This document shows, piece after piece, positions 1 to 64,000 of a stretch of DNA of 64,000 bases (within the stretch, counting starts at the first letter, position 1; each line of letters starts with the position of its first letter). A program made the translations under genes and the position numbers. This DNA comes from a virus: positions 32,001 to 96,000 of the IMG/VR virus record IMGVR_UViG_3300021091_000020; one strand, given 5' to 3'. The notes beneath the pieces are model-generated. The model saw nothing but the letters and a program-made list of their open reading frames with translations, was not told where the DNA came from and made no database searches.

Positions 1-339
1 TGCACCCAAATCAATACCTTCAACCAGGATGTTTTCGGAACCTGGTCTATGTAAATAATCATTTTCCAAAAAGTATATTATATCATCTTCATTTTGTTTC
101 AATGCCCAATCTAGTGCAAGATTGAATGTTCCTGCACCATGACCAATGGAAACCTTTTGAATACCATCAACATATTTCAGTATCGTTTGTTCTGTGGTAT
201 CTGAAACATTATCCGCAATAATATGAAAGTTATCTCTACCAAATACTTGAACTGCATTTCTTAAACAGTTTTCATTTGTTATGTATTCTGGTTTAACCTT
301 GTTGTAACCAGCATCTGATATTCTATAAACTATTTTCAT
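1..339 (-). CDS. GT2/GT-A-like glycosyltransferase (partial, runs off the left edge)
   Basis: Not in the ORF track. Manual translation from ATG at 339 gives MKIVYRISDAGYNKVKPEYITNENCLRN...IIYFLENDYLHRPG, with an acidic xENDY motif after a hydrophobic strand typical of GT-A enzymes. Confidence 0.6.
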   Translation of the reverse strand, partial: MKIVYRISDAGYNKVKPEYITNENCLRNAVQVFGRDNFHIIADNVSDTTEQTILKYVDGIQKVSIGHGAGTFNLALDWALKQNEDDIIYFLENDYLHRPGSENILVEGIDLGA

Positions 340-354
340 TTAGTTAATTTTATT

Positions 355-1320
355 TTATTTAACATGACTTAATACATATTTAGCGAGTTTAGTTGTAGTT
401 AGTTCTGATTTTGTATATGATACTAACTTATCAATATAATGTGAATACAAATTGTAAAAGTCATCATCTATTGGTAAATTGTTTATCAAATTTAAATCTC
501 TATTCATTATCATAGTATTCCTATCATCATATTGAAACTCACCACCCATATTAAATAAATCGTATATGCCTGATTTTTTATAGTATTCAATCAGAATTTC
601 TTTTGGGTAAGTTGTACAAATAGTTGGTGGACATTTTTCAATATCCAAAAATAAAGGCATACAACCTGTTGAAATGATTTCATAATGGCGAAGACAATCC
701 CAACCAGATTTTTTCCAAGTAAATCCAAATAAAGAAACTGCATAATCTGTAAAGTATTCGTTTTCATCATTGAATATAAAAGTTTCTGCAACACCAGGAA
801 TTACATGAGCAACTAACTTTTCTTTTTGTAATACACCGCGAACAATTTTATTATCTGGCTGTGCAAATGATATTGGCTTTATGAATGGATATTTGTAATA
901 ATCATCTAATAAAAATTCACGTTTGAAATATATTGTGTTTAATATGTATTCACTTGCCAAATCTGTTTCGTCTTGACCATCCAATACAATTATATTATCT
1001 TCATTGTAATAATGGAATACAATATCTTTTAGATCTGAATTTCTTTGTATGTTACCGTAAATAACCGCATCAAAGTATTTGTTTTTTATTTTATTCTCTA
1101 TGTCACTTCTATCAGAATTATTAGGTGGCAATGAAGCGTAATATGTAAACCCTCTACCATGAAATCTATTAACAAGCATATTCTTATCAATATCATCATA
1201 CATATACCACAAAGGATTGTAGTCTACAACTTCAACACCGTCTATATTTAAAAGTCCATGAAAAACTGCATCGGACAGAAAATCATTTTGTGAATTATTT
1301 GCAATAAAAAGTATTTTCAT
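355..1320 (-). CDS. Putative glycosyltransferase (GT-B/exostosin-like C-terminal half)
   Basis: Motifs IIVLDGQD, YFKRE and KKSGWDCLRHYEIISTGCMPLF. Start moved to MKILF (ATG 1320). Island context. Confidence 0.55.
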   Translation of the reverse strand: MKILFIANNSQNDFLSDAVFHGLLNIDGVEVVDYNPLWYMYDDIDKNMLVNRFHGRGFTYYASLPPNNSDRSDIENKIKNKYFDAVIYGNIQRNSDLKDIVFHYYNEDNIIVLDGQDETDLASEYILNTIYFKREFLLDDYYKYPFIKPISFAQPDNKIVRGVLQKEKLVAHVIPGVAETFIFNDENEYFTDYAVSLFGFTWKKSGWDCLRHYEIISTGCMPLFLDIEKCPPTICTTYPKEILIEYYKKSGIYDLFNMGGEFQYDDRNTMIMNRDLNLINNLPIDDDFYNLYSHYIDKLVSYTKSELTTTKLAKYVLSHVK

Positions 1321-1330
1321 TTTAATAAAC

Positions 1331-1942
1331 CTATCGTGTAAACAAAACATCTTTCTGCATTATTTTACCATTAATCACGTGATCATATATTGGTGTATTG
1401 TTTTCAAAACCAATACTATTCATGTAATCAATTACATCATCAATCTTCGGAGAATTTTTATTATATTCTACAACAGAACATTCCATTAAAATATAATCGG
1501 CGAATTGTAGTAAACTCGAACCACCTTTGATAATATCAATTTCAGAACCCTGCGTATCAAGTTTTATGAAATTGAAACGCATATTTGGTAACAAAGTATC
1601 AAGTGTTTTTGCATTTACCATGACTTCAATTACATTATCATCATTGAAGTGTTCGGTCAATTCTCTATAATAAGAATTACCAGTAGAAGTTAAATCATTT
1701 TTATTCATATAGTAACAAACATCACGTTCAATATCAGACAACAATGTTATATCATAGGTTGCAAACTCAATGCCTTTTAGTGATTGTTCACAATTGACAT
1801 TCGCCTCTATCATATGATATTTAGCATTCGGAAACAACTCATACATTGATAAAGTAAATTCGCCAAGATGAGCACCAATATCTAATACACTCTCTACATT
1901 TAATTCGGACAACTTTCTTAAATAAGCAAAATGATTTAACAT
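1331..1942 (-). CDS. FkbM-family SAM-dependent methyltransferase
   Basis: VLDIGAHLGEF (motif I), IEAN, TLDTLL and FIKLDTQGSEIDII. Confidence 0.85.
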   Translation of the reverse strand: MLNHFAYLRKLSELNVESVLDIGAHLGEFTLSMYELFPNAKYHMIEANVNCEQSLKGIEFATYDITLLSDIERDVCYYMNKNDLTSTGNSYYRELTEHFNDDNVIEVMVNAKTLDTLLPNMRFNFIKLDTQGSEIDIIKGGSSLLQFADYILMECSVVEYNKNSPKIDDVIDYMNSIGFENNTPIYDHVINGKIMQKDVLFTR

Positions 1943-1944
1943 GA

Positions 1945-2904
1945 TCAACCTAAATAAACATTCTTAAATATATTCATAACATTCTCTGGTGTATATTGAG
2001 TATATGCATTCCAATCATTTTTTGATGAAATTATTTCTTTTGCGTTTAATATCTTTTCAATTAAATCATCATAGTCTGAATATAATACACATTTATCTCC
2101 CAACATTTCAAGGTGAGCACCATCACATAATGCATCAGTACAATATGTTGTTGTAAATACTGGTTTATTTTTAACAGAAAATTCTGCAACCGTCAATCCA
2201 AAACTTTCACCACCATTTCTAGCATGAAGACAGGCATCACAAGTATTTATGAAACCAACTTTTCTTTCCATGTCAGTTGTTGCATCAAGGAATATAATAT
2301 TATCTATTCCTTCACAAAAAGGTTCAGAGTTCATAAATAAAAAGTAAATGTCTTTATATTTTTGAGCAACATCAATTACTGCCTTCTTTGCAAAATCTAT
2401 ATTAAAAGAAGTTGGTCCACCGTAATAACCAAATACAGTTGCGTCCTTTGGTATGTTCAAAAAATCTCGGTAATTCATATTGTGATCGTGTTTTAATATG
2501 TCTATCATGTGTGGAACATATGGCAATTCACCATCACTTGCTTTTTCTGATAACCACTTCGATACATAAGCATATACATCGCCATGTGGTTGTCTATATT
2601 GAAAAACAGAATGAACTACATTCTTTATTCCAGGAACAAGTAATCCGTCATTTGATCCACCCTTAATGTAATATATCAAATCTATTTTATTTTTACCAAC
2701 TATATTATTTACTTCAGAAAAGTTATCATAGAGTATTACTTCAAATTCACGATTGAATTTTTCGTAAGCAGACATATCGGCATTTCTATCTGAAACTATT
2801 ATTGATTTGTTACCAAGAATTTCTCTATTGTAATAGGCATAATCATATAAAGAAATTTCTGTTCCTCTAACACCAAGTTGGTTACTGTGAAATGCTATCT
2901 TCAT
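1945..2904 (-). CDS. GT-B fold glycosyltransferase
   Basis: N-terminal RGTEISLYDYA and C-terminal HARNGGESFGLTVAEF (E-x7-E GT4-like signature). Confidence 0.75.
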   Translation of the reverse strand: MKIAFHSNQLGVRGTEISLYDYAYYNREILGNKSIIVSDRNADMSAYEKFNREFEVILYDNFSEVNNIVGKNKIDLIYYIKGGSNDGLLVPGIKNVVHSVFQYRQPHGDVYAYVSKWLSEKASDGELPYVPHMIDILKHDHNMNYRDFLNIPKDATVFGYYGGPTSFNIDFAKKAVIDVAQKYKDIYFLFMNSEPFCEGIDNIIFLDATTDMERKVGFINTCDACLHARNGGESFGLTVAEFSVKNKPVFTTTYCTDALCDGAHLEMLGDKCVLYSDYDDLIEKILNAKEIISSKNDWNAYTQYTPENVMNIFKNVYLG

Positions 2905-3482
2905 AACAAACTAATCTCCACATCATCTGAAAAGAAGATTATTCCTGTTCCAGTTATGTGTCCATAATCTGTTACATCCATTTTATTTTGTTCTACACCA
3001 TACCAAAATATTTCCATTCCTTCATTCAAATGTATATCATCCCAAATAGTAATACCTTTGTAATTATTATCAACTAACCAATCATAACACATTTGTTCAA
3101 ATTCACCAGTATGTGGTGCATCTATGAATATCATTTTTGAGTTTAGGATTTTTTCTTTGTATTCATCATCACCATTAAATTCGCATAACCTAAACGATAA
3201 GTTTTTTATATGAGACAAATCATTTTCTTTTACATCAACAATATCGTATGTAATAACATCATGGTTAGTTGCGGTTGCCAGTGCAACTGCAGATGTTCCA
3301 CAATGTGTTCCTATTTCAATGATAGGTCCATCTATGTTTTTTGCGAAGTATTTTAATAAACGATAATGTTCTTGTCCACTTGGTTTGTCATAGTAATCTT
3401 GATAACAACCTATAACTTTCATATCATCAGACATATCTATATCGTCTAATGTTTCATTGTCTAAATAAATAATTCTTGACAT
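2901..3482 (-). CDS. Class I SAM-dependent methyltransferase (Methyltransf_24-like)
   Basis: IIEIGTHCGTS, ITYDI, MIFIDAPH and GITIWDDI. Confidence 0.75.
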   Translation of the reverse strand: MSRIIYLDNETLDDIDMSDDMKVIGCYQDYYDKPSGQEHYRLLKYFAKNIDGPIIEIGTHCGTSAVALATATNHDVITYDIVDVKENDLSHIKNLSFRLCEFNGDDEYKEKILNSKMIFIDAPHTGEFEQMCYDWLVDNNYKGITIWDDIHLNEGMEIFWYGVEQNKMDVTDYGHITGTGIIFFSDDVEISLL

Positions 3483-3483
3483 A

Positions 3484-4200
3484 TCACACCTTTCCTTTTA
3501 AAAATAATTTATATTCAGTTTCACTTGGCCACTCATTTGGATTACCGTATAATTTTGTAAACCATTCACTATATTTAGGAACATCTATTCCATTGAAAGC
3601 AGTTTCATATGTATATCCACCCCATTTTTTATCAACATAATTTGCATTAGCAGGTGAAGTCTCTGGTGGTTTAACATCATCGTTATTAGCAATACTGCAA
3701 TTAAATGCATTTGATATTCCTAATGTTTTTACTTCTATACCATTTAATTCACATCTATATTGATAATCATTATCTTCACATCCACCATAAACTATATTCT
3801 CATCAAATCTACCAACCTTTTCAAATGTATCTCTGTGTATTGCAAACGTTGAAAATGTAAAGCCGTTATTAAATGTACCACACAAGGTATTTGGATTGCA
3901 TTCTTTAAGCAGAACATCAAATATTTCTTCCGATATTCTTGCGTCTTCTTGTCCTATTATTATTTTTTCAAATCCATAATATTTAAAACCAATATCGCAT
4001 ATTAAATTCCATCCCCCAGCACATCCAACATTTTGTTTATTGGTGTGGATGATATATGGATTTATTTTATTTGATGATGTCTGTCTACCATTATCTATTA
4101 TTCTTAAATTGGTATTTGTGAACTGATTGAAGTCATACCATTGCTCGAAATAATTTATTGCGTTATATCCCAAAACAAAATAGTTATACATTAAATTCAT
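3484..4200 (-). CDS. GT2-like glycosyltransferase
   Basis: IIDNG, NVGCAGGWN, IGQED and FEKVGRFDENIVYGGCEDNDY. Confidence 0.75.
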   Translation of the reverse strand: MNLMYNYFVLGYNAINYFEQWYDFNQFTNTNLRIIDNGRQTSSNKINPYIIHTNKQNVGCAGGWNLICDIGFKYYGFEKIIIGQEDARISEEIFDVLLKECNPNTLCGTFNNGFTFSTFAIHRDTFEKVGRFDENIVYGGCEDNDYQYRCELNGIEVKTLGISNAFNCSIANNDDVKPPETSPANANYVDKKWGGYTYETAFNGIDVPKYSEWFTKLYGNPNEWPSETEYKLFLKGKV

Positions 4201-5108
4201 TATTCCAATTCCTTAATAATATGTTCAATAACTTCTTCATCGGTTAAAAAAGGATCTAATACAACATGATCTGAGTTTGGAAAGTAATATTTTGGTCCTA
4301 ATTTTGGTTCATCTATTTGTTTCAAAACTCCTTTTGGTCCATAAAGTTGATGGATAAAATCTCCTGTTAGTATTGTTTTTGTACCAACACCTGCAGCTAA
4401 ATTCGCTAAACCACCTTCTGTCCCAACAAATGCATGACACATTTTAATAACTGACGCCTGGAATAATAGTGATAATGGCGATTCATCTTCAATATATTGT
4501 GTTTGATATTGACTAATTTCTTGCTCAAATCCAACAAATATGACATTAAATTTTTCTTCAAGTTTATCAACTATGTATTCAACATTTCGGTGTTTACCAC
4601 CATAGCCACGTAGTGGTATATCCACGGCATTCTCATATTGTTCTGGTGTAAATCTATACGTTTTTTCTTTCCAATTACGCATCACTGCTATAAATTTTTT
4701 ATTAGGATCAAACGGATGTTCTCCGGAACTCATTTGAGCTTCAAAGAAAACATCATAATCAAAATCTGTGTATACTTTATATCCAGAAGATGGATTCCTA
4801 ACTCCAGCAAATTTTTGAAACTCAATAGTTGGTGGTTCTAAAAATGATAATGGTTCCAATTTTACAATCTTGTCATACTTTGATGCGTCTATTTTACTAT
4901 GGGTAGGTGACGCTAACGGTATCTCTGAAACATATACATTATTTACGTATGGATTATTTTTTAAAAGTCTTGCAACTTGTGGAAACCCTATTAAATAATC
5001 AACATTTACAAATTGATTTTCTTGTTTTAACTTTTTAGCAATTGAAGATGCAAAAAGTATATCACCAAAAAATCCATGTGTTACTATTAAACAATTAGTA
5101 TTTATCAT
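4200..5108 (-). CDS. GT9 (heptosyltransferase-like) glycosyltransferase
   Basis: GFFGDILFASSI, LLKNNPYVN and AFVGTEGGLANLAAGVGTKTI match GT9 signatures. Confidence 0.7.
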   Translation of the reverse strand: MINTNCLIVTHGFFGDILFASSIAKKLKQENQFVNVDYLIGFPQVARLLKNNPYVNNVYVSEIPLASPTHSKIDASKYDKIVKLEPLSFLEPPTIEFQKFAGVRNPSSGYKVYTDFDYDVFFEAQMSSGEHPFDPNKKFIAVMRNWKEKTYRFTPEQYENAVDIPLRGYGGKHRNVEYIVDKLEEKFNVIFVGFEQEISQYQTQYIEDESPLSLLFQASVIKMCHAFVGTEGGLANLAAGVGTKTILTGDFIHQLYGPKGVLKQIDEPKLGPKYYFPNSDHVVLDPFLTDEEVIEHIIKELE

Positions 5109-5472
5109 ACGACTTTTCCTCTACAAAATTTGAATTTGTTTTTTCGTTTATTTCTTTTTTTATAGTAAATCTTAAATCATTTGTAATATACACATTTCTT
5201 GCGTAAAAAACAAATTCTTTATCAAATTGTTTTAATTTTTCTTTACCGCGAATTAAATCTTCTGTTTTCCATAATTCCACATTAATGTCATACAGTTTGT
5301 TAAATAAATCAGCTATGCCATCTATTGATAACAAATTTTTTGATAAACGATTTAATTCTCTGTATTCCTTGAATATATTTACTAGCTTCGTTTCATCTGA
5401 TATGTTTTCCATTTTTATCTTCAATATAGAAAGTTTATCCAGAAGTTCACCATTTGATATTTCTACCATCAT
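5095..5472 (-). CDS. DUF6165-like protein
   Basis: VEISNGELLDKLSILKIK, LWKTED, ARNVYITND and terminal EEKSY; this family is commonly found next to GT9 genes. Confidence 0.65.
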   Translation of the reverse strand: MMVEISNGELLDKLSILKIKMENISDETKLVNIFKEYRELNRLSKNLLSIDGIADLFNKLYDINVELWKTEDLIRGKEKLKQFDKEFVFYARNVYITNDLRFTIKKEINEKTNSNFVEEKSYDKY

Positions 5473-6200
5473 AGACGTATCTCATAATTTATTTCACTAC
5501 CATCCAACATTTTTAATTCTTCTTTTTTCAAAAATGGAATCATCTGTGGATATATGCCAAAACCATTTGATGATCCATACAAACCTGCAAACGGGATAAT
5601 ATCCGTTTCATCATTATCTACTAAATCTATACAATAAAATTTATCAAAATTATTAGAACTCATCCCCTCAAATTTCCAAGGAGTAACATTCATGTCCCCA
5701 TCCAATAGTTCAAGAAATGTACTTTTTTTCCAAATGGCAGTCATCAAACTTGTTCTCCATTTTTGTTCTTTTGTTATCTCTCGTATAAAAACATTATCAT
5801 TTACTTCAAGAGAAATTCCATTTCCAGGAGGAGAAGTTATGAACCTAACATAATCTATTTTGTTTTCAATGACATAATCTATTAAAGAACTTAATTGATT
5901 TTGATCAACATAATCAATCAATGCATAATCTTCTTGCATATAGATGAAGTAATCACAATCAATACCATTCAAAAATGTTTTAATCATATACGACCAATCG
6001 GTTGGACCGTTTGACTCCATATTGAACTTTACATTCTTTAATTTAAGTGATGTTTCAAACTTTGGAAATTCTGAATTTTCTGACAAATAATATATTGGAT
6101 ATGGACAATCTTTCCAATACTTATTAAATAATTGTAGTTGTATATCCCATAGGTATCTATACTTATCACAACTACTAACAATAACAGGTATATTATTCAT
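5469..6200 (-). CDS. Putative GT-A glycosyltransferase
   Basis: SSCDKY..LW...KYWKDCPYPIY, YMQEDY and PWKFE. Confidence 0.6.
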   Translation of the reverse strand: MNNIPVIVSSCDKYRYLWDIQLQLFNKYWKDCPYPIYYLSENSEFPKFETSLKLKNVKFNMESNGPTDWSYMIKTFLNGIDCDYFIYMQEDYALIDYVDQNQLSSLIDYVIENKIDYVRFITSPPGNGISLEVNDNVFIREITKEQKWRTSLMTAIWKKSTFLELLDGDMNVTPWKFEGMSSNNFDKFYCIDLVDNDETDIIPFAGLYGSSNGFGIYPQMIPFLKKEELKMLDGSEINYEIRL

Positions 6201-6203
6201 TTC

Positions 6204-6839
6204 TTATCTCCTAACATATAAACCATCACCCCAGCCATTACCTGTATCAAAATATTTTACAAGTTCAAAACCGAGTGACTTCATATAATTGGTAAATTCT
6301 GGTTCAAGCATACAACCTTTATACATACTATCAAAATTCAATTCCGTATAAATGTAATCAATATATTGTATGTTTTTTAAGAAACCTTTTATGGCAAAAA
6401 CTTCAGCACCTTGAATGTCTAACATCAAAACATTATATTTATTCATATCAATTTTTTCTCTTTCAATGAGAGTGTCAATCGTTATACTTCTTAATTTAAG
6501 AACATCAATAACATCAGACATCGTTGGATAGTAATATGAATGTCTATCAAATTGTAGCATTGAAGATGATTGTAAATGATTTGATATATTAAAATCATAT
6601 TCAATCCCATCAACATCTGATACAAGTTCATTAAAAATTAAACACCCACTATCAACATTATTTTTAAGTTCAGAAATGATATTTGGATTTGCTTCCACAA
6701 ATATAAAATCCGATATACCAATTTGTTTGAGTTTCAAAAATTCTTTGGAAATAAAACTTCCAATTTGTATCAGACCTTTAAAATTTAAATCAAACTCTAA
6801 TTTCAATTCATTCAAATCTAATTCTTTTAACATTATCAC
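6204..6839 (-). CDS. FkbM-family methyltransferase
   Basis: FVEANP, SITIDTL, LMLDIQGAE, YIYTE and WGDGLY. Confidence 0.8.
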   Translation of the reverse strand: MIMLKELDLNELKLEFDLNFKGLIQIGSFISKEFLKLKQIGISDFIFVEANPNIISELKNNVDSGCLIFNELVSDVDGIEYDFNISNHLQSSSMLQFDRHSYYYPTMSDVIDVLKLRSITIDTLIEREKIDMNKYNVLMLDIQGAEVFAIKGFLKNIQYIDYIYTELNFDSMYKGCMLEPEFTNYMKSLGFELVKYFDTGNGWGDGLYVRR

Positions 6840-7798
6840 AATTCCAATATATCAATAATTTTATTAGTTATATTCGGACCAGACGCGTTTTTAATATACC
6901 ACTCTCTCGCATTATTTGATATAAAATTTAAATAGTCATCATCGTTTATCACTTGATTGTATCTATCTATTATTTTATCTGCAAGTAATTGTGGATTTTT
7001 ATATCTATAAATTTCATCGAAATCGCAATCAACCGATATGTAATGGAAATCTGGAATAAGTTCATCGCTAGATTTAACTGCATATTTCGGTCTTATAGTT
7101 GGTATTCCCATCCCATACATTTCTATATCTCTAAAACAAAAATCGCCACATACATAACCACCACCAACTCCAAAACATAATGCAAGTTTAAATTGTATTG
7201 ATTCTTGAATGTAATCATCAAACAATAATGGACTATCACCGAAATAAAAACTATCCAATTTACTGTTTAAAATTTGTATAGACAATCTTCTATTAAATTC
7301 TACCATATTAGGATTACGATATATGCTACCACGCCAATATAATCTTTTGTCCAATTCTATTGAATTTCTATATTCTTTTATTGTTTCATAATTTTCTATT
7401 CCAAAATTCCAACAACTTTCTGGATAAACACTTGGTTTTATTTTATCAAGTAATTCTTTATTTTCTATTATTTGATTCCATAGTTGTTGATTATATTGTC
7501 CTATTGCTGCTCCAATGAAATTTTTAGATTTAGATAATTCAACAGTTAATGTTGGTGCATCACCGAAATCAAAAGTCTTAAATTTTTTTGTATCATCAAA
7601 TTCAAATATAATAATAGATCCTTGATTTATTAAGACATTACAATCGTTTTGATAATAAAACTTATCATCGCCATTCATATCATGGTGATTTATTTCATAT
7701 CTGTTCCCTAATATTTTTTTCAATTCATTTGTATTATGTGCATCAAATCTATGATTTGGAATACCTCTATGAAATGTGTATATGTTTAGTTTTTGCAT
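6836..7798 (-). CDS. Putative glycosyltransferase (GT90/GT-B-like)
   Basis: LYWRGS, GDFCFRDIE..MGIP, LIPDFHYI and ISNNAREWY. Start moved to ATG 7798. Confidence 0.5.
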   Translation of the reverse strand: MQKLNIYTFHRGIPNHRFDAHNTNELKKILGNRYEINHHDMNGDDKFYYQNDCNVLINQGSIIIFEFDDTKKFKTFDFGDAPTLTVELSKSKNFIGAAIGQYNQQLWNQIIENKELLDKIKPSVYPESCWNFGIENYETIKEYRNSIELDKRLYWRGSIYRNPNMVEFNRRLSIQILNSKLDSFYFGDSPLLFDDYIQESIQFKLALCFGVGGGYVCGDFCFRDIEMYGMGIPTIRPKYAVKSSDELIPDFHYISVDCDFDEIYRYKNPQLLADKIIDRYNQVINDDDYLNFISNNAREWYIKNASGPNITNKIIDILEL

Positions 7799-7799
7799 A

Positions 7800-8537
7800 T
7801 CAATCCATAACAATGTAATTTTTACTTTTCAACCATCTAACATTTGCAAATTCAGTTTGAAATTCAGTAACATCAGCTTTCATATTTTTATAGCCGATGT
7901 GTCTTTCTTTGAAAGCATTTTCTATGTAGTATTTTTTTCCATCAAAGAAATCTTTTCTACCGTCATCATCTTTTTTATTCATATCACCATTGTCTTCGTG
8001 ATATAAACAATAGAATGTTCCGAGTTCATTTCTTTTTACGGGTATATTTGCCCAAACAAATCGTTCACGCAAATCTTCATCTTCATTACCCCAACCACGA
8101 TACTTTGGGTTGAACCCATTGATAGTTTCAAAGTGTTCTCGCTTCATACAAATAACTCCACCGTAAAATCTACTATCAATTTCATTTGACCATTTACGAT
8201 AACCGGCAGGTATGTCTGTATATTCTCTTGGAGACTTATTATCTTTGTCTAAAAATATACCAACTCTTGCAGGAAGAACTGGAATATCATCAACTTCATA
8301 TGAAACATCATCTGCAGGAACATAATCTACTTGATGAAATATAACAATATCGCCAGTTGATTTTCCGTATCCTACATTCTGAACACATGATATTTGAAAG
8401 TTATCGTTATTATTTTGTTCAGAAATTATTATCTCATAATCTTTACCGGAAAATACTTCTTGTAATCTTGGTAACAATACACTTAAATTATCTTCTCGGT
8501 TTCTATATGGTATTATTATTGAGTATTTCACAATCAA
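7800..8537 (-). CDS. GT7 beta-1,4-galactosyltransferase-like protein
   Basis: IIIPYRNR, FHQVD, YGGV and INGFNPKYRGWGNEDEDL (GT7 GWGxEDxD signature). Confidence 0.8.
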   Translation of the reverse strand: MIVKYSIIIPYRNREDNLSVLLPRLQEVFSGKDYEIIISEQNNNDNFQISCVQNVGYGKSTGDIVIFHQVDYVPADDVSYEVDDIPVLPARVGIFLDKDNKSPREYTDIPAGYRKWSNEIDSRFYGGVICMKREHFETINGFNPKYRGWGNEDEDLRERFVWANIPVKRNELGTFYCLYHEDNGDMNKKDDDGRKDFFDGKKYYIENAFKERHIGYKNMKADVTEFQTEFANVRWLKSKNYIVMD

Positions 8538-9169
8538 ACTCTCTTATATGATGCCTTTTTTCCATCATTTTCAATTAACTGAAACTTATTGTCTTTTAAT
8601 AATTTGTTTTGTATTTTCGATAAATCATAATAAGTAACATCATCGAATACAATATACCCACCAATAGAAATCCTATCCATAAAGAAATCAACTTCTGCCA
8701 TAACTTCGGATAGTGAATGTGGACCGTCAAGATGAACCAATGCATAGTTTGTATACATTGTTTTATCAATATCGTATATTGGAACACCGTCTTTATATTT
8801 ATCAAAAAATTCAGTATCTTCCAAACATATCAAATCAAATAATATGTTTTTTTCCATTGCAAGTTTGTAGAGTTTTATCATTGTATCATATTTCATTTGA
8901 TTGGTATAATCAAATCTAACTCTCGCCCCTTCCATAGAACTGTATATCAAGTTACCATACGGATCTATCGCAATGAATGGCCTTTTTGTATTATCGGTGT
9001 CCATACATCCTATCATCATAACGCCCATACCACCACCTTGTCTTAAACCAACTTCACAAACTATTCCGTCAACACCAACAATATCTTTTGCCGCATTATA
9101 CAAAACATTGTGATCATTATGATCAAACTCTAATCCAAACTGTTTTGCTCTTAAAACTATTGAACTCAT
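8534..9169 (-). CDS. SAM-dependent methyltransferase (TylF/Methyltransf_24-like)
   Basis: CEVGLRQGGG, IAIDPYG, VHLDGPH and GGYIVFDD. Confidence 0.7.
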   Translation of the reverse strand: MSSIVLRAKQFGLEFDHNDHNVLYNAAKDIVGVDGIVCEVGLRQGGGMGVMMIGCMDTDNTKRPFIAIDPYGNLIYSSMEGARVRFDYTNQMKYDTMIKLYKLAMEKNILFDLICLEDTEFFDKYKDGVPIYDIDKTMYTNYALVHLDGPHSLSEVMAEVDFFMDRISIGGYIVFDDVTYYDLSKIQNKLLKDNKFQLIENDGKKASYKRV

Positions 9170-9193
9170 ATAAACTCCAATTAAAATTTAAAA

Positions 9194-9955
9194 TCATAAC
9201 CTATCATACTGATGTACTATTGTATATTCACCAACTTTATTTATATCAAATTTAACATGACCACTTGCAATTACGTGAAGATGTACACCAAACTTATCAT
9301 TTAAATCCGTGAACATTACATCATCTTTATATGATGTTTGTATCAAATAATTAAATGATGTTTGATCAGCAACAAGTTTTTTACCAACAGACATAAGATA
9401 AATGTCTTTACATATATTCTTTACATAGTGACCACCACCACCGAAAACACCAACATTGTAAACTTCTTTGTCCATCAATGTGTCAGTTCCTATTCCACCT
9501 AAATTAACAAACAAGTGCCGTTTATTCCAATCTTCGTTTTCATATTTAACAACTTCACTTGAAGCAATTATCAAATTATGTGGTATCTGGTGAAAAGGAT
9601 CTCTATTGAAATATACGTCCCTAACATCAGTTATCAAAACTTTTTCATAATCATTATCATTTAAAAATTGCCATATATGAAAGAAACGAACATTGTGAAC
9701 AAGATTGTATGATGTTTCAATATCCATCTGTCCGGTGTCTGTTAAAAATTCATTTACAATATCACCGTAAATATTATGTTCCGGCAAAATAACTTCTACT
9801 TTATTTTCTTTTAGATACGATATAATATCTAGATTGGAATTGTTATACAGTAATAATACACGATCACATTCTATTGAGTTTGATGTTTCAACCCACTTTT
9901 GAATATCACTTACTTTATAGTTTCCACTTATTGCACCGATAATTAAATTATCCAT
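9194..9955 (-). CDS. GT-A fold glycosyltransferase
   Basis: VLITDVRDVYFNRDPF (DxxD), NVGVFGG, DQTSFN and terminal VHQYDR. Confidence 0.65.
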   Translation of the reverse strand: MDNLIIGAISGNYKVSDIQKWVETSNSIECDRVLLLYNNSNLDIISYLKENKVEVILPEHNIYGDIVNEFLTDTGQMDIETSYNLVHNVRFFHIWQFLNDNDYEKVLITDVRDVYFNRDPFHQIPHNLIIASSEVVKYENEDWNKRHLFVNLGGIGTDTLMDKEVYNVGVFGGGGHYVKNICKDIYLMSVGKKLVADQTSFNYLIQTSYKDDVMFTDLNDKFGVHLHVIASGHVKFDINKVGEYTIVHQYDRL

Positions 9956-9966
9956 TTAATATCACT

Positions 9967-10590
9967 TTACATTTTTGAATAAAAATCATTTTGTTTTTCT
10001 TGACGTTCTATTGTTTTCGGATGATAAAAACAAAAATCATCTTCTGCGGGTAATGATGTATGTGATGTATATCCAGACAATCTTTCATGTACTTTATTTT
10101 TCCAAACAATTTCTTTTTTGTTTCTGTATATGCGTGTTTGATAATCTGGCCAATTTATTCTTCCATGTTCATCATACACCCATCCCCACTTATCAATATG
10201 TTCCTGAGTTATATTATCAACTGTATTCCATCTTGGGACTAAAAACATTTCAACTTCTGAATTGTCTTTTAATATAGTGTATATGTTTCTTATCAAAAAG
10301 TCCGATGGTATTTCATCTGCATCTATATTGAATATCCATTCTTTTTTACAATGTTTCTTCAAATTGTTCTTAAATTTTGAGAAATTATTATTTAATGGAA
10401 ACTCAACAACTGTTAGGTTTTTTATTAAATGTTTATTATTTTCTATCAAATTTTTAACTTCATCCGTAACGGTATCTTTATCCATTTGAATAACAATTTC
10501 ATCTGCATCTGTTATTTTATTTTTCAAATAATAAATTAATCGCAATAATTCATCATGTTCATTGCAAACTGTTATAGTATATGAAATCAT
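9967..10590 (-). CDS. GT2 glycosyltransferase
   Basis: ISYTITVCNE, WIFNIDADE (DxD), WPDYQTRIY and VHE. Confidence 0.85.
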   Translation of the reverse strand: MISYTITVCNEHDELLRLIYYLKNKITDADEIVIQMDKDTVTDEVKNLIENNKHLIKNLTVVEFPLNNNFSKFKNNLKKHCKKEWIFNIDADEIPSDFLIRNIYTILKDNSEVEMFLVPRWNTVDNITQEHIDKWGWVYDEHGRINWPDYQTRIYRNKKEIVWKNKVHERLSGYTSHTSLPAEDDFCFYHPKTIERQEKQNDFYSKM

Positions 10591-11909
10591 ATTTTTTCTC
10601 CATTGAGATCTATTTTTTTAAGAGTTGGTAATTTTTTAAGTTGAGGTAAATTTAAGTCTAATTTTTTAGAGAATATAGGCAAATTACTTTCAAGTATGCC
10701 AATAAATTTCTGATGCATTGCATCAAATGACCACAACTTTTCCAATTCTCTAATAGATCTCTTTGAACTTATCAAATACTTTTGATAATTTTTATGCACC
10801 TTATCCAATTCAATTGCTGCAGATTGATAGTTTACATTAAACCAAGACGATCCATCGTTGATAATTCCTTCCCACACTGCACTTTTATGCACAGGTTTAA
10901 CTTCACCTTTTAACAATACATGGAAATTTTTATTAACAAAATCAGTATGCCCACTCCAATCCGAAACAAGAACAGGTTTTCCAGAAGTGATAAATTCAGC
11001 AATTGGTCTACCATAACCTTCACCCTTTGTAAAAGAAACAAGTGCCTTTATTTTTTCGTGATTGTAAAGAGTATTCATTTCAGGATCTGTTAAATCACCA
11101 TGTAACAAATAAACATTTGGTAAATCCGTTTTATTAGTCATTGTTTTTATCAAATTTATTTTTTCTATTATTCTACTCTTATCCGTAACAGAAAATGTAC
11201 CCGAAGAAGATTTTAATAACAATGCAGGTTTGTTTGGTTTGTTTGCAAATGTTTCCAAGAAAGTGTATATCATTCCAGAAATATCTTTTCGGTCTTGACC
11301 GAAATCGCCTTTCAACCAATGACCAACGAAAAGATAAACAAATTTTTCATCAATTTCATTTATGGTTTTAGTTATACCTTCATCCATAGTGTTTGATTTA
11401 CCATATATTTCAAGTCTAACTCCTTCATGTAAAATTTCAATTGGAACATTAACTGAAAGATTACCAACCGCCTGATTAGTATGTTTATCTCTCTTTTCGT
11501 ATGATGTATTTAGGAATACATTTTTTGCATGTTTTGATGGAACAATTACTAAATCCATTCTATTACAACCTTCAATCCATTCGTGAGAACATATGTCAGT
11601 TTCTACACCTGCTGTTATTCCGATATTATATTTACCAACTTTTTGAAATTCATTTGGTATAGTACATTGCATCCAAATATCTGGTTGTGATGTGAGTGAT
11701 CCATTATGTATTAAATCCAATATAAGTTTGTGTTCTGGATTATTTTCATCCAAAGCATTCATTGGAGTTTCCCCCCAATTTATAGACATAACTTTTATAT
11801 CAAACTTATCCATTTTTATTAAAGATAAAAGTATATCTCTTGCATGTGCGCCATATCCACTAACAGTAGTAACCGGAGCACAAAAAGCTAATTGTGGTCT
11901 ATAATTCAT
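10587..11909 (-). CDS. GT4-like glycosyltransferase
   Basis: SGYGAHAR, VIVPSKH, DRKDI and TKGEGYGRPIAEF...SGH. Confidence 0.8.
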   Translation of the reverse strand: MNYRPQLAFCAPVTTVSGYGAHARDILLSLIKMDKFDIKVMSINWGETPMNALDENNPEHKLILDLIHNGSLTSQPDIWMQCTIPNEFQKVGKYNIGITAGVETDICSHEWIEGCNRMDLVIVPSKHAKNVFLNTSYEKRDKHTNQAVGNLSVNVPIEILHEGVRLEIYGKSNTMDEGITKTINEIDEKFVYLFVGHWLKGDFGQDRKDISGMIYTFLETFANKPNKPALLLKSSSGTFSVTDKSRIIEKINLIKTMTNKTDLPNVYLLHGDLTDPEMNTLYNHEKIKALVSFTKGEGYGRPIAEFITSGKPVLVSDWSGHTDFVNKNFHVLLKGEVKPVHKSAVWEGIINDGSSWFNVNYQSAAIELDKVHKNYQKYLISSKRSIRELEKLWSFDAMHQKFIGILESNLPIFSKKLDLNLPQLKKLPTLKKIDLNGEKI

Positions 11910-11916
11910 ATCATCC

Positions 11917-13341
11917 TCATGTTAAGTATAATTCAAAACGATTTTTTGGTTTAAAGTTTTCCAACACGGCATTTATATCAACAATGATTCTATTAGCCAT
12001 ATTGTCTCTTGACATTCCAACTGCCTCATTCATCAGAAACTCTCTACCCTTTAAACCAGCAGAAGTTCTTTCTTGTTTTGGTGTCTTATACCATTCATAT
12101 AAAGCATTACCAATATCTCTGAAATCGGCACGGTCATCAAAAATATATGGTGTTGGGACTGAACCTTGTAATGATATATTTGATGGCCAAACTGGCTTAA
12201 CCCATTCACCATGTTTCAAATGTCCCCATTCATCTTTTCTATGTAAAGTGTGTATTTCAATATAGTCATCAGCAGTAAAATAATCATTTGTTTCTGGATT
12301 GATAAAACCACATTGGTCTTGCATACCACCTGTTACATTAACAACAATAGGAGTTCCGGCAGAAACAGCTTCTGCTGTTCCCAATCCAAATCCTTCATTT
12401 GATGCCATATTAACAACAACATCTGCATTGTTGTAAAGTATATTCAATTGATTTCCAGAAATTACTTTTTCATCAAACAATACGGAATATTCATTACATA
12501 ATTCTCCAACTAAAGCAACCAAATCAGTTCCATTTGGATCGATAGGTTGCGTGTGCATGAATAACACACAATTGTTTTTAGCATCACCGCCATTCTTATC
12601 AATTAACTGACACATATGTTTGTAAGCAAGAACAACATCACCGGGATGTTTACGATGAATATTTCTGTTATTCCACATTACTACAAATTTATCTGGATTG
12701 TTTCCTCGAATTTTTTTACTTTCATCTTCCATTTTTTGAAAATCAGGATGTCCTTCATTTATTGGAAAAAATATTCCAGTATCAATTCCGTGTGGAACAT
12801 AAGTTATTCTATAACTTGGCGCCGGTTCATTTATTCTAGAGAATATTCTTTTATTTATGCCATATGTTTGTTTTGAAATTGCCATCAATAAATCACAACT
12901 CGCATAAGCTTCTTTGTTCCACATTGGATCCGTTGCGGTATCTCCAATCAAACCAGCACCATCCCAAATGTTCAAATACATTAGTGGTATCTTTTGGCGT
13001 ATTTCATGTTCCATATTATACAACCATCCCCAAAATCTTGGATCTGTAAAGTGAAGAATTGCATCTGGTTTTTCAATTTCAATAAGTCTCCTCAATAAAA
13101 ATGAATCACCATACCCATCATTACAATATACTTTTACATACGCATCTTTTACTCCAGTCATGTTTTTAGTATCTTCACATAAATCCATAACCTTACCTTT
13201 ATCTGGATGATTTATAGCCGCACCAACTTGAACCCAATCAAATTCTCTTGCAGTTCCAATTACTATATCTCTTGATACAGTTGCAATGCCGGATGTTAGT
13301 CTCAAATCATCTGACAACAATAATATCTTTTTCTTTGCCAT
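11917..13341 (-). CDS. GT4-like glycosyltransferase
   Basis: SGIATV, YVPHGID, NRNIHRK and SNEGFGLGTAEAVSAGTP. Confidence 0.85.
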   Translation of the reverse strand: MAKKKILLLSDDLRLTSGIATVSRDIVIGTAREFDWVQVGAAINHPDKGKVMDLCEDTKNMTGVKDAYVKVYCNDGYGDSFLLRRLIEIEKPDAILHFTDPRFWGWLYNMEHEIRQKIPLMYLNIWDGAGLIGDTATDPMWNKEAYASCDLLMAISKQTYGINKRIFSRINEPAPSYRITYVPHGIDTGIFFPINEGHPDFQKMEDESKKIRGNNPDKFVVMWNNRNIHRKHPGDVVLAYKHMCQLIDKNGGDAKNNCVLFMHTQPIDPNGTDLVALVGELCNEYSVLFDEKVISGNQLNILYNNADVVVNMASNEGFGLGTAEAVSAGTPIVVNVTGGMQDQCGFINPETNDYFTADDYIEIHTLHRKDEWGHLKHGEWVKPVWPSNISLQGSVPTPYIFDDRADFRDIGNALYEWYKTPKQERTSAGLKGREFLMNEAVGMSRDNMANRIIVDINAVLENFKPKNRFELYLT

Positions 13342-13350
13342 GTGAAACCT

Positions 13351-14736
13351 TTATATGTTAAAAAACTTCTGTGTTGTGTTTGTGGAAACGGTTTGCATAT
13401 TCAATAACATCTTACGATACGGTTTGAATTTGTAACCCATCTGTTCCAATGAAGAATTAAACCAATCTTCCGAATAATTATCTTTATTTCGTTTACCATT
13501 TGAAACTATCGTTTGCATATCACGAATAAAGTTATCAAGTTTATTCATGTCTCTGGTCAATCTTATCAATCTCAATCTTCTTCTGTTATATTCTTCTTCA
13601 TCTTGTTCTAATCTTTGTATCTCCAATATAAGACTTTTTAACGAATTTTCCAAATCATTTATATCATAAGACAAAACTAATTCAGCAAATTCTGTTCCTT
13701 TGAACAAGTCAATATATGTTTTATCATAAATTGGAATAGTCATCAAGTTCTTTTCTATCTGAGCATATTCAAATCTTGGTGTGATGAACATTCCGAAGAA
13801 AGGCACTTTGGTGTTTGTTGTTGATATACTAAATCTACAACCAGTTAAAAAGTTCATCATACTTTCCATCGTGTATGTTCCGGCGAGTATCATTGGTTTA
13901 TCGTTATCAAAAACTTTGAACACAGTTGGATCCAAATCAAAGTCTGGTAGAAATGTATCACTAAAAGTTTTACGAGAAACATTTGCGTGTTCTGCTAATA
14001 TCTTTACATGATTGAAATAATTTTCGGGCGAGTAAGTGTTTCCGATGTGAACCAATTTCTTACCTGAAAGGTCTTTCAATCCTAAATTGCCCATTGTTTC
14101 TACTATCGGTTTGAAGTTCCCATGACCTTTGAATTTAGCATAGTATGCACATTCTGAAATATATGGTAATTCTTTTTTATCTATCCATGATTTTTCAATC
14201 CACTTGTCATAGATACTCATGTCAATGTAACCACCGACTTGAAAAGTATATGCAGAAGTTCCTCTCATTCCAATATACTCTTTGAGTGCATCCACAAAAA
14301 ACGGTGTGTATGTTAAATAATAATCACTATATTTTATGAAAGCAGGAACACAAATAGTATTGAAGTGCATGCCCTCATACGGGTATATCTCATGGTCAAA
14401 GAATGCAGTTATAGTATTCAACTTACAATACATCTTTGCCAAGTCAATCAATTTTTGTTTGTGTTCTGGTTTTCTTTTTTCTATACCATCAACATCATAG
14501 ATAAATTTGTTGAGGTTCAAAACAACAATATCATAACCTTCCAATTTGTTTTTCAGTTCTGTCATTTCCATTTCGGAAATATCTACACAGTTCTGATATT
14601 CAGATTTGAAATTATTTGTTTCGCTAGGATTAAAGTAAAAGGTATCAACACTATCCAGTGATGATATATTTTTTGTAAAGGTATGTATGCCCCTATAAAC
14701 CGAAAGGTCAATAATTGCTAATTGAGCTATTTTCAC
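13351..14736 (-). CDS. DNA alpha-glucosyltransferase-like protein (T4 AGT homologue)
   Basis: Collinear similarity, from recall, to T4 AGT: GIHTF~GVTKF, YDIVVLN~CDILIIN, FFDHE~YQHDH, YTFQ~YNFQ, GNTYSP~GLERSP, RFEYAQIE..TIPIY~SLEYTHLE..TIPVF, YDINDLE~FDENDME. GTG start. Confidence 0.65.
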   Translation of the reverse strand: MKIAQLAIIDLSVYRGIHTFTKNISSLDSVDTFYFNPSETNNFKSEYQNCVDISEMEMTELKNKLEGYDIVVLNLNKFIYDVDGIEKRKPEHKQKLIDLAKMYCKLNTITAFFDHEIYPYEGMHFNTICVPAFIKYSDYYLTYTPFFVDALKEYIGMRGTSAYTFQVGGYIDMSIYDKWIEKSWIDKKELPYISECAYYAKFKGHGNFKPIVETMGNLGLKDLSGKKLVHIGNTYSPENYFNHVKILAEHANVSRKTFSDTFLPDFDLDPTVFKVFDNDKPMILAGTYTMESMMNFLTGCRFSISTTNTKVPFFGMFITPRFEYAQIEKNLMTIPIYDKTYIDLFKGTEFAELVLSYDINDLENSLKSLILEIQRLEQDEEEYNRRRLRLIRLTRDMNKLDNFIRDMQTIVSNGKRNKDNYSEDWFNSSLEQMGYKFKPYRKMLLNMQTVSTNTTQKFFNI

Positions 14737-14761
14737 GAAACACCTAATGATATTAGTTTAC

Positions 14762-14770
14762 TATAAATAT
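14762..14770 (-). promoter_or_regulatory. ATATTTATA motif (putative late promoter) heading the glycosyltransferase operon
   Basis: Exact copy of the recurrent intergenic motif, about 25 nt upstream of the AGT-like start. Confidence 0.5.
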
Positions 14771-14796
14771 CTAGTATTTTTACAAAACATTAAATT

Positions 14797-15708
14797 TTAG
14801 AATGGCATTATGTTTCTTTTTTCTTTCGGACAAAGTTCTTCGTTAGTATTAAATTCACAATACTTACAGTTTGAATAATTGTTACCGCCTTCGGCAGGAT
14901 ATATTACATCCAATTTATATTCACCGTCTTCGGTAAATACAGTTGTAATAAATTCAGCAATTTCTTTCTTTATATTGTTTTGAGAAACTTTGCCGTTCGA
15001 TGGTTCAAATCTTTGAACTCTTTGTTTCATTGCTTCGTATTCTGCATCTTCAATAATCTTTCTACGCAGAATTAAATACTCAACATTTATTTCTTCTGGA
15101 CTAACACCATATTGTTTTGCATAATATGTTTTGTATAGAACAAGTTGTGATGTCTTTACCTTATCTGCCTTTGCATATTTGTTCCAACCGTTTGTGCTGG
15201 TTTTGAAATCATATATGTATATCTCACCAGTCTTTGTATTCTTAATAACCAAATCCAAAAATCCAACAAGTTTAACTGTTGGATGTGTTTCGAGTGGAAC
15301 AATGTTTATAGGCATTTCAATACCAACCAATTCATAATCTTTCTTTTGAAAGAAATCTGCTCTATGTGCCTTAAACCAATGAAGAATTTGAACACCGTCT
15401 GAATAGTATTCTTTAAGTTCTTTATCACTTGAAAAGTGAACATCTTTATTTTCGGTGAGTAATTTTTTATATTCATCACGAATACCACTCTGTAACATTT
15501 CATTGAGATCAAGTTTATTTGCCTCAACAATTGATTTCTCATAGATGGTCTTAACATACTCTTGCAACACTTCATGCATTACTGTTCCGAATAGAGCAGC
15601 AGTTGATGGTTGATAAGTTGCGAGTTTATCTATGTATGCGAGTTTCCATCTATGAGGACAACCTTTCCATATTTGATATTGTGAAAAAGATACCTTTTTG
15701 TTAGGCAT
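14797..15708 (-). CDS. Cas4/RecB-like PD-(D/E)xK exonuclease
   Basis: SFSQY...CP, FGTVMHEVLQ, GFLDLV, IYDFKTS and QLVLY; C-terminal CxxC-x8-C completes a four-Cys Fe-S staple. Confidence 0.8.
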   Translation of the reverse strand: MPNKKVSFSQYQIWKGCPHRWKLAYIDKLATYQPSTAALFGTVMHEVLQEYVKTIYEKSIVEANKLDLNEMLQSGIRDEYKKLLTENKDVHFSSDKELKEYYSDGVQILHWFKAHRADFFQKKDYELVGIEMPINIVPLETHPTVKLVGFLDLVIKNTKTGEIYIYDFKTSTNGWNKYAKADKVKTSQLVLYKTYYAKQYGVSPEEINVEYLILRRKIIEDAEYEAMKQRVQRFEPSNGKVSQNNIKKEIAEFITTVFTEDGEYKLDVIYPAEGGNNYSNCKYCEFNTNEELCPKEKRNIMPF

Positions 15709-16079
15709 TATTTACCCCACTTACCTGACTGAACAAGTTGTGCAATGATACCATATACCGAAATATCTTTGAATGTATCATCCAAACATTCACCGACTGC
15801 ATCTTTTGAACCAAACATAATCATTTGTTTGTAACGATTTACTTTATCATTTATACGAAAGAAAAGACCCTGTAAAGAAAGTTTACGGTCTTCTTCTCTT
15901 TCCAATGATGATCCCATAGAGATATTATCAGGACCATAATTAGACTGTTTTGCACAAAATAATTCATATTGTGCCTGTTGTATTCTCTTAAACTCGGCAG
16001 TCATCACCGGAAATTTCTTTTCCATTTCAGTAACAACATCGGGCTGTTTCCTACCCAAATCAATTTCTTTTATTGACAT
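15708..16079 (-). CDS. Nucleotide modification associated domain 1 (DUF1599/Nmad1)-like all-alpha protein
   Basis: FCAKQSNYG, RINDKVNR, ECLDDTFKDISVYGII and W at the C-terminus. Confidence 0.7.
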   Translation of the reverse strand: MSIKEIDLGRKQPDVVTEMEKKFPVMTAEFKRIQQAQYELFCAKQSNYGPDNISMGSSLEREEDRKLSLQGLFFRINDKVNRYKQMIMFGSKDAVGECLDDTFKDISVYGIIAQLVQSGKWGK

Positions 16080-16090
16080 TTTATTATTCC

Positions 16091-16543
16091 TCATTTTATA
16101 TTCTTTAATTGTTTTTCAAATTTAGTAATATCTGCTTCCGGCGTTCCATATTGTTTCAATATATCAATAAGTTCATCTTGGTTATTCTCTTTCAGAAATC
16201 TGATGTATGCATATACTTCATTTTTTCCCAACTCAAAGTGGTTACAAAGTGTAGATAGAATTTCTGGTTCTATTTCCATTTTGTGTTTAGACTTTATGTA
16301 TTTCAGGAAAATGGATTTCTTTGGGAGAATATCTAGCAAAAGTTTATAGTAATCCTTTGAAGATAGTATTCCATTTGAATATGTTTGAAACTCATTTATG
16401 ACTTCAACAAATTCCGGCTCCATTGAAAAGAAACGAGCAATCATATAATTGCTCCATGATTTTGTATCTTCTTCTGAAAGTTCTTCCCATTTTGTTTTAC
16501 GGAAAGTAACTCCTTTAATATGATCAAATAAACTTTTTGCCAT
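16091..16543 (-). CDS. gp62: Clamp loader small subunit (T4 gp62-like)
   Basis: SLFDHIKGV, YMIARFFSM and LPKKSIFLKYIK; located two genes downstream of gp44. Confidence 0.7.
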   Translation of the reverse strand: MAKSLFDHIKGVTFRKTKWEELSEEDTKSWSNYMIARFFSMEPEFVEVINEFQTYSNGILSSKDYYKLLLDILPKKSIFLKYIKSKHKMEIEPEILSTLCNHFELGKNEVYAYIRFLKENNQDELIDILKQYGTPEADITKFEKQLKNIK

Positions 16544-16551
16544 GATAATCC

Positions 16552-16821
16552 TTAATCGTTTAGTTGTTGTCTTTTTGTTGGCATAAATTCGTCATTGATA
16601 TGACCACATTGCAAACAAGCATAAGTTGGAATTGGAACAATACCTTCCTGTCCGTTTGGCGAAATCAATGCCGAAATCTTTTTGAAGAAAGTTACTTCGT
16701 GAAAAAATTTGTGTCCACATTTTGCACATGCAATATCTGATGCTTGGTTTAGATCAAAACTAATTCTTTGTTGATCTTGTGGTGGTTGTCCACCACCATT
16801 GATGTCATAAATACCCATCAT
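16552..16821 (-). CDS. Zinc-ribbon protein
   Basis: CAKCG and CLQCGH pairs; KISALISP. Confidence 0.6.
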   Translation of the reverse strand: MMGIYDINGGGQPPQDQQRISFDLNQASDIACAKCGHKFFHEVTFFKKISALISPNGQEGIVPIPTYACLQCGHINDEFMPTKRQQLND

Positions 16822-17759
16822 TTTCTCCTTTGGTCAATTTCCATAATAATTTGAATAAACATAGCCATGGCATTTATTTCATGGTCTACAACAAAACTAT
16901 CTTTGTATTGTGCTTCAGCAATAATCAAAATAATAGTTGATACGAAACCATTAGCGAATGTATCAACAGTATCGTAAAGATGTCTGAACATTTGATTGAA
17001 GTCACGAACATGATTGTCAGCAAGTAACTGACGAATACCATCAAACTTTTCTTTTTTGTTTTTATTTGATTTGAGAATATCAACAATTGAAGAAAGATAA
17101 TTGTGTTCTACCAAAGTTGTTTCATCTAATTTCAAAACACCACCAATAACACATCGTTGAGTTGTGTTAATTACACGGCGAATATCTGGATATGATTGAT
17201 TGATAATCGTTGCAAGATTATCCTTTTCATACTTTATATTCTCACCATCAAGAATTTTTACAAGATGTTGTGCAACTTCTTTTTTTGACGGTGGAACTAT
17301 GTTAAAGATTTGACAACGAGATTGAATTGGATCAATAATCTTATCTACATAGTTACAAGTCAAAATAAAACGAGTTGTCTTACTGAATGTTTCAATTACA
17401 TTACGAAGTGCCGCCTGAGCATTTGGCGTCATGTAATCACATTCATCCAATATAATTAGTTTCAATCCACCAAAACCAATCGAAGAAGCAAACTGTTTGA
17501 TTTTATCACGAACAGTATCTACTGAATTTTCATCTGAAGCATTGATGTAAATATAATTATCTTTTGCAATAGTATTTGCAACAATCTTAGCAAGGGTAGT
17601 TTTACCACTACCGGCATCGCCATACAAAAGAAGATGTGGAACATCACTTGTATCAATATACTGTTGGAATGTTGCCTTTACAGTTTCATTGCCAACATAA
17701 GTGTCAAGTGTCTGTGGACGATACTTTTCATTCCAAATTGTGTGTGAAGCGTTAAACAT
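16818..17759 (-). CDS. gp44: Clamp loader AAA+ subunit (T4 gp44 / RFC small subunit)
   Basis: WNEKYRP, Walker A GDAGSGKTT, INASDE, ILDECD and the SRC motif. Confidence 0.95.
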   Translation of the reverse strand: MFNASHTIWNEKYRPQTLDTYVGNETVKATFQQYIDTSDVPHLLLYGDAGSGKTTLAKIVANTIAKDNYIYINASDENSVDTVRDKIKQFASSIGFGGLKLIILDECDYMTPNAQAALRNVIETFSKTTRFILTCNYVDKIIDPIQSRCQIFNIVPPSKKEVAQHLVKILDGENIKYEKDNLATIINQSYPDIRRVINTTQRCVIGGVLKLDETTLVEHNYLSSIVDILKSNKNKKEKFDGIRQLLADNHVRDFNQMFRHLYDTVDTFANGFVSTIILIIAEAQYKDSFVVDHEINAMAMFIQIIMEIDQRRK

Positions 17760-17790
17760 AACATACCTTATTGGTTAATAAATTCATCTA

Positions 17791-17821
17791 CTAATATATG
17801 TAATTTTCGCCTAATATCCTA
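17791..17821 (-). promoter_or_regulatory. Putative early/middle promoter (CATATATTAG -10 box)
   Basis: Same -10 box as at 21268, 27893 and 43400, but with a weak -35. Confidence 0.4.
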
Positions 17822-18889
17822 GCGATTTTTTTGAAATACGAAGATTGGCTCTCTTTTATAGCCAGCCCCCATAACAGCGGACAGTATCAGTTGTAGAGTA
17901 TCGGTGTGATCGAAACCAACTAGGTTGGCATACTTTATAGTCATTTCTTCCAAATCTTTATACTTTGGTGTGTTGGCTATGTTTATTAGCATATAGCCAC
18001 CCATTTTCAATCCGTGATAACAATTACGGAAAGTTGATTGAAGAAAACCAGAACCCCAAGTTTCACGGGTTGGAAATTTATTATACGATTGAGTTTCTTC
18101 ATCTGCATATTTTTCAGTATCGAAATATGGTGGCGATGTAAAACATAAATCTAAACTATCTTTTTCGGGAAGATAATCTTCCGAACCCATCATATTCAAT
18201 TGAATATCTTTACCGAGATAATCAAAATCATCGCGTAATTTACACAGACCTTCAAATGTTTTCGTTGATGGTTCTGTTCCAATATAAGTTTTAATATGAG
18301 GGGAAGCAAGAGCACCAACCAATCTTCCACCCCAACCACAAGACATATCCCACATCACACCGTCACCACCATACTTTTTATAGATAACACCAGCAGCAGT
18401 TGGTCTAAAATTGGAAACACCTTGAACACCAGAATATATTTTAAGTGATTGACGAAGACGGTTCTCTTGAAAGGAACTACCCCAATGTTTTGACAACCAC
18501 TTCAAACATTTGCGTATTGTCATTTTGAATGTTTGGTCATTCAAAAAATTATCGATTGGAGACATCTTTGAGTTTCCGCATTTAACTTCCATCGCGTGCG
18601 GAAAGTATGACCACGCTAACCGAAGTCCGTTCATGGTTTGAATTATATCACCGTCTTTGAAAATACTATCATAATCAAACTGTTGTAGTTTTCTCATGTG
18701 TTCATGTTTTTCGTGTTCAGTAATTTTCATATATGGATAACCGTGTTTGCGGTAATACTGAAAGATACAATCTATTGTATCATCCAATTCTCTTTTACCT
18801 GCAAAAAATTCACCGGTCTCTTTCCACAAACGAACTTCTAGCGGATCAACATCAAAGAATTTACTTAAACTATCGCCGTTAGGTTTCAT
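17819..18889 (-). CDS. Amino-methyltransferase-fold DNA modification enzyme (paralogue 3)
   Basis: SNFRP, WDMSCGWGGRL (motif I), YIGTEP and FTSPPYF (motif IV). Start moved to ATG 18889, just after the upstream stop. Confidence 0.75.
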   Translation of the reverse strand: MKPNGDSLSKFFDVDPLEVRLWKETGEFFAGKRELDDTIDCIFQYYRKHGYPYMKITEHEKHEHMRKLQQFDYDSIFKDGDIIQTMNGLRLAWSYFPHAMEVKCGNSKMSPIDNFLNDQTFKMTIRKCLKWLSKHWGSSFQENRLRQSLKIYSGVQGVSNFRPTAAGVIYKKYGGDGVMWDMSCGWGGRLVGALASPHIKTYIGTEPSTKTFEGLCKLRDDFDYLGKDIQLNMMGSEDYLPEKDSLDLCFTSPPYFDTEKYADEETQSYNKFPTRETWGSGFLQSTFRNCYHGLKMGGYMLINIANTPKYKDLEEMTIKYANLVGFDHTDTLQLILSAVMGAGYKREPIFVFQKNR

Positions 18890-18890
18890 G

Positions 18891-20516
18891 TTAGGGTTTA
18901 TAGAAAACAAAAATTGGTTCGTGCTTAAACCATTCACCATTGTATAAAACTTTATTTGCTAATCGTTCTGGATCGGAATTACCAATCATCTTTGTCATAA
19001 GCATACACATTTTACCTTTGTATTCCATTCCCAAAGATTTTAATATATCAATAGAATCTTGTTCAAGATTTATTGTTTTGGTTGCAGATACTTTGATATT
19101 TGCAATGTTCCAACAAATATATCTATCATTTTTCAAATAAGCAACAGCAGTTTCCAATGTTGGTTTCAAAAAGTTATCACGCCAATCTGCGTATTCTCCG
19201 TGTGCCTTATATGATTGTGTATCATCATCAGAATACATTTCACGATTGAAATACGGCGGTGATGTGAAAACAAAATCCAATTTACCTTTATACTTTTGAA
19301 AATCAGGATTGAATTGTATTGTTTCAGAACCATCTTGGAAAACTTCGTATGTATGGTCTTCTCTTACATCAAAGAACTTCGATGAAAGTGAACTACCTTT
19401 CTCACCAATAGACTTCAAATAAAAGTCTGCAAGATATTCATAACGAGTAATTCCCAAATCAGGAATTGAATTGTCTGTGTTTGGATCCGTTCCAACATAA
19501 TGTATCGGCCTACTCACCGACATTGCTCCTAAAATTCTTCCACCCCAACCGGCACTTGGATCATATACCGTAACCATTTCACTTGCTGGAATATGTTTTG
19601 TAAAATGTTCATACAAAAACTTTGCAGTCATTGGTGGAAAGTTTACAGCAGGTTGTGAGAAAGAAATACGGAATATCTGAAATGCTTGTGGAAATAATTT
19701 TGCACTCTTTTCATATACTCTTACCAAGAAAACATTTACTCTTGGTTCTTCACCGTCTTTTTTTATCATAAAATTATCAGACAGTTCTTCTATATCACCT
19801 AAATAAAATATCATACTCACATCAAGTATTCCATCCTTAACAAACTCACGGATTTGGTCTGCCTTTATAGTCAAATACTTTGTATATTTTTTATTGTAGG
19901 TTTCAAGTGTGCAAGATATTTTTGATATACGCAAACCTTGTCCATCAAATCTACCATCACCATTCTTAAATGCAAGAAAGAAATCGCGTAGAGTTTCACC
20001 TTCTCGGAAATAAGGGTTCTTGATTTGATTTGATGAAATAGATTTACTATAAAGATACATCGAGTCATTGTAAAGAGTTCTACGCATAACATGATGAAAA
20101 GTATCTTTCATTTCATCGGTAAAGAAATCATAGATTGATCTAGATGTCTCACCACTTGTTCCACTCGCAATCTTTGTTTTCAGCATCGTTGGAAAGAATT
20201 GATTAGCAGCAGAACCATTTTTAGAGAAATTGGCAATGACGCCGATTATATCTTTGTCATTGCCTTTATCTGGATTATGAAAAACTTTTGATGAATTGAA
20301 TTGACGGAGCTTTGAAAACGATTGAACAATCTCCTCTTCGGATCTGCCAACGAGTGGTGGTTTACCGTTTTCATCCCAATCTTTCAAAAACCTCATTCGT
20401 AAATCTTCTACCCATTCGGAAAACTTTTTATCATCATAAGTTACCAATTCACCGTATGTAATATTACACGGCCAAGATAGAACATTACCCTTTTCATAAA
20501 AATATTTTTTCATCAA
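18891..20516 (-). CDS. Amino-methyltransferase-fold DNA modification enzyme (paralogue 2)
   Basis: VNFPP, YDPSAGWGGRI, YVGTDP and FTSPPYFNRE. Confidence 0.75.
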   Translation of the reverse strand: MMKKYFYEKGNVLSWPCNITYGELVTYDDKKFSEWVEDLRMRFLKDWDENGKPPLVGRSEEEIVQSFSKLRQFNSSKVFHNPDKGNDKDIIGVIANFSKNGSAANQFFPTMLKTKIASGTSGETSRSIYDFFTDEMKDTFHHVMRRTLYNDSMYLYSKSISSNQIKNPYFREGETLRDFFLAFKNGDGRFDGQGLRISKISCTLETYNKKYTKYLTIKADQIREFVKDGILDVSMIFYLGDIEELSDNFMIKKDGEEPRVNVFLVRVYEKSAKLFPQAFQIFRISFSQPAVNFPPMTAKFLYEHFTKHIPASEMVTVYDPSAGWGGRILGAMSVSRPIHYVGTDPNTDNSIPDLGITRYEYLADFYLKSIGEKGSSLSSKFFDVREDHTYEVFQDGSETIQFNPDFQKYKGKLDFVFTSPPYFNREMYSDDDTQSYKAHGEYADWRDNFLKPTLETAVAYLKNDRYICWNIANIKVSATKTINLEQDSIDILKSLGMEYKGKMCMLMTKMIGNSDPERLANKVLYNGEWFKHEPIFVFYKP

Positions 20517-21232
20517 TTGTTATCCAATTTTACTAAATAATATTTTGCATCATAGTCATCAATATCAAATTCAACTTTTGCCAAACCTTCTGATGAAACT
20601 TTGAGTGTTCCACCATTCAAATCTTTATTAGCAGCAAGAATACCATTGAAGTATTTAGCAGAGAAACTAATTGGTTCAATATCATCACTAGCATTACAAT
20701 CAATATCAATTGAGATACGATTTGAATTTGTATTTGAATAACCGAGAACAATTTGATACTTATTCAGTTTATCATTTTTTAATACCGTAAACTTTTCAAT
20801 ATCCGATAGAGCAGACTTTGCCTTGATGAATTTATCAATAAATTCTTTTGTAATTGTAATATCCAACTCAAACTTTGGCAATTCTTTCAAGTCTGGTGCA
20901 GGTGGAATAACTGCAAGGTCAGCCAACATATAATTTACAGTAGTTGATTTATCATCAATAGTCAATGAGAATGCCTTATCACCAGCACCATTCACTTGAA
21001 AGTTTACTGTGTTACCAAGAACACCAAGAAGACTTACAAGCAAGTCTGTGTTATACACACCAAACTTCCAATCATCACCTTGAAAACTTTTCAACTTAAC
21101 TTCGCCAACTACACATTTATCATCAGAAATAAAACGAGTGGAAAGCCCACCATTTGCATTCCAAGCAACAGACTGTATCAGCTTACCCAAATGATACTTA
21201 CTGATAAAGTTCAACAACTTTGATTTTTCCAT
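20513..21232 (-). CDS. gp45: DNA sliding clamp (T4 gp45-like)
   Basis: 239 aa with FGVYN and VSSEGLAKVEF...YYLV; lies between the DNA polymerase and the clamp loader. Confidence 0.75.
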   Translation of the reverse strand: MEKSKLLNFISKYHLGKLIQSVAWNANGGLSTRFISDDKCVVGEVKLKSFQGDDWKFGVYNTDLLVSLLGVLGNTVNFQVNGAGDKAFSLTIDDKSTTVNYMLADLAVIPPAPDLKELPKFELDITITKEFIDKFIKAKSALSDIEKFTVLKNDKLNKYQIVLGYSNTNSNRISIDIDCNASDDIEPISFSAKYFNGILAANKDLNGGTLKVSSEGLAKVEFDIDDYDAKYYLVKLDNN

Positions 21233-21267
21233 AACAACAATCCTTAATGAATAGTAAATAATTTATG

Positions 21268-21298
21268 CTAATATATGAAATTTTTGCGTAATTTCAAA
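21268..21298 (-). promoter_or_regulatory. Putative early/middle promoter
   Basis: TTGAAA-N16-TATATT(AG) upstream of the clamp gene. Confidence 0.45.
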
Positions 21299-23810
21299 AC
21301 GAAAAAAACTTTTGTGCAACTTTTTTATTCTCGGTTGGGAAATCCCACTGCATTGCCTCATAGAAATTTTTTAACTTGCCATCCAATTCCGAAACAAATA
21401 ATTCATTGGCATCAAAATAATCCTTGACAAATTGTATAATTTCTTCTGGATCCGAATCACCACGAAATGCCAACTCTTCCAATCCGTATTTGTTTGATTT
21501 CAAATAAGCAATCTTAACCTTATCACCATTTTTAATTGGCGGATATTTAGGAGGACAACCAAATATAGTCAATAACTTATTATAGTTTATAGCCGCCTTG
21601 ATATGTGATGGCGTTCCCTTTGCATACTTACCGAGAACATCATCTTTAACGGGAGTAGCATACTTTTTAATATCTTTTATTGAAGAAGTTTTTGCAACCT
21701 CGTTTATCAAAACATCATTCAAATTCTTTTTGAAAGTCAATATGTATTCATCAATTTCATTTTTATCTTTACCTTTGAGAATATCAATCATCACATCCTT
21801 CATACATTTTTGAAATGATTTGGGAAAAGATGAACGAACAATATCCAAACCTTTAACTTCCAACTTATCCATTGGAACACCGTTATCAGAAATAATCCAA
21901 AGTGCATATCTCTTTTTCTTTTGCCAGAATCCTGTTCTACCAATCATTTCTTGTTTGATTTCCAAACGATGTTTGTCAGTATTGAATATCTTTTTGGCAA
22001 AAACATCATAAAATTGATTGACATAATCTTGAACTTCCGTTGCAATCTCATAAATCTTCGGCGTCATTGTTTCAATATCGTTTGTATCAATATCCGGAAA
22101 TCTATTATTCACCAAAGGTAAACACGAAACAAACACAGAGTCAGTATCAACATACTGCACATAATCAATATCATCGGTTTTCAATTCTTTATTGTATTTC
22201 ATATTGATAGCAGCTTCTGTTTTCTTGATAACCGTTTGACCAGAAAGTGTAACTGCTTCTGCATTGTCAATATCATAAAAACGAAATGCAGGTAATCCCA
22301 AGATACCATACATACTATTCAAAAGAATTTTCTGAACAAGTTGTCTTTTCTTGTAAAACTCATACTTTTCTGTATTTCCAGCTTTACCCCACTTCTTCAT
22401 TTCATTTTTATATTCCACCCGTTTATCAAACCAATCTGAAAGAATTGCTGGAATAAGTCCTGTTTTATCTGAACTATACATGACACCATTTGATGAAACT
22501 GTATACTTGTATTTATCAAGAAATGCTTTTAATTTTTCTTTTGATATACGGTCATTGCCAACAATATATTCATCTTTTTTTCCACGAAGAAAATCCTCAG
22601 CATTCCAATCTTCAATCTTAGCAATCTTTGTTTCTGGAGAAATGTTTAGTGTCATAATGATTGACGGATATAGTGATGTCAAATCCAAGTCATACATCCA
22701 ATCATATCTACCCGGAACAGGATCCTTAACAAATGCACCGATAAATCCTTTCTCACCGCTCTCTTTCAATTCTTGCATCTTTTCTTGTCTATCAGCAGGT
22801 TTGTTCGGAGCAACAACACCGCCAATATGTTTAAGATAAGTAAGCATAGCACCTTCCAAATACTTTGATGAATATACAAAGTCTTCATAAGGAACATGGC
22901 CAACATGAGCGATACCACGAACTAAATCAATATACTGTAACTTCTTGTCCAATTCGATAACCAACTCAACGTCAGTAATGTTGTATTCTATAAATGTATC
23001 AATATCATTTTCCATCAAGTCATCAAGGTTGCCTTCATACTCAACCTTACCACGACCAAGTTCGGTCATACAAACTGCGTTTAGAGCATAAGATGGTAAT
23101 TCTTTATATGAGAATTTTTTATACACGGTCATATAATCTAACACGGATGTTCCACCGATTGTATAACGATTACGATATGGTGAATAAAACATTTCACCAA
23201 TTACTGAAAGACTATTTGCTTGTTTTTTACCAAGAACTCTTTTGATACGATTATACAAATATGGAATATCGAATGCATCACAATTCCATCCAGTCATAAT
23301 ATGGGGTTGGATTTCTTGAATAGCATCTATGAATTTAAGCAACAAAGTTTTTTCATCTGGACAAGGAATTACTTTTTTGTTTTCCGTAGTTTTATTTTCC
23401 AATTTTCTTTTCTTGTCCAATACAAGAATTGTATATTGGTTTGTTGCGGAATCATGGTAAGCAATAGATGTAACTTCGTTATTACCTTGTGTTGGATCAG
23501 GAATACCGGTAATCATTTCAACCTCAATATCAAATGTCATTGTAACAATTCCTTTCGAGGGCATATCGGAATCACTATACATATCAACAAGAATACGAGT
23601 TGTCTCTGCAATATCCGATTCAAATAGGTCAGGATCATTCTTTACAAAGTTTGTAACCTTTGAAAGTTTATCACCGTATAGAGAAATATATTTACCGTTA
23701 GGATCTTTCTTGTAAGCATAAGGCGTGTATTCAAAATGCATCAAACCTTTGGCATCATCCCACACCCATGCTTCTTTTGTATTTGTTTTAACAAAAATGT
23801 TTTGATACAT
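21294..23810 (-). CDS. gp43: Family B DNA polymerase (T4 gp43-like)
   Basis: Exonuclease motifs FDIEV, GWNCDAFD and YNITD; polymerase motifs DLTSLYPS, KILLNSMYG and YVDTDS. True start is most likely MYQNIF (ATG 23810). Confidence 0.95.
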   Translation of the reverse strand: MYQNIFVKTNTKEAWVWDDAKGLMHFEYTPYAYKKDPNGKYISLYGDKLSKVTNFVKNDPDLFESDIAETTRILVDMYSDSDMPSKGIVTMTFDIEVEMITGIPDPTQGNNEVTSIAYHDSATNQYTILVLDKKRKLENKTTENKKVIPCPDEKTLLLKFIDAIQEIQPHIMTGWNCDAFDIPYLYNRIKRVLGKKQANSLSVIGEMFYSPYRNRYTIGGTSVLDYMTVYKKFSYKELPSYALNAVCMTELGRGKVEYEGNLDDLMENDIDTFIEYNITDVELVIELDKKLQYIDLVRGIAHVGHVPYEDFVYSSKYLEGAMLTYLKHIGGVVAPNKPADRQEKMQELKESGEKGFIGAFVKDPVPGRYDWMYDLDLTSLYPSIIMTLNISPETKIAKIEDWNAEDFLRGKKDEYIVGNDRISKEKLKAFLDKYKYTVSSNGVMYSSDKTGLIPAILSDWFDKRVEYKNEMKKWGKAGNTEKYEFYKKRQLVQKILLNSMYGILGLPAFRFYDIDNAEAVTLSGQTVIKKTEAAINMKYNKELKTDDIDYVQYVDTDSVFVSCLPLVNNRFPDIDTNDIETMTPKIYEIATEVQDYVNQFYDVFAKKIFNTDKHRLEIKQEMIGRTGFWQKKKRYALWIISDNGVPMDKLEVKGLDIVRSSFPKSFQKCMKDVMIDILKGKDKNEIDEYILTFKKNLNDVLINEVAKTSSIKDIKKYATPVKDDVLGKYAKGTPSHIKAAINYNKLLTIFGCPPKYPPIKNGDKVKIAYLKSNKYGLEELAFRGDSDPEEIIQFVKDYFDANELFVSELDGKLKNFYEAMQWDFPTENKKVAQKFFSF

Positions 23811-23811
23811 A

Positions 23812-25038
23812 TTATACCTTTTTGAACATCCATATTGGTTCACAAAACTTTTTATCTTTATTCTCTTGAGCAAACTGAACACTATCATCAAGAAAGTGTC
23901 CGTCTCTTGTAGCTGTTCCTGCACCGGCAGAGTTAGGTCTTTTGGACATTTCCATTCCGATACATCCCAAGTATTCCATTCCACTCTCTACAAGAAAATC
24001 ATTCATCGGGTTTGTTATCTCTAACCATTGTCTACCCGTAGACCATGCGGAATTTGTGTAAACATCTGCAATGTTTATTGCCATGACACCACCAACTCGC
24101 AATGATGGTATAATATTTCCTAGTGTCTTTTGTAGAAAATCTTTATTCCACATATCAATTCCTTTATATCGAACCCAACTCTGTGTATCTGATTGTGAAT
24201 ACTTCTCAACATTGAAATACGGTGGTGATGTAAACACCAAATCAAAATGTTCTGGATATTGTGAGAAATCAAAATCTTCTGCTGGTGATTGATAGAAATT
24301 TGTTTTCTTCTTACCTTCAAAGAAACCTAAATTCTTTTCATAGAACTGGACTTGTTCATCATATATCGGATGGTTTTCTACTCTTGGATCCAATCCAACA
24401 TAATGTTCGGTGCAAGAGGCAGCGTAAAATCCCGCAAGTCTGTCACCCCATCCCATAGAAAAGTCTAATACATTTTTTGCACCTAACATTTCGTACATAC
24501 ACTTTGCAACATTAGGTTTGAACTGTGAACAAATGTATTTACGCAATCCTAACATTGTTCTCAATTCTGATTTACCGATTGTTTCCATTTTAAGAGAATA
24601 CATAGAACCCATAAGTGACTTCATAAACTTATGGTTTTGCCATGTTCTAGCAGGACCTGGTGATACGGATGCATCAACTTCCCAACGGTTCTTTTGTTGG
24701 AAATAGTTTGATGCATCGTTACCAGTATTAAGACGACTGAAATATAACTGTTTTCCACCATAAGTCAAAGCATATTTTGGTTCGGATGCTTTTCTTGGAA
24801 ACCACTCACCTTCTTTTAGAATTTCATTCCAACGAATACCTTTCAATTTTAGAAACTCGCTTTGAGCACTTTCGATTGTAATATCCGCATACGGTAGTGG
24901 ATATGTCATTGCTATTTCAGCCAGACGGTCTTTGACATATTCTTTATCAAAGTTTTCTTTTATGTATGTTATTTGTTCAGCAGTTATGGATAGATACGGA
25001 TTCATTCCGTAAAATTGTTGGAAATAATCTTCTTCCAC
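23812..25038 (-). CDS. Amino-methyltransferase-fold DNA modification enzyme (paralogue 1)
   Basis: SQFKP, VLDFSMGWGDRL, YVGLDP and FTSPPYFNVE. Confidence 0.75.
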   Translation of the reverse strand: MEEDYFQQFYGMNPYLSITAEQITYIKENFDKEYVKDRLAEIAMTYPLPYADITIESAQSEFLKLKGIRWNEILKEGEWFPRKASEPKYALTYGGKQLYFSRLNTGNDASNYFQQKNRWEVDASVSPGPARTWQNHKFMKSLMGSMYSLKMETIGKSELRTMLGLRKYICSQFKPNVAKCMYEMLGAKNVLDFSMGWGDRLAGFYAASCTEHYVGLDPRVENHPIYDEQVQFYEKNLGFFEGKKKTNFYQSPAEDFDFSQYPEHFDLVFTSPPYFNVEKYSQSDTQSWVRYKGIDMWNKDFLQKTLGNIIPSLRVGGVMAINIADVYTNSAWSTGRQWLEITNPMNDFLVESGMEYLGCIGMEMSKRPNSAGAGTATRDGHFLDDSVQFAQENKDKKFCEPIWMFKKV

Positions 25039-25051
25039 AAAACACCTTTTG

Positions 25052-25348
25052 TTAATCTATTGAATAAAAAGCACCTATACGGTCACGAAGGTCATATACT
25101 ATTTGATATTTTCTAATAAATTCCTCTTGTGAATACACAATAGGTTTATTTTCTTCAACTACAATATAAGAATTTGGAAAACATTTTTGACCATCACCGA
25201 ATGTAATTACATATTTGTTTTCAAAGTTTTCATTCCTACCTATAATACATTCCCATTTTTCAGATGCTTCTTTTGCAGATTGTTCGCTACCATTAAAATG
25301 ATAGGCACCGAATTTACTGCGTTTTGGTTCGACCATAACAAAATCCAT
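25052..25348 (-). CDS. Hypothetical protein
   Basis: 98-aa ORF tightly packed in the operon. Confidence 0.55.
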   Translation of the reverse strand: MDFVMVEPKRSKFGAYHFNGSEQSAKEASEKWECIIGRNENFENKYVITFGDGQKCFPNSYIVVEENKPIVYSQEEFIRKYQIVYDLRDRIGAFYSID

Positions 25349-25353
25349 AACAA

Positions 25354-25638
25354 TTATTTCCTCATAATTTTTGTTTTAACTTCTTTCATAAATTCTGTAT
25401 CATTATCGCGTATTACCGGATCAATATAAGTCTTTCCGTCTTTTGATGATGTCCAAGGATCAGAAATTTCATCTTCCTCCGGCATCATTATTTCTTCCAA
25501 TAATTCCAAATCACCATGAGTTGCGGTGATGTGATCTTTAATTTGTTTTCTACTCTTACGATGTGCATGGACTTTATCATATTTTTCAGAAATTCCAGCA
25601 TTGCCTATTATAGGATTTTTTCTATATGAACGGCTCAT
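25354..25638 (-). CDS. Small basic hypothetical protein (MSRSYRK...MRK type)
   Basis: Basic N-terminus, DPW..KDGK motif and an AAGG Shine-Dalgarno-like site. Confidence 0.6.
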   Translation of the reverse strand: MSRSYRKNPIIGNAGISEKYDKVHAHRKSRKQIKDHITATHGDLELLEEIMMPEEDEISDPWTSSKDGKTYIDPVIRDNDTEFMKEVKTKIMRK

Positions 25639-25658
25639 AATAATACCTTTAATAAAAA

Positions 25659-26306
25659 TTAAATGTCAATATCTTTCCAATCACCATTTGCAATAGTTTT
25701 TGTTGCCCATTTACCCATTATGTTTGCGTGTTTGTAGTAGTTATCTTCTATTATCGTTTCAAGTAATGTGGTTTCAAACATGAATGGTCTACCACTAACC
25801 TTTGTCATAAACTCACCACCTTGCCCCATCTTTCTATCTTTGAACTTAACTTCTTTACCAAAACCAGGATACGAACTTTCACAATCACTTGTTCCAATTA
25901 GTGTAGAACCATCGCCGTCTTTTGGAATATAGAGAATAGAATCCTGTTGATACTTACCGCCAAGATTTATCAAGTCTTCTCGCAATTTTCCTTTGTCTTT
26001 CAAATCAACAACAAAGTAAACATTTTCTTTAACTTCTTTTGCATCAGGTGTTCCGTAGTTTTCAATATAAGCACCTTGAACTGCAGTAACACCGTAACCC
26101 ATCATTTGAAGATTGGCATATAATTGTCTGTTTCTTTTTTGATTGTCACCTTTTGAATATGGTTTATCTTCAGCTGTAGCACAACCTTCTTTGGAACGAA
26201 ATGCAGTTATTGTGCCACAATCATGTTCTTCCATATGTTTTGACAATCGAGCAAGCCCACTCTCGTTTAATTGTTTATCTGGTAATAAATGTTTTAACTT
26301 TGCCAT
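25659..26306 (-). CDS. Conserved phage protein (DUF3293-like) with a leader peptide
   Basis: GTITAFR, NRQL...GY, G.Y.E and KYQQDSIL; N-terminal MAKLKHLL...LNE. Confidence 0.55.
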   Translation of the reverse strand: MAKLKHLLPDKQLNESGLARLSKHMEEHDCGTITAFRSKEGCATAEDKPYSKGDNQKRNRQLYANLQMMGYGVTAVQGAYIENYGTPDAKEVKENVYFVVDLKDKGKLREDLINLGGKYQQDSILYIPKDGDGSTLIGTSDCESSYPGFGKEVKFKDRKMGQGGEFMTKVSGRPFMFETTLLETIIEDNYYKHANIMGKWATKTIANGDWKDIDI

Positions 26307-26335
26307 TGTTTCTCTCTGTTATGTAAACTGTTTAC

Positions 26336-26344
26336 AATAAATAT
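26336..26344 (-). promoter_or_regulatory. ATATTTATT variant of the putative late promoter
   Basis: One mismatch to the motif, about 30 nt upstream of the 26306 start. Confidence 0.4.
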
Positions 26345-26349
26345 CAAAA

Positions 26350-26844
26350 TTATTTCTTATCTGTTGAACCAAAACCACCATCACCTCTATTACTATCGGA
26401 CAATTCTTTTACTTCTTCCAAGTGAACTTTTGGATATGGTATGATTACCAATTGAGCAACTTTGTCACCAATAACTGGAATTATTCCTTCGTTTACGCCT
26501 GAATATGGTAACTCAAATCTTACAAGAATTTCACCACGATAATTTGAATCAATAACACCTACTGAATTTTTAAGTGAGACACCTGGTGCCGATTTTGTAA
26601 TTGAACTTCTTGGAAATAGAAGTCCAACATGGCCATGTGGAATTTCTACAGCAATACCAGTTCCAAATTCCATAAAGGTATCTGATACTCTAAATGATGT
26701 TGCTGTCAAATCCATACCAGCATCACCATCTTGAGCATATTGTGGTGTTACTGCTTCTGAAACTAATTTACGAAATTTTACGGTTAGATCAAAATCATTT
26801 TTATATTCTACCGTAACATTAGGATTCGATGTATGCCAACCCAT
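26350..26844 (-). CDS. dut: Trimeric dUTPase
   Basis: AGMDL, PRSS, GVIDSNYRGE, AQL and RGDGGFGST. Confidence 0.95.
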   Translation of the reverse strand: MGWHTSNPNVTVEYKNDFDLTVKFRKLVSEAVTPQYAQDGDAGMDLTATSFRVSDTFMEFGTGIAVEIPHGHVGLLFPRSSITKSAPGVSLKNSVGVIDSNYRGEILVRFELPYSGVNEGIIPVIGDKVAQLVIIPYPKVHLEEVKELSDSNRGDGGFGSTDKK

Positions 26845-26845
26845 T

Positions 26846-27595
26846 TTAACCTCCTACATTCCAAAATAATGCATCTTCCGATGCGTGTTCTTTAATAAAT
26901 GACCAAACTTTTGAGTCATAGTAATCCGAAGAAGGAAATGGTGGCTTCTCTGCCGGTTTACATTTTTGTTCAAATTTATATTTCGATATGAATACTTCTG
27001 CCCTACCCCTCTCTCTGTCTGTTGTATTATGGCCAACCCTAACACCATAGACTTTTGCATCTGGCCATGCCCTCTGTAATCCTCTTGAAAGAACTCCCGA
27101 ACTTATACAAGACCAAACTTCTTTTGGTTTGATTGGCAACTGACTAGCAATTCTGGCAACTTCATCAATAACAACAGGATGATCAAGACCGAATGGCAAC
27201 AATTGTGTATCGGGTGTTTCAAGGGCATACTTTTTAGCAACACTTTGGATGTGTGTTAGAAACCCCATAGGAACTTCTATGATGTTTGCACCAATAGATA
27301 TTGCTTCTTCGGTTAGTGGTAAGTGTTTTCCTTTTGGAATAACAACGGTTGCCTTCAATCCTAAATCTTTACAAGCATAAGCAAGTGCTACTTGAGCATA
27401 GCCAACTCTTGGAGACGCATATACCCATTCACGAACATGGGATTGTGATTGAAGATAACGATAAAGGAAACGTCTTTTTGTTCCACCCGGAAGCAAATCA
27501 TCACGGACTACCCAAATGTTTTCGTGTTTTTCGATAACAATTTCAGGTAAAGTTATAGTGACATCTTTCGTGGGATATTGAAAGAAGTCTGTCAT
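26846..27595 (-). CDS. Fold-type II PLP-dependent enzyme (phage DNA-modification-associated type)
   Basis: VVRDDLLPGGTKRR (Schiff-base Lys), SSGVLSRGL phosphate loop, YYDSKVW and terminal LFWNVG. Confidence 0.75.
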   Translation of the reverse strand: MTDFFQYPTKDVTITLPEIVIEKHENIWVVRDDLLPGGTKRRFLYRYLQSQSHVREWVYASPRVGYAQVALAYACKDLGLKATVVIPKGKHLPLTEEAISIGANIIEVPMGFLTHIQSVAKKYALETPDTQLLPFGLDHPVVIDEVARIASQLPIKPKEVWSCISSGVLSRGLQRAWPDAKVYGVRVGHNTTDRERGRAEVFISKYKFEQKCKPAEKPPFPSSDYYDSKVWSFIKEHASEDALFWNVGG

Positions 27596-27603
27596 GTGTC
27601 ACC

Positions 27604-27861
27604 TTAAAGACTATTGATAATTTGTTCGTAATATGACATTGGTTTTAATCCAACAACTTGCTGAACTACTTTACCATGTTTTTCAAACAAAACAGTTGGA
27701 ACTGCACGAACACCATATTGTTGTGCTATTTCTGAATTTTGATCAATATCTATTTTTTGATAGCCAATCATTGGATATTCCCCAACTATTTTTTGTATGA
27801 TTGGCGTTAATTGTTTACACGGTTGGCACCATGCTGCTGTGAAATGTTTTATTGTAATCAT
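27604..27861 (-). CDS. trxA: Thioredoxin
   Basis: FTAAWCQPCK and YGVRAVPT. Confidence 0.9.
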   Translation of the reverse strand: MITIKHFTAAWCQPCKQLTPIIQKIVGEYPMIGYQKIDIDQNSEIAQQYGVRAVPTVLFEKHGKVVQQVVGLKPMSYYEQIINSL

Positions 27862-27892
27862 AATATATTACATATTGTTAAAAATGTATAAT

Positions 27893-27923
27893 CAAATATA
27901 TGAATTTTTGAAATAAAAAGCAA
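27893..27923 (-). promoter_or_regulatory. Putative early/middle promoter
   Basis: TTGCTT-N17-TATATT(TG) upstream of the thioredoxin/PLP/dUTPase genes. Confidence 0.55.
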
Positions 27924-27935
27924 GCAAATACTTTA

Positions 27936-28247
27936 TTAAAATTCATCACCTTCTATTTGTATGTCTTTTATACTTGAGAATATGGATGATAAAGAAAACC
28001 CACTATTTGAGTCCATCCCAGCAAAAAAGTTAGTGTCAGGCATATTTTCTCTATCATCTGTTTCTTCCAGAGGAATTGCTTCTTCGTCTGGTTCATTCAA
28101 TTCACCGAAAGAATTACATAATATTTGGTATATTTTATTGTCATACTCTACTATATGAGACATATCTGTAAAATCTTCGGTATCAAAGTTGTAATATGGT
28201 GCAGTTTCAAGTATGATACCTTTTTTATAGACATGTAAATTTTTCAT
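27936..28247 (-). CDS. Small acidic hypothetical protein
   Basis: Strong GGAGG SD; 23 D/E versus 6 K/R in 103 aa. Confidence 0.6.
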   Translation of the reverse strand: MKNLHVYKKGIILETAPYYNFDTEDFTDMSHIVEYDNKIYQILCNSFGELNEPDEEAIPLEETDDRENMPDTNFFAGMDSNSGFSLSSIFSSIKDIQIEGDEF

Positions 28248-28262
28248 AAAAAACCTCCAATT

Positions 28263-31200
28263 CTATGTTGATATTGCAATTTTTAAATATACTTCATCAT
28301 TTGGTGTTTTAATAATTGGTTTACTTGGTTTAGCTATAGCAACCAATTCATTTTGATCACTGTAAAATCCTATTGCTGTAATATATGTAATCGGTTCATT
28401 ATCAAAACACTCATTCTTTATTTTTCCTTTCTGTGATAGTGCATTGTCAGAAACAACAAATGTGGGATTATTACTATAATTTGCTTCCATGTGTTTTATC
28501 TTTAAAAGGTATTCTGTTCTTATTTTCTTATGGGCTTTTCTAGCTCTAATAGGATTATTCAAAGAAGCGGCACCACTTATTGATGTAAATATTTTACTGG
28601 AATTATCACCATTTATATTACTGCCGGTTACGGTATTAAAGCTCAATTCATTACGCAATTTTTTTCCATCCAATACAACTAAATTTAATAAAGGATATAT
28701 TGTTCCATAAGTATGCAATGAACTTGTATTATAGTATCCGTTTACTAAACTACCACTAACAATATCAAATGATGTATACGGTGATGTTGAACAAAATTCT
28801 TCATTTCTTAAATCATTTGAAGTATCTATCAAAGTTATTATTTTTTTCGATGAACTGACTTGAACATTACTACCAGTAAATACATTGTTGGCATAAGTAC
28901 CACCATTTAATTCTGCCAAACTTAATTCAAAGTTTCCAGGATCTATACCATCTTTTGCATATTCACTATAAAAGTTAATAGTATAAATTTCATCAACATT
29001 TTGGTCAATCACGCCATTTGTGTAGAAACTAAATTTAGTTGTTGGTGATTCTTGTGTTATCAATCTGTATCTCGAATAAACAGCGCGTGATGGTGAATCA
29101 TTTGACTCAAATGAACTCTGAACTGATCCTGAACCATTAAAGTTACCATAACTAACTGCAAAATATGGAGAGTATGTTTCACATTGATGACAACCTACAA
29201 CGTCTCTATGATATTCATATGAGGAACTTCTTTGCATAGAAGAAGTGAAATAACAATCAGGACTATCTGAATTATTGAACATCGGATAATTTTCTATTAT
29301 TTCTTTTGCATATAAAATATCCGTTTCAGGATTTATCTTATGATGAACTTTAACATCAACTTTACCACAATCAATGCTAACCGAATATCTAGTTTCTGTT
29401 TTCTTTGGTAATTTGTTTGGTGGAATTATTTGATTATCATAATAATAAAGACCATCATCCAAACAAATTTCATAAACATTATCTATGTATATTTCTCTGC
29501 ATCCACATGGATCATCGGGATCAATAACTGGTGTTCCAGCAACTTTTATTTCTATACAATCACACATTATTTTTTCGGGTTTTTCCCAAACTGTTTGTGT
29601 AGTTGTGATATACTCTATACTTCCGCTAAAAAATCCATTGTAACGCTTCCAAGCAAAACCATCGAATATAACATTTTCTTCTCCCTCATTCAACGGCGAT
29701 GCATCTGTCCAGCAATCTTTACTATGAGTCACTTCATAGTATTCTGTAATATCGTATACCGTTTTATATCCCTGATAACATGGAGATTGAGGATCTCTTG
29801 TTTTTATAGTTTCTGTTAATTCCTCATTTCTTATTTTTGTTATTTTAGGAACAAAACCAATTATTTTTGGTAATTTTTCTTCAGGAACTTCATCTATTCC
29901 TACTACGAATTGAAACGAAGGATCTACAAATTCTTTTGCTTCTAAAAATGGATTACTACTGTATGGAATCCACACGGCATCTTCACAATTTACATATTCT
30001 GGTTTAACATCGGCTGCAAGATCCGAACCGGGTGCCTTTGGATATTCGTCTCTAAAATCCCATCTATATGAACTTTGAGTGCAAGGAGTTTCACCTATTA
30101 CTTTATTTTTGAAACGAGTTATGTCATAAGGAATAACATATTTATCAACCGCATCTTTTAATACCAATTTACCAAAAACTCCTTTAGGTTCTTGATCAAT
30201 CAATATAGGAAGATTACCAAACGAATAACTGTAATATTTTTCATTTTCTTGAAGATATGGTTGCCAATGTCTATTATTCATCTCCTCATATGCATTTTGT
30301 TTCAATATATGATTCAAGAGAGTTATTCTTGTTTCTCCGTTAATAAAAGAAAGTTCATAATCTTTCATTCTATCTAACGTGACTGGATCTCCAGGTTTTA
30401 ATCCCGGTAAACCCATTTTGTATTTTCTATTTCTATCTGCACCAGTTAGAGCGGATCTTATATTATTTGCATGGTGATTATACCCTTGACTTAATGGAAA
30501 TAACGAATTAATTTGACTAACACTAAATCTGTATTCATATTTAACAGAGTTCCAATCAAATAAATCTTCACAATCTTGATTTATGCTAGTTACTAATTGA
30601 CCTCTTGCTAAAATATAATCTGGATAAAGAATACCAACAAACATACGTACTGTGCCAAATGATGGATTTTGTATATCTCTGTAAGTTGGAATATACATAT
30701 ACAAATCTGCAATTAGATTGAAAACTCCTGGAATTACTCTATTATTTACTTCCGCAATAGTTCGGGTTCTCTTTTTTACTCTACCACGTGAATCTCTTTC
30801 AATATCGTATGTTGGAACAAATCGTATATCTCTAAAAAAGTAATTTGCAAATTGTGGATTTGGTCCGTTTGGAACATAATACTTTCTATCATCTTCGTAA
30901 TTATCAACAGGAATTATGTATGCCGGATTCAAAGAATGAAAACCATCAATAGTATTTCCACTCAAAGTATTTCGTGCTCTTTCATTTTCTATTTCCAAAT
31001 AAGAACGTGTACTGGCATAAACATCATTTGCATATCCAGTTGTTCCGAATCTAAATGTTGGTGCAAGAATCAATCCTTTTGATGTCTCTATCCACATATC
31101 TTTCGCATCAAATGATAATGGAGGACATCCGGATGAACCCATGAGCAATGCTTTATCGGTAACAAAACTTAAAGATCTCCTGTTTCCTAAAAAATAATCA

Positions 31201-33152
31201 GGTATAGGTTTTAATATATTACCATCTTTATCTAATTGAGTTCCAATTGGTAAATTTTTTGGTCCGGTATAATTTGGTGGGTATCCTGCGTCATTTTGCA
31301 AAATTGTGTATGGATTTACAAAAAGTGTTGCTCTTCCAGGATATAAACCATTGAATGTATTTGGAACATTTCTTAAACATATCCAAGGACTACGATAAAA
31401 TCCTTCACGGCCAATTTCAACTCCTGGTGGTATTTGACCAAATTTATTTTGATCCCATTGACCACCGTACCATAGAACCATTCCTTTTGCCACTTGTGTA
31501 GCATCAAGTGGCTTAACGTATTCGGTTGGCCTATAAAATGCATTTGCTGGTGGAATAACGGCTGCGGATGATGCATTTGTTAGACCAGCAAGATTTGTTG
31601 TTGAAGTGATATTACCTGAATTTACAAGTGAAATGTTTCCCGATTTAAAAATTTCATCTTGGTATCTGGATGTTCTATAAAATGGTCCAGATCTAGTACC
31701 ATCTGGATTATCTACCCAATATTTTTCAGCTTGATATGCAAAACTTGGACTTCCCCATTCGGGTATCCATTCCCAGTCTATGAATTTTACATACATTCCA
31801 AAAAAATCAAGAAAGCCCTTATCGTTTTTTTGAAAATTTTCTCGGCCTGCGGGTGGATTGTTAAAATTTAACCAATTCATATCTAATTTTTCATCACTAG
31901 AATTTTCATCAAGTGCCACCGTTCTAGCAACTAGTATGTTATCATTTCCTCTTGCCGGCGGTTTTGATAACCCGTAATATATGTATAGTTTATCCAGCGT
32001 AACGCTAGCAAATCTAAACATATTAGCTTCAGCATCCGTTTCAACGCTAAAGTCATTATCTTGTCCATAAAACCCAAGTGGTGGTTCCAAGAAAAATGTT
32101 GTATTCGGTGATGGTGTTCCATCTTTTTTTACTGATTGTTCTTCACCAATATAAGCAATTTTTCTGCTATGATTTGCCCAAATAACGTGTTGTGCTATAG
32201 GTCTTTTGTGTGACTCTATTTTACCATCTGGTGTAAATACAACTCTTGATGTGTCATCTCCCAATGAAACTGTATTTCGTATTCTATCCGCAAGTGAAAC
32301 TAAAACACCTTCTTTACCAACTTCGTCACCAAATTCATCAAGTATAGGAACTGTGCCAGATCTTGATGATTGTTGTTTTATTGTTAAGTTTGTCAATAGT
32401 TCAATATCATCTACTTCAAAGTACCATTCATAATCAATACCGTCTGGCTTTCCTGCAGTTTGAGGACATTTTCTTGTTCTATAAACAAGTTTTGAAGTTG
32501 CAAGAACAACATTTTTTTGAACTATTCCAGTTAGTATCTGTTGAAACGGTCTATAAACATCATTTGCAATGTCTTCATTATAGAAAGGACTAGTTGAATC
32601 TAGAGTTGCATCCGAAACAAGTGGTTGTTCTGGAAATTGAATATAACGAGTGAATTTTCCATGTAAATCTGCTACTAAATTCCATCCACCATTTATTATT
32701 CTTTCCCCAATTCTAGTTCTCTGTCTTGCACCAGTTGAATCAACTGCAGGAACTAGTCTTACTCTATCAAATGCATAAGTTATTTCACTAAATTCACCAC
32801 CTTCATATTCATATTCGGGCAAAGCACCGTTATCTATAAAATATGCATCTGCGGATTTTACTTCTGTACCAGATCTATGCCATTGTTTTGTTTTTCCTAC
32901 TATTTTTACTTCTTCCGAAAATGTTGATGCCAAATATATCGGCATTGTTTTTTTTAAGTAATTATTATTTTTTGGAATTATATTTAATTTTGCACCTTGC
33001 GTTCCACTATCACCAAAATTACTAACTGCAACATTTGGTTTAAGAATGTAAAAAGGTAATATCCGGGTATCTACTTCTTGTAATGAATCTGGAACTGGTG
33101 TATATGTAAACGGACTGTCACCGATTTGCGGTGCTATGTATTGATCTGCCAT
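28263..33152 (-). CDS. Large virion structural protein (tail/baseplate-associated, putative)
   Basis: C-terminal NYSNNPTF...YITAIGFYSDQNELVAIAKPSKPIIK resembles tail-fibre/collar attachment domains; VSGS-rich segment; internal duplication. Confidence 0.55.
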   Translation of the reverse strand: MADQYIAPQIGDSPFTYTPVPDSLQEVDTRILPFYILKPNVAVSNFGDSGTQGAKLNIIPKNNNYLKKTMPIYLASTFSEEVKIVGKTKQWHRSGTEVKSADAYFIDNGALPEYEYEGGEFSEITYAFDRVRLVPAVDSTGARQRTRIGERIINGGWNLVADLHGKFTRYIQFPEQPLVSDATLDSTSPFYNEDIANDVYRPFQQILTGIVQKNVVLATSKLVYRTRKCPQTAGKPDGIDYEWYFEVDDIELLTNLTIKQQSSRSGTVPILDEFGDEVGKEGVLVSLADRIRNTVSLGDDTSRVVFTPDGKIESHKRPIAQHVIWANHSRKIAYIGEEQSVKKDGTPSPNTTFFLEPPLGFYGQDNDFSVETDAEANMFRFASVTLDKLYIYYGLSKPPARGNDNILVARTVALDENSSDEKLDMNWLNFNNPPAGRENFQKNDKGFLDFFGMYVKFIDWEWIPEWGSPSFAYQAEKYWVDNPDGTRSGPFYRTSRYQDEIFKSGNISLVNSGNITSTTNLAGLTNASSAAVIPPANAFYRPTEYVKPLDATQVAKGMVLWYGGQWDQNKFGQIPPGVEIGREGFYRSPWICLRNVPNTFNGLYPGRATLFVNPYTILQNDAGYPPNYTGPKNLPIGTQLDKDGNILKPIPDYFLGNRRSLSFVTDKALLMGSSGCPPLSFDAKDMWIETSKGLILAPTFRFGTTGYANDVYASTRSYLEIENERARNTLSGNTIDGFHSLNPAYIIPVDNYEDDRKYYVPNGPNPQFANYFFRDIRFVPTYDIERDSRGRVKKRTRTIAEVNNRVIPGVFNLIADLYMYIPTYRDIQNPSFGTVRMFVGILYPDYILARGQLVTSINQDCEDLFDWNSVKYEYRFSVSQINSLFPLSQGYNHHANNIRSALTGADRNRKYKMGLPGLKPGDPVTLDRMKDYELSFINGETRITLLNHILKQNAYEEMNNRHWQPYLQENEKYYSYSFGNLPILIDQEPKGVFGKLVLKDAVDKYVIPYDITRFKNKVIGETPCTQSSYRWDFRDEYPKAPGSDLAADVKPEYVNCEDAVWIPYSSNPFLEAKEFVDPSFQFVVGIDEVPEEKLPKIIGFVPKITKIRNEELTETIKTRDPQSPCYQGYKTVYDITEYYEVTHSKDCWTDASPLNEGEENVIFDGFAWKRYNGFFSGSIEYITTTQTVWEKPEKIMCDCIEIKVAGTPVIDPDDPCGCREIYIDNVYEICLDDGLYYYDNQIIPPNKLPKKTETRYSVSIDCGKVDVKVHHKINPETDILYAKEIIENYPMFNNSDSPDCYFTSSMQRSSSYEYHRDVVGCHQCETYSPYFAVSYGNFNGSGSVQSSFESNDSPSRAVYSRYRLITQESPTTKFSFYTNGVIDQNVDEIYTINFYSEYAKDGIDPGNFELSLAELNGGTYANNVFTGSNVQVSSSKKIITLIDTSNDLRNEEFCSTSPYTSFDIVSGSLVNGYYNTSSLHTYGTIYPLLNLVVLDGKKLRNELSFNTVTGSNINGDNSSKIFTSISGAASLNNPIRARKAHKKIRTEYLLKIKHMEANYSNNPTFVVSDNALSQKGKIKNECFDNEPITYITAIGFYSDQNELVAIAKPSKPIIKTPNDEVYLKIAIST

Positions 33153-33186
33153 GATAATAACTTATTTATGTAACAATTATTATTTG

Positions 33187-33510
33187 TTAAATTGATGCAA
33201 TAACTGCACCATATTCTTTTGCTTCAAATTTTTCTCTTACCATATCCATCAACCCCTTCTCAACTTCTTTTTTATATTGTTCAATAAAGTATGGAGTTCC
33301 TTCTTCTGCCTTTTCAATATCTTTTATTGCTTCTAATTTTGTAACACATTTCTTTTCACCAACTAATTTTGCAAGTTCAATGAGTGCCTGTGTATCATCA
33401 TCCTTTTCTTCAACCGCCTTTTCAATTTTCTTTATAGCAGTTTTTACTTTTTGTCCAAGTCCTTCATCTTCTTCTTTCAATAAAAGACTTTTTAATTTCA
33501 AAGATTTCAT
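33187..33510 (-). CDS. Hypothetical helical protein with a leader peptide
   Basis: GGAG SD before ATG 33510; begins MKSLKLKSLLLKEE. Confidence 0.6.
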   Translation of the reverse strand: MKSLKLKSLLLKEEDEGLGQKVKTAIKKIEKAVEEKDDDTQALIELAKLVGEKKCVTKLEAIKDIEKAEEGTPYFIEQYKKEVEKGLMDMVREKFEAKEYGAVIASI

Positions 33511-33525
33511 TACAAACTCCAATGT

Positions 33526-33729
33526 TTATTTACGAGATAATAAAAAATAAAGTCCAAAAAATAACAGCGCTACCGAATAAAATATAATATCGGTAACGAT
33601 GTAACTCCCGGTAAGTTTTGTTACTAAAGCAAAGGCCGCATCGAACCCAAGAGGATTGAAAAATGTCCCAAGCACTAAACATATTTTTGCCAACACATCT
33701 TTTAATTGTTTTGAGTTTCTTTTTGACAT
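33526..33729 (-). CDS. Small membrane protein (two predicted TM helices)
   Basis: Hydrophobic ICLVLGTFFNPLGFDA and IIFYSVALLFFGLYFLL. The longer start at 33819 lies inside a terminator, so the exact start is uncertain. Confidence 0.55.
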   Translation of the reverse strand: MSKRNSKQLKDVLAKICLVLGTFFNPLGFDAAFALVTKLTGSYIVTDIIFYSVALLFFGLYFLLSRK

Positions 33730-33777
33730 TACGCCATCCCATGTAGTTGCCTTTGTGTGAAAAAATACTTCTGTAAC

Positions 33778-33786
33778 TATAAATAT
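33778..33786 (-). promoter_or_regulatory. ATATTTATA motif (putative late promoter)
   Basis: Exact motif, just downstream of the Hsp20 terminator. Confidence 0.5.
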
Positions 33787-33795
33787 GAGATAAAT

Positions 33796-33822
33796 AAAAA
33801 AGGGTGATGTTTCCACCACCCT
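33796..33822 (-). terminator. Intrinsic terminator after hsp20
   Basis: RNA reads AGGGUGGUG-GAAA-CAUCACCCU followed by a U tract. Confidence 0.75.
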
Positions 33823-33839
33823 AAACTTAACATCTAATC

Positions 33840-34235
33840 TTATTTTACTTTGATTGTTATTTCTTCGGGTTCCGTTGGTTTTTCATACGGAACTGAAATA
33901 TGAAGAATACCATTCTCAACACTAGCAGTAACTCCTTTCAAATCATATTTGATTTTACCGTTTGGTAATTCAAATCTCAATTCAATTGTTTTTTCACCGA
34001 AGATGTTTGTAACCTTTCTGTGACCTGTTACATTAAGGATATTGTTTTTTACCGTAATGTTAATATCCTCTTTTGCACAACCAGGAACTTCTGCATAAAT
34101 GTTACGAACTCCATCCGCGTCTTGAACTAATGTTCGAGTATTAAAACGAGGTAAATCAAGATGTGTTTTGGACAACTGATTTACAACGTCATCCCATAAA
34201 TTGTCTCTACGAAGAATAGAATTTATCGTTACCAT
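33840..34235 (-). CDS. Hsp20/alpha-crystallin small heat shock protein
   Basis: AEVPGCAKEDINITVKNNILNVTG and ASVENGILHISVP. Confidence 0.9.
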   Translation of the reverse strand: MVTINSILRRDNLWDDVVNQLSKTHLDLPRFNTRTLVQDADGVRNIYAEVPGCAKEDINITVKNNILNVTGHRKVTNIFGEKTIELRFELPNGKIKYDLKGVTASVENGILHISVPYEKPTEPEEITIKVK

Positions 34236-34265
34236 AATAACCTCGAAAAATTAAAAATAAAAAAG

Positions 34266-34451
34266 TTAATTAGATAATTTAGCAGCTTTTGCTTCGGCAA
34301 CAGATGCTTGATTATACGGTGTAATCAATTTCTTAATTGCACTTGCCGCCTTACGAGCAATAGCAGCATCTTTCTTTTTTGTTGAATTATGTGCAACTGT
34401 AAACTCATTGAATAAGTTTGTTAGTTGGGCATAGATTTCTTGCTTGGCCAT
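34266..34451 (-). CDS. Histone H1-like (Hc1-type) small DNA-binding protein
   Basis: KKDAAIARKAASAIKKLITPYNQASVAE resembles the Hc1-like KAAGTRARK...YRKAS pattern; AGGAGG SD. Confidence 0.55.
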   Translation of the reverse strand: MAKQEIYAQLTNLFNEFTVAHNSTKKKDAAIARKAASAIKKLITPYNQASVAEAKAAKLSN

Positions 34452-34475
34452 AAAACCTCCTGTGTATAATATAAC

Positions 34476-35351
34476 CTACATTATCTCCGGTATCGGTAAT
34501 TTTGCATTGGTTATACTTTGTATAAAAAACTTGCGAATTGTGTCTCGCATTCCTGAAACTTTACTTTGTTTGTTAAATACAACATCATATAATTTTTCAA
34601 ATGATGCAGCATCAGCGATAGTATACTGATCTCCCAAAAAGAAATGTATCATTTCTTCCGGTGTTTGTGTTACAAAACTTTCACTACCTGCAATAGTTTT
34701 ACCGGCTTTGATAATACTACCACCTTTACCGGCATAACTTTTTGCTAATCTATAAATTCCTTTGTCATGTCTCATAACATACTTCTCAACTTCAATCGGA
34801 ACATCCTTATCGGTTTTCTTTAATACTTTGTAATCAACCGCAGAAACAACTGCAGCCAATAAAAAGTTTCTATATGCTTGTTTATATTTTGACTCACCCT
34901 TTGAATAATCCGGTGATGAATAAACAAATTGTGTCCAATTAACATTATTTGATAACATGAAATCAACTTGCACAGGTTCTTCCGTAACTCTGCCGACTAT
35001 TGGAAACGGAATAGAAACTTGTGAGAACCCACGAAGTGGCTTTGCATCATAACCCATCTTTTCCAATTCCTTTATCAACCAATCCAATACATCACTTAAT
35101 TTCAAACCATTGGCGGATGCCAATTGATCCATTGAAATACCAATGTCCAAGTCACCTGATAATTGAACATCAGGTTTCTTTCCTGCACTACCGAGTATGA
35201 AACAATCTGTTCCAAAACCGATAAGACCGAGTGGTTTCAAAACAACTGTCTCAATTTTTGAGACAGTTGCCGCCACTTCATTTTGTTTAATCGCCACGGC
35301 ATCGGGAAACATATTCCCACCCTCTGTCAATAATTTCTTTAATTTAATCAT
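34476..35351 (-). CDS. Pol-beta superfamily nucleotidyltransferase with a leader peptide
   Basis: LGSAGKK...SGDLDI (G-S-x-D-x-D) and a third Asp in VQVDFM; N-terminus MIKLKKLLTE-GGN. Confidence 0.65.
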   Translation of the reverse strand: MIKLKKLLTEGGNMFPDAVAIKQNEVAATVSKIETVVLKPLGLIGFGTDCFILGSAGKKPDVQLSGDLDIGISMDQLASANGLKLSDVLDWLIKELEKMGYDAKPLRGFSQVSIPFPIVGRVTEEPVQVDFMLSNNVNWTQFVYSSPDYSKGESKYKQAYRNFLLAAVVSAVDYKVLKKTDKDVPIEVEKYVMRHDKGIYRLAKSYAGKGGSIIKAGKTIAGSESFVTQTPEEMIHFFLGDQYTIADAASFEKLYDVVFNKQSKVSGMRDTIRKFFIQSITNAKLPIPEIM

Positions 35352-35368
35352 GTTATATCAAAAATATG

Positions 35369-35788
35369 TGTTATAGTTCTTTGGATAATGTGTTTAATAA
35401 TAATTATACTTTATTTTTATTTTACTTTACCCAAACCATCAATTCTTTCATGCACGAATTTTATTTCACCAACAACTTCTTGTTGTGATTTATCAATTCT
35501 TTCGTGGATGAACCGATGTTCTTTTTCAATAACCGAACTCAAGCTATCAACTCTGGAATCAATCATTCGTCTAAAATAATCATCTGTTGATGTAATTCGT
35601 TGATCCAATTGATTAACTACTGTATCAACTAACCTCTCTAAATTATTTAGTTCTTTGTTTAATCTACTAATTTTGAACATACCCACAACTACAACCGTAA
35701 CTGCCGTTAAGACTGTAACTGCACATACACCCAACCAAAATGAAGTTATATCCATAACTTTTCTCCTTATTCCCAAAGAACTATAACA
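35369..35788. repeat. Perfect 16-bp inverted repeat pair bracketing one gene
   Basis: TGTTATAGTTCTTTGG at 35369-35384 and CCAAAGAACTATAACA at 35773-35788. Confidence 0.9.
35417..35755 (-). CDS. Small membrane-anchored coiled-coil protein
   Basis: AAGGAG SD 7 nt before ATG 35755; N-terminal TM FWLGVCAVTVLTAVTVVVVGMF, then heptad-like R-I-D repeats. Confidence 0.7.
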   Translation of the reverse strand: MDITSFWLGVCAVTVLTAVTVVVVGMFKISRLNKELNNLERLVDTVVNQLDQRITSTDDYFRRMIDSRVDSLSSVIEKEHRFIHERIDKSQQEVVGEIKFVHERIDGLGKVK

Positions 35789-35795
35789 TTATTAT

Positions 35796-37649
35796 TTATT
35801 TTATTTCACAGGCACCACCAGCACAAGCCAATTCGCCAGTCAAATCTGTATTGTCTTCCAACTCAACAACATTACTTAAATCAACATCGTGCAGAGTTTC
35901 CATTAACTTATTATACTTTTCTTCATCAATATCTTCAAAAGGTGCCTGTATGTATGTTCCACCGTCATAAGGCAATACTGAAAGACCATTGAAGTGTTCT
36001 TTATTTTCCCACATCCAATTACCAACGGCATCCCATTCGTGTTCGCGGATAGATACTGTTGCAGATATATTATGTGTGTTCATACCTGTTCTATGACCTG
36101 GCTTAATCCAATTCTGATTGAACCATTTTACTCTTTCCAATAATTGTAATGGACTTTCACTACGAAGTATTGAACCCTCTGGTGACTTTTGTGGAACACC
36201 AATTACAGCAGTATCATGTGGGCGGAAGTATTCATCTTCTACCAATTCGGGATGATTGATTGTGAGATAAGTATAAATTGCCTCATTCTTACCAACACGA
36301 ACACGGCGTAGATAATAGTCATTATGCCATGCATGAATGCCTGATGAACAACCCAATGTCAATGATGATGTTCCAGCAGGTTTAATCGTTGTTGTTCTTG
36401 CGGATTTATTGATACCGATAAGTTCCGCAACTCTTTCGTTTTCTTCTCTTGATGCCTTAGCAGCAGCTTTCAAATCCAACTTTTGAACTTTACCAGAACC
36501 GATACCTGTCATACCAACACCGAGAAGTGCATCCTTTTCAGTTGTTCTTTGCCATATTGGGCGAAGATAATGAAAATCCGTATAACCTGCCTGCAATGTT
36601 CCGATGAAAGAAGCGGCACGAACTCTATCCTCCAAATCCTCTTGACTTTCAACATCGGAAACATTTACTTCACACAAGTTACAAAATTGGAATGGGCGAA
36701 GTGCAATCTCACAACAAGGATTTGTTCCCCAATCTTTATCGTTGGAAAGATAAATACCCGGCTCACCTGCATTTGATAATTCTATTTTCTTCCAAAGTGA
36801 TTTGAAAAATTCTTCTGTTACCTTACTACGAAGAAGAACTGCCGAATTATTAGCTCTGCCTCTTTGTGGATTAAGTTCCCACCAATTTCCAAACTTACAT
36901 GAAATCATATCGTCATCATCTGCAGAAAAAAGAGAAATAAGAGCAGCACGGCGAATACCACCCGCAAGAACTGCATCTGCAATATGACAAACAATATCGT
37001 GAACTTCAATGGGTGATAATTGTTCACCGTCATTTTTAAGTTCAAGTATTGCCCTAATCTTTTCAATACAAATGCGAAGTGGTTCTGGACCGGGTGCCTT
37101 ACCACCACTTGTAATAAGACGAGCACCCTTATGACGAATATCGGAATAATCAAAACGAATAGATGAACCACCGGTGAAATAAGACTTTATTACGGCTTTA
37201 ATTGCATCTGCCCATCCTTCAATCGAGTCACCAATAAGAAATCTTCTTTCTTTTGATTTAGGTCTGTGAATTGGTGGCAAACTTTCTACATGATGCTTCT
37301 GAACGGAATAACCAACACCTGTTCCACCAAGAAGAAGAAACATTATTTCACCAAATGCACGCCAGTCATCTATTGGAAGATATGCACAGTTGTAAACTCT
37401 ATTAGGAGAAATTTCAATTGGTTTACCACCGAATTGCAATGAACGCATTGATGGTAATACTTTCTTATCATATACCATTTTATAGACATTTTCAATTTCA
37501 TCTTTTAATTTTGGATATTTTCTTTGGTGCATTTTTTTATTTCGTGTCACCAATTCTTCCCAAGTTTCCCTACGATTTTTTTCGGGAATGAAACGAGCAT
37601 ACTTCATGTAAACTGTGATCTCAGACAAGATGCGATTGCTGATGTCCAT
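35796..37649 (-). CDS. nrdJ: Class II (adenosylcobalamin-dependent) ribonucleotide reductase
   Basis: YNCAY, GTNPCCEI, FCNLCEVN, TTIKPAGT and C-terminal CAGGAC. No small-subunit gene is adjacent. Confidence 0.9.
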   Translation of the reverse strand: MDISNRILSEITVYMKYARFIPEKNRRETWEELVTRNKKMHQRKYPKLKDEIENVYKMVYDKKVLPSMRSLQFGGKPIEISPNRVYNCAYLPIDDWRAFGEIMFLLLGGTGVGYSVQKHHVESLPPIHRPKSKERRFLIGDSIEGWADAIKAVIKSYFTGGSSIRFDYSDIRHKGARLITSGGKAPGPEPLRICIEKIRAILELKNDGEQLSPIEVHDIVCHIADAVLAGGIRRAALISLFSADDDDMISCKFGNWWELNPQRGRANNSAVLLRSKVTEEFFKSLWKKIELSNAGEPGIYLSNDKDWGTNPCCEIALRPFQFCNLCEVNVSDVESQEDLEDRVRAASFIGTLQAGYTDFHYLRPIWQRTTEKDALLGVGMTGIGSGKVQKLDLKAAAKASREENERVAELIGINKSARTTTIKPAGTSSLTLGCSSGIHAWHNDYYLRRVRVGKNEAIYTYLTINHPELVEDEYFRPHDTAVIGVPQKSPEGSILRSESPLQLLERVKWFNQNWIKPGHRTGMNTHNISATVSIREHEWDAVGNWMWENKEHFNGLSVLPYDGGTYIQAPFEDIDEEKYNKLMETLHDVDLSNVVELEDNTDLTGELACAGGACEIK

Positions 37650-37757
37650 TTATTTCTCCATTGATTTTTTTATTGAAAACGGTATTTTTTAGGTATAAAT
37701 CAATACCATACACGAATAAGTATATGGTTTTGGATAAAAAAAGTGGGTTTTTCTAAA

Positions 37758-38339
37758 TTATTTTTTAATCCAGTTTTCCCCATCCCACCATTCAAAATTT
37801 GGATAATTTATTTTGTAATCGAATTGTTTATACCATTCTCCGATATACAAATAAGGATAAGAACTGTTTAATAATTTATCTATAAAATAATAACAAGTAA
37901 TAGGTGTTATACCATTTCTCTTCAGCTTACCACCAAAAACTGCAGAAAAAAATGGTATATTGCCAAACCAATTCAAAACACAAAATACTTCCGAATTGAA
38001 ATAATATATTTCATAATCAAATGATAAAACTGTTTGTAAATAAAATTGACAACTATCTGAATAATAGTGTTTGGTATTTTCAAATATCTTTCTATAATCG
38101 CCTTTTTTTGATATTTGCATTTTATTCAGTTTATTTTTTTTACGAGTTGATATTGGTAAAATTTTTACACGCGATGATTTGCTTTGATACCATTCATTGT
38201 TTATCGTTGGAATCCAACCATGTTCAAACATATAGCTTTCAGTTTCATTTATCGGTTTAGCAAACACTTCACATAAAAATGAAACAGACTTTTCATCATC
38301 TATGAACATTCCGTTTTGGTGACTGTATCGGATCTTCAT
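37758..38339 (-). CDS. Putative aminoacyl-tRNA-protein transferase (Bpt/ATE1-like)
   Basis: MFEHGW near the N-terminus; YLYIGEWYKQFDYKINYPNFEWW resembles the Bpt/ATE YxYLG...YK motif. Confidence 0.4.
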   Translation of the reverse strand: MKIRYSHQNGMFIDDEKSVSFLCEVFAKPINETESYMFEHGWIPTINNEWYQSKSSRVKILPISTRKKNKLNKMQISKKGDYRKIFENTKHYYSDSCQFYLQTVLSFDYEIYYFNSEVFCVLNWFGNIPFFSAVFGGKLKRNGITPITCYYFIDKLLNSSYPYLYIGEWYKQFDYKINYPNFEWWDGENWIKK

Positions 38340-39024
38340 TCAATTTCTCATTGTATATTTTTGAACGTTCTTCATTTGATTCACCGGCATCCAAATCGGT
38401 ATGGTCATAATTCATGTTTTCTGTATCGGGTGTTACCCACCTAGCATTTCTCTCTGCAGTCCAAAGTGTCCTATTATACATTCTTTCAATTACAATATCT
38501 TTCTTTACGGTAAATGAAGGATCATGTAATCTCAATCTGTTGTTTGGTTGTATTCCAAAATTACCATTATCCATCATTATTAAATGACCACATTTATGTT
38601 GTGAAGGATATTCAGAAAAAAGATAATCCGTGTCACCTGAGTCTGTACTTGCAGCCCAATCAAGTGTAAATAAATATCTACCACTATATTCTTTTCTACG
38701 GCGAGAAACAAATTTCATTACTTTATTTTTTAAATAAGGAAATTGTGTTACAGAAACATGATACGAAAACGAGTCCCACAAAACTAATTCATCTAATTCT
38801 TGTTCCGGTGCATCTTCTTTCCAACAGAATGCATGGATAGGCATTCTCCACCAGATACCACCATCTTCCATAACAAAATGAAATAGTGGTGCTTGTCCTG
38901 GAATAGTTGCAACACCAAATATAAAACATGGAAATTTTTTATCAAATGAGTCTTTTTGGTCACGAAGAAAATTCCCTCTAACATATGCCTCAATAACTGG
39001 TACCGCCGAGTTTAAATATGCCAT
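38296..39024 (-). CDS. Conserved phage hypothetical protein
   Basis: MAYLN..P, WRMPIHAF, LWDSFSY, YLFTLDW, HKCGH and QPNNR. Confidence 0.65.
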   Translation of the reverse strand: MAYLNSAVPVIEAYVRGNFLRDQKDSFDKKFPCFIFGVATIPGQAPLFHFVMEDGGIWWRMPIHAFCWKEDAPEQELDELVLWDSFSYHVSVTQFPYLKNKVMKFVSRRRKEYSGRYLFTLDWAASTDSGDTDYLFSEYPSQHKCGHLIMMDNGNFGIQPNNRLRLHDPSFTVKKDIVIERMYNRTLWTAERNARWVTPDTENMNYDHTDLDAGESNEERSKIYNEKLNEDPIQSPKRNVHR

Positions 39025-39025
39025 A

Positions 39026-40378
39026 TTAAAAACCTTCTAATTCTTTGAACTTTTGTGAAAGAGCTTTCTTAACATTAACATCACCTTTCATTGATGTTTG
39101 AACACTCTGTCCCATGTCAGAACTTGGTTCGTATATTTCAATGTGGCCAGTCATTGTATTTATTTTACTTGGGAATGTCATACCATCTGGACCAAAACGA
39201 TTTTTAATAATGTGCCATCTGCCTGTTCCACCGACTTTATCATTTAGTTTTCTCGATAGTGACATAATAAAATCTGCAATCATAATTTTGTTATATGATT
39301 CTGAAACCTTACCGCCTTCAATCACATCATCTTCGAGAGCAGAACGATTTGCTTGTGATGCAGTCCAAATAGGTATTCCATAAGTTCCACCAACACCACG
39401 CAAGTCTTCATAAATATCATTTAGTTCCAATCTCTTATCACCGGCTTTTGATGGTCTTATCAAGTCTGCATAATCAACGATAACCAAATCTGGTGGTTTG
39501 CCTTGACTTATACACTTCTCAATGTGTGATGTAATTGTTGTGATACTTGCAGTTTTGGTTGGATAATACTTTACAATCAAGTCACCTTTGATAGTTTCCA
39601 TTGTATCACGGATTTTCTCTTGTGCATATTCTTCGTTAAGATTTTGAAATGCAATCTTTGTAAAGTAAGCATCAAATCTTCTTGCAACATAAAACTGATT
39701 GAGTTCAAGTGTATAATAAACAACTCTCTTACCGGCCTTAACTGCTTGAGCGGCGATACTTACCAATCCCCAAGACTTACCGCCACCGGCAGGAGCAATG
39801 ATAACACCCAACTCACCAGCAGCCAATCCACCGTTTGTAATATCATCAACTACATTCCAACCAGTAGATACACAACTTCTTGCACCTTCTTCATAACGAG
39901 CAATAATATCTACAAGATATTCATGTCCAATATCTTTGTCAGTTCCGGCTTTGAGTGCATTATCAACTTTCTTTTTGATAAGGTCATACTTACCACTCTT
40001 AAGCAAATCAACCGACTCAATAATTGCAACTTTCATCTTTTGATTTTTACAAAATTCAAGAGTAGTTGATTTAACATATTCTGCATCAGAACTATCTTTA
40101 TACTTTGCACTTTCTTTCAGAGCATCTGCAATAGTGCTCTTCAAAACTTTATCTTCAACGGTAATCAATTCAGACTTGAAAACTTCAGCAGTTGGTGCAG
40201 TTTTATACTTCTCATAATAGGACATTATCTTTTCAACAACCCAACTATTTGCTTGAGACTCAAAATAATTTGGTTCGATAATATCTGAAACTTGTTGTAA
40301 AAATGCTCTATCGTTTAATAATGAAGTGACTACTTTTGTCTGAAAGGTATGACCATATTGGGATAAATTATCCTGCAT
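39026..40378 (-). CDS. gp41: Replicative DnaB-like helicase (T4 gp41-like)
   Basis: APAGGGKS, YYTLEL, VIVDYAD, WTASQANR and KNRFG. Confidence 0.92.
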   Translation of the reverse strand: MQDNLSQYGHTFQTKVVTSLLNDRAFLQQVSDIIEPNYFESQANSWVVEKIMSYYEKYKTAPTAEVFKSELITVEDKVLKSTIADALKESAKYKDSSDAEYVKSTTLEFCKNQKMKVAIIESVDLLKSGKYDLIKKKVDNALKAGTDKDIGHEYLVDIIARYEEGARSCVSTGWNVVDDITNGGLAAGELGVIIAPAGGGKSWGLVSIAAQAVKAGKRVVYYTLELNQFYVARRFDAYFTKIAFQNLNEEYAQEKIRDTMETIKGDLIVKYYPTKTASITTITSHIEKCISQGKPPDLVIVDYADLIRPSKAGDKRLELNDIYEDLRGVGGTYGIPIWTASQANRSALEDDVIEGGKVSESYNKIMIADFIMSLSRKLNDKVGGTGRWHIIKNRFGPDGMTFPSKINTMTGHIEIYEPSSDMGQSVQTSMKGDVNVKKALSQKFKELEGF

Positions 40379-41414
40379 ATTTGTTCCTAATGGAATTTAA
40401 TGTTGTAAAATTATTTTGAACCCATACATCCCAATTCAATAAAACATTTTGTAGTTTATCTTCTACAAATAGTTTATTCAGTTCAACTTTATTTATACCG
40501 TCAATTTCACCATCAACTAAATGTCTTAATGTTGATTTGGTGCTTTGTGAAATTTCAACATCACTTAATTGCATTATTCTATGATTGGTTTGCAATACAT
40601 TTAGGTTGTTCTTTAATTCTTGAATTGCTTTGGATTTATTATCATGTAATTTACAAATTTCTACGAACATTTCCAAATTTATTTTTCTTTTTTCTGATAA
40701 TTCTGGAAATAATTTTAATATCGTTTTGTCACCGAGACCACGAATGCCAACTACATTATCACTCTTATCGCCAAGTAAAGATTTGTATATGATATAATTC
40801 TCACACCATATACCAGTTTCTTCCAATAAATTTTGAGGTGTATACATCTTCTTTTTGGTTGGCAGATAAACACTAACTCTGTCCGAAACCAATTGTAAAA
40901 AGTCTCGGTCATTGGAAAGTATTACACATTTTTCTTTGAAATAAGAAGAAAGGTAGGCAATCACATCATCTGCTTCTATTTTATCAATGGAGATTATTGT
41001 TAGTGGCAAATTTTGTAGGTATGAAAAAACACGAAACAGTTGATACTTAATTGAGGATTGTTCATCTTCAATATCTTCAAACCCAACTACACGGTTTAAC
41101 CGTGACTTGATTGCCCTACCTTCCTTATAGTTTGAATAAATTTCTTTTCTTCTTTGTGAACCACCCTTACCATCAAAGACTACAACAACCCGCGTGGGAT
41201 TAACCATACGGATTGTTGCTCCAAGAGACTTCAAGAAACCAGATAATCCACCAACATGAATGCCATCTTCGTTTAGGGTTGGGATGGCAGAAAATGTGCG
41301 TATAAAAAGGTTCATCCCATCTACAATCAAAACCTTACTATCACGATGTAGGTTTTCTTGTTCTTGTTTTTCTGTTTCTATTTCTTGTAAAAGTCTTTGA
41401 TATTTACGGTTCAT
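40368..41414 (-). CDS. rnh: 5'-3' exonuclease / RNase H (FEN-like)
   Basis: LIVDGMN, VFDG, YKEGR, IEADDVI, SNDRDFLQL and GDKSDNVVGIRGLG. Confidence 0.92.
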   Translation of the reverse strand: MNRKYQRLLQEIETEKQEQENLHRDSKVLIVDGMNLFIRTFSAIPTLNEDGIHVGGLSGFLKSLGATIRMVNPTRVVVVFDGKGGSQRRKEIYSNYKEGRAIKSRLNRVVGFEDIEDEQSSIKYQLFRVFSYLQNLPLTIISIDKIEADDVIAYLSSYFKEKCVILSNDRDFLQLVSDRVSVYLPTKKKMYTPQNLLEETGIWCENYIIYKSLLGDKSDNVVGIRGLGDKTILKLFPELSEKRKINLEMFVEICKLHDNKSKAIQELKNNLNVLQTNHRIMQLSDVEISQSTKSTLRHLVDGEIDGINKVELNKLFVEDKLQNVLLNWDVWVQNNFTTLNSIRNKYAG

Positions 41415-42559
41415 ACTTCATCTTGTAATAATGGTTCATCGGAAAGTGTTACGTCATCTATGCGTGCCTCATCCAGTTTCTTATATTTCATAATTACTTT
41501 CTCAGCGATTTCATCATAAACTATATCATACAATTGGGGATTACTCATAATCTTTTCAACAAATTCCTTTGATTGAAACTTAATGACTTCTCCGGTTCTT
41601 TTGTCTGTCCATGAATACCATGCACCAGATTGAGAAACAAGATTGTGTTCTTTCATCACAGTTAGCCATGATGAATAATCATCTATACCACTATCAAAAT
41701 AAACTTCATATTCACATTCACGCAGCGGAGGACCTACTCTGTTCTTTACCAATTTCGCCTTAATTCTTGAACCAACAATTTCATCACGACCTTCTCTCTT
41801 TGCTTTTATGGCACCGATTGAAGAAAGACGAAGACGAACAGAAGCATGGAAAGGAATACCTTTACCACCCGGTGTTGTCCAAGGATCAGAAAATGCTGGG
41901 GCATTTAATTTCTGACGAAGTTGATTTGTAATAATCAAACAAATACGCTCTCTACCAATAAGATTTGTAATCTTTCTCATTGCCTTTGAAATGATAAGTG
42001 CCTTTGCCGTAGCATAACCATCCTTATCAAAGTCTGCAGCCATTTCTGTTTTAGTGGATGCACCGGCTATCGAATCAACTACTATCGTTACCAATCTATC
42101 TTTATCGGATGAACGAACCTTATCAATGATAACATCAACTGTTTCAAAAATATCTTCTACTGTTTCCAATGGAATGTATAACATATCTTTTAAGTTCAAA
42201 CCGATTGCGGTTAGATATTCAGTTGATATTGCATTCTCGGTATCAATATAAACAGCAAGACCACCTTTCTTTTGTGTGTTAAGAAGTGCATGGGCTGCCA
42301 ATAGAGATTTACCAGATTGTTCGAGACCTGTTATTTCAGATACACGACCAACAGGAAAACCACCATACTTACGATTGGAAATGGCCAAATCCAACATGGT
42401 TGAGCCAGTTCCTACCCATTCTTTTACTATCGTAGGTGCATCACTATCACCTTCAAGAAAGTAAGCGGTCTTAATGTTTTGAGTTTTGAATTGTTTGTTT
42501 ATAGTTTCGGCAATGAGCCCACCGAGTTCATCGGAAAGATCACTCTTTGATTTTGCCAT
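41411..42559 (-). CDS. uvsX: RecA/UvsX recombinase
   Basis: GLEQSGKS, YIDTE, VVDSIA, TNQLR, TPGGK and KNRVGPP. Confidence 0.95.
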   Translation of the reverse strand: MAKSKSDLSDELGGLIAETINKQFKTQNIKTAYFLEGDSDAPTIVKEWVGTGSTMLDLAISNRKYGGFPVGRVSEITGLEQSGKSLLAAHALLNTQKKGGLAVYIDTENAISTEYLTAIGLNLKDMLYIPLETVEDIFETVDVIIDKVRSSDKDRLVTIVVDSIAGASTKTEMAADFDKDGYATAKALIISKAMRKITNLIGRERICLIITNQLRQKLNAPAFSDPWTTPGGKGIPFHASVRLRLSSIGAIKAKREGRDEIVGSRIKAKLVKNRVGPPLRECEYEVYFDSGIDDYSSWLTVMKEHNLVSQSGAWYSWTDKRTGEVIKFQSKEFVEKIMSNPQLYDIVYDEIAEKVIMKYKKLDEARIDDVTLSDEPLLQDEV

Positions 42560-42571
42560 AACTCACCCTTA

Positions 42572-43327
42572 TTAAAATAAATCATCAAATGTAACACCGA
42601 CATCTTCAGCAGATGTAGATGGCTTCTCACTCTTTTCTTGTTTGTAATTAAGGTCCTTTGATTCTTCTTCTTGTGAAGAAGCACCCATCCAAGTTTGCAA
42701 TTGAATCTTCAAATCATCATAAGATGGTTCTGGATACAATTCTGTAATTTGTGGTTGTGACTTAATCTTTTCAAGAACGTCTGCACTTTCTGTAATGGGT
42801 GTTTCTTTTGGTTTAACACGAATACTTGTTTCTGCATAAGTTTTACCAGCTTCTTCTGGTGACTTAACGGTAACAACAATGTCACGACCAGATTTTGGAT
42901 CAGACAAATCACCGTAATCAGGATCAACAAAGAAAGCAAGCAGTTCTTCATAGATTTGTTTACCAAATCCCCAAAACTTCACACCTTCATTTTCTTGACC
43001 ACGAACAATAACAGGAACATAGATACGCATTTTAGGTTCCAATTTTCTACCCATTACCCAATCTTCCTTGTCACCAGTTTGTTTAAGTTTTTCTGCAAAC
43101 TCAACCACTGGATCAGGACGACCAAATGATGCAGGAGAAAGAATAGACCTCTTACCCAAATTGTAATGGAAATACAATTCGATAAACGGATTTTCTCTGT
43201 TGTGAATGTAGGGAACAATTCTGATTTGGGTTTCACCCGGATCGGGTTTCCAAATGTTAGATGTGCGATTGTTTGTGTTTTTTAGAGAGTTCAAACGACT
43301 CTTGATTGCATCTAGGTTAATAGCCAT
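42572..43327 (-). CDS. gp32: Single-stranded DNA-binding protein (gp32-like)
   Basis: IWKP, IRIVP, YFHY, FWGFGK, GDLSDPKSGRDI and an acidic tail ending FDDLF; adjacent to uvsX. Confidence 0.8.
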   Translation of the reverse strand: MAINLDAIKSRLNSLKNTNNRTSNIWKPDPGETQIRIVPYIHNRENPFIELYFHYNLGKRSILSPASFGRPDPVVEFAEKLKQTGDKEDWVMGRKLEPKMRIYVPVIVRGQENEGVKFWGFGKQIYEELLAFFVDPDYGDLSDPKSGRDIVVTVKSPEEAGKTYAETSIRVKPKETPITESADVLEKIKSQPQITELYPEPSYDDLKIQLQTWMGASSQEEESKDLNYKQEKSEKPSTSAEDVGVTFDDLF

Positions 43328-43399
43328 GATGTTTCTCCAAATGTGTAATAAATAATGTTTAATCGTTACTAAAAGAATGTTATGTCTAATAGAACAATA

Positions 43400-43430
43400 C
43401 TAATATATGAATTTAATGTTTAATAAGCAA
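43400..43430 (-). promoter_or_regulatory. Putative early/middle promoter of the SSB-UvsX-RNase H-helicase operon
   Basis: TTGCTT-N17-TATATT(AG). Confidence 0.6.
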
Positions 43431-43449
43431 GCAATTTTTATTTTATTCT

Positions 43450-43483
43450 ATAAATAAATATGGGAAATCCGAAGATTTCCCAT
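43450..43483 (-). terminator. Intrinsic terminator with a cUUCGg tetraloop
   Basis: ATGGGAAATC-TTCG-GATTTCCCAT (43460-43483) followed by an AU-rich tail, just after the 43488 stop. Confidence 0.75.
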
Positions 43484-43487
43484 TTTA

Positions 43488-44324
43488 TCATTTATTGTAT
43501 TTCATAAGTTCCTTTAATCTACGAACAACCGTTTCTGGTATTTTTTCCACATTGAATGTGTTATCAACCCAAGCTGGTGCATCATCTGTTTGAGGCATAA
43601 CATCACGCTTTGGAGCACCTGCAACTGGTGGACTTTTTGTTTTTAATGTCTGTACATTACCCCAAATATAGTCCGCAATCGCTTCTGGTGTATCGCCTTT
43701 ACCATATTTCTTAAATACTTCAACTACTGGCTCTTTTATATTATCAATAACATATTTTTTCAATTCACTCTCACCAACTTGAAACAGATTTACACCACCA
43801 CCGGCTGCAGTTGGAACTGTTCCAGTTTGAGCAGCAATACCAATTTGAGTGGCTTTAAGTGCTTCGAGTGGTTTTTTAATATCCGTTAAATCAACTGCCT
43901 TTATCTTTGCATCAGGATTAAGACAGAATACTTGTGACCAACGATGATGTCCGTCAATAACAAATTTACCACCGCCACCTGTTACAATTGATTTCCCAGC
44001 AGGTGCAACTACACCACCTTTCAAGTAGGCCTCTGCACTTGCAGGATCCTTCAATGGAAAACTCAATGATTTATCCATAACAACTTCATTTTGTGTTGGC
44101 TGTAGATCCGTGCACGCAGGTGATAATCCGGATGTTTTAACTGGAGCATCTGACGATAAAGATTTTATGGCATCAACAAATTTAGGATCCTTTATGTTAT
44201 CTCCCAATTCTTTTACAAATGATACATAATCCTTTTTTAGAATTTTTTTCAATTCTTCTTGTGCCTCATCTTCATTTAGTTTTGTCTTAACCTCTTTGAC
44301 TAAACCTTTTAATAAACTTTTCAT
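43488..44324 (-). CDS. ParB/Srx-like domain protein with a leader peptide
   Basis: LQPTQNEV and FVIDGHHRW; N-terminus MKSLLKGLVKEVKTKLNE. Confidence 0.65.
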   Translation of the reverse strand: MKSLLKGLVKEVKTKLNEDEAQEELKKILKKDYVSFVKELGDNIKDPKFVDAIKSLSSDAPVKTSGLSPACTDLQPTQNEVVMDKSLSFPLKDPASAEAYLKGGVVAPAGKSIVTGGGGKFVIDGHHRWSQVFCLNPDAKIKAVDLTDIKKPLEALKATQIGIAAQTGTVPTAAGGGVNLFQVGESELKKYVIDNIKEPVVEVFKKYGKGDTPEAIADYIWGNVQTLKTKSPPVAGAPKRDVMPQTDDAPAWVDNTFNVEKIPETVVRRLKELMKYNK

Positions 44325-44351
44325 AATAAATCTCAAATTATTTAAACATTT

Positions 44352-44939
44352 TTATCTTACATTATTTGATAGCAAATGAGTTCTTACTATTTCTTTTATC
44401 TTCTTACGAAGTTTATTTTTTAATCTTTCACTTACTTTTATTTCCGTTTTTTGTTCTTTGCTCATCATTGATTCTATTTGCGTATCTATTTTTTTAGATA
44501 AATTTTCAGCAACAGAATTTAATTTGGATAAAACAATCTCTAACACTTCAAAATCTTCATCTGTCAATCTTTTTTTAATAAATAATCCAATTTTTTCTAT
44601 TATCTTTCGTATATCAGCTTCATGTGCATCCTTTTCACTTTCAGTATACGCAGCAGATTTTAATGTATCAAGAGATTTGTACAACACCTTTAATGTTGGA
44701 ATTCCTGAAAATCTAGATCCGATTGATTGTAATTTTTCAGAAGTGTCTTTATATTCTTGTGAATCTGCAAACTTATTAAACCAAGAACGAATAGTATTTG
44801 TATTCTCATTTGGAAAAATAAATTGTAATAGATTTTTATTTCTTTGTATTATATTAGCAACATCTATTAGAACAATGAAACTCATTGGACTAATTGCTGA
44901 TACTGTTATTGATTCATTTACTACTTTTTTTGATTTCAT
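44352..44939 (-). CDS. Hypothetical helical protein
   Basis: Packed in the operon; N-terminus ..VVNE and C-terminal LRKKIKEIV. Confidence 0.55.
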   Translation of the reverse strand: MKSKKVVNESITVSAISPMSFIVLIDVANIIQRNKNLLQFIFPNENTNTIRSWFNKFADSQEYKDTSEKLQSIGSRFSGIPTLKVLYKSLDTLKSAAYTESEKDAHEADIRKIIEKIGLFIKKRLTDEDFEVLEIVLSKLNSVAENLSKKIDTQIESMMSKEQKTEIKVSERLKNKLRKKIKEIVRTHLLSNNVR

Positions 44940-44948
44940 TTTATTTAC

Positions 44949-45263
44949 CTATGGCATTAATGTTATATTCAATCTGTTTTGTATAAGATACAAACTAACA
45001 CTTGTCTTTTTATTAAAAAAATGTAACTTTCCAGAGATTGGTTTTTTATATTCAAAACCAATTTTTTTCAAAGCATCAACTATTTCATGTTCTTTGTACA
45101 TACTTGCATCAATGGCATTGTCTGGAAGTATGCTTATCTTTTCTAATATTTTTTTTAATTCATCATAGATAGTATCAAACCCACTTCCTTCGGAAATAGA
45201 TTTTACTTTTAATTCTTCAATAACTCTGTTTGTTATTTCGTCTATTAGTGTTTTTAGTTTCAT
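44949..45263 (-). CDS. Hypothetical protein with a leader peptide
   Basis: MKLKTLIDE; downstream of an ATATTTATA motif. Confidence 0.55.
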   Translation of the reverse strand: MKLKTLIDEITNRVIEELKVKSISEGSGFDTIYDELKKILEKISILPDNAIDASMYKEHEIVDALKKIGFEYKKPISGKLHFFNKKTSVSLYLIQNRLNITLMP

Positions 45264-45299
45264 TGAATTAACTTAAATTATTACACATAAAAATATACA

Positions 45300-45308
45300 T
45301 ATAAATAT
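45300..45308 (-). promoter_or_regulatory. ATATTTATA motif (putative late promoter)
   Basis: Exact motif about 36 nt upstream of the 45263 start. Confidence 0.5.
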
Positions 45309-45697
45309 CACCAATTATAGACTTTTACCAAAAATATCTTTACTACACGAAATCCATCTTTGTTTTTTAATAGTGCGCAATTACGATACCTTTCCCATTC
45401 TATCGGATATGTTTTATCCAATATACCGTTGTTCAGGTTCATAATTAGTTCATTTAATGCATTTATAGTGTATATGGTATTAGTTTCACGTTTTTGGTGA
45501 ACCATTATTGAATTTGGAAGGAATTTTTTGTAACTGTCCATTATGACATTGTATGACAATAAAGAATCTTCTCTTGTTTCCAAAGACTTAAATAAAAATA
45601 CTTTATTATTCAATATAGAAAAATTTTCTTTAATTGTATCTATCGTTTCTTCTACGCTATGTTTTCTCGTAAATGTACATACTAATTGTGTCTTCAA
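45308..45697 (-). CDS. Conserved phage hypothetical protein
   Basis: LVCTF, HQKRETNTIYTINALN and W..YRN; TTG start with a GAGAG SD-like site. Confidence 0.6.
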   Translation of the reverse strand: MKTQLVCTFTRKHSVEETIDTIKENFSILNNKVFLFKSLETREDSLLSYNVIMDSYKKFLPNSIMVHQKRETNTIYTINALNELIMNLNNGILDKTYPIEWERYRNCALLKNKDGFRVVKIFLVKVYNW

Positions 45698-45731
45698 TAT
45701 TTCTCTCTCATATTTTCAAATATCTACTCAA

Positions 45732-45740
45732 TATAAATAT
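45732..45740 (-). promoter_or_regulatory. ATATTTATA motif (putative late promoter)
   Basis: Exact motif about 34 nt upstream of the 45697 start. Confidence 0.5.
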
Positions 45741-45744
45741 CATC

Positions 45745-46956
45745 TTAAATTTGTAGAATACTACCAAAATTGTCTCCCGTGTAAATTTTTACTGACATAT
45801 TATCTGTCTCAAATGCAGACTGTAAAACATCAATTAAATCCATTTCATCTGGATGAATATCAAAAACAAAAGCATCATACAGATACATCATAAACACCGA
45901 CTTCTTATTTTGTATATGCGGTAAAATACTTTTTATCTTACGAACATTGTATTCGGTTTCCAATGATTGAAGAACATAATTGAATACTTTATTGGGAGTT
46001 GCATCTTGAATATCTCTGAAATTCTTTTCGTAAAACCAAGACTTAACTATACCATCGGTTTCATATACCGAATACAGTTCATCAATCATTGCTTGAACAG
46101 TTGTAAAGAAAGGATGTTCTATAAACTCTGGAGTTATAGTTCCATATATGTTCTGAAAAACTTTTCCTTTGAATTGTTCATAGTCCATGTCAATTCCTAA
46201 TTCATCTTTTATTTGTTCATACGGATGACTTTGGAATTGATAATCCAATATCTTAGCAAGTAGTTTAATATGAAATGCATCATAATCAAACTGAACTATT
46301 TTGCCATCGTCAAACCTTGAACGGATTTTATCTCTACTACCGTTTTTCTTATTCATTGCGGAGAAATTAAAACCATCCCAAGCGTTACTTGGTCTACCAG
46401 TTGCAGTATACCACATATAGTTTTGTTTCTTCCATTCATCACCAACAAGAATATCATTTCTCTCTATTTCATGCAATACTGTGATAAAGTCATTGCAGTA
46501 ATCTATACATTTCTGTTCAATTGGATTATCTTCATAAATCTTCATAACATATTTTGCAATCTTTCTTGCCCATTCTAATTGTTTTGAAAGTGGTATTACA
46601 TGGCCTAAATCTTCTATTTTGTAAAATTTATTGACAAGCGTTTCCATACCCTTCGGATAAAATTCTTTTGGATTGATACTGTCTGATGTATAATAATGTA
46701 GATATGAATTTAGATCGATACCATCATTAAAACCGTTATAGACTAATGCCTTCTTATTCAATACAAGTGTTTTTGGATGCAATTTTATTTCATTCAAATG
46801 AATGTCTGTATCTACTTCATCTGGATGTGTAAAGTTTATGTAATGTTCTTCACCATCGGTAAATAAAAAATACATACCGATAATGCCAACTGCAGATTGG
46901 TGTTTGTTTGCATTGCTTATGATTGGAATGCAAACCGAAGGTTTTTCTTGGAACAT
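45745..46956 (-). CDS. Truncated, divergent family A DNA polymerase-like protein
   Basis: TATGRPS, motif A FDYDAFH, motif B K...FQNIYG, FNYVLQS and motif C LYDAF. Confidence 0.75.
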   Translation of the reverse strand: MFQEKPSVCIPIISNANKHQSAVGIIGMYFLFTDGEEHYINFTHPDEVDTDIHLNEIKLHPKTLVLNKKALVYNGFNDGIDLNSYLHYYTSDSINPKEFYPKGMETLVNKFYKIEDLGHVIPLSKQLEWARKIAKYVMKIYEDNPIEQKCIDYCNDFITVLHEIERNDILVGDEWKKQNYMWYTATGRPSNAWDGFNFSAMNKKNGSRDKIRSRFDDGKIVQFDYDAFHIKLLAKILDYQFQSHPYEQIKDELGIDMDYEQFKGKVFQNIYGTITPEFIEHPFFTTVQAMIDELYSVYETDGIVKSWFYEKNFRDIQDATPNKVFNYVLQSLETEYNVRKIKSILPHIQNKKSVFMMYLYDAFVFDIHPDEMDLIDVLQSAFETDNMSVKIYTGDNFGSILQI

Positions 46957-46959
46957 AAG

Positions 46960-47634
46960 TTAGACTAATTTTAGTGTAGTATCATAAATTGTAAATTGTC
47001 TTGGATCTTTTATTATACTATCAAATATACTAACTTTTTTTGTAATGCGCAAAATAATTCTATTATTTGTATCAACAACGCCTGGATTTACCAAATAACC
47101 GTTGGCATCCAATACATCATATTCCGGACCGTTTATCTTCCAAGGAACATCTATCAATTCATACAAGTATTTATTTATACCAGCATGATCTCTATAATAA
47201 TCTATTGTTTGATTTGGGGATATTTCAACGAAAAAAATTTGTGGTTCATTTCTTTTGTAAGCAAAATGTCTTATCATTTTACCGTCATTTAATTCACTTT
47301 CCGTTGGTATTCTAATAATGGGTATTGGCTTTGTGTATAATTCAAATTTAGCGAAAGGATTTACTTTAATCTTTCTTGTTCCATCTGGATTTTTTGTATA
47401 TTGTTTTTGTTCAACATATTTGAAGTATGATGGTCCACGATCCTTATATTTAACAAGTCTAAATGATTTTCTTGGATCCCATTCAGACTCCGAATAAGTT
47501 TCTCCGGTAACATATTTATGATATGGTCCAATATACTCTTTCCAATTATCAATAGACATCCACTCTTTTCCATTTGTGAAAAGATTATTTTCTACTTGAC
47601 TTGGGTGATAATATGTTCTTGATCTAAATGCCAT
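46960..47634 (-). CDS. Hypothetical protein (baseplate operon)
   Basis: YY..SQVENNLFTNGKE, YIGPYH and PWKING; abuts the hub gene. Confidence 0.55.
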   Translation of the reverse strand: MAFRSRTYYHPSQVENNLFTNGKEWMSIDNWKEYIGPYHKYVTGETYSESEWDPRKSFRLVKYKDRGPSYFKYVEQKQYTKNPDGTRKIKVNPFAKFELYTKPIPIIRIPTESELNDGKMIRHFAYKRNEPQIFFVEISPNQTIDYYRDHAGINKYLYELIDVPWKINGPEYDVLDANGYLVNPGVVDTNNRIILRITKKVSIFDSIIKDPRQFTIYDTTLKLV

Positions 47635-49779
47635 TTATCCACCCATACTTACTCTTGCTTTTGTATTTAGTGTTGTTGTCCAAGCACCTGCATCTATTTT
47701 GTGACTAACTTTTGTAACGGTGAATGTAACATTCCAAGGAGCTAGATTATATCTCGATGGTATTGCAAAACATCTTATTGTATCACCGAACTTAAATCCC
47801 ATAACACCATCTATTGTTAATGACAAATCTATTGGATATACGGCTTTATTCATCCAATGACCATTTCCGTTTGCACCACCCATTCCTGTTGATGCCGCTA
47901 AAGTTTTTTTCCATGCCGTTATCAACCCACGAACTTGCTCACCCCACGCATTATTAAAACCATCTGTTAATGCCGCTGCATATTTTGCCTGTAAATCTAA
48001 TAATGCTTTGTTTGCATTCGCAATCATTTGTGGCGCATTTCCTGTTCCACCAGTTGTTGGTGTCATTTTGACATCAGAGTTAGTTGCTTGATTTGCTCCT
48101 CTGCTTTGTCCACGAGCAGCAGTGTAAGCTGCCGCTGCAGATGCTGCTGGTGGTTTACATGTTATAGATGCATTTCGTATTATAGCACGGTAAATATCTG
48201 GTCTAAAATCAAAAGGCGCAATAGCGTTTATTATTTCTCTTGGCAAATTAGTATCTTCTATACTCAATATAGCACGAACAGGTGCTGCTGTTCCTCCACC
48301 AGCTGCGCCGGCATTCGATAAATCTTCATCTTCATATAAAACAGGTGTTATTTGATATACGTCACCAGATGCATAATTTATTCTTTTTGATATTGTTTCA
48401 AAAAAACTCGTTAAGTTTTTATGACTTATATTTGCAGCATTTTCTGCAACAAATTCTTTATATGTTTTTTTAATAAAATCTGTTCCAATTAATATTTCCC
48501 CAATAGCTATATTATTTCCACCCAATACTCCTGGTGGAGCAATTGTTGCCGGTCCAGTAGACCATCTCAACGGAGCTGTTCCAGCTGTAAAAGGTGAAGA
48601 TCCACCGTATTGTCCCATAATATCATCTGGAAAAAATATATCCAAGGGAAATGCAGATTTAATTTGATCACTCCATGCAGTAAAATTACCAAAAACTTGT
48701 ACAGTAAATAATCTACCCATTGTATGAGCTGTACCAGCAGGCGTTCCAGCTGCACCAGTTTCTAATTGATTTATTGCTTTATTGATAAACCCAACAATTG
48801 ATTGATACTTTACATAATAAAATGGTTTTGGAATTGGTTGTGTAGGTGGAGCAGCCGAAACAATTTGAGCAGATCCTTGTGTTTTAACAACAGGATCAGT
48901 ATTACCAGTAGCTTCCGGCTCTATCTCTTGAAATGGCAATCCTATCGCCCAATATTCTAACATTTTCATATTTGTGACTGCATAGCCAATATATGCAGCC
49001 GTCATTTGTGCCTGTGTAAATGTTGCAGCAAAACCACTAGCAGGATCTGCCATGTCTTTATCTATAACAGTTGCAATATTTGGACCCGGCAAAGGATTAG
49101 TTCCAACAGTAACATCTGGTGCAGCAGGATCTATTCCTGTGTTTACATCACCAGACATACCAGATGCAATAGTAGCGGCAGATACAACAGAACATTCTGC
49201 GGTTATTGACAAATCTGGATTTACACTCCAATTAAAGTTGTATATTATTCCGGTAAACTTTCCCCTACATGCTCTAGAATTACTTGCATGTACACTCCAT
49301 CCCCAAGCAATATTTACTTCAGCACCGGGTGTAAAAAATGCGTTTTCAATTGCATCTATTTGAAAACCGTTTGTGGTTATTCTTGGATATATTGTAAACG
49401 TAAACTTGCCCTTCAATAACGATCCCATAGTACCTTCATTGCTTATATCCAAACTTTGTAACAATGGCATATTTGGAACATTTCTAGCAGCACTGTACAT
49501 AGTAAGATTACCACCCCTATCGCTCATGACAGTAGATCCAGCTGTTCCTAAAACTATGGTAGTTCTAGTTGATGCTATTCTACACCAAGGTTTTTTTCCA
49601 TATGACCAATTTAAGTTTCTAGCGGCATCACCACCTCCAGTACCACGAGCAGGTGCCCTGGCTCCTCTAACTCTTTGACCATGAAATAAACCTCTTGTGT
49701 TTAATTCTGCACTAACATATCCATCAACTTGTCTATAAAACGGGCTTTCATATCCACCTCTTGCACCTGATACTGGCAT
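47635..49779 (-). CDS. Baseplate hub protein (gp27/VgrG/P2 gpD-like)
   Basis: WGWS, FTGIIYNFNWS, LSLTIDGVMGFKFGD and C-terminal FTVTKVSHKIDAGAWTTTL; follows the LysM gene. Confidence 0.6.
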   Translation of the reverse strand: MPVSGARGGYESPFYRQVDGYVSAELNTRGLFHGQRVRGARAPARGTGGGDAARNLNWSYGKKPWCRIASTRTTIVLGTAGSTVMSDRGGNLTMYSAARNVPNMPLLQSLDISNEGTMGSLLKGKFTFTIYPRITTNGFQIDAIENAFFTPGAEVNIAWGWSVHASNSRACRGKFTGIIYNFNWSVNPDLSITAECSVVSAATIASGMSGDVNTGIDPAAPDVTVGTNPLPGPNIATVIDKDMADPASGFAATFTQAQMTAAYIGYAVTNMKMLEYWAIGLPFQEIEPEATGNTDPVVKTQGSAQIVSAAPPTQPIPKPFYYVKYQSIVGFINKAINQLETGAAGTPAGTAHTMGRLFTVQVFGNFTAWSDQIKSAFPLDIFFPDDIMGQYGGSSPFTAGTAPLRWSTGPATIAPPGVLGGNNIAIGEILIGTDFIKKTYKEFVAENAANISHKNLTSFFETISKRINYASGDVYQITPVLYEDEDLSNAGAAGGGTAAPVRAILSIEDTNLPREIINAIAPFDFRPDIYRAIIRNASITCKPPAASAAAAYTAARGQSRGANQATNSDVKMTPTTGGTGNAPQMIANANKALLDLQAKYAAALTDGFNNAWGEQVRGLITAWKKTLAASTGMGGANGNGHWMNKAVYPIDLSLTIDGVMGFKFGDTIRCFAIPSRYNLAPWNVTFTVTKVSHKIDAGAWTTTLNTKARVSMGG

Positions 49780-49782
49780 TTT

Positions 49783-50118
49783 TTATCTCTCCTCGTTAAA
49801 TACTCTAATCAATGCACTGATACCAGAATATTCTGCATATCTAGGTATTCGTATTATCATACCAGCAGGTATATTCAATGTACCTCTACCTAAATTATTT
49901 GAAATTGCTATAACATGCCAAAAAGTTTCATCACCGTAGTATTCTTTTGCTAACAAATCAAGTCTGTCTCCCGGTTGTGATAATATGATACTATCACCTG
50001 CGGTGTCCAATAGTGGATAAAATGTTGAAGATAATCTGCTAACTTTATGAGTGTCACCCTTTGAATCTATTTTTTTAGATCCAGTAACAATAGTGCAAAT
50101 ACTATATCTATTTTCCAT
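49783..50118 (-). CDS. LysM-type baseplate protein (T4 gp53 / P2 gpX-like)
   Basis: GDRLDLLAKEYYGDETFWHVIAISN...IRIP. Confidence 0.8.
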   Translation of the reverse strand: MENRYSICTIVTGSKKIDSKGDTHKVSRLSSTFYPLLDTAGDSIILSQPGDRLDLLAKEYYGDETFWHVIAISNNLGRGTLNIPAGMIIRIPRYAEYSGISALIRVFNEER

Positions 50119-50156
50119 TTAAAATCCATCTATTGATACAACAATAATTAACTATC

Positions 50157-50165
50157 TATAAATAT
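50157..50165 (-). promoter_or_regulatory. ATATTTATA motif (putative late promoter)
   Basis: Exact motif about 38 nt upstream of the 50118 start. Confidence 0.5.
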
Positions 50166-50179
50166 AAAAAAGGTAAAAT

Positions 50180-53100
50180 TTATGGTGCACCCGTTGCTGT
50201 CAAAGCAGCAGCTGGAATAGCTCCTTCTTCGCCCGGAGCAACTGCCATATATTCTATAGCATCTTGATCACCACCAGCAATTGTAGTACTTGTGGCTGTT
50301 GCAGTTGGATTTGCTGCAGGACCTGGCATCGCTATATTATCAAATGGATTAAACCAATTGACTCTAGGAGTGCCCATAGATGCATCTGGAATAAGACCGG
50401 TTTCGATAGATCCACCACCCATTCTATCATCATATAATGGATAGAATACACCATATCTTTCAGGACGATATACACCAATTGGTACAAATCCAACAGAAAC
50501 TTGTATAGTTTTTGGTAACTGAAGCGCACCTGGAGCCGATTCAGCTACAATACTTGCATCAGTTGCAACATTATATCTATCTCCTTCCAAATGAGCGGTT
50601 TCCCATGTACCATTCGCATTGTCAAATGTATAACTCAAATTACTGATGTATCCTGGCATTTTTCTAAATAGATTACCGATGTTTAATCTGCAAAGTGGTG
50701 CACGAATGAAACCTGCACTTGTATATTCAGGTGCTGTCCATCCTGCTAAATAATTCAATTTACGCCAAGATGCCTTCGCTTCATCGCGCGATCCAATATG
50801 TACGGTGAAATTAAAACTAACATCTCTCTCATATCCATCGTAAGTATAGAGTGGATCTCCTCTACCCATATATTTTACAGCAGACCATGATGGTTTGTGA
50901 TTGTCAGTTATACTATCGAATATAGCTCGAAATACAATTACTTCTGCAGGACAGTAATTATGACCATCTAAAACAATACTTGAAAAATAAAATTCTATCA
51001 AATCATCCTTACCCGGATTGTTTATATTATCAAACGCCCCTTTTTCATAAACAAGTTCGTGATTTAAAGCAACATTAGCTCTCTTGTAATCAATTATATT
51101 TATTCTATCGCCTCTAAATTGATATGGTGGAGCACCTGCAGCTGCGGCTTTCACTATCGGAACAGGAAATGTTCTAAAAGCGACTCCTCTACCAGTTGCG
51201 CCCGCAACAAGTGCAGGAGTAAACAATGGGCCCATTATAGCCGTTTGTACTTTTTCATATATTATATTTGTTACTCTTGGATTTCCTCTGTCTGAACCAG
51301 GATCTCCGTGTTTTCCTAAACCAAATTTTGTCTCCAAGTTATTTTGATCATAATCCACTACCGCAGGATGAGTTGAAAACTTAAAAGCCATAACAGTTGG
51401 CCATACAGTAGTATTTCTTGGTGATGCAGCACCAACATTTGTTGCATCAAAGTCATCAATATCCCATCTAAAATCGTTCCATTTCTCACTTCTATTTGGA
51501 GTCCAACTTGGATTGAAATAATTTACACCAGGATTAATTCTAGTAGCGGGAATGGGTGGTCTTGAAGATGCAGGACTTGTTGATCCAAATCTATTTTTAC
51601 TATACCAAGGAGATGTTTTAAAATGTTTAACATTATCAATTGCTATATTATTTATATTCGCATTTATTGTGTCCATGGTGGTATTAGCACTGCCTCTACC
51701 TGATGTTATTTCTTGAACCGTTGTATTCCTTAATCTATTTTGAGAAGATTCATAAGGAAAATTAAATGTATCCATTGCATTTATTTTTCTAGTTGTTATC
51801 GGTTGTATTGTTACATTTTCACCCCGAAATGGATGTTGGGGATCATTTGGCTCATAAATGCCATGCACATCAAATATACCGTTTAATCTATCTTTATTCT
51901 TTGTTGCTAAACCAGTTGTAATTGCATACAAATCGCCACCCAATTCATTTTGTGGAACTGTACTCGTTGATCTCAATGCATTTTGAACTTTTAATAATCT
52001 ATCTTTGTATGTTGAATAAAAATCTATTGCAAAAAATGTTTCTCTTTGTTTTCCTTCAAGTATACCATCTTGTGTTAATTCTGGACCATGCGTTGAATAA
52101 GTACCAATTAATTTATGACGAGATTTACTTATTACAGTTCCACCAATCCCAAGAAACGATGAAGCTCCTCCAAAAGTAGATGAAATTCGTATAATTTCTC
52201 CGTCAGTCAATCTCTGTCTATGTGTGGACTTCAGTGAATTACTACTTTTTACTCGCAATTCTGATATTGGATCAACTGACTGTGGTACTGTTACTGGATT
52301 GCCAGGATTAGTATATGTTGCCGTTGTATTTGCAGATTGAGCTGGACCAGAATACTGTGTGCTGATGTCACTAAAATCAAATCCACCACCTGCAACATCG
52401 TATTCCATTGAATTATCAAATCCTTGTGTCTCAACATTTGGTGCTCTTAATAAAATAGGTGCAAATGATTGTGGCAATAATTCTTTCATCAAACCAATTA
52501 AACGATTGTATCTTCTTTGACGCGTTATTGCATTTCGTCTAGTTGGTTCTTCAAAATAATCAAGCGCCTCAGCAGTTCCTTGTGAGAGTTGATTACCCGC
52601 GCTTTGTCTTCCAGATATGGAGGAATCCATATCTAAATCGTGATCAGCACGCACAGCATTCCAATTTGGATTTTCTTCTGCAGGAATCATCCAATCGCCA
52701 TTTAATCTTCTATGAAAAGACCTTTTTAGATAATTTATACCAGCAATATTTTGATCTATAAATCCAGTTTTATTCCTATATGTTGTTTGTGCCTCATATC
52801 CCCTATTTAAATCTTGTGGAACATTTTGTCTTTGATTTGGATTACCGGTTATATTTCCCAAAGTTGGTCTATATGCAAGATTATTGTTTGCATCAGTTGT
52901 ACTTACCGGATCACCTTGGCCTGCAGCAACAGAATATTGTGTTGTAAATAATAATTCTCTATAATTCGGAGGTTGTTGCATTACACCATTGAAACCAAAT
53001 CCAGTTGATCCCCAATGTCTTTGCCAATGAAGACCTATTCCTTTACCAACTGCACTTATTATAGTAGAAAATGGATTATACAACATAGTTGGTGAAGGCA

Positions 53101-56100
53101 TGAATATATTTGGATCGGTACTTCTTACTTGATCCGGATTGGAAGATCCATCACCAAATCCAGGCAATACTGAATTTCCTAAAGTATATGTTTGTCTATT
53201 TGGACCACTATCGGTTGATGAACGGGTTTGAAAAACATCAAACGGTTCATTCCATGAATCCATATATGGATTCATAAATTGTAGACCAAATTGTTTTACA
53301 ATCCACAACAAACCTTTACCGGATGTCATCCATTTACCAATTCTCTGTAAATCGGCAAGACTTCTATCTAATAGTGTAGATGGACTATTTCTACCACATG
53401 ATAATACACCCCATCCCCAATTGGCACCTATATTCGATGTGTAATAAGGTTGATCCCATATTAAATCTGGATTGTAAGAATCTTTACGCAAATCAAATTT
53501 ATTGTATTCTTTTTCAAGAGCACCAGATTTTATTGCCCATCTTCCAAGAAATCCATATCTTCTTACAAGATTTGCACTTGAATCATCTTGAACTGAAAAA
53601 CCTATTTGATTTGTAATATTTTCATATCGGCCACCGCTACCATCATTGGTTATATTTTTTAACGCAGCTTCATCATTATCAATCGGTTGTGCCCACCAAC
53701 CATTTTTTAATTGTTGTTCATATGGACCACCTATAAACTTTTGTGAATTTGCATTATCACCCTGCAAATCAGTAAAATAAGTAGTTGGTCTTCTATATCC
53801 ATAAAATCTATTGGTTTTATCAGAAGTATATTGAGGGTATTGATTTGCCATTGTAGCAAAAAGTAAATTACCCATTTTACTAGACCAAGGACGTTTTCCC
53901 AAAGAATCTGGTAAATACGTATTTAAAAATTCTTGTTCAGATCCATTATCTAATGTACTCAATGTTCCTTGCTTATGTCCGTGGGCAACGGAATAAACCA
54001 CTTGTGATACCAATGCCTCTCTTACAAATCTTTGGTCAGAATTAACATTATTAGCTCTTAAAATTTCACTATAATTTTCTATGGTTGGCATTATTATTGG
54101 ATATTTTGTTCCATAAAATAATGTCATAAACGGTAAAAATCCATCACTTTGTTTGAATGGGTATGTGTTTCCTGGTCTTATTGATTTTGTAGTATTAGAG
54201 AAGAAACTAAAAAATCTTGTATATTTTTGTTTAGCATCTGTAAACGAGTATTTTGATCCAAGTGTACTATCATAGTATTGATTACCAACGCCCAATCTAT
54301 TCATTAACCGAAGTAAAAATCTTGTAGTTTGTAAATTTTGCTCGTTTTGATCAAATGTAGGTCTATTTAATGTTCCCAAAAATGGCACAAACCCTCTTAT
54401 ACCTTGAACTAAACCGGATGCATTTCCTAATCGTCCAGGATCTCTTCCAGATTTATCAAAGTCCGTTGGATATGAGAAACCATTTGGTGCAGGAAAGAAA
54501 TCAGTATATGGATCAGCAGTTGCAAGGACAGACAGTTCTGAAAGATACGGTGAATATGCAGTTTGAGTCTTGTTTATGAAAAATGTTCTAAATCCTGGAT
54601 CAAGACCTTCTTTTCTAAATAATTCAGGAGGATTAACTCCAGCACGACCTATCTGAACATTTGGTGAGTTTTGTATACTAAATAAAACAATCTTTCTAGC
54701 ATGATCAGTTTTTGGTTCTATCTGTGGAAAAAATGTAACTGCTGGTGCATTTGTACGTATTCCATTCCAATCAAAATAGGAAGAATCTTCAATGTATTTT
54801 GAATCCAATCCTAATGCAAAAGTATGAAATCCACTTCTTGTAAACAAATTATTTTTATCAAAATAATTAACAGCAGGTGCATTTAATTTAGTACCATCAT
54901 AATCAAATATAGATGAATCTGGAACATATTTTGAGTCATATATTTTTGCTAGTATATGAAAACCTGCAGTTGTTTTGTGAATGTATGGATCTTTATTTCC
55001 AACCATTCCCAATTGATGTAATATACTACCAGGATTAATTTGAGAAGAATTATTGTTTAATTGTCCATTGATAACAACAGGAGTTGCATTTGTTGTTCCT
55101 GGTTTTGAATTACCATCTATATTATCCGATGATGAACCTAATCCTTCAACCATTCTCATAGAAGGATTATCAAAGAAATTAACTGGTAATGGATTTTTAA
55201 ATGTCAATCTATCAACGTTTCCAACCCAACCATATTGATCAGTATTCATAATATATTGAGTATCATACTTTTGAGCGAAAGTATGAAATCCTGCATATGT
55301 TACGCCCTCAATTTTAAAATCAAATCTTCTTTGTACTCCCCCAACAGTTGTAAATGCGGGATATTTTGAAGCCATAACTTGTATCCCACGTAAATAATCC
55401 CCACCACCAAGATTAAATCTAATAAATGCGTCACGTCCTCTAGCACTATCAAAATAATCAACAGCAGGTGCTTTATCTCTTGTACCATCCCAATCAAATC
55501 TTGATGCTCCTGGAATATATTTTGAAATATAATGCTCTGCAAATATATCAAAACCAGACAAAGTTTTTTTAATGTATGCGTCTTTTGTACCAATAGTTTT
55601 TAAGAAAGAAAATCCTCCTATTGGCGATCTTAAATTGTATGCCTCATAATTTTGTGTTGTTCCAGGATTATCCAAAAAGTTATTATCACCAACATTAAAT
55701 CTTGCACGATAACGATTTATTGATCTAAATGCATCAAAAAAATCTACGCCTATCGGATTTGTAAAGTTTGTCCTATCTGCTCTACCATCCCAATCATATA
55801 ATGATGAATCTTTAATATACTTGGTATCATACTTTTGTGCAAATATATGAAAACCTGCAGTAGTTTTTGCAATAAAATCTTTTGGTCTATTGAACGCAGC
55901 CAATAATGAGTTTGCCTCTGATGTTGTTCTATTTGATTCAAGAGTATCAAAGTAATCAACTGGAATAGGATTCCTAAAATTAGTTTTATCAGGAACACCA
56001 TCCCAATCATACAATGATGCATATTTAATATATTTTGTATCGTACTTTTGTGCAAAAATATGGAAACCAGCAGTTGTAGTTGCATAAAACTGTCTTGGTA

Positions 56101-59100
56101 TATTTGGATTTATTAATATAGAATTTAACTCTGATGTTGTTCTATTTGTTTTTGCCGTATCAAAATAATCAACAGCAGGTGCTTTATATTTTGTACCATC
56201 CCAATCAAAACGAGAACTTTCAGGAATATATTTTGAATCATATAATTGAGCAAATATATGGAAACCACCAAATGTTTTTGCAATAAATTTATCTTTTATA
56301 CCAACCGTCATTATACCATCACGATAATCATTTGGGGTATTTATGATAAATTGAGTCCCAAATCTTCTAGCATTAGCATTTGGGTTATCAAAATAATCTA
56401 CTGGAATTGGATTTGTAAAATTCTTTCTATCAGGTTTTCCATCCCAATCATATCGAGAAGAATTGCGAATATATTTTGTATCATATAATTGAGCAAACTT
56501 ATGGAAACCGGCGGTGGTAAATGAAATAAACCCATTTGTAAATTCTGATGTAGTTCTATTTGTTTGAGCAATATCAAAATAATTAACAACTGGCGCTTTA
56601 TCTCTCGAACCATCCCAATTGTATTCTGATGATTCTGTAATGTATTTTGTATCATACTTTTGTGGGAATGTGTGAAAACCGCCTATTGTGTTTGCAATAA
56701 ATGATCTTGGGACATTAAATTGAGCAAGCAAAGAATTTTGTTCAGTAGCAGTTCTACTAGTTCCAGCAACATCAAAATAATTTACAGCAGGAGCAACTTG
56801 TTTGTCACCGTCCCAATCATATATCGAAGAACCACGAACATATTTTGTATCATATATTTGTGCAAACTTATGAAAACCAGCAGTTGTTTTTGGAACAAAC
56901 CCGCTAGGAAATTCTGATGTAGTTCTATTTGTTCCGGCAACATCAAAATAATTTACAGTTGGTGCGTCTATTCTATTTCCATCCCAATCAAATCTAGATG
57001 TTTCTTCTATAAATTTAGTATCATATAACTGTGCAAATGTATGGAAACCTGTTGTTGTATTTTCAGCATACAAGTCAAAATAATTTACAGCAGGTGCCTT
57101 ATCACGTGTTCCATCCCAATCAAAGAATGATCTTTCTGGAATATATTTTGAGTCATATTTTCTAGCAAATGTATGAAAACCTGTTGTTGTAAAATCTTTA
57201 CTTAAATCAAAATAATTTACAGCAGGTGCTTTTCTGCGTTCACCATTCCAATCAAATCTAGATCTTTCTGGAATATATTTTGTATCATATATTTGTGCAA
57301 AGGTATGAAAACCTGTTGAAGTAAATCGACCATTTATGTCAAAGTAATTTATAGCAGGTGCATTTACCCCAATACCATCCCAATCAAATTCTGACGAATC
57401 TTTAACAAATTTACTATCGTATTTTTGTGCAAATACATGAAAACCTGTTGTTGCATTTTTTAAATCAACATCAAAATAATTTACAGCAGGTGCATTTTTT
57501 CTTTTACCATCCCAATCGAATATGGATGCACCCCTCACATATTTGCTATCATATATGTCAGCTAATTTATGAAATCCTTTTTTTGTATATGTGGAATTTA
57601 TATCAAAGAAATTTACTTCTGGAGATTTTGTTCTCTTTCCATCCCAATCATATATTGAAGATTGATTGATATATTTTGTATCATATATTTGAGCAAAAGT
57701 ATGAAATCCTGCATTACTTTTTTCTTTATTAAAATCAAAATAATTTACATTAGGTGCTAAAGGTTTTTTGCCTTTCCATGTAAATCGTGATATATTATCA
57801 ATGTAATTTGATGTCAATGCGCTTGCAAATAAAGTAAAACCAGCATTCGTATGTTGATTTGTTACATCAAAAAAGTTTACATTTCGGACAGTTACAAATG
57901 AATAATCAGATGTATCAGTATTGTACAAAGTTTCTCTTGGTTGTGCAAATGTTTTGAAACCCTTTGCATGTTCATCTATAATAAAATCAACAGACGGTGC
58001 AGTTTTTTTAATACCCGGCCAACCAAAAATTGAACTAAATTTATTAACTAAATCCGTAGACTTTTGATTTATACTAAATCCTCTAAAAAATCTATCATCA
58101 AAATTGTTTACACCGGTTGGGTTATTGAATGAATATAAAGATTTTGTTGGGTTTTCATTTCTACCAGATGGATTGGTCTTGATTACATCATCTACATTAT
58201 AGATACTGTTATCTTTATCTTGTATAGTTTCACGACTATATCTCAACAAATCCGGTTCTTGTATTGGTCTTCTACTTTCAAGCATAGAATTTGAAACAAA
58301 CTCTATTGTTTTTCCTTTTGGATTTAATTCACTTTCATCGGTAAAATGATTTGTTCCGGATTGTATTCTGAATACTTTTGTTTTTGGATCAGTAACAAGA
58401 CCTTCCTTTATTGTATCTTTTATTATATTCGGTGTTGTATTTTCTTTATTTGATGGTTTAAATACCGTATTTAAAGCAATGTTTGGATTAACAACATTAT
58501 TTATCGGTGAAAATAAATTTTTATTTATTACTACCGATTGTTTTTCTCTGTTTATTGTAAGTGGTTTACCATCTATTTTTATTTCTGGAATAATAATGTT
58601 ATTTGTTTCTTCATTATTATCGGTTAATATATTTGGTGTTTGTTGTATTCTATCAACTGTTTGCTTAAATATTTCAGGATTTATACCAGATTGATTGTTA
58701 TTCGTTCCTCTTTCTGTTTTTATTATCAATGTATTTGAAGAATTTAAGTTGTTTACAATTTCTTCTTGTTTTATTTCTCCAAATTTTGAAGTAACATTTT
58801 CTATTGTAGATCTACCAAGTGAATATGTATCTACATCTATATTTTTTGGAGATAATCCTGATACGGAATTAAGCATCATGTCATCAAAATCTTTGCGTAC
58901 AATATCATCCAATTTTGATTTTTTTAGCCTTTCATCTATCGGTGTTTGCTTTGGTTTTTTTATTTCTGGTATAGACGTTAGTAATCTATCGGTAATAGGT
59001 TGATTTGTTGCAAAACCTTTACTACTTTTTGCAACGGATGTTTGTGGACCTTCTTTTTCTTCTATGGAAGTTTCAGCTCTATATTTTGATAAGTCTGACT

Positions 59101-59119
59101 TTAAATCTAACAAAGACAT
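50180..59119 (-). CDS. Giant baseplate/tail-tube initiator-like protein with about 20 internal repeats
   Basis: C-terminal FRAIFDSITDNHKPSW..KYMGRGDPLYTYDGYERDVSFNF...RLNIGN..PGYI..LSY resembles the tube-initiator (gp48/gp54/gpU-like) fold. Lies between the tape measure and LysM genes. Confidence 0.6.
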   Translation of the reverse strand: MSLLDLKSDLSKYRAETSIEEKEGPQTSVAKSSKGFATNQPITDRLLTSIPEIKKPKQTPIDERLKKSKLDDIVRKDFDDMMLNSVSGLSPKNIDVDTYSLGRSTIENVTSKFGEIKQEEIVNNLNSSNTLIIKTERGTNNNQSGINPEIFKQTVDRIQQTPNILTDNNEETNNIIIPEIKIDGKPLTINREKQSVVINKNLFSPINNVVNPNIALNTVFKPSNKENTTPNIIKDTIKEGLVTDPKTKVFRIQSGTNHFTDESELNPKGKTIEFVSNSMLESRRPIQEPDLLRYSRETIQDKDNSIYNVDDVIKTNPSGRNENPTKSLYSFNNPTGVNNFDDRFFRGFSINQKSTDLVNKFSSIFGWPGIKKTAPSVDFIIDEHAKGFKTFAQPRETLYNTDTSDYSFVTVRNVNFFDVTNQHTNAGFTLFASALTSNYIDNISRFTWKGKKPLAPNVNYFDFNKEKSNAGFHTFAQIYDTKYINQSSIYDWDGKRTKSPEVNFFDINSTYTKKGFHKLADIYDSKYVRGASIFDWDGKRKNAPAVNYFDVDLKNATTGFHVFAQKYDSKFVKDSSEFDWDGIGVNAPAINYFDINGRFTSTGFHTFAQIYDTKYIPERSRFDWNGERRKAPAVNYFDLSKDFTTTGFHTFARKYDSKYIPERSFFDWDGTRDKAPAVNYFDLYAENTTTGFHTFAQLYDTKFIEETSRFDWDGNRIDAPTVNYFDVAGTNRTTSEFPSGFVPKTTAGFHKFAQIYDTKYVRGSSIYDWDGDKQVAPAVNYFDVAGTSRTATEQNSLLAQFNVPRSFIANTIGGFHTFPQKYDTKYITESSEYNWDGSRDKAPVVNYFDIAQTNRTTSEFTNGFISFTTAGFHKFAQLYDTKYIRNSSRYDWDGKPDRKNFTNPIPVDYFDNPNANARRFGTQFIINTPNDYRDGIMTVGIKDKFIAKTFGGFHIFAQLYDSKYIPESSRFDWDGTKYKAPAVDYFDTAKTNRTTSELNSILINPNIPRQFYATTTAGFHIFAQKYDTKYIKYASLYDWDGVPDKTNFRNPIPVDYFDTLESNRTTSEANSLLAAFNRPKDFIAKTTAGFHIFAQKYDTKYIKDSSLYDWDGRADRTNFTNPIGVDFFDAFRSINRYRARFNVGDNNFLDNPGTTQNYEAYNLRSPIGGFSFLKTIGTKDAYIKKTLSGFDIFAEHYISKYIPGASRFDWDGTRDKAPAVDYFDSARGRDAFIRFNLGGGDYLRGIQVMASKYPAFTTVGGVQRRFDFKIEGVTYAGFHTFAQKYDTQYIMNTDQYGWVGNVDRLTFKNPLPVNFFDNPSMRMVEGLGSSSDNIDGNSKPGTTNATPVVINGQLNNNSSQINPGSILHQLGMVGNKDPYIHKTTAGFHILAKIYDSKYVPDSSIFDYDGTKLNAPAVNYFDKNNLFTRSGFHTFALGLDSKYIEDSSYFDWNGIRTNAPAVTFFPQIEPKTDHARKIVLFSIQNSPNVQIGRAGVNPPELFRKEGLDPGFRTFFINKTQTAYSPYLSELSVLATADPYTDFFPAPNGFSYPTDFDKSGRDPGRLGNASGLVQGIRGFVPFLGTLNRPTFDQNEQNLQTTRFLLRLMNRLGVGNQYYDSTLGSKYSFTDAKQKYTRFFSFFSNTTKSIRPGNTYPFKQSDGFLPFMTLFYGTKYPIIMPTIENYSEILRANNVNSDQRFVREALVSQVVYSVAHGHKQGTLSTLDNGSEQEFLNTYLPDSLGKRPWSSKMGNLLFATMANQYPQYTSDKTNRFYGYRRPTTYFTDLQGDNANSQKFIGGPYEQQLKNGWWAQPIDNDEAALKNITNDGSGGRYENITNQIGFSVQDDSSANLVRRYGFLGRWAIKSGALEKEYNKFDLRKDSYNPDLIWDQPYYTSNIGANWGWGVLSCGRNSPSTLLDRSLADLQRIGKWMTSGKGLLWIVKQFGLQFMNPYMDSWNEPFDVFQTRSSTDSGPNRQTYTLGNSVLPGFGDGSSNPDQVRSTDPNIFMPSPTMLYNPFSTIISAVGKGIGLHWQRHWGSTGFGFNGVMQQPPNYRELLFTTQYSVAAGQGDPVSTTDANNNLAYRPTLGNITGNPNQRQNVPQDLNRGYEAQTTYRNKTGFIDQNIAGINYLKRSFHRRLNGDWMIPAEENPNWNAVRADHDLDMDSSISGRQSAGNQLSQGTAEALDYFEEPTRRNAITRQRRYNRLIGLMKELLPQSFAPILLRAPNVETQGFDNSMEYDVAGGGFDFSDISTQYSGPAQSANTTATYTNPGNPVTVPQSVDPISELRVKSSNSLKSTHRQRLTDGEIIRISSTFGGASSFLGIGGTVISKSRHKLIGTYSTHGPELTQDGILEGKQRETFFAIDFYSTYKDRLLKVQNALRSTSTVPQNELGGDLYAITTGLATKNKDRLNGIFDVHGIYEPNDPQHPFRGENVTIQPITTRKINAMDTFNFPYESSQNRLRNTTVQEITSGRGSANTTMDTINANINNIAIDNVKHFKTSPWYSKNRFGSTSPASSRPPIPATRINPGVNYFNPSWTPNRSEKWNDFRWDIDDFDATNVGAASPRNTTVWPTVMAFKFSTHPAVVDYDQNNLETKFGLGKHGDPGSDRGNPRVTNIIYEKVQTAIMGPLFTPALVAGATGRGVAFRTFPVPIVKAAAAGAPPYQFRGDRINIIDYKRANVALNHELVYEKGAFDNINNPGKDDLIEFYFSSIVLDGHNYCPAEVIVFRAIFDSITDNHKPSWSAVKYMGRGDPLYTYDGYERDVSFNFTVHIGSRDEAKASWRKLNYLAGWTAPEYTSAGFIRAPLCRLNIGNLFRKMPGYISNLSYTFDNANGTWETAHLEGDRYNVATDASIVAESAPGALQLPKTIQVSVGFVPIGVYRPERYGVFYPLYDDRMGGGSIETGLIPDASMGTPRVNWFNPFDNIAMPGPAANPTATATSTTIAGGDQDAIEYMAVAPGEEGAIPAAALTATGAP
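54570..58120 (-). repeat. Tandem 44-aa (132-bp) coding repeat with variable insertions
   Basis: Unit APAVNYFD-x-T(T/A)GFH.FAQ.YD(T/S)KY...SS.(F/Y)DWDG; the DWDG codons recur at 132-nt spacing between about 56980 and 57640. Confidence 0.9.
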
Positions 59120-59138
59120 TAGTTTTCCTATTATTTCA

Positions 59139-59147
59139 TATAAATAT
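59139..59147 (-). promoter_or_regulatory. ATATTTATA motif (putative late promoter)
   Basis: Exact motif about 19 nt upstream of the 59119 start. Confidence 0.5.
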
Positions 59148-59166
59148 GATATAGTTGAAAATGTTA

Positions 59167-62100
59167 TTACATAGAACGACCATATGTATTATCTGTACCA
59201 ATTTGATATGTTTTCTTAAAATCACCCTTTCCATTTATTTCCTCTACCGTTTTGTCACCAATCTGAATTATAGTTGGTGTACTTGCCATTGAAGATATAA
59301 TTGATATAAGTTGATCCATTTTTTGTTCCAACCCACCACCGCCACCAGCAGTTGCACCACCTGCACCGGGTGCACCGGCTGCTCCACCTGCACCAGCTGT
59401 TCCAACTGCTTCGGTTGTTTGTCCAACTGTTGATATTCCACCGGCTTTTGCAGGAGAGGCGGAAGCGCCACCCTTTTCTTCCCCACCGCCACCAAACAAA
59501 GAACCTATACTACTTACAATCGAACCTATTTTACTTCCACCACTGGCTTTATCAACAGCAGACATTACTTCTTCTAATTTATCAAAGTTTACATTTTGGA
59601 GTGTGTTTGAAAGCATTGTCATGGCAGCAGAAAGTTCTACAATTGCCTTAGCTATACCAGATAATTTTTCTGGCTGAATGTCTTTCATTATAGTTTGTAA
59701 TTGACTTAATGGACTTTCACCACCTAATAGTCCACCGATTGCATTTCCTATACCGTCTGCAATAGCACCTGCACCGGAACCACCACCAAAACCAGCGAGA
59801 GCGAGACCTAAAGCAGTTATACCACCGGCAATTTTTAATAAGTTATCCCCATCAAGTGTTGTTAGTCCCATCAACTTATCAATAACTTGTGATATACCAC
59901 CTGCAACTGCTTCTATTATTTTAACAATTGCATCACCAATTGTTGTTATTATAGAGTTTATACCTTCAAATGCAACTTGCATTAAAGGAACAACCTCTTT
60001 CATTGCCTTCCCTAATACCCACATAGCACCTGCAAAGACTATCAATGCCAATCCTAAAACAGCCAATACACCCGCACCAACTAAAAATACAGGAGCAAAT
60101 GAACCCAATAAAGCAGCAACACCAACTAATGCTAAAAGTGCAACACCGGCTTTTGCCATATCTTCCCACGATATTGACATAAATAATTGTAATGCCGCAC
60201 CGATTACATAAAGAGCGGCACCAAGAATTAACATAGCAGCTGCACCTTTTATCATATCTTCTTTTACTTTACCTATCAGGTAAGCAACACCAGCCAAACC
60301 TAATAATGCAACACCGGCTTTTGCCATGGCAGCCCAATCTACTTTCATAAATTCTTGAACAGCTTTAGCAGTTACCCAAAGAGCTGCAGCGACTACCAAC
60401 AATGCAGCTGCACCCATTAACATTTTTTTAGCATCCATTTTATTAAATGCCTCTACCAATGAGTCTAAAAATCCACCACCACCTTTAGCAGCTTTTCCAC
60501 CTGGCATTTTTGGTGTCTTTGGTGCCTTACCTTTTTTGCCACCAAGTCCTAATAGTTTTTTACCCATGTCACCTGCTGCATCTTTTATTTTATCTTCTAT
60601 TTTTTCTTTAACTATATTTCCAAAGTCTGATGCCTTTTCCTTTAGCATATCAAGACCTTTACCGATAGCAGCTTTACCAGCAAATAATCCGCCAAGCAAG
60701 GTAACTGATTTTAATATACCACCGAAACCGGCTTCACTTGATTCTGCAGCTTTACCGGCTTCCGTTATACCACCGGTTATATTTTGTGTTTTATCCTCTA
60801 CACCACCAAAAAAACCTAAAACTGATGATACAGGTCCTATTAATGTTGATAATGCACCAAAAAGAGTTTTAACGATTGGAATAATACCCTTTATTACACC
60901 AGAAACAGATTCAACTATATTATCAAAATCGCCACCTGCATCAGCGGCATCCAACATACCGTGTACCATTTCGAGTATTGGTGTTAATAATTTTGATAGT
61001 TTCTCTTGTAGTTTTTGAACAATATTTGCCATTTTTTCTTTAATAGCAGCAGATTCTTTTTCTTTTGCCATTTTTTCTATTTCGGCCTTTAATGCACCGT
61101 CTGCCGTTTCACCTGCAATTTTTTTCAGTTCTTCAGCGTTTTTGGCTTGTAATTCATCCATTCTTTGTTGAGACACACCCAATTTTTGTAGTTTATCTGC
61201 ATTTGTAAGCATAGTAGTCATTTCTTCAACAGACATACCCATAGCATCTGCCATTGCCTTTTGTTGAATACGATTCATCTTTGTGAAATCTTCAAGACCA
61301 CCTGCTTGTTTTAACAATTCATCTTGTAATCCAGCAATATCACCATTCAATGCAAGTTCACGTGCTTTGTCCAATTGAAGATTTTTACCAGTCAATACAC
61401 GGGCTTCCATTTCTTTTTCAAGTGATTGTTCAATATCGAGCATACCATCACCAATATCTTGAACTTTTTTCAAATCGTGACCAAGTAATTTTGCCTTTTG
61501 AGCAGCAGCTGCAAGTGCAGACGGTATACCTTTGAATGCAACTGCAACTTCTTTTGGAACACTAGCAAGTGCTTTCATGGCCTGTTTGCTTGTCATCAAT
61601 CCACCACCCATTTTAGCAGCAGTTCCTGCAAGTTCACCCATACTTTTACCAGTTATAGATGAAAGACTGTGCATAGATTCTACTTCTTCTTTGGACATTT
61701 GGAATTTTTCTGTAAGTAATGTTGCATCTTTTACAAGTTGTTTTGCTGCAGGATTTCCACTGGCAAGTTGAGCACCAATATCTAATCCACCCATCATATC
61801 GGAAACCATACCAATATTTTTAACAACTTCTTTTGAATTTACTCCAACAACTTTCATTTCACCGGCTATATCTACTGATGTATCTCGTAAGGCCGCTGCT
61901 TCTTTTCTGGTGTACCCAAAATCTTTACCTATATCAGCTACTTCTTCATCCACTGCACTAAATGCACCTATTAAGAAATTAACTGCACCGGTTAATAATC
62001 CTATACCCAACCCAGCCATCAATTTTGGTGCCATTGAAATCATACTACCCAATGCGGAACCTGCATCCTTAAATGCCTCGGCAGGACTATTTTTACCTTT

Positions 62101-63072
62101 TATAGCACCTAATGCTGAAGTAAATGCGGTAGACATTTTTTTGTTTACATTATTTGCCGCTTTATCTATACCCAACGCATTTGTTATAGCATCTCCACCT
62201 GGAAGTTTTTTTACCCATCCCCCCATTGTATCACCAACTTTACTACTTGCCGTATTCAAAGTTGCCATACTATCATTTTGTTCTTTTATCTTTGCATTAG
62301 CAACATCAAGTTGAGTAACTTTATCTAACATTATAGCAAGTGAATCAAGTTGTAATTTTTTTCCTTCACTTGTTAGGTTATTGTTTCCATGTTCTATCTC
62401 ATACATTCTTACAAGAATTGCCTCTCTTGTTTTATCTGTATCAACAATAGTTGCCTTACCTTTTAATGCATCAGCCGATGATTTTAGCATTGCAGTTTCG
62501 AGTCTTTCTACATCTGAAGCAATATCTACTGTTTCTGCAAGTTCATCTTTAAAGTCTGCACCATATGTTGAAAGATCACGAGTACCAATTCCACCTCGTT
62601 CAAGAGTTTTAACCATTTTCTCTGCAACATTTACAGTCAAACCTATGTTTTCGGCATTTTTTCTTGCTTCTTCCGGAAGTGTTGATAATATGGCTTGTGT
62701 TTTGAAAGATGTTTTACCAAAATCATCCATAATAGTTTGACCGGTAGACAATTTTTGGAGGTAATCATCTGCTAAATTTACTTGTCCCTCTAATCCCTTT
62801 GTAGCATAATCTTGTGCTTTTTTTGCAGATTCAGTTCTTTTTTCAGTATCTTTGTCTATCTTTTCAATTTTTTTGCGTATTTCTTCTTCTTTCTCTACGC
62901 TATCAAGGCGCAAAGTTTCCAGTTTTATTATTTTTTCTAGATTAGCAACAGACTTTTGTTCTGTTGATTCAATCTTATTTTTTAAATCAAGAATAGCCGC
63001 TTCAATTTTTTTTCGTTCTTCGGATATGACGCGTATCTGTTCTTCTAATTTTTTTTCATTTTCCGATGCCAT
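59167..63072 (-). CDS. Tail tape measure protein
   Basis: 1301 aa, helical and Ala/Gly-rich, with hydrophobic W..MAKAGVALL repeats; downstream of the chaperone-like pair and upstream of the baseplate genes. Confidence 0.85.
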   Translation of the reverse strand: MASENEKKLEEQIRVISEERKKIEAAILDLKNKIESTEQKSVANLEKIIKLETLRLDSVEKEEEIRKKIEKIDKDTEKRTESAKKAQDYATKGLEGQVNLADDYLQKLSTGQTIMDDFGKTSFKTQAILSTLPEEARKNAENIGLTVNVAEKMVKTLERGGIGTRDLSTYGADFKDELAETVDIASDVERLETAMLKSSADALKGKATIVDTDKTREAILVRMYEIEHGNNNLTSEGKKLQLDSLAIMLDKVTQLDVANAKIKEQNDSMATLNTASSKVGDTMGGWVKKLPGGDAITNALGIDKAANNVNKKMSTAFTSALGAIKGKNSPAEAFKDAGSALGSMISMAPKLMAGLGIGLLTGAVNFLIGAFSAVDEEVADIGKDFGYTRKEAAALRDTSVDIAGEMKVVGVNSKEVVKNIGMVSDMMGGLDIGAQLASGNPAAKQLVKDATLLTEKFQMSKEEVESMHSLSSITGKSMGELAGTAAKMGGGLMTSKQAMKALASVPKEVAVAFKGIPSALAAAAQKAKLLGHDLKKVQDIGDGMLDIEQSLEKEMEARVLTGKNLQLDKARELALNGDIAGLQDELLKQAGGLEDFTKMNRIQQKAMADAMGMSVEEMTTMLTNADKLQKLGVSQQRMDELQAKNAEELKKIAGETADGALKAEIEKMAKEKESAAIKEKMANIVQKLQEKLSKLLTPILEMVHGMLDAADAGGDFDNIVESVSGVIKGIIPIVKTLFGALSTLIGPVSSVLGFFGGVEDKTQNITGGITEAGKAAESSEAGFGGILKSVTLLGGLFAGKAAIGKGLDMLKEKASDFGNIVKEKIEDKIKDAAGDMGKKLLGLGGKKGKAPKTPKMPGGKAAKGGGGFLDSLVEAFNKMDAKKMLMGAAALLVVAAALWVTAKAVQEFMKVDWAAMAKAGVALLGLAGVAYLIGKVKEDMIKGAAAMLILGAALYVIGAALQLFMSISWEDMAKAGVALLALVGVAALLGSFAPVFLVGAGVLAVLGLALIVFAGAMWVLGKAMKEVVPLMQVAFEGINSIITTIGDAIVKIIEAVAGGISQVIDKLMGLTTLDGDNLLKIAGGITALGLALAGFGGGSGAGAIADGIGNAIGGLLGGESPLSQLQTIMKDIQPEKLSGIAKAIVELSAAMTMLSNTLQNVNFDKLEEVMSAVDKASGGSKIGSIVSSIGSLFGGGGEEKGGASASPAKAGGISTVGQTTEAVGTAGAGGAAGAPGAGGATAGGGGGLEQKMDQLISIISSMASTPTIIQIGDKTVEEINGKGDFKKTYQIGTDNTYGRSM

Positions 63073-63089
63073 GACCTTCCGGATAAATT

Positions 63090-63128
63090 AAAAACAAAAT
63101 GGTCTACATACTATAAATATGTAGACCA
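63090..63128 (-). terminator. Intrinsic terminator hairpin containing the ATATTTATA motif
   Basis: TGGTCTACATA-TTTATAG-TATGTAGACCA (11-bp stem, 63100-63128) followed by TTTTGTTTTT; the motif lies at 63112-63120. Confidence 0.7.
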
Positions 63129-63133
63129 CAAAT

Positions 63134-63374
63134 TTATCTTCTTGCCGGCGGTTTACTAAATTTTGGAACTTTTGATTGAGACTTTGAAATTTCTGCTTGT
63201 TCCGCTTTATTTTTTTCATCAACCGCTTTTTGAATTTGTTTAAGATAATATCTTCTTAAATGTATTGGTAAATCGTAAACTTCACCCCAAGTAAAACCAC
63301 CTTTACCATAATAACAAACAGAAAATATTTCTTCATGTAAACCTATTTTATACTCAGGTGTTAGGCCAAAAAAA
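63134..63374 (-). CDS. gp51-like / tail chaperone C-terminal extension, probably reached by frameshift
   Basis: LHEEIF..YYGKGGFTWGEVYDLPIHLRRYYL; no ATG in the frame; overlaps the upstream gene at a T7 run. Confidence 0.6.
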
Positions 63375-64000
63375 TGACACCTCAAGCGGTATATCCATCT
63401 CCTTTACCTCACCTGTTATGTCAGAGACAAATGTGAAAGTCATATCTAAATCTGGTGAAAACTCTTTAATAAATTGTCTCAATGCTCGTGAATCAGATGC
63501 AAATAATTCGTTATCAACAAAATTATCAACGGTTGCTCTTCCACGTTCTCCATCAACTGCAACTATAACATATTTGAGTCTTGTTGTTAGTTCCTTATCA
63601 ATTCCAGTTTTAACAAGAGCTTTATTCATTGTTTTCAATTCATTCTTGATTTGTTTTTCAATATCATGTGTTAAAAGTCTGAATGTAACAGTTCTATTTG
63701 AAATTGGAAGTGTGTAATCAAATTCGGTTGCTCTGCTCTCAAATGGCGAATAATCGACCTCCTTGTGCTCAATTTGAGTTAAATCTATTGTTAGTTTTTG
63801 TTTGTTGCCGGGTGAGAATGGATCATCAATTTCTACCGTATACTCTTTACCATAACCCAAAACTCTGGCTGCAACCATAATTGCATTTTTATCACCTACA
63901 TATAAGTCACCGTAATTTATTGGAGTAACAATCAAAGACTCAAATAATTTATCTAAAACTACGCCTTGTTTTATTAAATTCTGCGAAGTTAAAATATCTT
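63354..64000 (-). CDS. gp26-like baseplate hub assembly / tail assembly chaperone (partial, start outside the window)
   Basis: Frame is open to the right edge (DILTSQNLIKQGVVLDKL...); GDKNAIMVAARVLGYG, LPIS..VTFRLLT and ends FFWPNT. Confidence 0.75.
   Translation of the reverse strand, partial: DILTSQNLIKQGVVLDKLFESLIVTPINYGDLYVGDKNAIMVAARVLGYGKEYTVEIDDPFSPGNKQKLTIDLTQIEHKEVDYSPFESRATEFDYTLPISNRTVTFRLLTHDIEKQIKNELKTMNKALVKTGIDKELTTRLKYVIVAVDGERGRATVDNFVDNELFASDSRALRQFIKEFSPDLDMTFTFVSDITGEVKEMDIPLEVSFFWPNT

What the first reader, a model, noticed from the sequence alone, without database searches (positions are those of the whole stretch)
13351..27595. Candidate new replisome-coupled DNA hypermodification system
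Seen: the polymerase, clamp and clamp-loader genes are interleaved with three paralogous SPPY amino-methyltransferase-fold enzymes. They are flanked by a PLP enzyme, dUTPase, an Nmad1-like protein, a Cas4-like nuclease and a T4 AGT homologue. Established: Nmad1, fold-II PLP enzymes and AGT-type GT-B enzymes each occur in phage base-hypermodification pathways. Inference: this combination, with no hydroxymethylase, nucleotide kinase, aGPT-Pplase or deazaguanine gene in the window, matches no pathway I can name. One testable idea is that a SAM enzyme transfers an aminocarboxypropyl group rather than a methyl, the PLP enzyme decarboxylates or deaminates it, and the AGT-like enzyme glycosylates the product.
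Basis: partly seen in the sequence, partly recalled or inferred. Interest (0 to 1): 0.85.

Follow-up and report, generated by a model that had tools for sequence, protein, structure and literature searches.

The report
Phage DNA-modification genes within replisome operon
An uncultured lake-water phage has, woven into its DNA-replication genes, three methyltransferase-like enzymes, a vitamin-B6 enzyme related to a proven trimmer of amino acids attached to phage DNA, and a sugar-adding enzyme that carries the polymerase's own clamp-binding tail, which together suggest an undescribed decoration of its DNA.

Summary
The polymerase, clamp and clamp-loader genes are interleaved with three paralogous TSPPYF transferases of the N6_N4 DNA-methylase type. 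A PLP enzyme, a dUTPase and a divergent AGT-like gene flank them.

Comparison with about 290 loci splits the "system" in two.
- Housekeeping: the Nmad1-like gene, the PD-(D/E)XK nuclease, the dUTPase and the GT4/GT1 pair are also present in Microcystis phage Mel-JY01, which has no SPPY or PLP gene.
- Linked pair: the SPPY family and the PLP enzyme go together. PLP homologues sit with SPPY genes in 33 of 56 other viral loci, adjacent in 17. The two are fused in Erythrobacter phage R6L gp1 and in a metagenomic protein.

The PLP enzyme is homologous to phage M6 gp52, a proven decarboxylase of amino acid-base adducts in DNA. DNA-type glycosyltransferases lie in 24 of those 56 loci.

The AGT-like protein ends in QKFFNI and the polymerase in QKFFSF. 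A fold with the clamp gave only weak support.

No hydroxymethylase, TGT, QueC, C5-methylase or HD gene is in the 123.5-kb record, which is about 70% complete.

Best reading: a SAM-derived, PLP-trimmed base modification plus a clamp-tethered sugar transferase. The chemistry is unproven. Plain methylation remains a strong rival. This scan found the same SPPY+PLP module on at least five other genomes.

The parts
13351..14736 (-). Divergent AGT-like (PF11440-like) glycosyltransferase candidate, 461 aa. It has a C-terminal helical extension that ends in QKFFNI, the same tail as PolB.
   Evidence: No Pfam, PDB or phage hit. BLASTP to T4 a-gt gives E 0.006, residues 279-387 against 266-374; hhalign gives E 0.075. 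The ESM Atlas first hit is an AGT PF11440 cluster at 0.96. AF2 model is poor, pLDDT 42.6. Tail motif. Clamp fold: weak support, 0.40 against best control 0.01.
14797..15708 (-). PD-(D/E)XK (Cas4/exonuclease-like) nuclease. It is a conserved clade gene, so context rather than part of the modification set.
   Evidence: PDDEXK_1 E 1.7e-25; phrog_69 exonuclease. Present in Mel-JY01 and in distant relatives.
15708..16094 (-). 128-aa protein with a weak DUF1599/Nmad1 match. It is a conserved clade gene next to the clamp loader, so context.
   Evidence: DUF1599 19.9 bits against a cut-off of 25; phrog_1485, unknown function. It is 44-58% identical in distant relatives and in Mel-JY01, which lacks SPPY and PLP genes.
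16091..16543 (-). gp62-like clamp-loader small subunit.
   Evidence: phrog_225, E 3.6e-12.
16552..16821 (-). 89-aa zinc-ribbon protein, conserved between the clamp-loader genes.
   Evidence: Weak Zn_ribbon hits; conserved in relatives.
16818..17759 (-). gp44-like AAA+ clamp-loader large subunit.
   Evidence: AAA E 1.8e-17, DNA_pol3_delta2 E 1.1e-14, Gp44_lid E 0.0018.
17819..18940 (-). SPPY paralogue A (373-aa ORF). The real start is probably the ATG at 18889, one base after the stop of paralogue B, which gives 356 aa (inference). An SLSKFFDVDP motif lies near the N-terminus.
   Evidence: N6_N4_Mtase 27.3 bits; alignment A1. Relatives' ORFs start at MKPN....
18891..20516 (-). SPPY paralogue B (541 aa), with a long N-terminal extension and an SSKFFDV loop between motif I and motif IV.
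   Evidence: N6_N4_Mtase 25.0 bits; phrog_498 DNA methyltransferase E 5e-12. The loop motif is kept down to a 47% identical orthologue. B-type genes sit directly upstream of PLP genes in other loci.
20513..21232 (-). gp45-like sliding clamp.
   Evidence: phrog_223, E 2.9e-9. Alignment A4 of 25 orthologues.
21294..23984 (-). Family B DNA polymerase. The ORF's GTG start overlaps paralogue C, so the real start probably lies near residue 59. The C-terminus is ...AQKFFSF.
   Evidence: DNA_pol_B E 5e-40. 61.7% identity to Mel-JY01 PolB from residue 59. A C-terminal [KR]FF is kept across the clade.
23812..25038 (-). SPPY paralogue C (408 aa), the most widespread type.
   Evidence: N6_N4_Mtase 21.5 bits. 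3616 homologues; 4510 representative clusters at E<=1e-3. AF2 pLDDT 94.1. Best structural matches are TrmN and Trm11, Z 15.6-15.7, tied with generic methyltransferases. The ESM Atlas neighbours are viral N6_N4_Mtase clusters.
25659..26306 (-). SAM lyase family protein, in the same operon as the SAM-type transferases.
   Evidence: PF23780, 50.2 bits against a cut-off of 28. Kept in the sister lineage. Absent from the 56 distant PLP loci.
26350..26844 (-). dUTPase, a conserved clade gene (context).
   Evidence: PF00692 E 2.5e-16. 48% identical in Mel-JY01.
26846..27595 (-). Short fold-type-II (PALP) PLP enzyme of the M6 gp52 family, 249 aa. It has the RDDLLPGGTK lysine motif.
   Evidence: PALP 39.9 bits; phrog_7093 E 6.7e-36. 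BLASTP to M6 gp52 gives E 7e-14. Neighbourhood statistics. Fusions.
27604..27861 (-). Thioredoxin, the conserved upstream border of the variable slot that holds the PLP gene.
   Evidence: PF00085 E 2.9e-18. The order Trx-(HD)-PLP recurs in other loci. In the sister lineage the order is Trx, ThyA-like, AsnB-like, PLP.

Best explanation
The window holds a T4-type replication operon into which a DNA base-modification set has been woven.

The core of the set is the pairing of TSPPYF transferases with a short PLP enzyme of the M6 gp52 family. The transferases belong to the N6_N4 DNA-methylase superfamily and have motif I ahead of motif IV.

Inferred mechanism, two possible orders:
- An SPPY enzyme uses SAM to put a 3-amino-3-carboxypropyl group, not a methyl group, on an exocyclic amino group of a base in newly made DNA. 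The PLP enzyme then decarboxylates it.
- Or the PLP enzyme first decarboxylates SAM, and the SPPY enzyme acts as an aminopropyl transferase, as spermidine synthase does.

Either order would leave an N-aminopropyl-type base. The other paralogues may be true methylases or may serve other sequence contexts.

A divergent AGT-family glycosyltransferase carries the polymerase's clamp-binding tail. It is held at the fork by the sliding clamp, as T4 alpha-GT is, and adds a sugar to an acceptor that is not identified.

Shown: gene identities, the linkage and fusions, the homology to gp52, and the shared tail. Inferred: the donor group, the target base, the order of steps and the sugar acceptor.
For: 1. 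The paralogues keep an intact motif I and TSPPYF. 50 of 54 family members match N6_N4_Mtase. The C-type model is confident, pLDDT 94.1.

2. C-type identity tracks PolB identity (r 0.83 over 666 pairs from 37 loci). At depth it is more conserved than PolB or the clamp: 58.3% against 45-50% and 46.8%.

3. The PLP enzyme is homologous to M6 gp52 (E 7e-14). That enzyme decarboxylates amino acid-base conjugates in DNA (PMC8989533, passages).

4. Linkage of the PLP enzyme and the SPPY family:
- Among 56 viral loci with a 51-69% identical PLP homologue, 33 hold an SPPY-family gene (17 within 100 nt), 43 an HD protein and 24 a GT456 or TAGT glycosyltransferase.
- TAGT PF20691 scores E 1.8e-9 in L260.
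- A second PALP subfamily lies next to SPPY genes in 32 of 36 loci. Of the other 4, 3 are cut off by the contig end and 1 is a distant homologue.

5. Fusions and adjacency elsewhere:
- P0260 is an SPPF transferase joined to PALP.
- Erythrobacter phage R6L gp1 is N6_N4_Mtase joined to PALP.
- In Microcystis phage Mae-JY30 an N6_N4_Mtase gene is directly followed by a PALP gene.

6. PolB ends in QKFFSF and the AGT-like protein in QKFFNI. They are the only two real genes of the record with [KR]FF in the last 8 residues. The PolB tail motif is kept clade-wide.

7. T4 alpha-GT pulls down gp45 (PMC13216743, passages).

8. Fold of the clamp trimer with AGT-like residues 396-461: weak support.
- Score 0.40 (runs 0.40, 0.43, 0.40); best of 3 controls 0.01.
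- The mark was reached by 58 of 80 solved complexes and 2 of 110 mismatched pairs. At 0.60 or under it was reached by only 7 of those 80 and by both mismatches that passed.
- The runs agree in at least 40% of contacts; the partner's pLDDT is at least 43.

9. No hydroxymethylase, C5-methylase or deazaguanine gene is in the record.
Against: - No chemistry was measured. TSPPYF is the classical motif of plain N4-cytosine methylases, and the nearest Atlas clusters are ordinary viral N6_N4_Mtase clusters.
- SPPY copy number (0-3) and position vary even among close relatives. That is how accessory anti-restriction methylases behave.
- In this window the PLP gene is three genes away from paralogue C, not adjacent.
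- At least 2 loci with full 7-kb flanks (L239, L242) have PLP and HD genes without an SPPY gene.
- The HD partner found in 43 of 56 loci is absent from this record.
- A SAM lyase in the same operon would deplete the proposed donor.
- An aminopropyl group offers no obvious hydroxyl for a glycosyltransferase.
- The AGT assignment rests on weak evidence. There is no Pfam hit, hhalign probability is under 1% and the model is poor.
- The record is only about 70% complete.
- The loci counted are phylogenetically related, so the counts are not independent events.
Confidence: 0.42

Rival explanations
1. The three SPPY proteins are ordinary orphan DNA amino-methyltransferases (m4C or m6A) with different specificities. 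They are expressed with the replication genes so that nascent DNA is methylated against host restriction. The PLP enzyme, the SAM lyase and the AGT-like gene are unrelated accessory genes.
For: - The TSPPYF motif, the N6_N4_Mtase matches and the viral methylase neighbours.
- The record has two further canonical N6_N4 methylases.
- Gain, loss and replacement of copies among relatives with 76-88% identical gp44. Mel-JY01 has none.
- T4 itself places dam, b-gt and gene 42 beside replication genes.
Against: - Repeated fusion and adjacency with gp52-family PLP enzymes in unrelated phages. A plain methylase needs no PLP partner.
- The C type is inherited largely vertically and is more conserved than PolB, which is unusual for accessory methylases.
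- Glycosyltransferases of DNA type sit inside the same blocks.
Confidence: 0.3
2. A canonical hydroxymethyl-pyrimidine pathway, encoded in the missing ~30% of the genome, supplies the substrate. It would comprise a ThyA-like hydroxymethylase, with or without the kinase and amino-acid:DNA transferase. The PLP enzyme trims an amino acid on 5-hmdU, as in M6 and ViI. The AGT-like enzyme glucosylates a 5-hm base, as in T4. The SPPY enzymes are separate methylases.
For: - The sister lineage (PolB 83% identical, one record 100% complete) has, in the same slot: Trx, a ThyA-like gene (26.7 bits), an AsnB-like amidotransferase, a gp52-like PLP enzyme (E 7e-27 to M6 gp52) and dUTPase.
- PMC8989533 reports amidoligase and glutaminotransferase genes near dUMP hydroxymethylases in such clusters (passage).
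- The record is about 70% complete.
Against: - No PF00303 or ThyX in the 123.5-kb record, nor PF00303 in two close relatives of 115 and 73 kb. No homologue of the sister lineage's ThyA-like protein either.
- In the sister lineage the gene lies in the very slot that here holds only the PLP gene.
- The window's PLP subtype is the one that travels with SPPY genes in 33 of 56 loci.
Confidence: 0.15
3. The SPPY proteins methylate RNA or protein (for example m2G in tRNA or rRNA) rather than DNA.
For: The best structural matches are the m2G tRNA methyltransferases: TrmN (Z 15.7, rmsd 2.5, 177 aligned), Trm11 (Z 15.6) and Trm14 (Z 15.3). Foldseek's first hit is Trm11.
Against: - These rows are tied within Z 1 with unrelated O-methyltransferases.
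- Sequence profiles point to DNA methylases.
- The genes sit in the replisome operon.
- Relatives of the PLP partner are fused to N6_N4 DNA methylases.
Confidence: 0.05
4. The SPPY genes are cargo of selfish mobile elements (homing-endonuclease-linked cassettes) that insert between conserved replication genes. Their position says nothing about function.
For: - Variable insertion slots.
- Two family members carry an N-terminal LAGLIDADG domain (P0136 and P0149).
- PolB is split by insertions in some relatives.
Against: - No endonuclease gene lies beside the three copies in this window.
- C-type identity follows PolB identity, r 0.83.
- Mobility would not explain the PLP linkage.
Confidence: 0.05

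Closest known systems
Thymidine hypermodification pathways of Pseudomonas phage M6 (5-NedU) and Salmonella phage ViI (5-NeOmdU): 5-hmdU DNA kinase, amino-acid:DNA transferase (aGPT-Pplase), PLP decarboxylase gp52/gp226 (PMC8989533, passages read)
   Same: The window's PLP enzyme is a full-length homologue of M6 gp52 (27% identity, E 7e-14). The logic is the same: a PLP enzyme works on an amino-acid-type group attached to DNA bases. The genes sit among nucleotide-metabolism and replication genes.
   Different: No ThyA-like hydroxymethylase was found. Kinase and aGPT-Pplase were not tested. The recurrent partner is instead an N6_N4-type SPPY transferase, fused or adjacent. So the entry step, and probably the target atom (an exocyclic amine rather than C5-CH2OH), differ.
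T4 alpha-glucosyltransferase (PF11440) and its binding to the gp45 sliding clamp (PMC13216743, passages read; it cites Sommer et al. 2004, which was not read)
   Same: Weak collinear similarity to T4 a-gt and an ESM Atlas first hit to the AGT family. A clamp-binding tail shared with the polymerase. Weak support from the clamp fold.
   Different: No Pfam AGT match. There is a 60-residue helical C-terminal extension. No 5-hmC source is in the record. The gene is restricted to one narrow lineage.
Phage C5-cytosine methyltransferase + 5mYOX/TET + glycosyltransferase clusters that put glycans on 5hmC (bioRxiv 10.1101/2023.12.21.572611, abstract read)
   Same: A methyltransferase-type enzyme plus DNA glycosyltransferases in one phage gene cluster. 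A TAGT-family GT occurs in relatives' modules.
   Different: The methyltransferase here is of the amino (N6_N4) type, not C5. No 2OG oxygenase was found (the TET search is uninformative). A PLP enzyme and, in relatives, an HD protein are the constant partners.
Beta-class N4-cytosine/N6-adenine DNA methyltransferases (Pfam N6_N4_Mtase)
   Same: TSPPYF catalytic motif, Rossmann fold and profile matches.
   Different: Motif I lies ahead of motif IV, so the order is permuted relative to the Pfam profile. There is a conserved ~170-aa N-terminal domain. Only the first half of the profile matches. The family is almost wholly viral and is linked to PLP enzymes.

Membership tests
N6_N4_Mtase (amino DNA methyltransferases, PF01555) | (D/N/S)PP(Y/F) catalytic motif IV | tested here: met
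   TSPPYF is invariant in all three paralogues. S271 P272 P273 are invariant and Y274 nearly invariant (90% or more) in 54 family members.
N6_N4_Mtase (amino DNA methyltransferases, PF01555) | Score at or above Pfam's gathering cut-off (26.7 bits) over the whole domain | tested here: inconclusive
   Paralogue A 27.3 bits, B 25.0, C 21.5. Only profile positions 2 to about 107 match, because motif I lies upstream. 50 of 54 relatives match at E<=0.01.
N6_N4_Mtase (amino DNA methyltransferases, PF01555) | Transfers a methyl group from SAM to DNA | not testable with these tools
Sequencing runs are held only as contigs, so no base-level signal can be read.
M6 gp52 / ViI gp226 PLP-dependent decarboxylases of amino acid-DNA adducts | Full-length sequence homology to a proven member | tested here: met
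   BLASTP to M6 gp52 (YP_001294560): E 7e-14, residues 70-248 against 65-277. phrog_7093 E 6.7e-36.
M6 gp52 / ViI gp226 PLP-dependent decarboxylases of amino acid-DNA adducts | PLP-binding lysine near the N-terminus (K36 in gp52 according to PMC8989533) | tested here: inconclusive
   The sequence has RDDLLPGGTK (K40). gp52 has KREDL...PGPSF at the same place (fragment). BLAST did not align this stretch.
M6 gp52 / ViI gp226 PLP-dependent decarboxylases of amino acid-DNA adducts | Co-occurrence with a dUMP hydroxymethylase, a 5-hmdU DNA kinase and aGPT-Pplase | tested here: not met
   No PF00303 and no ThyA-like homologue in the record. Kinase and aGPT-Pplase were not searched. The record is about 70% complete.
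T4 alpha-glucosyltransferase family (PF11440 AGT) | Profile or sequence match to the family | tested here: inconclusive
   0 Pfam families at E<=0.01. BLASTP to T4 a-gt E 0.006. hhalign E 0.075, probability 0.8%. ESM Atlas first hit is an AGT cluster at 0.96.
T4 alpha-glucosyltransferase family (PF11440 AGT) | GT-B fold | tested here: inconclusive
   The AF2 model has pLDDT 42.6. Only the first ~110 residues show a beta-alpha-beta pattern. No fold search was run on it.
T4 alpha-glucosyltransferase family (PF11440 AGT) | Binds the sliding clamp | tested here: inconclusive
   It shares the QKFF tail with PolB. The clamp fold gave weak support, 0.40 against 0.01.
Nmad1 / DUF1599 (PF07659) | Score at or above Pfam's gathering cut-off (25 bits) | tested here: not met
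   19.9 bits, E 9.6e-4, 39 residues matched.
C5-MT + 5mYOX/TET + GT cytosine glycan clusters | C5-cytosine methyltransferase present | tested here: not met
   No PF00145 in the record; the search rang in 9 of 14 control genomes.
C5-MT + 5mYOX/TET + GT cytosine glycan clusters | TET/JBP dioxygenase present | tested here: inconclusive
   No PF12851 match, but no control genome rang either. No PF13640 match.

The most novel reading that the evidence does not exclude
A widespread, unstudied class of phage DNA hypermodification. Methyltransferase-fold SPPY enzymes transfer the aminocarboxypropyl or aminopropyl part of SAM onto exocyclic amines of bases in nascent DNA. A gp52-type PLP enzyme does the decarboxylation. 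In this lineage a clamp-tethered AGT-like enzyme adds a sugar without any hydroxymethyl-pyrimidine precursor. This would be a new donor chemistry and a new entry route for DNA hypermodification, physically coupled to the replisome.
Probability: 0.25. Interest if true: 0.88.

Novelty: new variant of a known kind. Interest (0 to 1): 0.7.

Why it matters
Known phage hypermodifications start either from a hydroxymethyl-pyrimidine or deazapurine precursor, or from C5-methylation plus TET. Here the only recurrent partner of a proven type of 'adduct-trimming' PLP enzyme is an amino-methyltransferase-fold protein, and the two are often fused. If that pair installs a SAM-derived side chain, it would add a new donor chemistry to DNA modification.

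The family is large: 4510 representative clusters. Such a modification would explain the resistance of many aquatic T4-like phages to restriction. It would also matter for sequencing and for enzyme tools.

The shared polymerase tail on the AGT-like protein gives a simple, testable rule for finding clamp-tethered DNA-modifying enzymes in this clade.

Tried and rejected
- Sequence searches of the PDB with paralogue B, the AGT-like protein and the SAM lyase found nothing. The PLP enzyme hit only serine dehydratases weakly.
- Foldseek on the paralogue C model gave only generic methyltransferases.
- The AGT-like model was too poor (pLDDT 42.6) to search by fold, so none was run.
- hhalign of the AGT-like alignment against the two neighbouring GT genes gave nothing.
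- tblastn of the AGT-like protein against 50,697 phage records gave no match at E<=1.
- I considered the conserved N-terminal (Y/K)F-x-(K/Q)-F-(Y/F) motif of the SPPY proteins as a clamp-binding motif. I did not adopt it. It is modelled with pLDDT 86-95 as part of the fold, and I had only one complex job, which I spent on the AGT-like tail.
- The TET/JBP search is uninformative because no control genome rang.
- Mel-JY01's whole record gave one match to the SPPY profile, at 12.2 bits and E 0.006. I treat this as none.
- Sequencing runs: 24 rows were listed, 18 of them lake-water metagenome DNA runs holding half or more of the sampled words. All are kept as Logan contigs, which cannot show base modification.
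- Literature searches:
  - No paper for 'Mel-JY01'.
  - Nothing useful for Nmad1/DUF1599.
  - No paper describing an amino-methyltransferase plus PLP DNA modification, or aminocarboxypropyl/aminopropyl bases in phage DNA.
The supplementary tables of PMC8989533 and of the Pyle et al. preprint may list such clusters.
- I considered the large GT and O-methyltransferase cluster at 355-13341 as part of a DNA glycan pathway. I set it aside because its GT4/GT1 pair is conserved in relatives that lack SPPY, PLP and AGT-like genes, including Mel-JY01. This is not excluded.

Full report
**What the window is.** The window is bases 32001-96000 of a 123,502-base IMG/VR virus record judged about 70% complete. 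GC content is 27-38%. All real genes in the region are on the minus strand. The closest cultured relative is Microcystis phage Mel-JY01 (PolB 61.7% identical); all other phage records are at 31% or less. Public runs that hold the stretch are lake-water metagenomes, kept only as contigs.

**Check of the observation.**

Pfam and PHROG scans give this order in the direction of transcription:
- thioredoxin
- PALP PLP enzyme (26846-27595)
- dUTPase
- SAM lyase (PF23780, 50.2 bits)
- two small unknown genes
- SPPY paralogue C (23812-25038)
- PolB
- clamp
- SPPY paralogue B (18891-20516)
- SPPY paralogue A (17819-18940)
- gp44-like clamp loader
- zinc ribbon
- gp62-like subunit
- a 128-aa protein with a sub-threshold DUF1599 match (19.9 bits against 25)
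- a PD-(D/E)XK nuclease
- a 461-aa protein without any family match (13351-14736)
- a long cluster of GT1, GT2, GT4 and GT7-like glycosyltransferases and sugar O-methyltransferases down to base 355

The three paralogues align at 24-32% identity, with an invariant DxSxGWGxR motif followed 60-100 residues later by TSPPYF, and an EPI(F/W) strand at the end. So motif I precedes motif IV, the reverse of the Pfam N6_N4_Mtase profile. This explains why only the first half of the profile matches. The interleaving is therefore real.

**What the SPPY family is.**
- Paralogue C has 3616 homologues at E<=0.001 among 4838 candidates. It matches 4510 representative clusters in an exhaustive search, 175 of them at E<=1e-30.
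- No cultured phage record covers more than half of it (19 records).
- 50 of 54 aligned members match N6_N4_Mtase.
- The nearest Atlas clusters are viral N6_N4_Mtase clusters (26 of 30 hits).
- An AlphaFold model built on 54 sequences is confident (pLDDT 94.1, pTM 0.92).
- Its best structural matches are the m2G tRNA methyltransferases TrmN (Z 15.7, rmsd 2.5, 177 aligned) and Trm11 (Z 15.6). Unrelated O-methyltransferases are within Z 1 of them. So the fold says 'amino-methyltransferase-like' and no more.

**Comparative anatomy.**
- I fetched 80 viral loci with paralogue C and 80 with gp44, and mapped all window proteins on them.
- SPPY genes occur in 0-3 copies and in at least four different slots of the replisome operon: before PolB, between clamp and gp44, between gp62 and the DUF1599-like gene, and between that gene and the nuclease.
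- Among relatives with 76-88% identical gp44, some lack the copy before PolB (L133, L147). Others lack type A (L130, L137, L138). In L130, L132, L137 and L138 the copy before PolB is a 51-53% identical replacement.
- Yet over 666 pairs from 37 distinct loci, C-type identity follows PolB identity (r 0.83). At PolB 45-50% the C type is still 58.3% identical and the clamp 46.8%.
- Mel-JY01 has the same operon without any SPPY gene. Its whole record gave only a 12-bit match to the family profile.
- The DUF1599-like gene, the nuclease, the dUTPase and the GT4/GT1 pair are all present in Mel-JY01 and in distant relatives. They are clade housekeeping and not markers of a modification pathway.

**The PLP enzyme is the informative partner.**

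It has the RDDLLPGGTK motif and matches phrog_7093 at E 6.7e-36. tblastn against phage records found 60 records, 51 of them Pseudomonas phages of the M6/YuA type. The M6 hit is gp52, YP_001294560. A direct BLASTP gives E 7e-14 over residues 70-248, up to the shared C-terminal FWN(V/I)G. PMC8989533 (passages read) shows that M6 gp52 and ViI gp226 are PLP-dependent decarboxylases that act on amino acids attached to thymine in DNA.

The two best cultured hits were annotated 'DNA modification methylase':
- Erythrobacter phage R6L gp1 is a single CDS with an N6_N4_Mtase domain followed by a PALP domain.
- In Microcystis phage Mae-JY30 an N6_N4_Mtase gene is directly followed by the PALP gene.

A metagenomic protein, P0260, is a full-length SPPF family member (30% identical to paralogue C) fused to a PALP domain.

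**Linkage statistics.**

Among 56 viral loci with a 51-69% identical homologue of the window's PLP enzyme:
- 33 hold an SPPY-family gene in the fetched stretch, 17 of them within 100 nt.
- 43 hold an HD-domain protein.
- 24 hold one of two glycosyltransferases.

One of those glycosyltransferases is a TET-associated glycosyltransferase family member (PF20691, E 1.8e-9).

Of the 23 loci without an SPPY gene, most have short flanks. L239 and L242 have 7 kb on both sides and still lack one.

Typical orders are:
- B-type SPPY, PLP, (GT, TAGT or two unknown genes), HD, C-type SPPY.
- Trx, HD, PLP, two unknown genes, C-type SPPY, PolB.
- gp44, PLP, C-type SPPY, zinc ribbon, gp62.

A second PALP subfamily (326 aa) lies in the order clamp, PALP, CxxCxxCC protein, C-type SPPY in 32 of 36 loci. 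Of the other four, three end at the contig edge and one is a distant homologue.

These loci are related phages, so the counts are not independent events. The fusions in R6L and in the metagenomic protein P0260, and the adjacency in Mae-JY30, lie outside the replisome-operon loci compared here.

**The AGT-like gene.**
- It has only 34 homologues, 33 of them at 85% identity or more and one at 61%. It is found only in close relatives. More distant relatives go straight from the nuclease to GT4.
- Evidence for the AGT family is weak but consistent:
  - a collinear BLASTP match to T4 a-gt (E 0.006, residues 279-387 against 266-374, including an EY..E....TIP motif);
  - hhalign E 0.075;
  - nothing against the neighbouring GTs;
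  - an Atlas first hit to a 100% PF11440 viral cluster at 0.96 with 175 shared features.
- The AlphaFold model failed (pLDDT 42.6).
- Its last residues, TTQKFFNI, match the polymerase's AQKFFSF.
- Among 474 ORFs of the record, four have [KR]FF in the last eight residues. Two are these genes. The other two are 62- and 71-aa ORFs on the opposite strand.
- PolB C-termini across the clade end in QKFFSF, EKFFSF, E(K/R)FF or LSKFFNFK. This is the pattern expected of a clamp-binding tail such as T4 gp43's SLDFLFG.
- T4 alpha-GT co-purifies with gp45 (PMC13216743, passages).
- A fold of the clamp trimer with residues 396-461 gave weak support:
  - Score 0.40; best of 3 controls 0.01.
  - The mark was reached by 58 of 80 solved complexes and 2 of 110 mismatches. 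At 0.60 or under it was reached by only 7 of the 80 and by both mismatches that passed.
  - The runs agree in at least 40% of contacts; the partner's pLDDT is at least 43.

**What is absent, and the sister lineage.**
- The record has no ThyA, ThyX, TGT, QueC, HD, C5-methylase or 2OG-FeII_Oxy_3 match. The TET search is uninformative.
- Three relatives with PolB 83% identical, one of them a 177-kb record rated 100% complete, carry in the slot between thioredoxin and dUTPase:
  - a ThyA-like gene (26.7 bits);
  - an asparagine-synthase-like amidotransferase;
  - a 279-aa PLP enzyme that matches M6 gp52 at E 7e-27.
- That looks like a hydroxymethyl-pyrimidine pathway.
- The window's lineage has neither of the first two genes. 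Its PLP enzyme is of the subtype that travels with SPPY genes.
- So the slot is a hot spot where different modification sets are exchanged.

**Reading.**
- A PLP enzyme of this family needs a free alpha-amino acid group.
- Where the only constant partner is a SAM-binding amino-transferase fold, the simplest source of such a group is the aminocarboxypropyl part of SAM. It could be transferred before decarboxylation. Or, as with spermidine synthase, it could be transferred after decarboxylation of SAM.
- This is inference from established enzyme families, not from a test.
- Plain methylation by orphan methylases remains a strong rival. A hidden canonical pathway in the missing 30% of the genome is a weaker one.
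- The SAM lyase in the same operon fits none of these readings well.

**Novelty.**
- My searches of the paper library found no description of an amino-methyltransferase plus PLP DNA modification.
- Earlier notes of this scan describe the same SPPY+PLP module on at least five other genomes and reach the same provisional reading. I reached it here from my own calls.
- New in this window are the three paralogues, the AGT-like gene with the polymerase tail, the SAM lyase, and the slot exchange with a ThyA-like set in the sister lineage.

Noticed in passing
window 355-13341: About 17 consecutive genes include GT1/GT4, GT2 and GT7-like glycosyltransferases and TylF-, FkbM- and CmcI-like sugar O-methyltransferases. 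This looks like a glycan-building cluster, possibly for virion or cell-surface glycosylation. Its GT4/GT1 pair is conserved next to the nuclease in relatives, including Mel-JY01.
   Followed up: partly
window 25659-26306: A SAM lyase family gene (PF23780) sits in the same operon as three SAM-type transferases. The record also has two more N6_N4 methylases. How SAM destruction and SAM use coexist is unexplained.
   Followed up: partly
G000:C1:858-1769 and 2390-3346 (outside the window): Two canonical N6_N4_Mtase genes (E 2e-16 and 6e-11) flank a 227-aa unknown gene at the start of the record.
   Followed up: partly
L169 (G002:C1:23923-27315) and L138:1-2001: The sister lineage has a ThyA-like gene, an Asn-synthase-like amidotransferase and a gp52-like PLP enzyme in the slot where the window has only its PLP gene. 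This is a probable hydroxymethyl-pyrimidine hypermodification set.
   Followed up: partly
L260:7735-11688: Inside an SPPY-PLP-HD module lie a GT-B-like gene, a TAGT (PF20691) gene and a 561-aa protein with HNH and GmrSD_N-like domains. This nuclease type is otherwise known from restriction of modified DNA.
   Followed up: no
P0136, P0149 (family members): SPPY-family proteins with an N-terminal LAGLIDADG_2 homing-endonuclease domain (E 1e-35 to 1e-38).
   Followed up: no
L020:12373-17776; L188-L193, L200, L206: PolB matches come in two or three pieces separated by 0.6-1.8 kb in several relatives. This suggests inteins, introns or endonuclease insertions in the polymerase gene.
   Followed up: no
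window 28263-33152: A 1629-aa ORF with no Pfam match at E<=0.001, directly upstream of the operon.
   Followed up: no
window 18887-18940 and 23812-23984: There are two ORF overlaps. Paralogue A's listed start overlaps paralogue B by 50 nt, and an ATG one base after B's stop is the likelier start. PolB's listed GTG start overlaps paralogue C by 173 nt.
   Followed up: partly
L023:13762-17142; L173:3192-4094: Other neighbours of PLP genes in relatives are an Asp/Asn beta-hydroxylase-like protein, a YunG-like protein and a RimK-type ATP-grasp ligase. They may be further tailoring enzymes.
   Followed up: no
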